Origin: Reclinomonas americana ATCC 50394
Lineage: Eukaryota
Direction: 5' to 3'
Length of the DNA: 35,257 nt
Assembly: GCA_048213135.1 (NCBI GenBank)
Contig: PS015101.1
Location: 89,456-124,712 of the forward strand
In this document: piece after piece, positions 1 to 35,257 of the stretch
Layout of the letters: every line of letters starts with the position of its first letter
Numbering within the stretch: position 1 is the stretch's first letter
Position numbers and translations under genes: made by a program
Notes under the pieces: generated by a model
Databases searched by the model: none
What the model was told of the DNA's origin: nothing
Seen by the model: only the letters and a program-made list of their open reading frames with translations

Positions 1-28
1 GTCAGTCGTCGCCCGTCGTTGTCTCCAC

Positions 29-29
<1 letters not shown>

Positions 30-67
<38 letters not shown>
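30..67. repeat. (CT)n microsatellite
   Basis: Uninterrupted TC dinucleotide run. Confidence 0.95.
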
Positions 68-71
<4 letters not shown>

Positions 72-114
72 GTTGCCACTGTCTCTCAGTCGCACTTGTT
101 GTCTCACGGCCTCC

Positions 115-480
115 TTCCCTCTGCAGTGGTTCACTCCTCCGTCAGTCTCTCATTCGCTCACTTCTCGTCTCCAGTCTCTCTGTCAGTCTCCTCAAAACTG
201 CGGTGCTTCACTCCTCCGTCAGTCTCTCCTTCGCTCAGCTCTCGTCTCCAGTCTCTCTGTCAGTCGCACACGTGCCTCCTTTACTCTGCAGTGGTTCACT
301 CCTCCGTCAGTCTCTCATTCGTTCACCTCCGTCTCCAGTCTCTCTGTCAGTCGCACAATTGCCTCACGGCCTCCTCAAAACTGCGGTGCTTCACTCCTCC
401 GTCAGTTTCTCATTCGCTCACCTCTCGTCTCCAGTCTCTGTGTCAGTCGCACACGTGCCTCCTTTACTCTGCTCTGCAGC
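115..480. repeat. Degenerate modular tandem repeat, 4 copies of a ~60-nt core, probably intronic in CIAO2B
   Basis: The core TTCACTCCTCCGTCAGTCTCTCATTCGCTCA..CTCGTCTCCAGTCTCTCTGTCAGTC recurs near 130, 207, 295 and 390, joined by alternating linkers. Confidence 0.85.
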
Positions 481-977
481 ATTCTGCAGTCTTTCTCGTT
501 CTCTCACTGTCGCTCATTTGTTGATCACCGTTCTCCTTTTCTCTCACTTTATGCACCCCTCCGTCAGTCGCTCCTTCATTGCCCTGCTGTCACACGCGTA
601 TCTCTTGCCATCTCCTTCTGTCTTATTCTCTCCGCAGCTCGTTGTCATTCTCACTCCCGGGCTACTGCGTTGGCTGTGGCTCTCCTCCACTGTGCAGTTT
701 CTTATTCGTTGAGTTGTCGTTGTCTTCATGTTTCATCTCCATCCTCCTCCTCCCTCGCTCTCTCACACATCCTTTGACGTGTTATCTCGTCGCGCTTGGC
801 TGCTGTTCTTGTTCTTTCCACCTTCTCTTTCTTTCCGGATACTATTCTCTTGCAATAGTTCATCCTTTGTCATTATCGTCGTCTCGCCTGCATCCTGCTC
901 CTCTCGCACTCATTCTGTGTCGTCTCCTCCCTCTCAACCCCCTCCCTTCCCCTCTCTCACCCCCTTCCCCCTCTCAG

Positions 978-1333
978 ACCTCATCCGTGACATCAACGAC
1001 CCCGAACACCCCTACACCCTGGAACAACTCAAGGTCCTCCGTCTGGAGCACGTGCACGCCGACGACACGCGATCTGCCGTGCGCATCATGTTCACCCCGA
1101 CGATCCCACACTGCTCCATGAGCTCGCTCATCGGTCTGTCGATTCGCGTCAAGCTCGCTCGCTCGCTTCCGTCGCGCTTCAAGGTCGACGTTAGCGTCTT
1201 CCCCGGCTCGCACGCCTCGGAGGAGGCACTCAATCGGCAACTGAATGACAAGGAGCGTGTGGCGGCGGCGCTGGAGAATGGCCCGCTGCTCGAGGCCGTC
1301 AACAAGTGCCTCAACCGGGAGACCATGTTCTGA
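978..1333 (+). CDS. CIAO2B: Cytosolic Fe-S assembly component CIA2B/MIP18 (FAM96B family), terminal exon; 5' exon(s) not identified in the window
   Basis: After a polypyrimidine tract and CAG at 975-977: [18 protein letters not shown]...[22 protein letters not shown]...[14 protein letters not shown], the hallmark FAM96 motifs. TGA at 1331-1333. Confidence 0.93.
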
Positions 1334-1687
1334 GGAATTAAAGAAGGCTGTGTGTATGCGTACCGTTGCGTTCCTCCCACTTGACTTGCCCTGAGGCCGG
1401 GAGACCATCACCAAGTGCCTCAACCGGGAGACCATCCTCTGAGAGAGTATGAATGTCTTCACGCTCCTCTCCCCGCCGTCGTCAGACCCAGTAAACACGT
1501 GGAGACCATGTTCTGAAAGATGAAATAACAAGTGTCGCGCCCCACGTCGCATGCCCGGAGAACCGTCAACGGTGCCTCGGATCACGCTGAAATAGTAAAG
1601 GAGAGGGTCGTCGGTGTCCATCGCATTGCATTCCTCGCACTCCGCTTACCTTGAGTGCCTCAACCGCAGCGGGAGACCATGTTCTGA
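1304..1687 (+). repeat. Dispersed partial copies of the last ~30 nt of the CIAO2B CDS
   Basis: AAGTGCCTCAACCGGGAGACCATGTTCTGA (1304-1333) recurs wholly or partly at ~1398, 1413-1442, 1501-1516, ~1557-1577 and 1654-1687. Confidence 0.85.
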
Positions 1688-1769
1688 TATAGTAAAGAAG
1701 AGGGACCGTGTATTGATTGCATTCCATCCCTTTCCCCTTTCCTTACCACCCCCTTCCCCCCTTCCCTTC

Positions 1770-2912
1770 TCACTTCCCCGCCACCGTCGGCCGCTTCTCC
1801 GCCAACTCCATAATGTAATTCCACTCGTCTTCGCGCACCGGCTGCACACTGAGGCGCGACTGGCGGAAGAGCTTCATATCGGCCAGTGCCGAGGACAGCG
1901 GTGGCTTGCCTGCGCGACGATGAGCGATGGGGGAGACAATGATCGCACAAGGTGTTGTCCACACCTTTCACCGAGACACCACCGTGCATCTTGAGCTCGG
2001 GCAGCGGAATCGGCCGCTTCATGTGCTTCACGTAGTCCCACGAGACGCAGTACCACTTGGGAGCGACACGTTGCGACGTGCCATCATAGTACTGACTCTT
2101 GGCTGTGTCGAGGAGAGGCATGAGAAGATCTCATACTTGTGTGCGGAAGACGAAGGGGCTGTCGCACGCAACAATCAAACTGTGTCTCGTCCGGGTGCGC
2201 CTCGTCAGCCACCTACATGCATCAATCATCGTCAGCAGACAGGCATCACTCCACCACAACAGCTTGCCACTTCTGAATGGTACCTGGACAACACCAACAA
2301 TGCCAGGATCTGTCGCGAATCCGCGGAAGAATGAGCGACACAGCAGAAGAGTGTGAGAAAGAAGGGGAAAACATCGCAACTCTTGCCCGAGTGGTAAACT
2401 GGCCACACCAACAAACAACGAGCCACACTCAGTGAGTCACAGCATACAATGCAGGCGATCGAGAGATGCACTCAACAGAACGCCAGATCGCCCTTCTTCA
2501 TGTCGTTCTTCATAAAGTTCTTGGCCTGCACATTACGCACACCATGCCAGTCCTACACAACAAGCAAGTCAGAGAGAGAGAGAGCAGAGACAAAAACGCC
2601 AGCTTGTATCATGCACCTCCGTCTGCGCAACACACACAGTGAGTGATCACAGATGCTCTCTCTTACTATCGCGTGCGTGTATGCAAAAGGCACCTTCACT
2701 CTAGCCATCTTCTCAATGCTGCACTCCTCCGGCTCACTCTTGATCAACCAGTATCCCACCAGCGAAGAAGACGAGCCAGACGCCGATGCGCGCTTGCTCT
2801 CCGGCTCATCTGTGCGCGACTACATAAGACACAAGACAGAGATACACAAGCGAGAGAGACACGAGCCTTCGTCGGGTTCCTCTGTCTTCAGTGTGCGCTT
2901 TTTGCTCGACAT
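1770..2912 (-). CDS. THYN1: EVE-domain protein (thymocyte nuclear protein 1-like), ~8 exons
   Basis: Spliced: MSSKKRTLK...GYWLIKSEPEECSIEKMARVK-TE-DWHGVRNVQAKNFMKNDMKKGDLAFFYHSGKNPGIVGVVQVADEAHPDETQFDSKSQYYD...PKWYCV...RQSRLSVQPVREDEW. Matches the EVE motifs YWLxKSEP, WxGVRN, FFYHS and RLSVQPV. Confidence 0.92.
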
Positions 2913-2971
2913 TAGAGTGAAAATCGTGGTGAAACGGCTCTCTTTCTCACAATCACATAACAGTGTTTTTG

Positions 2972-5900
2972 ATGGCGGAGAGCAGTGTGCTGACTCTCCT
3001 CAGTGAAGAGGAGCAGGGCACAACACCGCGCAGTGTCTTTGACAAGGTCTCATGGAGCACAGAGACCATACACGAGCTGGTCACCAAGGCACATGTCTTT
3101 CTCTCACAACCCTTCGCCTCTGCCTTCCCGCTCACTCCTCTGTGTGTTGCACAGATCATTCTGCACCTCATGGGCGACCGCAGGACACCTGAACAGACAG
3201 AGAGCCTGCGTCGTCTGTCGCCTGAGCAGCTGAATGCGCTGTTGGCCAGCAAGCGACACTTACTACGAATGACGGACTCGCGCGGTCGCACGTTCCTCTC
3301 GCACGCAGCCGAGTTGCGTGTCTTATAAAGGCTTGTGTGTGTTGCTGCTGACTCATGGGGGCGTGTCTGGCACAGGTGGGGCAACACAGAGCTAGTCACG
3401 TTTCTGCTGGAGCATCTCAGTCCGAATGTGCAAGACGAAGGTCGCGCAGTGACAGCTTGTTGCTGCTCTTTTGCTTGCCGGCTCACTGTGTATGTGATAG
3501 ATGGACGCACTGCGCTGCACTATGCGTGCTGGATGGGCCAGATGCAGAGCGTGAATCGCTTGCTGGCGCACCCGGATATCGATGCTGAGGTGGCCGACAA
3601 TCAAGACGTGTTGCGTGCTTTTCTCACTCGCTTTTTTTGCTCCTGCGTTGTGGCGTGCTCAAGGCGAAGGCGTAGGTGTCCGATCCATGAGGCGTGTCGG
3701 CTGCAGCAGGCGTCGGTGGCGCGTGCACTGGTGGCGGCGAATGTCTCGGTCAATGTGCGCGATTTGTCGCTGCGCACGCCGTTCTTGTGGGCGTGTCGGT
3801 ATGGATCGCCGGCCACTGTGCGCTACCTGCTGGAGGAGGTGTGTTGGTTAAGAGTCTCTCTCTCTCTGTCGCTCGTCGCGTTGCTCATTCGCGACGCAGA
3901 CCACGGCGGACGCGGATGCCACGGATCGCGAGGGCATGCATGGCATTCATCTCGCGGCCACGTTTGGTCACCGCACGACAGTCTTTCTGCTGATCCAGCT
4001 GCTGGGAGCGGATGTGCTGGAGCTGCAGAATACGCGGAGTGGACGCACAGCACTGCACTTTGCCGCCTCGTCGATCTCGCCGCAGAGTAGCCTCATTGTC
4101 GCCGACTTGATCGACTGGTGTGTACGCGCGATTGCTCCTGGCCACTCTTGATGCACGCATGGCTGACATCCTTTCTCGCCATGCGCAGTGGTGCCGACGT
4201 GAATTGCACTGGGTCGGACGGTCGAACGCCGCTAATGTGTGCATGCGAGTCTCCGGCGTCGGAAGTGACCGATGTGCTCTTGCGTCACGGCGCCGATGTG
4301 ACTCGCCGTGATCGAGGTCAGTGCTTGAGCGTACACAGAACATACTTTGCAGTTATTCTCACTCGTCGTATGCGTGTGCTTGTGTGAGCAGCGGGCGAGA
4401 CATGCATCCACGTGTGTGCTCGCTTCAACAATGTGCGAGCTCTGCGACGCATTCTCGACTTCCTCTCCAAGTCCACCTTTGTCACCCCCGACATGTACAT
4501 GCAACTCATCAATGCCCCTGCGTACAAGAGCGGCAACACGGCGCTCCATGTGGCCTCCAATGCGGGGCACTCGGAGGTCGTGNNNNNNNNNNNNNNNNNN
4601 NNNNNNNNNNNNNNNNNNNNNNNNNNNNNNNNNNNNNNNNNNNNNNNNNNNNNNNNNNNNNNNNNNNNNNNNNNNNNNNNNNNNNNNNNNNNNNNNNNNN
4701 NNNNNNNNNNNNNNNNNNNNNNNNNNNNNNNNNNNNNNNNNNNNNNNNNNNNNNNNNNNNNNNNNNNNNNNNNNNNNNNNNNNNNNNNNNNNNNNNNNNN
4801 NNNNNNNNNNNNNNNNNNNNNNNNNNNNNNNNNNNNNNNNNNNNNNNNNNNNNNNNNNNNNNNNNNNNNNNNNNNNNNNNNNNNNNNNNNNNNNNNNNNN
4901 NNNNNNNNNNNNNNNNNNNNNNNNNNNNNNNNNNNNNNNNNNNNNNNNNNNNNNNNNNNNNNNNNNNNNNNNNNNNNNNNNNNNNNNNNNNNNNNNNNNN
5001 NNNNNNNNNNNNNNNNNNNNNNNNNNNNNNNNNNNNNTCGATACTGGACAAGGTGCTTTTTGTTTGGAATTCAGTGCGCTCCTGCATCGCGGTGCTCACT
5101 CGTCCACACAACAACAGTGCGGCGCCAACATTTATGCAACCAATGCACTCGGAAGCACTCCTCTCCACGTCAGCGCACGCTCAGTCGAGGAGCTCTATGG
5201 CATTGGTGCGCGATTGTGCCCTGGCTCTCTCTCCCCAGTCTCTCTCTCTCTCTCCCTCCCTCCCTCCCTCCCGTTTCTCTCGCTCACACCTTTGCCCCCT
5301 CGCAGACCGCAGCCAGTTGCCGCTCTCCTTTGGCGACTCACCCGCCGGCAGTCCAACTCTGGAGCTGATTGCTGCCAGTCCAACGTACGGAATGGTCAAT
5401 GCAACCACGCCAGACGACGAAGAGGAGGATCAGGAGGGAGAAGAACACCTGCAGCCGCCCCGAGTTGTCGATATGCGCGACATGGCCACGAGTCCGGTGC
5501 AGCCACCGCGAGGGGCGATGAACTCGCGGCAGCGGTGGACCGCCGATGGCGACGGAGGTGCTCGTGCGCCTAATACAGGACAGCAGCAGCAGCAGCGACG
5601 CAGTGTGTCGCCGCCGCGGGCGTCCGGCCGCACATCGGGCGGTCCCATCTCCAGTTCCACGTTGACACTTCCGGGACCGACTGTGGCGTTCCAAACGACC
5701 ACCGTCACCACAGCCGTCGGTCATGCGGCGAGTGATGGAAGGCGCGAGTCTGCACACACTGGAAGTGGCGAAGAGCAGTTTGTTGTGTATCGCACGCCGG
5801 GCGAGGACGACGAGGTGGATGTGCCGCCTGCCGAACTCAGTGGCGACGACAATACGGGTCACCGTCGCACTGCGAGTGGCAGTGTGGCGGACGGCGAGGA

Positions 5901-7744
5901 GGAGGACGACGACGATGAAGAGCTCGGCGAGTGGTCGGGGCACCGTCCGGAGAGGAAACGACGACGCGCAAATGGCCGGTCACAGTCGCCACCGTCCACT
6001 CGCGGCAATGGCGGCCAGTCACCACCTCGTGCATCGCCGGTGGCGGCTCCAACGTCCGTGGGAAACCGCTCTCGCTCACCGCCGTCGGCGGGCAAGCGAC
6101 GCTCCACTTCGCCGACCGACGTGCCGGAATCGGAGCGCGGAGCTCACTTGCGCGCCGTTATCAATGCGACACACTCGCAAGTGCGGCAGATGCTGGAGCG
6201 ACGGAAGAAGATCTTGGTGCGTCTCTTACTCTCTTTATGCATTCATCTTGTGATGTGGTGACTGATTTCTGTCTCTGTCCGTCTGCAGGATCGCATGCAA
6301 GGCTCGGATCCGTCGGGGGCGCCTGCCTCGGAGGAGGAGGACAGGAGCGAGGGACCAGAGAGCAATGGAACCGACGTGAGTGCGCAGGGATTGGGTGCGC
6401 AGCGCCCACACGTGCGACTGTCAATATCCGACCTGATACCACCGGGCCCGGCCACCGTCACCGAATTGCTGCAATCGCGCACTGCTGACGGCTCGTCTCC
6501 GCCTCGTGGACGTCAGTCTCCTGTCACTCCGCCGCGTTCCGGATCGCCCATACACATCCGCTCGCCGTACTCGGTTGCCTCCTTCTCGCCCGGACCCATT
6601 ACGCCGTCACAGCATGAGCTGCATCCGCAGACGCCAGTGCATGCCACCATGGTGGTGGGGCCGCAGGGTGACCACCGTCGACTGATGATGCTTTCGTCAC
6701 CGACTGACTCTGAGGGTGAGCTCACGGCGCGCTCTGACGACGGCTACCTGAGTCACGACGGGCGTCGGTTATCATGGATTGGCTCGCCCGAGACGCCCAA
6801 CAGTGCAAGACCACGATCGCCGAGTCGTATTCTCGCATCGCCGGCCACGGCGGCCATCATGTCGAGCATCAGCGAGTCGGGTGGATTCATGGCTGCTGAT
6901 GGTGAGTGCTTTGTGTGTGAGTTGGAAGAAGATAGAAAGTGCGGTATCTCACTTGCGCGCGACTGCAGCTGTACCGGCCACATTGCAAGTCATGGTGGAG
7001 TCGCTCACGCTGACCATCACCACCGATGAGGTGTTCCAGGAGCGATCGGTACTTTTTCTTTTTCTTGTCTTTCTTACTGCGTGCATTGTATTTCCGCACT
7101 CGGTCTTACCTCTCCTGTTTGCAGTACAGTCGCACGGTGATCAACGACGCACTACAGTCGCACTTGAGCATCACGATTCCGGAGGTGCGTTCGCCATGGC
7201 TGTTGTGGTGGTGGTGTCTTTCATTTGTTGCTGACAGGCATTGGTGTGCACCACGCAGGGTTCCAATTTCTGCTTCCGTCTCGTTGTGCGTGTCACGGGC
7301 GACCGTGTGCCAACTGACGGCCTCGCTTGCATGCTGTTGACGCACAAGAAGCGTTGCGTGTGTCAATGGTCGATTTTTTCATGCAAGCGATCGTACTGAA
7401 ATCGTGGCCGTGCAGTGGTGGATCTGCCGTTTGGTCCCATTACACCACCGGTGGCACTCGAGTGCCGACTGCCCGACATTGGGACGAAGAAGGGCTTTGC
7501 CCATCGCTCCAAGCATCGAGCAAAGCTGGTGGTGCGTCAAGTGTCCGCCTGCATACACACGGTGCGACCCGTTGGTCCTCACCTCACCTGCCGCAGATTG
7601 TCGACGGCAAGGATAAGGCACTGTTCAAATTGCGAATATTGTGCCGTGAGTCTCTTCCCCAGTCATTATATCTCGTGACGCATCCTCACAACTTGTCTAC
7701 TGCGCGCAGGAATATGTTCACAAAGCTCGTTCTACTCGACGTGA
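2972..7744 (+). CDS. Ankyrin-repeat protein with a long Ser/Pro/Arg-rich disordered linker and a C-terminal RhoGDI-like (Ig-fold) domain; contains an N-gap
   Basis: Ankyrin motifs GRTFLSHAAEWG, GRTALHYACWMG, CPIHEAC, RTPFLWACRYG, GIHLAATFGH, GRTALHFAA, GRTPLMCAC, GNTALHVAS, GSTPLHVS. Spliced C-terminus VMVESLTL...SITIPEGSNFCFRLVVRV...DGLACMLLTHKK...FGP...KKGFAHRSKHRAKLVIVDGKDKALF resembles RhoGDI. Confidence 0.85.
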
Positions 7745-7802
7745 TACACCCACCTAATGTACTCCACAAAAATGCCCTGTTCTGTTTATCAACGCATGAG
7801 GG

Positions 7803-10800
7803 TTAGGGGGTGTGCGCAAAAGACTCCAGCTCGGCCAGCAGCTCGCTCTCGTCGTGATCGTCGTCGTCGACCTCAAACGTACTGTCGGCCGCCACCATCG
7901 TGTCGCCGTCAAAGGTGTTGAGGGGGAACGAGAGAGGGTTGGTGGCCGCCGTGCCGGTGGTGCCGGAGCCAGAGGAGATTGTCGACGTGTCGTCGATGGG
8001 TGGTGGCGACGTCCATCGCCTCTGGTGGCCAGGTGTAAGCGACGCGACCGACATGTTGGCCTGCTTGCTGGAGGACGAGCCGCCGCGTGGTGCCCGCCTC
8101 AGGGTCGACGACAACGGTGCCTGTGTTGGTGTGGGTGCTGAGGGGGCGGGCGAGGCCGGGGCTTGCGGCGGCGATGGAGCCCGAGCGTTTGACCCCGTTC
8201 CAGTGGTGGTCGACGTTGGCGTCCGAGTCGATCCTTGCGTCGTGTTGAGTGTCGAGTTCACGAACAGCAGCCGCGCGCCGCGCATGTTGCCCGGTGTATT
8301 TGACGGCGCCGGCGACGACGAGGCCGACGAAGATGCCGACTGCGGCGGTGATCCACGACCAGTGATGCGACTCTGCTGATTGTAACCAAGGCAAAAAGGA
8401 GAGAAACGAGTAAACCACTGCACGCTTCACAACCACAACAGGTGACAGGAACAGAGAGAACGCAAGTCATCGCAGGGAGGGAAGGCGAGCGGAGGGGTCA
8501 AGGAATAAGTGCGTCGACACACACCGCAAGGCAGAGAGTGCCACGTGCAGCGTACATTAACGGGCACATGAAACACACACACACACACACGGACGCGCCA
8601 CACACATACACATGTACAGAAACAATCACAAGACGTGGCTCGCTTGCAGGTCTTTCTGCAGCTGCTCTACCTCTTGTTCCAGTCGCTGGTTGCGTTCCAG
8701 AACTCGCCCGATTTGCGCGCTGGCACTGCCCAGTTGCACACTGGTGTGACTGCCGCCAAGAGTGGTGCCGCTGAGGTTGAGGGATGACGACGATGAGGTG
8801 TCGAGAATGGCCGACGGGGGCGATCGGGCGCGCGATCGCTGCACACGCTCCAACTCGGCCACATTCTGCGCGAGCGAGAAGGTGAGGACGGCGGGGTAGC
8901 ACAAGATCTCCCTGACTGCGAATGTGCCCGCACTGACCTGCACAAGACGTTGTGTCTGCGCCTTGAAATCATCTCGTTCGCGTTCCGCCACTGCCAGCTG
9001 CGAGCGCAACGATGCACACTCGGAGCGGAGCTTGGCTCGCGCCTCGTGTTCCCGCTGCAGGTCGCTGCGCACTGCGGCCAGCTCTTCGCCCAGGCGCTTC
9101 GCGTCCGCCTACCCATCATGCCTCCCGCGTGTGAGTGGCGTGGTGGTACTCTGTGTTACAGCTGCTGCAAGTTTGCCACACTCACCGCGTCCGGCAACGG
9201 CCCGCCGCCCTGCTGATGCTGGAGACGCTTGATCTGATCTTCACGACTGCGCAAAAGAGCCTTATGTACCTCCTTTTCACGCTGCAGCGAGGCCACCAAT
9301 GTCTTCAAGCCTTGCTCCTCCTGACTCCCAACAGTGAGTGTAACGTGAACAAGTTCCTCACCCCTCTCGCCACTCCGCACCTGCTTGTGCCACTCAATGT
9401 CGCTCTCGCACCGCTGCACCTTTTGCTCCAGCCGATTGATGGCCTCGATGGACTCGGTGCGATGTTCGCGATCGCGTGCTGCATCGGTCTCCAGCCGGGT
9501 GATTCTCTGCACACAAGCACACATCCAGTGAGAGTCGCGGGAGGGCGCAACGATGTAAAATGAGATGATCCCTGCGCGCACACATACCGTGTTGAGCTGC
9601 GAGACTTGCTGCTGGTACGCCAGTGCCTCCCGCTCCATGCGATGCACCTGATTCTGCAGAATGATGTTGCGCTGTTCCACTGTCGTCATTTCTGCCACGG
9701 TGGACTTGAAGCTGGCCATCAGCTCCTGCACGCATGCGCGTGACTATGACTGATGAATGCGCATGAAAAAAAAAGAAGACTGCATCGCGAAACCTCATTC
9801 TCCTTGCGCAGCTCAGCCATCACCATGTCTGCCGATGGCGACGAGACACGCACAGGTGGCGGAGGCGCAGCCGCAATGCTCTCGGCGTGACGGAGACGCT
9901 CCTCCAGTTCCGCAAGACGCGACTGAGGCACTCAGGTGAGACGCAGTAGCGCATGAGATGCAGATACAACAACACATCCGAACCTGCAGCGCATCGCTGT
10001 TTGCCTTGACCACCTGATGTGCCTCGGTGGCAGCCTTGAGTTGCTTCTCCAGTTGCAGCACTGCAGCTTGTCGGTCGGCGAGATCAGCCTGCCACACAGA
10101 CATACACTTACACACATGAGTGATGCTGAGTAGAGGACGAATATGTACCGGGTCGTTGTCACGCACCCTGAGCTTCTCTGCCGCAGATGCCGCCTGCATG
10201 TGTTCAACGTGCAGTCAGAAGAGCGAAGTGAAACATGAGGGTCACGATGTCGGAGCACACCTGTCGCTGGGCCTCTGCGGATGCCTTCACGTGGCCCTCC
10301 AGTTCTGCCACGGCCTGCTTGCGATCGGCCAACTCGTTCTGCTCGACAGAGTAAAGTCAGCTCACCGCACAAAATCACTTCTCATTCTCTAAGCTGCACC
10401 TTTAGGCCCATGACGGTGACATCGGCCTGCAGGCGCAAAAACAGTGCACGGTGTGAGTCACCGTGCGCAGTCAGAGTGAATGAGATTACAACACACCCGA
10501 TGGCGTGCCTCCACCGCGGCCTCCAGTTGCAGCTCGAGACGCGACACTGTCTGCGTCTGCTGCGCCACATCGCTCTCTACCTTGGCCAATCGCTGTTCGC
10601 GCTCCTGCAGACGTGCGGCAGTGTCGTGCTGCAGCTGCTGCAGCTCCATCACCTGGGCACGCTCTCGCACGAGTTCCTCCAACAAATCAGCTGCATTCGT
10701 CGCTGCTTCCGCGTCGTCAGGCGACCGCGGTGGCGACGGTGATGATTGCTGCTTGACAGAAGCAGCGCGCTGTTGCTTTTGTTGCTCCTCCTCTTCCTCT

Positions 10801-12626
10801 TCTTGCTGCTGCTGTTGTTCCCTCGCCTCTGCCTCTGCGTGATGTCGTTCCAACTCGTGCTCCAACTCCTGCACTCGTCCCATGAGGTCTTGGTTCCGCT
10901 GGATGAGTTCGCGCACCTCGTCTTGCACAGCGACATCGTCGGCCAGCCGCTGCGTCACCCGCTCATGCATGGCGTCGCGCTGTTCGCGCAGTGCGCGCAG
11001 CTCCTCCAACACCACCTCCAGGCCAGTCGCTGTCTGACCTTCGGATTCCGTCGACGGAGGCGACAACTCGGCCGTCACCTTGTCGAGTGCATCCTGCAGT
11101 GTTCGTCTCTCCAGCCGCTCCAACGCCAGCTTCTCCTGCAAATCGTCCATCAGCAAGCGGTGCTGCTCGCTCATCTGTGTGCGATTTAGGAAAGCGTCAG
11201 CGTTGCAAATAATCGTAGCATGCAACACTTTAGCACCACTCGACCTCCTGCATGTCGTCGAGTGCCTTGCGGTGACTTGCGCGAGTGCGGTTCAGCTCGC
11301 GAGCCACCGTCTCACGATCGGCAATCACAGCCTCCATCTGTCGACGCTCATGTCAGGCACCACATGACGAACAGCGACACGCGTGCAACAAACCTTCGCC
11401 TCCACCAGCCTTATCTCCGCCTCCCGCTTGCTGGCATCCTCCACTCGCTTTCGTAACCTGTCACGCTCCAGTGCCACAGACCGTGAATCCACTCGCGCAC
11501 TCTGCAACTCGGCGCGTGTCCCCTCCAACGCCGCTTGCATCTCAATCGTGTGCTCGCGCAGCTCAGCCTCTCGACCCTCTGCTTGCCGCGCCGCAAGCTC
11601 AGCCTGACTCGCACGCGCTGCCGCAGCTTCCGCCTGCACGCAACCCCCCACACGTGCGTGAGAGAGAGAACGAACACAAGGCGGCGGGGCGGTGGAGAGA
11701 CGACTACACAACAATGCGTTCCAGCTCGGCACTGTGCAACTCGGCCTCCCTCAGCGCCTGCTCCACTCGCTCGTTCCGCTCCCGCTCCTCACGCGCCTTC
11801 TTCACCGTCTCCATGGTCTTTCGTCGTTCATCCTCGAAGGCCTCGCGCTGCCGATCGCCGTCAGCTCGCAACTCATTCACCTGATCCAGTAACCTGCACT
11901 CGGCGTCTCAGAGCCTCACTCGCATGCAGACACACACACAGGAGGGCAACATGCACACCGATCACGAGCGTCCTCTGCCAATCGACAGCGATCCGAAACA
12001 TCGGCGAGCTGCCTCGATAACCGCGAGAACTTGTTGCCGAGCGCCTCCAGCTCACGCGACGGCGGCGAGCACGACAGCTCATCCCGCGACGAGCTACTAC
12101 TTGCACTCCCTCCAACGCCACCACCACCAGCAGTGCTCGCCCCGACTCCAGTCGGCGACGCGAAAATCCCACTTACAATCGTCGACGACGAGTTGCTGGC
12201 GTTCGACAATGGACTGCCCCGCGAGATCAAAATCAGCACCTGCAATGACCCTGCAATCGCCCTCTCTTCTCATCACATTGTGCCTATTTCCCCCCCTACC
12301 TTGTCGACATGTGCAAGAGATGCCGCTGCGAGGGCGGCAATCCACCAGTGCCCGGTGGACTCATTGTCACCAGTGAATCATCGCCTCCCACACTGGAGTT
12401 TGCAGTGGGCATCGACACTCGATGAGGCTGATCGCGATCCGACGCCGACAGCGACATGAGCACCGCCACTGCCTCCACCTCTGCACACACACACACACAC
12501 ACACACACAAAGAAGAAGAAGAAGAGAAAATTAGGCGCGAAAAAACATGCTGAGAAAGAGCGACTGTGTGCGATGAGGATAGAGAGAGTGAGAGAGTGTG
12601 TGCATGAGAGACGCACCTTGTTGCAT
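7803..12626 (-). CDS. Long coiled-coil protein of unknown function (multi-exon; start at ATG 12626 or 12457)
   Basis: Successive minus-strand exons rich in E/Q/R/L/A heptads (e.g. LMDDLQEKLALERLERRTLQDALDKV; LRSDLQREHEARAKLRSECASLRSQL), S/P/T-rich tail ending ELLAELESFAHTP*. No family recognised. Confidence 0.75.
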
Positions 12627-12847
12627 TGGTAGGCAACGACGCACGACAACACACACGCGCGTAAAACCAAATTGCGCAGACGGTAACCCGCGCCGTGATT
12701 GCGGGCAGCGCGAAGAGAAATTCGCCGGCAACCCACATTCATACTCCCTCTCAGTCACATCGCTTTGCCTCAGTCATCTCTTTGTGTATCGTGTTTCTCT
12801 GTGTGTCTGTCTGTGTCTGGTTGTGTGTGTCTGTGCGTTTGTGAGGA

Positions 12848-15800
12848 ATGGGTGTGACGAGCAGTGGGGCAGTCACTGACTTGGGTAATGCAACTGCCTC
12901 CTTCCGCTCTGCACCGCGATCCGTTGGTTCAGTTGCGCATCACTCTCTTGCCTCTTATGTGTGTGCATGTGTGTGCGTGTGTGTGCGTGAGTGAGGGCAG
13001 ACACACGAGGAGGACGAGATGGTCATGTCCAGAGAGAGAGGCCCGCTCTTACTCACTCACTCACTCACTCGCTTACACACACAGCATGGAGTCAAGGTCG
13101 AAGGATGGCTTCTCCGTGAAGGTCGCCTCTCACCTCTCTCACTCACTCTCTCTATCTCTTTTGCTCGGACTGATCCATTGTTGTTGATTGCATGTTTCAG
13201 GTGGCGCACGANNNNNNNNNNNNNNNNNNNNNNNNNNNNNNNNNNNNNNNNNNNNNNNNNNNNNNNNNNNNNNNNNNNNNNNNNNNNNNNNNNNNNNNNN
13301 NNNNNNNNNNNNNNNNNNNNNNNNNNNNNNNNNNNNNNNNNNNNNNNNNNNNNNNNNNNNNNNNNNNNNNNNNNNNNNNNNNNNNNNNNNNNNNNNNNNN
13401 NNNNNNNNNNNNNNNNNNNNNNNNNNNNNNNNNNNNNNNNNNNNNNNNNNNNNNNNNNNNNNNNNNNNNNNNNNNNNNNNNNNNNNNNNNNNNNNNNNNN
13501 NNNNNNNNNNNNNNNNNNNNNNNNNNNNNNNNNNNNNNNNNNNNNNNNNNNNNNNNNNNNNNNNNNNNNNNNNNNNNNNNNNNNNNNNNNNNNNNNNNNN
13601 NNNNNNNNNNNNNNNNNNNNNNNNNNNNNNNNNNNNNNNNNNNNNNNNNNNNNNNNNNNNNNNNNGGCATTAAGCTCTACTGGTGCACCTTTGACGGATC
13701 GGCCTTTCGCGCCTTTGGCAGCGCACAGGCGCGTCTCACTATTGTGGAGTTCCCGCGCATTCTCTCGCTCTTACACAAAACTGTGATTTGCTCAGTGTCT
13801 GGATGAGGAGTTGGTGTTTGAGGTCAGGGCGGGTGAGATTGAGGTGCGATCGCTGGCGTCGCCCAACATGTTTGCGCTGGTGGCGGGTCCGACTCGGGAG
13901 TATCACTTTATGACGGCGTCGGGCACCGAGGCGCGCTCGTGGATGGCGGTGCTGCAGCACCCGAGCATGTTGGATTCGTCGGAGGCGCTGGGAGTGTTGC
14001 TGGGAGGGGTGGCGATGGAGGGTGGCGCAGAGATTGGTGCGTCGCCGTCGGCGGCGGCGGCGGGTGTGATGGGAGTTGAGCAGGGAAGGGCAGGGAGTCG
14101 CAAGTCGTCGCTGGCCACGCTTGATGTGCCCGGCGGCATTGGTGGTGGTGGGGACGCGCGCGATGGTGGATCGCCGAATCGACGATCCACCATGCGGAGA
14201 CAGAGTTTCATGTATCAGGCGCAGCCGTCGGGCGAGGTCATGGGAGCCCTGTTCAAGTTACGCGCCAGAGGCACGCCGGCGGAGATGTTCAAGTTGTTGT
14301 CTCACNNNNNNNNNNNNNNNNNNNNNNNNNNNNNNNNNNNNNNNNNNNNNNNNNNNNNNNNNNNNNNNNNNNNNNNNNNNNNNNNNNNNNNNNNNNNNNN
14401 NNNNNNNNNNNNNNNNNNNNNNNNNNNNNNNNNNNNNNNNNNNNNNNNNNNNNNNNNNNNNNNNNNNNNNNNNNNNNNNNNNNNNNNNNNNNNNNNNNNN
14501 NNNNNNNNNNNNNNNNNNNNNNNNNNNNNNNNNNNNNNNNNNNNNNNNNNNNNNNNNNNNNNNNNNNNNNNNNNNNNNNNNNNNNNNNNNNNNNNNNNNN
14601 NNNNNNNNNNNNNNNNNNNNNNNNNNNNNNNNNNNNNNNNNNNNNNNNNNNNNNNNNNNNNNNNNNNNNNNNNNNNNNNNNNNNNNNNNNNNNNNNNNGC
14701 ATCACCGTGCAGTGCCAATGCCAGCTCTGCGTCGCGCCAGAGAGCACACTCTCGTGTGGCATCGATCGGCGCCGTGATGCAGCTGGCGAGTGCGGCCGAC
14801 AATCGGTTCTCGCTGGCGGCCGACTCGGCGGGTATGCCTGGTTACGCGAGCAGCTCGCGCAGTTTGTCGCCGGCGTCGGGGCAGCCGCCGCGACCTGGGT
14901 CACGGTTGGATCGCTCCAAGCAGCGTCAGCGAGCGCAGGCCAGTCGTGTCGTTGCGTGTGTGCGGCAGTACGTGACAAGAGGAAATGGATGGTGCTTGAG
15001 AGTTCTCACACGACCTGCGCAGGGTGCATCTGCGTCGCTGTCGCCGCGACCACCACGCGGACCGTCGTCAACCTTGGCCACCGATGCGGCGTCGGCGGTC
15101 GACGCTTCTGAAGTGCGTTCGTCGCCTGTGGAGTCTGTCGGCAATGGTGTTGCTCGTGCCGCACCTGCTGCCCAGCCACCGTCGATCGCCATTTCTGTTC
15201 CGCGCGGCACTGCTGTGCACTCGGACGACTCCGAAGACGACGACACACCGGTGCCTGAGCCATTATCGCCACCATCGAATGTGATACCGGTCGTCACCAC
15301 CGCCGTCACTGCTACCACTGCTGCTACTGCTGTCAGCAACGGTTCTTCTGCTGCGGCGCAAGCCAAGGTGCACACGGCCGCTACGCATGGTGCCTCGTCT
15401 CCGCCGCCATCAGCATCAGCAGCACACGCCGGATCGCCGTCAACTCCACCACCCGCCACTCAGAACGGCGGTGCGGAGGAGGAGGAGGTGATTGGCGTCT
15501 CTGGCTCCAATGGATCGTCACCGGTGGGCGCGGGATCGGAGGATGCGGGGTCAATGTCGTCGGATGTGGCCGTGGGCACGAGGACACGAAGGAAGAGTGT
15601 GCGGAAATCGGCACCGAGCGCTGGACAGTCTTCTCTGGATCTGGAGGGTGCCACTGGCGTTCCACCACAACCACCACCAGCAGCAGCGGCGTCGGCAGGT
15701 GCTTCTGGCAGCGACGGCCCTGCACACGTATCGATTTCGGCGTTCGATGAGGTGTTGGGACTCGAGTTCCGTTTTTTCGTTCACTTTTGCTCCATCATTC

Positions 15801-18800
15801 TGTGCGTTCTTGTCGAACTGACAGCGGTGGCGATGGCGTCAGGGGTCTGTTTGTGTGGCACGTCTCCAAGTTCCAACTGGTTCGTGTGCCGGAGCACGAC
15901 ATTGGCACCTTCCTCACCGGCAATGCCTATGTTCTACTGTATGCTGCGTAACACTCGTCCTCCCCTCGCCACTCTTTTCCCAACAACCGGTTGCTGACGT
16001 CGCGCCACAACAGAGTGATGCTGGTGGCCAGCATGTGCATTACTGGGTGGGCAGCAAGGCGCCGATGGATGTGCGCACGTGCGCTGCGTTCTTTGCCAAC
16101 ACGCTCGCCTCGACCGAGTACTGCCCGAACCTCGTGTCGCAATCACGCGAGGTCTGTACATTTGCTTGTTTTTTCCTTTTCTGCGTTGGTCACTGAAGAA
16201 CGTTGGCGGTCGCAGGAGGAGGACAACACCACGGATCGCTTCCTGCTCTACTTCCCACAGGGCGTGCGCTACTTGGAGGGCAGTTCCGGCACCGGTCTCA
16301 TGCGACCACAGCCGCTCGACGACACCACGTACGTGTACCGTGTGGTGGAGCAGCGCGCCTCCTCGGGTCGCGTGGCTGTGCGACCGCTGGTGGAGCAAGT
16401 CGATCCGCAGCTGCAGGAGGGCCTCAACACCTTCTGCGCCTACGTCGTGTCGACGCCGGAGCACGTGTATCACTGGCGAGGCAGTCGGTCGTCCCGACGT
16501 GTGCACGCCAAGGCCATGGAAATGTGCCAGTTGGTGAAGGACTTTAGGCAGTTTGCCAAGCCGGAGAAAGTCAGGATAGTGCCGTTTGGTGAGTGGGGTA
16601 GATATGAGGGAAGGGGGGAGAGAAGAAGGAATGGGGGGAGGAGATGGTGATGACCTCTCTCTCTCTCTCTCTGTTTGTCAACTTGTCGTCTCTTTTCTTA
16701 GTCTCTCTCCCTTCCCGTTTTTGTCTCACATCATCTGCGTGCAGACGAGGATGACGATTGCAGCGACTTGTGGCGCGTGCTGCAAGGATCACGACCGGTG
16801 AATGTGGTGGAGCCGGAGCTCGATCCACCAACAGTGGGCCTCTACATGTTGCGCGCTGGTCACCGCCGACGTCCCCACTTGTGCATCTCGTTCTGAGAAA
16901 GTATTCTTCTTTGCTCGACACAGGGTGACGGTATCCACCGACGCCAAGGTGGGCATTCAGGAGATTTGCTCAGAACCCAGCGATCTCAAGGTCGGTCTGC
17001 TGGAGAGTGCGCATTGCTACTTGCTGGAGTGCAACGCACAGCTCTTTGTGTGGATTGGCAAGCATGCGCCACACCAGGATCGTGCCGCCGTCGTGCAGCT
17101 CGCACAAGTTGCGTGTGTGTTGTGTGCCAGCATGTGCAACCTTAGTGATGTGCTCACACTTTGCTACCGCAGACATTCCGCTCACATTTCGATTTGCCCG
17201 AATGGACACCGGTGACTCGAGTGGCCGAGGGTGGCGAGCCGGCCCTGTTCAAGAGCCTCTTTGCTGGCTGGGTGAAGCCGTTCCGGTTCACCATGAACCC
17301 GAGTGCCAACTTGGCGCAAACCACACGCGCCTCGCAGTCTTCGATGACCACGGCTGGTGGTGTGCCCATGCTCACCGACATTGCCTCGTTCCACATGTCC
17401 GGCAGTTTGGATGTGATTGCGGAGGAGGCGGCACGTGCCTTGCAGCAAGCGCAGCTGGACGAGGAGCAAGACACGGACGACGATGTGGAGGTGTGGCGTA
17501 TTGATAATGAGGGCATCTGGCCGGTGCCGGATGGCGCGTGGGGCGTGTTCTTGAGTGGGGAGTGCTACTTGGTGGTGCACACCACCCTCAAGCCGGGAGT
17601 GCCGGAGACCGATCCCGACGCGCACTTGTGTAATGTGTATTTTTGGCGAGGTGTGTGAGAGGGAAAACGATAGAGGGAAGGGATACAGGGAGATAGGAGG
17701 AGAGAGAGTGAGGTGAAGAAAAAAGGGAGGAAGGAGGCGCGAGAGAGAGATAACGAAGTTATGTTGGCAGAGATGTAGAGAGTGTGTGTGTGAGAGAGAG
17801 AGAGGGGAGAGGGCGAGAGGGAGGAATGGAGCGACCAGGAAGTGCGGGGAGGCATAGATGGAGAGAGAGAGAGGAAGTGAGGTGTGTGGAGGATGATGAA
17901 GTGAAAGAGAAAGAAGAGGGAAGTAAGGGCTGTGAGAGAGACTTCAATAGTGTTTTGCAGGGGTAAGGATTTTACGTAGAGAGGAGGAGGAAGGACGTGC
18001 AAGAGAGTGAGAGAATGTGGGAGTGAGGCAGTGGGAGTGAGGATGTCAGGTGAGAGTTTGCTGATTGCTGGTGCCACTCAGGTTTGGATGTCGAGGCGCG
18101 GCTGGTCATGGCGTGGAAACTCTTTTTGGAGAAGCTCGTGGAGCAGAAGCTGGTGGAGAAGATTGGCAAGGTGCCAGAAAAGGTGGAGATCACCGAGCGG
18201 AAGGAGGTGCTGCCGTTCCTCCGACTCTTTGACTGCCATATCACCGTGTTGAGAGTTGCGTAGCATTCTCGGCTCTCTTTTCCCCCATCTTGCGGCTCAT
18301 TTCCATCGACAGGGGTTGACCATCAACACGCTGGCGGGCGAGGAGTTGGAAATTTTGAAGCGTGCGCCGATCCTGTTGAACATCAAGGGCTGTGCGTCAC
18401 CACCTGCCGTGCGGGCAGTGGAGTGCACGTTGGTGCGTACCCCGGTGTCGTTGCCACTGCCCCTCTCTTTCCCTCTCTGTGTGTGCTCACTCCGCCAACA
18501 ACAGTCGGCCGCATCACTCAACTCGGGTGATGTGTTCCTGCTGCTCACCGACGAGAAGTTGTATGCGTGGATCGGTCATGGTGCGCAGCCGATGACCATC
18601 GGCTTCTTGTCTCGCCTGCCACCGGCGCTGCTGGTACATGCTCGCCTTGTTGTTATCGACGCCCATGCATCTTCATGTAGTGTGCTGACTCCTGCTCCCT
18701 GACAGAATGGTCGCTCCGTGGTACGAGTGGGTGAAGGTGCGGAGCCGCCGGACTTTTGGGCGACTCTGGGCGGAGTCAAGCCGTACGCCACGTCGGAGCA

Positions 18801-19675
18801 CCTGCGATCACACACACGGCTACCGTACTCGCGCCTGTTCCAGTGCACGCTGATTAGTGGTGCCTTGTCGGTGAGTGGCCGGCGAACTTGTTTTTGCGCG
18901 TGCCGAGCCTCATTCACACCACATGCTCCGCAGGTCGAGGAAGTGCTGTCATACAGCTCCACCGATCTCGACTCCAAGTTTATGTTTATCCTGGACGCAT
19001 ACAGTGAGGTGTTTGTGTGGACGGGCTCGCGCTCCGACAAGCAGCGGCTACGTCCGGCAGTGTTGGCGGCCGCCACGGTTCGTACCATGCTGTGAATGCG
19101 ATGTTGCCACCCGTGTTTAGAGTGTCTCATCTCGCTTCCTCGCAGCGGTACATTGAGACGGCAAGAGACGGACGGTTGGGCGACACACCGATTGTGGAGG
19201 TTCTGGAGGGTCAGGAACCGGTGCTGTTCACCTGCCATTTCCAGGTTTGTATCCTCTTTCTCTCGCGCTTGTACAAACTGATTGTCGACTGACTTACTGT
19301 GCGGCGCTGCAGGGTTGGCGACCAACCTTTGAGAAGGAGTTTGACGATCCGTACGACGAGAAGATGCGGCGCACAGGTCGTGTGGGTCGCGTGCTGCCGT
19401 CGGCCAACTCACCCGCGGGTGTTGCCGGTCCATCGGGCTCCGCGGGCGACAGGAGACCATCGGCAGCCGCCGAGCCGGCCAAGTCGCCGAGTCCATCACT
19501 GTTGTACTCGGCGATCCGCGGGCAGCCGGCGAGCCCGACCGACGGTGACGACGACTCATCGGGTGGCGAGAGCGACGACTCGGATGAGAGTCGGCACACG
19601 GTCGGCCGTGCCCTGCTCCGGCAGCGCGCACTCATGAATCAGCGGCAGCCAACAGTAGGGTCGCCGCATCAATGA
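12848..19675 (+). CDS. PH domain + six gelsolin repeats (villin/gelsolin superfamily), no villin headpiece; contains two N-gaps
   Basis: PH: KVEGWLLREG...YWCTFDG...FALVAGPTREYHFMTASGTEARSWMAVLQ. Gelsolin repeats: VWHVSKFQLVRVP...GNAYVLL, HYWVG, LLESAHCYLLE...LFVWIGK, EGGEPALFKSLFAGW, VEVWRID...GVFLSGECYLV, SLNSGDVFLL...YAWIG, FILDAYSEVFVWTG, EGQEPVLFTCHFQGW. Confidence 0.9.
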
Positions 19676-19856
19676 GAGGTTGGTTGTAGTGGTGAGAAAA
19701 ATTATTATGTGGCAGTATACTTTCGGTTCCTTTTTTGTGCGCGGTTTGTGTGTCGCACAGTTCTCCCCGCGACCTCACTGCGTCGGGCAGTCGCCAGCTC
19801 CAGTGATTCTGGCGCGACTGATAGATGCATCACCGTGACGATTCACAGCGACGATC

Positions 19857-21343
19857 TCACGTTGAAGGAATGTCTTCCGTTAGACTCCTCAGCGCCAGCT
19901 CCAACTGCGCGGCATCGAGGCCTGGCACTCCACTCGGTCTCCGCTCCATCGTTTGTTGCTGCTGTTGCTCACCATCATCCATCGCACCTGCAGTGGATGC
20001 AGATAATGCCTCGTCCGGCTGCGGTGCCTCGAGCGATGCCCTGCACATACAAGTTAGACGATGCGTTGCGATGCATCAACGTCGGGATCGACAGACAGAC
20101 CTGTACGCATCCTTCAGATCGCGATCCACCAGCCGTCGCATCACGCGTCGCACTGATTCCGATTCGCCGCAGTGCGAGAGGTACTCTGAAGCGAAGGGAG
20201 GAGAAGAAGAGGAGGTGAGGGCGGGATGAGGCAGGGAAAGAGAACGAAAGGTGACTGAGAGCTGCAGACTACGCTCTGTAGTTGTATTGATCAGCACGTC
20301 GACAAGAGAGACAGAACGAGAAAACGATGCTATCACCACAACGAACAAGAGAGACAAGACTCCTTTCCCCAAGGCAGCGCAGCGATTACCTGCAACCGAT
20401 GCACAAACGAATCGCNNNNNNNNNNNNNNNNNNNNTGAGAGAGCGCGACAGAAGCGAGACAACTCATCATGAACGACACCAAGCGAAGGAAACGATTGTA
20501 CGATCAGCAGTATCGCCACAACGAAAGAGAGGGGCACGATCCTCACTTCTTCCTGCCCTTCTTCAACCAGACAACCAACGAATCGTTAGAGCGAACTCGA
20601 CAGAAGCGAGACAACTCATCATGCACGACACCAAGCGAAGGAAACGATTGTACGATCAGCAGTATCGCCACAACGAAAGAGAGGGGCACGATCCTCACTT
20701 CTTCCTGCCCTTCTTCAACCACACAACAAACGAATCGCTGAGAGAGCGCGACAGAAGCGAGACAACTCATCATGCACGACACGACGAGCGAAGGAAACGA
20801 TTGTACGATCAGCACTGTCGCCACAACGAACTGAGAGACATGTCTCCTCCTTTGCCTCCCCTCTCGCCCCAGCACGAGAGAGCGCGATACACAGGCGGAC
20901 AACTCATAATGCACGACACCAAGAGAGCGAAGGAAACACCGACGCGATCAACCCAATCCCCACGAACTGAGAGACATGTCTCCTCCTTTGCCTCCCCTCT
21001 TCCTTCACTCCCACGGAGACAACTCACCAAACACCACCAACCGATGCACAAACGAATCACCCATCACTCTCTCCATCAGCTGCGCACCACATCAGCAACA
21101 AAACAACAATGTCCTGCTCACACTTACCATCATACACACCTCTCTCTGCGCCAACGACGCCGCCCGCTGCGTCCACCTTCGCGTCGCCGCAACGTCCACT
21201 CTGCGACGTTCCCCTTTCCCCTTCTCGTCGACGTCCTCGCCACTGTCACTGCTGGACGCTCGACGTCGCCGCTTTCTGCTCCTCTTGCTCACTTCTGGCT
21301 CGCTGTCATCGCTGCCGTTGCCATAGCTCGCCAGTGACTCCAT
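19857..21343 (-). CDS. Small hypothetical, probably nuclear protein (~165 aa, 4 exons)
   Basis: In-frame GT-AG splicing gives MESLASYGNGSDDSEPEVSKRSRKRRRR...LAQRE-LMERVM-EYLSHCGESESVRRVMRRLVDRDLKDAYR-ASLEAPQ...LELALRSLTEDIPST*. Has a basic NLS-like cluster and a CTAAC branch point in the last intron. Confidence 0.65.
20393..21060. repeat. Intronic ~151-nt degenerate tandem repeat plus shorter duplicated blocks
   Basis: GACAGAAGCGAGACAACTCATCATG.ACGACAC...GAAGGAAACGATTGTACGATCAGCA at ~20447, ~20599 and ~20750, decaying near 20890. ACGAACTGAGAGACATGTCTCCTCCTTTGCCTCCCCTCT at ~20826 and ~20962. Confidence 0.9.
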
Positions 21344-22036
21344 CAAAGTGCAACGCGTATCCGTTGATTGGATCGGCTCGTCGACTGACCGTTACTCGAC
21401 CTTGTCGACTTACACTTGTCGCTCCTCTCNNNNNNNNNNNNNNNNNNNNNNNNNNNNNNNNNNNNNNNNNNNNNNNNNNNNNNNNNNNNNNNNNNNNNNN
21501 NNNNNNNNNNNNNNNNNNNNNNNNNNNNNNNNNNNNNNNNNNNNNNNNNNNNNNNNNNNNNNNNNNNNNNNNNNNNNNNNNNNNNNNNNNNNNNNNNNNN
21601 NNNNNNNNNNNNNNNNNNNNNNNNNNNNNNNNNNNNNNNNNNNNNNNNNNNNNNNNNNNNNNNNNNNNNNNNNNNNNNNNNNNNNNNNNNNNNNNNNNNN
21701 NNNNNNNNNNNNNNNNNNNNNNNNNNNNNNNNNNNNNNNNNNNNNNNNNNNNNNNNNNNNNNNNNNNNNNNNNNNNNNNNNNNNNNNNNNNNNNNNNNNN
21801 NNNNNNNNNNNNNNNNNNNNNNNNNNNNNNNNNNNNNNNNNNNNNNNNNNNNNNNNNNNNNNNNNNNNNNNNNNNNNNNNNNNNNNNNNNNNNNNNNNNN
21901 NNNNNNNNNNNNNNNNNNNNNNNNNNNNNNNNNNNNNNNNNNNNNNNNNNNNNNNNNNNNNNATGCGGTGCATGCCCCACCTCAGCCATCTGCCGACGAC
22001 GACACAAACCCCGCACAAATTAGGTCACAAGAATGC

Positions 22037-22440
22037 GCGCGAAACAATCGGAACATCTCTCTCTCTCCTCTTCCTCTCCTCTCGCTCTCTCCCCCCTTCA
22101 ACTCCACCACCCGCTCAAGAACTACCGTGGACGGAACGCAGCAGGGTCGAAAAAAGAGTCGGACAAGTGTGAGGCGAAAAAATTTCGCGCGCAAACAGGG
22201 GTTCTCAGTCAATGCAGACTTTTGTGCAACAAAAAAAATGGATGATGAAATGCGCGACATGTGTAGCGCACATGGCCGACGTCACACACACACACGCACA
22301 CGCACGCACACTGCAGTGGCCGCCACACAGTGGAGAGAGGGTGGCAGAGGGAGAGAGAGCGCAAGAGAGCGCGCGAGAGCGAGAGGAGGGGGGCGAGAAA
22401 AAGAGAGCGTCCATGTTCCATTTCGCGCGTTTTTTCCCGC
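22037..22440. promoter_or_regulatory. Cluster of E2F-type TTTSSCGC motifs in a divergent intergenic region
   Basis: GCGCGAAA 22037-22044, TTTCGCGC 22183-22190 and 22421-22428, TTTCCCGC 22433-22440. Function is inferred only. Confidence 0.3.
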
Positions 22441-22634
22441 GATGCTCACACACAACACACCCCCCCACACGCACCTCCAGCACGCACACAAACGAGTGGC
22501 AGCGGCAGACAGAGAGCGCGAGAGAGAGCAAGCAAACCGCTCACCAACGANNNNNNNNNNNNNNNNNNNNNNNNNNNNNNNNNNNNNNNNNNNNNNNNNN
22601 NNNNNNNNNNNNNNNNNNNNNNNNNNNNNNNNNN

Positions 22635-25600
22635 GCGGCAAAGGCGCCACCGCCTCCGCCGCCACCACCAGCAGCAGCGCCGCCAGCCGCCTCTGCAGCT
22701 GCTGCAGGAGGTGCGAGTTGTCTCCGCTGTGTCTGCATGTCGATTGTCGCTCTTCTTCCTCATTGCGTTGGTGCACAGGTGGTGGTGGTGTGGTGCCGCA
22801 GACAGTCGTCACGGCAGTGTTGCGTGACGTTGGACTCGAAACGAAGCCACCATATGTGGTTCGTGTGGATGTATACACATTCTTACATCATCAGTTCCTC
22901 ATTGCATCTCTCGTGTCTGCAGTCGACCGGCAGCTACCGCATGAATGACACGTACCTGGCGGTGATTGACGACATTGCGAATGCCATGGCGGAAGGTGCG
23001 ACGGTGGCATGTGCATGATATATAAGTGTGTGTGTTGCGCGCAACTGACGAGTGACGACAAACTGCAGGGAGGAGCAGCATTACGGTGACCGCCGATCGG
23101 TTAGAGGCCATACGGGAATGCTTGCAGGGTTTTATGTTGAAGGACAAGGACTCGCTGGCCAACTGCACGGCGTTGGTGAGTCGATCCGTCGCGGTGACGG
23201 TTGTTGTCGCTGTTGCTTACTCGTTACATCCATCATCAGGCACCCAAATTGCGCGAGAGTCTACAGCGGCACAATGTGAATTGTGAGTCGATTCTCTTGT
23301 GTGCACTATTGCGTGACCGCAAGAGCTCACCTTTTGCCTCTGCGTGACAGCTTTCGCCGCTCCACTCTCCGAAGGGAGCCCATCATCGCATGCCGAGGCC
23401 GGTGAAAGAAGGAGAAGACCACGACTGGAGGTGGCGTGCGCCGCACAGCTCAACTGCCTGATCCCTCGATGTTAGTCTCACTCCCGACTCGCACAGCACA
23501 TTCCAATCGACGGTACTCCTGGTCCCGGTCGGCGACAACGCAGTCCGCTGGAGCGTGGTGCGTATGCGCAGATGCACAAGGGCACTGGAATGTACTCGCC
23601 GTATCCCGATGGTGAGTGCGCACTGGTCGCCGGGCACTGTGCCTGCATGCAGAGTACTCACACACTTGTGCGTCACAGAGAAAGGCGCCGCCCGTCGCAA
23701 GTTGCGAAGACCTCACTGCTGCTGCCAGCTCGTTTTAATAGAGTGAATCTGACAAGGTTCTTCGCAACGATGCAGGAAGGATGATGGCGCTGGTGAAGGT
23801 GCAAATGGCAAGCCGGCGAGGAAAGGTGGTCAACGGAGGAGAAAGCGCGACCGCAATGGGTTTGTTATCGTCTTTCGTTGTTAAATCTCCTCTCCGTCGC
23901 CTGTGCATCTCATCCTCGCGAATCGCAGTGACGAAATTCCCGGAACCGAGGGTCACGGCAGTAGTGGCGACGAGGATTCGGCGTCCATGGCGTCGTACAC
24001 TGTTGCGCAGTGATGCTGGGCGAGCCATTGCATGTCTATATCGCCCGTCTCACACATCTCCGCCTTCTGGGGTGCAGGAGGGAGGCGATGACTGGGCGGC
24101 AACGACTCCGGTTGAGGGCGATGGCAGTGCGCAGCCACGTCGTCCGGGCGCGAAGCCACCAGTGTCTGGCTCGGCTGTTCCATCTCCCCGTCACGCTGGG
24201 CAGTCGTGGAGCGACGCTCCAGAGGTTTGTCGTGGTGTCGCCGGGTAGTGAGCGAGCTATTGGCGCGACCTCACGTGCATCGCAGCCAATGGCACTGGAC
24301 GGCGCTGGAGTCGGTGGTGGGTCGCCGCAAAAGGGAACCAAAAAGGCTGGATCGAAGAAGACGGGCAGCGCTGCTGCGAACTCGGCCAAGACCGGCCGCG
24401 GAAAGGGAGCCACATCGAGTGGTTCCAGCGCCACGCCGCTGCCTGAGGCACCGCCCGAGAGTGGCTGCATGGGGCAGGGGTTCGGTGTGAAGAACGGCGA
24501 GTTGTGGACAGAGATGCAGGACTTTTTCGTGCCGTCTCACGTGCTCGACCCGAACGAGCTGACGTACAAGGTTTGATTGAGTGGTGTTTGAGTGGTGGTA
24601 TCGAGATACTAAAACACAAGTCCACGCACACAGCCCGTACAAGACGAATCACTCTTCCAGATACCACCACTGGGTCGGCCGTATGCGGAAAAATGGCACG
24701 ATGATGATGCACGCGGGCTCGATGCCAGCATGTTTGACGACGATGATCCGAGTTACATGCCGCGTGGCTCGTCCACTCGTGGTGGCGTCGGACGCATGTC
24801 GGACTACAACACTCCAGGTTGCGTATCTGGCGGATTGTAGAGAGGAAGTACCTGCCAGTGCTGACATGCAGACACTGTACACAGCGGCGCGAAAGCGACG
24901 GACGGCAGCGGCATCGGCGTATGGCGCCTACACGCCGTCAACTCCTGTTCCCTTGTCGACTCATCGTTGCGTTTCTGTGTGCGCGCATACATGGCTGCGA
25001 GGATATGTGTGAGTGAGTACTCACTGGTTTCCTTCCCCGACAAGCAGCAAGTACTCCATTCGAGGCTGAGCCGATTGAAGTCGAGTCGGAGGCATTTACC
25101 GCCGGTGGCGACGGTTCGCTCAAGTTCCTGAACGAGACGCAGTTGGACCCCGACGAAGTGGGCTTTGCATTGTCGGGACCCGCTTTGGCGAAGCGGTGCG
25201 TGCGCGCTCTCCCTCTCTCTCTGCTCCATTCTCGCTGCCGTTGTGCTCACTTCATGTGGTGCAGGTTACTTGGCGCACTGGTGAACACGCCGATGAACGA
25301 CAAGCTGCATGCTCAGTTCCGCGCGGTGCCCTTTGAGGTGCCCAAGGGAAGTGAGAGGGCGGGTGGCGAAGCCGGCGCTGGCGCTTCGTCTGCATCGTCT
25401 GCGTCGGGTGCAGGTGGTGCGGCCGGGGACGGCAGCAGTGATGGCGCTGGTGGCGATGTGGAGATGAAGGAGGGCGAGAGCCAGCAATCGGCGGCGGCGG
25501 CGGCAGCAGCAGGCGCTGCGGCTGGAGGTCCGCAGGTGGATCCCGTGTTGTTGTCATTCGAGGCCGACGGCTACGTCTTTGTACAAGAGGCGGCGCCGGC

Positions 25601-27698
25601 GATCCTCGTCAAATCCGGTGCAGCTGGTGATGCGGCCGGCAAGACAGACGGCAGCGGCAACGTCTCTGGGTCCACTGGCACACAACCGCTCGGCGTGTCA
25701 TCCTTCTTCCCGGCGTCGTCAGCGTCGTCGGCGGTGTCTGGTCTCGTGGCCGCCACCGCTGCGGATGAGGGGGGTGCGGTGGCGGCGGGGGCTGGAGGCA
25801 GTGGGTCTGCACTGACAATGTCGGCGGCCACTGGCTCCACCTCTACCACCACCACCACCACTACCACCACCACAACCACAACGGCATCCGCCGCCGCGGC
25901 AAACAGTGCGTCGGCGGCGGCGGCGGCCGCAGCTGCAGCAGGCGGAAGTGGCAGCGGACTGGCGCCTCCTCATGCCACCTCCTACAATTACCACCCGGCG
26001 GTGCTGAGTTCACTCGAACACCGCGTCACGCACCACCTCATGACGGGGGGTGTGCTGGAGGAGAACATGACGAGTGATGAGGTGAGCAGAGGGGGAAGGG
26101 CGAATGTGGAGAAGGGGGGAAAGAAGGAGAAGGGTGGGGGGCGAAGGGTGAAGGGAAGAAGAGGGTGAACGGAGAGCGAAGGTGGAGAGGATGGGAGACA
26201 GCCGGTAAAGAGGTGTGTTTGCGTGCGCAAGTGATTGTGCAAGTGGAGTGTGTACATGTGTGTGTATGTGTGTGTGCGTGTGTGCATTTGTGTGTGTCGA
26301 GGAAGTGTGCTGCGTGTGCGTGTTTCTGTGTAAGATGAGTGTGTGCGTGTTCTGTGTGCAAGTGCGTGGAGTGTCCGTGAAGCAATCTGTGTCATTGGTG
26401 TGTGTTTTCGCGTGTGCGGAGGAGGATGCGTTCCACGTCCTGCGCTACCACTTTCTCACTCATGCATTACACGCAGCTGCGAAATGTGTTTGCCGTGCGC
26501 GAGGACGACGAAATTTGCTCCGAATTGCGCAAGTTGCAAGCACAGCTTCGTCGGCAGCAGCAGGCGAATCAGACACGTGCCGATCGCTTCCGACAACGGT
26601 TAGTGGAGGTGTTGCCACAGGAGCAGCGTCGTGAGCAACTGCTGCAACGCTTCGCCGAGTGCGAGAGCAAGTACAAGAGGAGACAGCTGGTTTGTCGGTG
26701 GTGGTGATGGAGAGCGGTGGCGAGCTGTGTGTGCGTGCGCGTGTCTCACATTTATGTGTTACACAGAAAAAGAAAAAGAAGAAGAACAAGGAGTTGGGCC
26801 GCAGCATGCGCTTCCAGGAGAGTTTGTGGAATCAGTTGGTTAACACCAACACACCCGACCCGGTGCGCATTCGTGGTGCAAGTGCGGCGTCGGCAGCGGC
26901 CGCTGGTGGTGACGAAATGTTTGCGGAACCAATGGCACCCGCTGCGGTGGCAGCCACCACTCCCGGTGGCGGGCCAGCAGCAGCGGCGGCGGCGGCGGCC
27001 AGTGGTGGCGGCAAGCCGAGCGGCAAGGCACTCCCTTCGCATCTCCTGTTGCCGCCATCGCCGGCGTCGGGTGCCATGGGTAGTGCGTTTGGTTCTTCAT
27101 CCGGCTCGCTACCCATGACACCGTCGGCGGCCTCGGGTGACATGGGNNNNNNNNNNNNNNNNNNNNNNNNNNNNNNNNNNNNNNNNNNNNNNNNNNNNNN
27201 NNNNNNNNNNNNNNNNNNNNNNNNNNNNNNNNNNNNNNNNNNNNNNNNNNNNNNNNNNNNNNNNNNNNNNNNNNNNNNNNNNNNNNNNNNNNNNNNNNNN
27301 NNNNNNNNNNNNNNNNNNNNNNNNNNNNNNNNNNNNNNNNNNNNNNNNNNNNNNNNNNNNNNNNNNNNNNNNNNNNNNNNNNNNNNNNNNNNNNNNNNNN
27401 NNNNNNNNNNNNNNNNNNNNNNNNNNNNNNNNNNNNNNNNNNNNNNNNNNNNNNNNNNNNNNNNNNNNNNNNNNNNNNNNNNNNNNNNNNNNNNNNNNNN
27501 NNNNNNNNNNNNNNNNNNNNNNNNNNNNNNNNNNNNNNNNNNNNNNNNNNNNNNNNNNNNNNNNNNNNNNNNNNNNNNNNNNNNNNNNNNNNNNNNNNNN
27601 NCTCGTCGTCGGCACTGGGCATGGAGCTGGACTTGCTGGACGGCAGCGTGGACTTGTTTGGCTCGAACGTCTACCAGGGCGACTCCTCGATGTACTAA
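22635..27698 (+). CDS. TADA3: Transcriptional adaptor ADA3/NGG1 (SAGA/ATAC HAT module); 5' end obscured by an N-gap, internal gap near the 3' end
   Basis: ADA3 motifs in order: LWTEMQDFF, IPPLGRPYAEKW, GPALAKRLLGALV, LSSLEHRV..HL..GGVL, EDDEICSELRKLQAQLRRQQQANQTR. Probable stop TAA 27696-27698. Confidence 0.85.
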
Positions 27699-27736
27699 CG
27701 GTTGGGCGAAAAAATGTATGGTCGACTTTAATTTTT

Positions 27737-29549
27737 TTAGCTCTCTTTGCAGCTGGGTGGTCTCGGCAGCCATTCTCGCTCGACCAGTACGCGCAGACAC
27801 TCGGCTGCTGCGCTCTCCTCGGCCATTCTGGCTGTACGTCCACAGCATCCCTCCTGTCCCGCCAAACACCTCCACCTCGTCATTCGGCAGCACGCACCAC
27901 GCGCGCCACTCGTGCGTCGATTCGGTGACAGCGATGCGCTCCCTGACGTACTCNNNNNNNNNNNNNNNNNNNNNNNNNNNNNNNNNNNNNNNNNNNNNNN
28001 NNNNNNNNNNNNNNNNNNNNNNNNNNNNNNNNNNNNNNNNNNNNNNNNNNNNNNNNNNNNNNNNNNNNNNNNNNNNNNNNNNNNNNNNNNNNNNNNNNNN
28101 NNNNNNNNNNNNNNNNNNNNNNNNNNNNNNNNNNNNNNNNNNNNNNNNNNNNNNNNNNNNNNNNNNNNNNNNNNNNNNNNNNNNNNNNNNNNNNNNNNNN
28201 NNNNNNNNNNGGGTGTGCGCATGTAAAAGTCGGTGGGATGCGAGGCCACAAACTCGGCCACGACCTCGCACGGATTCTTTTCGTACGACACGGCCCTGCA
28301 TGTGTTGATGAAAGTGAGCTTAGTTGGGGAGCGGCGATGGGGGAAGGGATGGATTTGAGCGCAACGGATCGTCGGCGTGAACCATCGCGGTGCCGATAAA
28401 GAACAGCAGCGAGTACAAATCGTTGAGCCACTCCTGAATGAGTAACCTGTCGGCGTCGGTCGCGTGCAAGGCGTCGCATACTTGCGACAGTTCGCCTGTG
28501 GGGGAGTGGGAAAGGGAGGACAAGCGGAGATGAGCGATGGGGCAGTCAACTCACCAATCACGGCCTCGACACTGCACAGGAGACACACGTGAGCCACAAA
28601 GATGCACGTGTCAACAAAGCAATCGCGCAGGCTCACGCAACACGTCGCCCTTGGCCTTGATCTGTGCTGAATCCTGCAGCGGCACCTCGCTGGTGATGGT
28701 AATATGATCGGCCAGCTCAATCACATCGTAGCAGAGACTCAGCGTGAGGTTGGTCACACACGAGGAGCGATAGGTGGACAGCACTGCGCCGCGGAAAAAG
28801 TCAGCGCAAAAAAGAGAAAAAAGCAAGAAGGAACACCAAATTTAGCCCGCAACAATGCGCGTCAAAGAACGGGAATGCCTGCGCATGCGCGCACAGCTGC
28901 TTAGCGCAGCGACAAAGTAGACAGGCACGTGCACGTAGCTGCTCACCTGCATGACCTTCTTCGTCAGCGCCTCTTGCAACACGGAATCTCCATATGTTTC
29001 ATCGCCTGCATGCATATGCACCAATCTGTGAGACACAACTCGCAAGCAAAAACTGATCGCGCGGGTTGCGAAGGTACATCGTTGCGCAACGATCAAACTG
29101 CCGCGTGGTCCGCTGCACCGCATAATGCAAGTGCGGCGCAATGAACACAAATCGATCAGACAAGTCCTCTGCGTGATCGTCAGTCACTTGATATGCACAT
29201 CCAGCATACACGCAGACAGAGTCGACGCACTTGCACACTTTTGCACGTGCGACTGCCGCAAGGCGGCGCGCTGCGCCGGAATGCTCTTGACAGGACGCGG
29301 TCTGCGTTGAACGCCTGCGCTGCTGCCACTGCTGCCACTGGTCACACCGCCGCCATTGTGTCCTGGAGACTTGGCGCGTGTGGGAGAGGCAGAGTGAGGG
29401 CGCGCGCGAGGGCGTTGGAAGAGCGGAGGCTGTGTGATCACACGCGCGCGCGCGCGTGAAGGAACACAGGCAAAGAGTGTGAGTGCGCATTGGTGAGCGG
29501 GTTCTGTGGAGAGTGAGCGACAAGGTACCTCACGATGTGCGTCGGTCAT
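27737..29549 (-). CDS. Single-domain ribonuclease III with a C-terminal dsRNA-binding domain (~9-10 exons, N-gap inside)
   Basis: Spliced: FDRDETYGDSVLQEALTKKVMQAFPFFDAHLLSTYRSSCVTNLTLSLCYDVIEL...IKAKGDVVEAVIGEL matches the RNase III pattern ERLEFLGD...P...LxxxRSxxVxN...KxxADxxEAxIG. dsRBD-like KNPCEVVAEF ... RTARMAEESAAAECLRVL. Confidence 0.8.
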
Positions 29550-29732
29550 TGTGCGCGCGTGTGGGTGAGTGAGTGTGTGTGTGTGTGAGTGGGACAGACA
29601 AGGGAATCCGGCGGTTTCCGGCAACCTGTGACAGATCGTGCGGTGTGTGAGTGAGAGAGTGTGTGCGTGTTGCTCTGTCCCTCTGCGTCTGTGTGAGTGC
29701 ATTCGTGTGTGTGTGCGCGTGTGCGTGTGAGC

Positions 29733-31072
29733 ATGTGTGAGGAAATCAGTGTGAATCTGTTCAAGACCGATGCCAGTGGTGTGGTGTGCTCCACCATTGT
29801 GCACCACTTGATCAAGCACGTGCTGTATGTGCGTCAGCAGATACCATGGTGAGGCGAGCTCAAGCATGTGCGTGAGAGAGAAGAAAGATGAGATTGATTG
29901 TGTTTCGCGCCCATTTGCGCAGTCCTCTGGAGCAAGTGTGGCAGATGACTGAGCAGGTTTGCGCTCTCCGCGTCTGTCTCTGTCTGCTCTCACACTCGTT
30001 GCTCACCGCACTGGGAAGATGTCTCCGCCTGCGCCTTCATCGCTCTCCTCGTCGGCGGACGACGAAGACGAGGAGGAAGAACAAGAGAGAAGACCGCAAG
30101 GACCCTCGCTCTCGCTGTTGGAGCGCAAGTGGGTCAAGGTACACTCACTGCACTCACAGCCTCCTCCTCCTCCCCTCCCTGCTCACTCGATTGCTTGCCA
30201 GTTCGCCGAGTCCAGTCGTCGTATGATGTCGGTGCTTGATCGGAGATTGAGAAGAGTTCCTTCGCTGGTGGCCTTGGTGCTTGGCGCGTCGCCGACCACG
30301 CCCAAGGAGGTGACACTGGTGCGCTTTCATCACGGGGAGCTGGACGCAGCAGTGGATGGGAGCGATCCAACGCTGCGGAAGCACGCGGATGATTGCGGGA
30401 GACGCGTGTTGCGCACAGTGGTGCAGAGTGCGCCGTCGTTTATGCATGCTGGCTTGAGTTTCGCTCGCCTCCACTCTCCCAGCTTGTTTTCATGCGCTGA
30501 TGTAAGTGGCACAGGCAAGACCAAGATGCACGTATTGTGGTGCGATACAGAGGGAGGCGACGTCGTCGGAGAAGAAGAGGATGACGGGGTGTTGCCGAGA
30601 CCAGAGGGCTTTGAGTTGAAACTGCGCACGGCCAAGGTGCTGGTGGTGCACGTGTTCTTCCGCAACTCGTCGTTGCGTGCTTCTGCTATTATCATCGCCT
30701 GCGAGGGTGTCGCTCATGTGGAGAAACAACAGTTTCGATCCGACGTATAGCGCCTTGTCGGATCCGAGTGCACGCTCGTCGGCCTTGGTGCGCTGCCTCA
30801 AGACGCAGGTTGTGCGACGACAACGCGGCTCGCAAGCATCATCGTCCACCATACACGAGAGAGAAGACCAAGAGGAGGAGGAGGAAGACGCGGATGCCTG
30901 CTCGTCGACGTTCACTTGGTTCCAATGTCGAAGCACTCTGAGCGGACTCGGCACGTTGCCTCCGCCTCAAGAGAAGCAGCGTGCGCGTCGACTGGTCGGC
31001 AAGATGGGCTTGCGCTTCCGTGCACGAACAGAGTCGGAGAAGGGAGAAAAGGCGATGGAAGGCGATGAATAA
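29733..31072 (+). CDS. MAD2L1BP: p31comet / MAD2L1-binding protein (HORMA domain)
   Basis: Spliced: HLIKHVLYVRQQIPCPLEQV, LVLGASPTTPKE, CGRRVLRTVV, VLPR..FELK and FTWFQCRSTLSGL match the p31comet motifs LLKHIMYQRQQLP, LGxxxxSPKE and WFQxxxxxKG. One junction (~30640-30705) is unresolved. Confidence 0.85.
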
Positions 31073-31113
31073 AGCGGGTGGGCGTTTTCTGAAGTGTCCT
31101 GTCTGTTTGTTGA

Positions 31114-34100
31114 ATGTGGCGCCCGCGACTGAGCAAAGTGCTGGTGGACTTGGCTGTCCTCAAGCGGTGCGAGCGCACGCGGCGATGTCCGTCGTCTTCT
31201 GTCTCTCTTGCTCACTGTGTGTGTGTGTGTGATGCAGTTGTCAGCATGTGCTTTCGCGCGCCTCGAAGGATGTGTCGTTTGAGGAGGCCTCGGCAGCGGT
31301 GCGCGATGTCAGTGCGCTGTTGCGCAGTCGGTGGGTGTGGGGGTGATAGGGGAAAGGGAGGAAGGGGATAGAGAAGAGAGAGAAGAGAGAGGAGAAGAGG
31401 GAGCAACGAAGATGAAAAGGAGAGAGGGGAGGGAGGGACTGGAGGAGAGAAAGAGAGAAGGATTGGGAGGAGAGAGCGCACAACAGCAGAGAAGGAGAAG
31501 GGAGAGGGAGAATGGGAGGTGAGAAATTGGAGGAGAGGGAAGGAGAGGAGAGGCGATTGACTTGCAGACGCTGTTGACAAAGACAAGAGCTGATAACGCG
31601 GTCCACAGGCGACTGTTGACCTGTCTGCGCCCAGCTGATCGCACCCATGGTAACTGTCGAGCTTGTTGTGTGCGTGCTCTTCTGTCGTCGCTCACTCATG
31701 CTGTGGTGATGCAGCCACACGCGATGCAGCCTCCACAGAGATCGTGACACTCTTCGCCTCGAGGGTCGGTGCATCGCCACCAGCATCGTCGTCGACGTCC
31801 TCCGCTGTGGACACGCTCGTCATGTTCACCAGTGAGGTTGGATTGAGTATATGTCATCGGAGAGTGTGCGCGATGCCTGACTGCTGGAGGCGCAGTGTGT
31901 TCTCGCTGCTGTGCGTGCCGCCGCTGTGTGGCTGGAGAGTCTGGCTGCCGACGCCTGCCGACCGGAGCTGGACGATGATCAGGCGGTCGATGCAATGATT
32001 CGAGTGTGGAGGTTTTTTGATAATCCGCGCTGTCTCCCCTTGAGGAGCCTCCTGACGATGACGACGTTGGTGGTCGTGCTTGTGCAGAACGGCCTCCGAT
32101 CTCGCCAGTGGATGCGCCTCGTTTTGTGCCGATCGTACACTGCTGGACACAGATGGCGTATTCGCCAGCCAGAATCATGAACGTGAGGCACCCCGTGCGT
32201 CCCCATCGGCTGCACAACTTTCCCACCCTGCGCCCCGCAGTCATGTCGTCGATCGTGTCGGGTGGCGAGCTGCTGCAGCAGTGGGCCACGGCTCGCGCAC
32301 AGCGCATCGTATCGTCGTCGTCGTCGTCCAATGGCAGCGACAGTGCCTTTTCGAAGCGCTTCTGGGAGTCATGCACGTCCACAGATGGTGGCAGAGGGAC
32401 GCCGGAATGGTCCCTCGCACGCTTGTGGCAGCGCGAAGAGCCGCTTGTCGCTGCCGTGGCGCAGCACATTGCGGTCGACCGATCACTGTTTCGGTGTGTT
32501 ATAGATTGACTGAGGTGGAGTGCCTAGTCGGCATTGTCGAGTGACGGTGGTGTGGCTGCAGGTGTCCGCCTCCTCACTTGGCGTGGAGTCTGGGCGCGAG
32601 TGTGCAGGTGGTGCGCAAACGGGACGATGTCTTTGCGGGGTTCGAAGGCACTTTTTTCGAAACGTTGCGCCAGAGTGTGAATTCAGTCTTGCAGGATGAG
32701 CAGCCGAGTCACTGTGTGCGGTTGCGTGCAGTGTGGGAAGACACTACTTTCAGCAATTGTCTCGCGTGCCAGTGTCTACCGATGCACCGCGCGTCAGCCG
32801 GGCACTGAGTTGCACATCATTCCCCTGTTCAATGACGACGAGCAGTTCCAACTCATGTTGCGATAATGGCAGGCGCCCTCTCGCACGTACCCGGCGATCC
32901 ATCTCATCGACAGGCGCTATTCGTTGCCACCTTGCCGCTACTGGTCTGCTTGATTGACAACGCACATGATTGTTATCCGTGCTTGACTCGCCTGTCACTC
33001 CACAGCGCGATCTGTTTGATGCTCAGCTGTTGCCCTACGTGCACGACGTGCACGCGGTGGCCAACGACATTACGAAATCGCTGGCCATGGTCGACGTCAC
33101 CGCCAATCCACCACTTGTGTTGCTCACGTACCCGATGACCGATGCGAGCGAGCGGACACGCGACTTTGTGATTCCTATCACATGCGCAGCGGGTTCCGTG
33201 GTGCAGATTGTGGATGCGTGGCTGGCCAACGGATGGACATTGTTGGCGACGCAAGCGGGTGGGGCGAGTGCAGAAGTGGAGGTGTGTGTGGCATGTCGCG
33301 CACGGTTTGATTCTCTCAAACTGAACGCTTCTTCGCATGCGCACAGGCCGAGTTGCTTCCGCCGCTTCCACCGCCACTTGTAGGCGGAGTGAGTGGTGAA
33401 AGTGACCAGGATGAATCCGACATAATACGAGTGGCCGTGGCGCGTGCTCGTGCATTGCCCAACACGGCCGCCGATCCGCAGTTGTGGCGTGCACTCTCGT
33501 CGGCACCGGCCATGCGTGTGCACGTGCTGTCGGCATTGCATGGTGTGCTGCAGTCGGTGGTTTGCTGGTCGGCCAACTTGGTGCAGCGCTATCCGTCCTT
33601 TGTCAGCACGAAGCACGCATTTGGTGTGCTTGGCGACTTGTGGGAGGTGACTGAAAGCGTTTCAGATGATGGCATACTTTCGACTGACGAAAGTGGCGAC
33701 GTGCAGATTCGCTCCGCTGCCAGTCACTGCCTGAGCAAGCTGCTGGCGGACGAGCACGCCAGAGACAGTACGTGCTTCCCCGCCAATGCGTCGTCCATCC
33801 TCGATGACAGCGGTCTCTCCATGGTGCTGGCGCGCCTCTTTGATGCCGCGCTGCGCGAGTTGGAGTCCAACATTGCCGGTCACTTTGAGCGCCACCTCCA
33901 CAAGTCGCTCTACTCGATTAGCACGGCCGGCGGTCGCATTCTGCCCGATGCGGTGTCGCCGTGGGTGTTGCTGCTGGTGCGCCTGTGGTGGTGAACCTCA
34001 ATGTGCGTGCCATTTTGGGGAGCTGTCTGACCCGTCACCCCTCTCAGTTGACCGAGCTGTGGACGCCCGCCATGGAAGCACTTCGCCAGCATCCGCTGGA

Positions 34101-35091
34101 GACGCGAACTGCGGTGCTGGAGCGCCTCTTGCACTTGTCGCTGTCGGGTCTGTGGACGGCGGTGGCGACTGTGTACAAGAGCACTCGCATCACGCGACTC
34201 GGTGCGCGGCAGCTGGCGCGTGATGTGGAGGCGTTGTTGGATTATTTGCGGGCGTCGGAGGATTTGACACCGGTGTTGCGTGAAGGGAAAGGGAGGGTAG
34301 CAATAGAAGGATGTTTGTTGTGCTGCGACAAGTACAAAGTGAAAAGATGACAGCATGCTCCTGTGCTGCATTGGTTGCGAGAGAGATCCGTAGACTATGA
34401 GTGTGCGACATGGAGAAGGGAGGGGGAAGGGGAAGGGAGGGAGATGGGGAAGGGGGTGAAAATGGGCAGAGAAGAGAGGAGAGAGACGGTGGAGGAAGAA
34501 AGGGGAAGGGAGGAGAGAGACAGTGGAGGAGGAAAGGGGAAGGGAAGAAGGGCTTTTCCGTCGTCTCTGTTCAGAGAAGGAGATGTGAAAAGTATGCATG
34601 CCGAGAGGGTGAAATGGACAGAAGATAGGAGAGAGACAGTGGAGGAGGAAAGGGGAAGGGAGGAAGGGCATTTCCATCGTCTGTGTTCAGAGAAGGAGTG
34701 ATGCATGTCGTGCGTGCCGAGAGGGTGAGAATGGACTGAGAAGAGACGAGAGAGAGACGGTGGAGGAAGAAGGAAAAGGGAAAAAGTGATCGACAGTGAG
34801 AAGGGATTGCGTCGTCTCCGTGCAGAGAAGGAGTGATGCTTTGTGCGTGCTTACCGACTGAAATTGGAGGGTGTAACATTCTGCTTCTTTCCGTTCCTGC
34901 TTTGCTTGCCTCACCACCCACTCGTTCTCCAACGCAGGGACGTCCACGACTTGCTGCAACACACCACTGTCGAACGCACCAATCTGATTCTCGGCGTCCT
35001 GCAAGAGGAACATCTCGACCGCAAGACGTGCGAAGCGCAGTTCCCACTGGCCGACATTGAGGTGTGGATACGATGTCGAGCCAAAAATTGA
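31114..35091 (+). CDS. Large alpha-helical protein, CATCHR-type tethering fold, possibly CCDC142-like; start uncertain
   Basis: C-terminal VSPWVLLLLTELWTPAMEAL...RITRLGARQLARDVEALLDYL...LILGVL...DIEVWIRCR resembles the 'GAxQLxxD' motif of CATCHR proteins (CCDC142, COG, RINT1). The CDS is solid; the family call is tentative. Confidence 0.55.
34410..34835. repeat. Purine-rich modular repeat inside a 663-nt intron (34275-34937)
   Basis: GAGAGAC(G/A)GTGGAGGA(A/G)GAAAGGGGAAGGGA x3-4; CC(G/A)TCGTCT(C/G)TGTTCAGAGAAGGAG x2-3; GCCGAGAGGGTGA.ATGGAC x2. Confidence 0.85.
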
Positions 35092-35133
35092 ATCATAACA
35101 AACAGCAAAGTGCAAGACTTGTAATCACAGCAA

Positions 35134-35257
<124 letters not shown>

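Follow-up and report, generated by a model that had tools for sequence, protein, structure and literature searches.

The question raised by this stretch of DNA from Reclinomonas americana is whether introns that begin with GTTGCG form a second class of 5' splice site, where they are cut, and how such a donor would be recognised. The sample is one 35-kb window (35,257 nt), which is intron-dense. We call GTTNNG-type donors class S, ordinary donors class N, and AG/GT donors with a weak intron side class O; the slash marks the cut. A second donor class, H/GTTGCG, is confirmed, and 18 of the 22 sites in the earlier note are well supported (Table 1). All 22 hexamers were found at the positions and on the strands reported, and the exon does end on A, C or T before 21 of them, the exception being cag/GTTGCG at 24818. 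The junction at 14951 is ambiguous; the donor-agnostic pass took an in-phase GT 3 nt upstream (t/GTCGTTG). Two listed sites, 32664 and 32809, are not supported. With the donor at 32809, the exon would end on an in-frame TGA (phase 0) or meet a stop after joining to 33006 (phase 1); at 32664 the read-through is open, and a single intron at 32716–33005 (t/GTGCGG) fits too. Four S or S-like introns lie beyond the list, two with GTTGCG (16848 and 30672) and two with GTTTCG (30458 and, on the minus strand, 9793). The S share of introns ranges from 20 of 108 in the raw gene-finder output to 21 of 64 in the high-confidence set.

Table 1. Introns with S-type or related donors in the window. Homology and frame name the support of the well-supported listed sites; agnostic, picked by the donor-agnostic gene finder; rival, competing GT..YAG pair; new, absent from the earlier list.
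Feature	Coordinates	Strand	Exon end/donor	Length (nt)	Support	Context
S-type intron	2103..2172	-	att/GTTGCGTG	70	homology	EVE/THYN1 gene; joins ..TQFD to S-KSQYYD
S-type intron	2310..2380	-	aga/GTTGCGAT	71	homology	EVE; gives YHSGK-N-PGIVG; 18-nt micro-exon 2398-2381 precedes; no rival within 30 nt
S-type intron	2399..2476	-	tct/GTTGAGTG	78	homology	EVE; rebuilds GDLAF-F-YHS; no rival within 30 nt
S-type intron	3313..3375	+	cga/GTTGCGTG	63	frame	ankyrin-repeat gene; gives HAAE-WGNTELVTFLL
S-type intron	3610..3675	+	cgt/GTTGCGTG	66	frame	TAG acceptor; sole frame-keeping GT..YAG pair within 30 nt
S-type intron	7353..7415	+	agc/GTTGCGTG	63	frame	agnostic; one in-phase rival
S-like intron, new	9726..9793	-	gag/GTTTCGCG	68		-1 G; both gene-finder passes
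S-type intron	11634..11712	-	att/GTTGTGTA	79	frame	coiled-coil gene; agnostic; rival in-phase GT 3 nt downstream
Possible S-type intron	12932..13084	+	tca/GTTGCGCA	153		gene-finder pick; probably in 5' UTR (first ATG 13086, flanking exons without coding signal)
S-type intron	14951..15022	+	gtc/GTTGCGTG	72	ambiguous	N-terminal part of villin-like gene; frame-consistent
S-type intron, new	16848..16923	+	cat/GTTGCGCG	76		agnostic; no rival
S-type intron	17108..17172	+	caa/GTTGCGTG	65	homology	villin HMM
S-type intron	18255..18312	+	aga/GTTGCGTA	58	homology	villin-like gene; HMM rank 1 of 6
S-type intron	23701..23775	+	caa/GTTGCGAA	75	frame	agnostic; no rival
S-type intron	24002..24077	+	act/GTTGCGCA	76	frame	agnostic; no rival
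S-type intron	24818..24884	+	cag/GTTGCGTA	67	frame	agnostic; 3 or 4 rivals
S-type intron	24966..25047	+	atc/GTTGCGTT	82	frame	agnostic; no rival
S-type intron	28296..28365	-	tcc/GTTGCGCT	70	frame	gene H; agnostic; no rival
S-type intron	28572..28641	-	cgt/GTTGCGTG	70	frame	agnostic; no rival; gives KAKGDV-VEAVIG; 17-nt micro-exon 28571-28555 follows
S-type intron	28784..28853	-	att/GTTGCGGG	70	frame	gene H; no rival; gives AFPFFDAH-L-LSTYRSS; gene finder read through preceding GTGAGC intron instead
S-type intron	29006..29090	-	atc/GTTGCGCA	85	frame	gene H; agnostic; two rivals; gives RQFD-R-DETYGDSVL
S-like intron, new	30458..30514	+	tga/GTTTCGCT	57		both gene-finder passes
S-type intron, new	30672..30732	+	gtc/GTTGCGTG	61		both passes; in-phase GT 3 nt upstream
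Listed sites 32664 (GTTGCG) and 32809 (GTTGCA)	32664..32814	+			not supported	
S-type intron	34275..34937	+	ggt/GTTGCGTG	663	frame	GA-rich repeats throughout; 34274 joined to 34938 gives open frame ..ASEDLTPV-DVHDLLQHTTVERTN..; CTCAC about 25 nt before CAG

In the modelled EVE/THYN1 and villin-like genes, the position of the cut, /GT, is established by homology. The exon flanking the intron at 2103–2172 is anchored on THYN1 (5j3e_A) and on positions 78–115 of the Pfam EVE profile, and the exon upstream of 2399–2476 ends at THYN1 residue 112 and EVE position 47. Splicing at /GT had been said to rebuild conserved motifs of this gene, and it does yield an unbroken THYN1-like EVE domain, one residue short: THYN1 and the profile both have 30 residues between the anchors (residues 112 and 143 of THYN1, positions 47 and 78 of Pfam EVE), and the model has 29. 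The intron at 2310–2380 sits in the loop that is one residue shorter than in THYN1 and the Pfam profile. For the villin-like gene, an HMM was built from 45 homologues, and junction variants were ranked by score. The open reading frame ending at 17107 matches profile positions 261–314 and the one starting at 17173 matches 315–445, with the cut at 314/315; this junction ranks first of nine variants, the runner-up scoring 6.3 bits lower. The junction at 18255 beats a GC donor lying 3 nt downstream by 2.4 bits and the next GT donor by 8.9 bits, and the intron at 16848–16923 ranks first of ten by only 0.5 bit. The GTTGCG cut is top-ranked at all three of these junctions; at the other villin junctions, which served as a control, the chosen cut came first at seven of nine.

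It is very improbable that the real cuts lie elsewhere, for example in GC-AG introns cut 3 nt downstream (GTT/GCGTG), or that the sites are chance matches in bad gene models. Every GTTGCG site does carry an in-frame GC donor at +3, and because the EVE model lacks one residue relative to THYN1, a single +3 cut is possible in that gene. Homology support is absent from the models of five of the nine genes, and a donor model trained on its own output wrongly called an S-like intron at least once (2298). Against this, the +3 GC cut is worse by the 6.3, 2.4 and 0.5 bits at the villin junctions, and it would upset the ankyrin repeat's AA-x-x-G-N spacing. It would also disrupt the D-x-x-E-A spacing of a putative motif in gene H. 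The product of the cut at 3313 has the spacing of the uninterrupted repeat IHLAATFGHRTTVFLLI in exon 3900–4117, and each of the five rival frame-keeping pairs there deletes repeat residues. Frame-backed sites often lack a rival GT..YAG pair, and for 10 of 22 junctions there is no frame-keeping one within 30 nt.

Enrichment found without a donor model also argues against mis-modelling. Counted over both strands, there are 44 copies of the hexamer GTTGCG, compared with 30 ± 5.6 in shuffled sequences (at least 44 in 2 of 100 shuffles). This excess is mild, and the main signal is the usage of the sites rather than their raw abundance. A gene finder that scored no donor feature beyond GT predicted 108 introns among 2035 GT sites. 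Of the 33 sense-strand GTTGCG sites in gene regions, the limits of which were set by eye, it chose 14 (hypergeometric p = 2 × 10−10), and GTTGCG ranked first among donor hexamers, above GTGCGT (5 of 31) and GTGAGT (4 of 15). The 59 spurious introns that it predicted outside gene regions used none of 11 GTTGCG sites. An unsupervised two-class mixture fitted to the 108 donors separated g.aG/GTGcGTg (67%) from ...t/GTTGCGTg (33%). The high-confidence set comprises 64 introns, 35 of which come from our own gene finder, and it includes a curated junction, 15939, that was not the top-scoring option on later scoring.

The two classes differ in the last exon base. The earlier note tied S donors to a non-G exon end, and this is borne out in the 64-intron set, where G occupies -1 in 2 of 21 S donors and 39 of 43 others (p = 1.8 × 10−10); in curated genes alone the counts are 0 of 12 and 15 of 17 (p = 1.8 × 10−6). 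Class O donors have the -1 G in 10 of 11 cases. Among the 23 introns that follow a non-G exon end, 19 are S-type and three have H/GTNNG donors. G precedes 120 of 721 GTT trinucleotides of any kind and 5 of 22 non-donor GTTGCG sites. The depletion of G at -1 of S donors is not significant against this background; the data show that the preference for a -1 G is lost, not that G is avoided. Position -1 of S (A6 C5 G2 T8) resembles position -2 of N (A15 C6 G1 T10; chi-square p = 0.51), and position -2 of S resembles position -3 of N (p = 0.54).

These exon-side patterns bear on the possibility that U1 binds in its normal register with one U of +2/+3 looped out, which we consider improbable. Such a bulge gives as many base pairs as a shifted register, and bulged registers are established for human sites (Tan et al. 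2016, PMC4856993). A bulge would free C9 of U1 to pair with the -1 G, so the -1 G preference should persist, whereas only 2 of the 21 S donors have that base. The candidate looped-out base at +3 is nearly always T, a requirement of the shifted register but not of a bulge. In three donors +3 is C (GTCGCG at 3441, GTCGCC at 13122 and, on the minus strand, GTCGAG at 11244); these resemble bulge sites, and all three keep the -1 G. Their behaviour (n = 3), the loss of the -1 G from S and the likeness of S(-1) to N(-2) favour a shift over a bulge.

The S class is real and frequent, it is cut at /GT and tied to a non-G exon end, and its 3' features are ordinary. We regard it as composed of U2-type GT-AG introns with a very uniform second 5' splice site, H/GUUGCGU(G), most likely read by U1 one position out, a reading that we hold at about even confidence. 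The conserved core UGCGU lies one base farther from the cut than in a G/GUGCGU-type donor, and the 5' end of U1 snRNA would pair one position out of step. In that register the first G of the intron would stand in for the G that usually ends the exon, with the +3 U replacing the +2 U and the +6 G replacing the +5 G. We infer that U1, and then U6, would read the donor in this +1 register; the sole GU would set cleavage, and the cut would fall one base upstream of the place that the register predicts.

The earlier interpretation is partly supported. Its description of /GTTGCGT as a displaced G/GTGCGT is accurate, since the two, aligned on the conserved core, differ by one base and the cut is one base earlier, and so is the non-G tie; two results are at odds with a simple shift of the ordinary signal read by canonical U1. 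S donors are not simply displaced N donors, for their core composition differs. G stands at +4 and C at +5 in 19 of 21 S donors each, and the core GCG is present in 17 of 21 S and 8 of 32 N donors (p = 8 × 10−5), making S far more uniform; at +5 of S, canonical U1 would be expected to prefer A over C. In RNAduplex, the S consensus pairs with the canonical U1 5' end at -0.3 kcal/mol and is stable in no register; the N consensus reaches -7.1 kcal/mol, and -1.9 kcal/mol when the -1 G is removed. The uniform S core and the poor predicted pairing leave room for an snRNA specific to this donor class or to the lineage, either a second U1 or a changed U1 or U6, with a 5' end complementary to GUUGCG(U), which would bind in the normal register without any shift. 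We assign this explanation some chance, if a minor one. The scarcity of H/GTNNG donors after non-G exon ends also speaks for it, since canonical U1 should bind them at least equally. Against it, no snRNA gene was found in the 35-kb window, S and N introns cannot be told apart in their 3' halves, and the exon-side likeness of S(-1) to N(-2) is the outcome expected from a single shared register.

The intron bodies point to the ordinary spliceosome. The median length is 70 nt for S and 68 nt for N introns, CTSAY branch motifs and their distances to the 3' splice site are alike, and the acceptor is CAG in 20 of 21 S and 31 of 32 N introns. Pairwise local alignment found no extra similarity among S introns beyond the donor: scores average 8.0 (maximum 15) for S-S pairs, 8.4 (18) for N-N and 8.3 (16) for S-N. 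Because the bodies are ordinary and share no sequence, we class S introns as normal U2-type introns in which the donor core is displaced, and neither as introners nor as U12-type. Their uniform 5' end and lack of an exon-side consensus are reminiscent of both recent transposon-derived introns and a transformed minor-spliceosome class, an origin that we find scarcely credible given the alignment scores, branch sites, lengths and acceptors. The S 5' end is also unlike RTATCCTT, the U12-type 5' motif.

Among known systems, introner elements are likewise numerous short introns with an identical start, whereas S introns have no sequence similarity past the first 7–8 bases. U12-type introns, like S, have a far more uniform second 5' splice site, lack an exon-side consensus and are dispersed among the ordinary introns of the same genes; their 5' motif is different, and S introns have the same branch site and spacing as the other introns of the window. 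'Left-handed' and 'right-handed' 5' splice sites, with the exon side or the intron side dominant, are linked to LUC7 proteins and share a single register. In the window, similarly, class O donors place their U1 complementarity in the exon and class S donors in the intron, but the intron-side class is additionally displaced by one base. Bulged-nucleotide U1 registers, reportedly described by Roca et al. in 2012, resemble S in the extra nucleotide between GU and the conserved downstream G; they keep the -1 G pair, for which S donors have lost the preference. The +1 shifted-register human sites reportedly described by Roca and Krainer in 2009 share with S an additional U after the GU, a conserved G at +6 rather than +5, the displacement of all U1 pairs by one, the cut kept at GU and a dispensable -1 G. 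Their core is AAG, whereas that of S is GCG, which canonical U1 would not favour. Tan et al. (2016, PMC4856993) cite Roca and Krainer 2009 as their reference 10, and give all validated non-canonical registers combined as 1.5% of 201,541 human 5' splice sites, in contrast to the S share of 20 of 108 to 21 of 64 introns here. If the shifted register is true, a recognition mode that is rare in humans would be frequent in this window.

The donor of an intron in the window is tied to the last base of the preceding exon (position -1). The earlier note had claimed a class of displaced donors that follow A, C or T, and the hexamers that it gave are present at all 22 of its coordinates, preceded by A, C or T at 21. 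We analysed a high-confidence set of 64 introns, which combines 29 curated junctions from four genes with 35 introns from a gene finder. It contains 32 ordinary donors (GTNNG), 29 of them with G at -1, 21 displaced donors (GTTNNG with a base other than G at +5, mostly GTTGCG), two with G at -1, and 11 other donors, ten with G at -1. Thus, G precedes 2/21 displaced donors and 39/43 of the remainder (Fisher p=1.8e-10); when only the curated genes are considered, the counts are 0/12 and 15/17 (p=1.8e-6). Of the introns that follow a base other than G, 19/23 have the displaced donor, and 2/41 of those that follow G. Because G is also infrequent in the background, before any GTT in the window (120/721) and before GTTGCG sites that are not donors (5/22), the preference for G at -1 is lost in displaced donors, and active avoidance of G is not implied. 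Outside the displaced class, G at -1 is nearly obligatory. The 11 other donors (GTACAT, GTGCAT, GTGCCT and similar) are almost without an intron-side consensus; AG mostly precedes the cut, with A at -2 in 8/11.

The exon side of the displaced donor resembles that of the ordinary donor moved by one position. The composition at -1 of displaced donors (A6 C5 G2 T8) is similar to that at -2 of ordinary donors (A15 C6 G1 T10, chi-square p=0.51), and -2 is similar to -3 of ordinary donors (p=0.54). On the intron side, displaced donors have T at +3 and G at +6 in 21/21, as the definition of the class requires, and G at +4 in 19/21, T at +7 in 12/21 and G at +8 in 11/21; ordinary donors favor G at +3 (21/32) and T at +6 (22/32). 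Judged by base composition, the complete displaced motif, including its exon part, sits one base over from the ordinary motif.

The same two classes emerge when the donor sequence is not used for intron prediction. The gene finder employed dynamic programming with self-trained codon usage, scored the branch site and the acceptor, bounded the intron length, and accepted any bare GT as a donor. Its first passes fused separate genes, and gene regions for the counts were delimited by eye. A pass with a learned donor model made a false call of a displaced-like donor at 2298, at odds with the residue count of the EVE protein. Therefore, all counts come from the donor-agnostic pass, from its overlap with the later pass, or from curated genes; the 35 introns of the high-confidence set were picked by both passes, are 45–130 nt long, and have a branch motif and a YAG acceptor. 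Within the gene regions, which contain 2035 GT sites, the gene finder placed 108 introns. GTTGCG was the top donor hexamer, with 14/33 sense-strand sites used (p=2e-10), followed by GTGCGT (5/31) and GTGAGT (4/15). Outside the gene regions, 59 spurious introns used 0/11 GTTGCG sites. Fitting a prior-free mixture of two components to the donors of the 108 introns separated g.aG/GTGcGTg (67%) from ...t/GTTGCGTg (33%), where the slash marks the cut. GTTGCG is only mildly in excess in the window, with 44 copies against 30 +/- 5.6 in shuffles. An annotation-free count of hexamers upstream of branch-plus-acceptor modules gave a weak signal for GTTGCG (17/44, where 21% was expected; p=0.006), with no significant signal for the main donor GTGCGT. 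Because of the short exons, a ranking based on how long the flanking open frames are carried no information.

The window has eight runs of N and a GC content of 40–63%, and is crowded with short introns in which a CTSAY branch motif precedes a CAG acceptor. It holds approximately nine genes (table). The best identity of a villin exon among 1.84 billion representative proteins was 36–43%, to animals, Rhodelphis and haptophytes, and an EVE exon had no match in a set of 5.8 billion proteins; neither collection returned a protein of the organism itself. Among metagenome contigs, neither a relative of the villin exon nor an exact copy of a 33-nt stretch of exon was found. The villin domains are preceded by a low-complexity extension of approximately 330 residues, within one of two long coding stretches rich in Ala, Ser, Gly and Thr (14777–16000 and 25265–26147, both on the plus strand) without Pfam matches. 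Positions 1–2000 have strong strand asymmetry (GC skew -0.28, AT skew -0.29) and GA/CT-rich repeats, and the gene finder returned no convincing gene model there on either strand. A search for RNA genes in the window found none at Rfam gathering thresholds; at E<=1 there were only two sub-threshold matches to miRNA models.

Genes of the window and exons of the EVE/THYN1 gene
Feature	Position	Strand	Remarks
EVE/THYN1 gene	about 1785–2912	minus	Pfam EVE
EVE exons	2809–2694, 2552–2477, 2398–2381, 2309–2284, 2212–2173, 2102–1965, 1909–1785	minus	splice to an unbroken THYN1-like protein
Ankyrin-repeat gene	about 2960–4582	plus	
Gene of unknown kind	5300–7700	plus	
Coiled-coil gene	7825–12457	minus	
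Gene with start	near 13086		
Villin/gelsolin gene	14777–19600	plus	Pfam and homologue HMM
Gene of unknown kind	22635–27146	plus	
Gene H	28211–29300	minus	
One or two genes of unknown kind	30019–35257	plus	

Removal of the displaced introns restores both the reading frame and the family sequence in the EVE and villin genes, and the frame alone in the rest, except at 32809. The EVE exon 2552–2478 aligns with THYN1 (5j3e_A) up to residue 112 and covers Pfam EVE positions 25–47, and the exon 2100–1966 begins at THYN1 residue 143, profile position 78. Between these anchors, there are 29 residues in the model and 30 in both THYN1 and the profile; therefore, the three small exons and the displaced junctions at 2476, 2380 and 2172 fit to within one loop residue. 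In the ankyrin-repeat gene, the cut at 3313 yields HAAE-WGNTELVTFLL, spaced like a repeat elsewhere in this protein that no intron interrupts. An HMM built from 45 of 72 retrieved villin homologues (700–950 residues) was matched in order by open frames of the window, with 16940–17107 corresponding to profile positions 261–314 and 17173–17652 to 315–445. When all GT/GC..AG variants that keep the frame and lie within 30 nt were scored against it, the chosen cut ranked first at 10/12 junctions, including all three with GTTGCG. The runner-up at those three was a GC donor 3 nt downstream. A GC–AG intron with that cut is disfavored by the HMM, the score falling by 6.3 bits at 17108, 2.4 at 18255 and only 0.5 at 16848; the EVE residue count would allow such a cut at one of three junctions. 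The two villin cuts that did not rank first, 17651 (a tie) and 15939, are ordinary donors. Our manual choice at 15939 was probably wrong, since the HMM orders the variants of 15931–16016 (plus strand) as gct/GCGTAACA (462.7 bits), tgc/GTAACACT (461.9), tat/GCTGCGTAA (460.4) and the manual act/GTATGCTG (458.0). The third of these, at the first villin-domain junction, would represent the displaced donor with GC in place of GT. Shifting both cuts downstream by one base (TT..GN) would leave the mRNA length unchanged, and the mRNA itself identical for the 11/21 displaced introns in which the next exon starts with G; this option was rejected on parsimony only. At 10/22 displaced junctions, there is no alternative frame-keeping GT..YAG pair within 30 nt.

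These comparisons confirm and extend the observation of the earlier note, with 18 of its 22 donors supported. The exceptions are 14951, where an in-phase GT lies 3 nt upstream; 12932, which lies upstream of the first ATG of its gene; 32809, which fails the frame test; and 32664, which is not needed, as the read-through is open and a single intron, 32716–33005, fits. The donor at 34275 fits with an acceptor at 34937, giving an intron of 663 nt. Further displaced donors are located at 16848 and 30672 (GTTGCG) and at 30458 and, on the minus strand, 9793 (GTTTCG). All 24 introns of our list begin with GT and end with AG. Two introns, 17651–18081 (431 nt) and 34275–34937, both on the plus strand, are long among introns of approximately 70 nt; both are rich in GA simple repeats, which produced false low-complexity exons in the gene finder.

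Splicing of gene H (28211–29301, minus strand) produces the stretches DETYGDSVL and GDVVEAVIG, which resemble RNase III signature motifs. Five exon peptides searched against Pfam and two against PDB gave no RNase III match. Therefore, the family name is putative, and the protein either has diverged greatly or resembles RNase III only superficially. Gene H includes a 17-nt micro-exon (28555–28571, VEAVI), preceded by a displaced intron. Another micro-exon of 18 nt (2381–2398, minus strand), which encodes YHSGK in the EVE gene, has displaced introns on both sides. Between the EVE exons 2809–2694 and 2552–2477, the gene finder adds a 6-nt exon (2617–2622, TE), which would supply the otherwise missing Pfam EVE positions 22–23; the alternative is a single 141-nt intron.

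Apart from the donor, displaced introns have the properties of ordinary ones. The median lengths are 70 nt for displaced and 68 nt for ordinary introns. A CTSAY-type branch motif is present in 19/21 displaced introns, 13–34 nt from the 3' end, and in 30/32 ordinary introns, at 10–36 nt, with similar median distances to the acceptor (20 and 16.5 nt). The acceptor of displaced introns is CAG in 20/21 and TAG in 1/21, the same CAG as in ordinary introns. Copies of introner elements would be alike along their length; past the first eight bases, the mean local alignment score is 8.0 among displaced introns, 8.4 among ordinary introns and 8.3 between the classes. U12-type introns begin with RTATCCTT and carry a TCCTTAAC-like branch site near the 3' end. 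The displaced introns begin with GTTGCG, and their branch motifs are those of ordinary introns. The shared length, branch site and acceptor, together with the lack of additional similarity, therefore speak against both introners and a U12-like class, and from their sequences the displaced introns are ordinary introns with a different donor.

The displaced donor may be read by U1 in a register shifted by one base, in which G+1 would pair in the slot of the -1 G, U+3 would stand in for U+2, and G+6 for G+5. Such a register would explain why G is no longer preferred at -1, why T is needed at +3, and why the exon-side pattern is displaced. We consider this interpretation, which the earlier note had put forward, plausible and partly supported: the displaced consensus and the lost -1 preference agree with it, but the GCG core and the weak U1 duplex do not fit a simple shift read by a canonical U1. 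A register with a bulged U would retain the pairing of the -1 G with C9 of U1, so that G would still be preferred, but only 2/21 displaced donors have it. Three donors with C at +3, aag/GTCGCG at 3441 and aag/GTCGCC at 13122 (plus strand) and gag/GTCGAG at 11244 (minus strand), all keep the -1 G, as a bulge would predict, in three cases only. Alternatively, the displaced donors may be read by a U1 with a 5' end particular to this lineage or by a dedicated snRNA. The GCG core is present in 17/21 displaced and 8/32 ordinary donors. Against the canonical U1 5' end, for which the sequence in a passage of Tan et al. 2016 (PMC4856993) was used and from which the organism's own U1 may differ, RNAduplex gave -0.3 kcal/mol and only a 3-bp duplex for the displaced consensus and -7.1 kcal/mol for the ordinary one. 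Furthermore, GTNNG donors after A, C or T are nearly absent, although canonical U1 should bind them at least as well. The core, the poor pairing and this scarcity therefore make a lineage-specific U1 or a dedicated snRNA a serious rival to the shifted register. We regard as unlikely the more far-reaching proposal that 5' splice site recognition was rewired in this lineage, with either an additional U1-like snRNA or an altered pairing sequence of U1/U6 reserved for introns that begin with GUUGCGU. Such introns account for a fifth to a third of the total and follow nearly every exon end other than G. If the proposal is true, introns would be recognized in another abundant way, the third after the U2- and U12-type modes.

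A genome with a near-absolute rule, in which an exon-end G is followed by a normal donor and A, C or T by GTTGCG, would amount to a large-scale experiment of nature on how site finding and choice of the cut are divided among U1, U6 and the catalytic center. A gene predictor trained on one donor model only would overlook the displaced junctions or put them in the wrong place. A search of the running text of open-access papers found no description of the motif, which the genome paper might mention. The shifted register was reportedly first described by Roca and Krainer in 2009, and shifted and bulged U1 registers are rare exceptions, studied in human minigenes one site at a time. In a passage of a tunicate paper (PMC13326754), the idea is only mentioned. 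Passages of Tan et al. 2016 (PMC4856993) describe shifted and bulged registers; by their count, the validated non-canonical registers together account for 1.5% of 5' splice sites in humans. Shifted and bulged registers are thus rare in humans, whereas the displaced donor is present here in a fifth to a third of introns.
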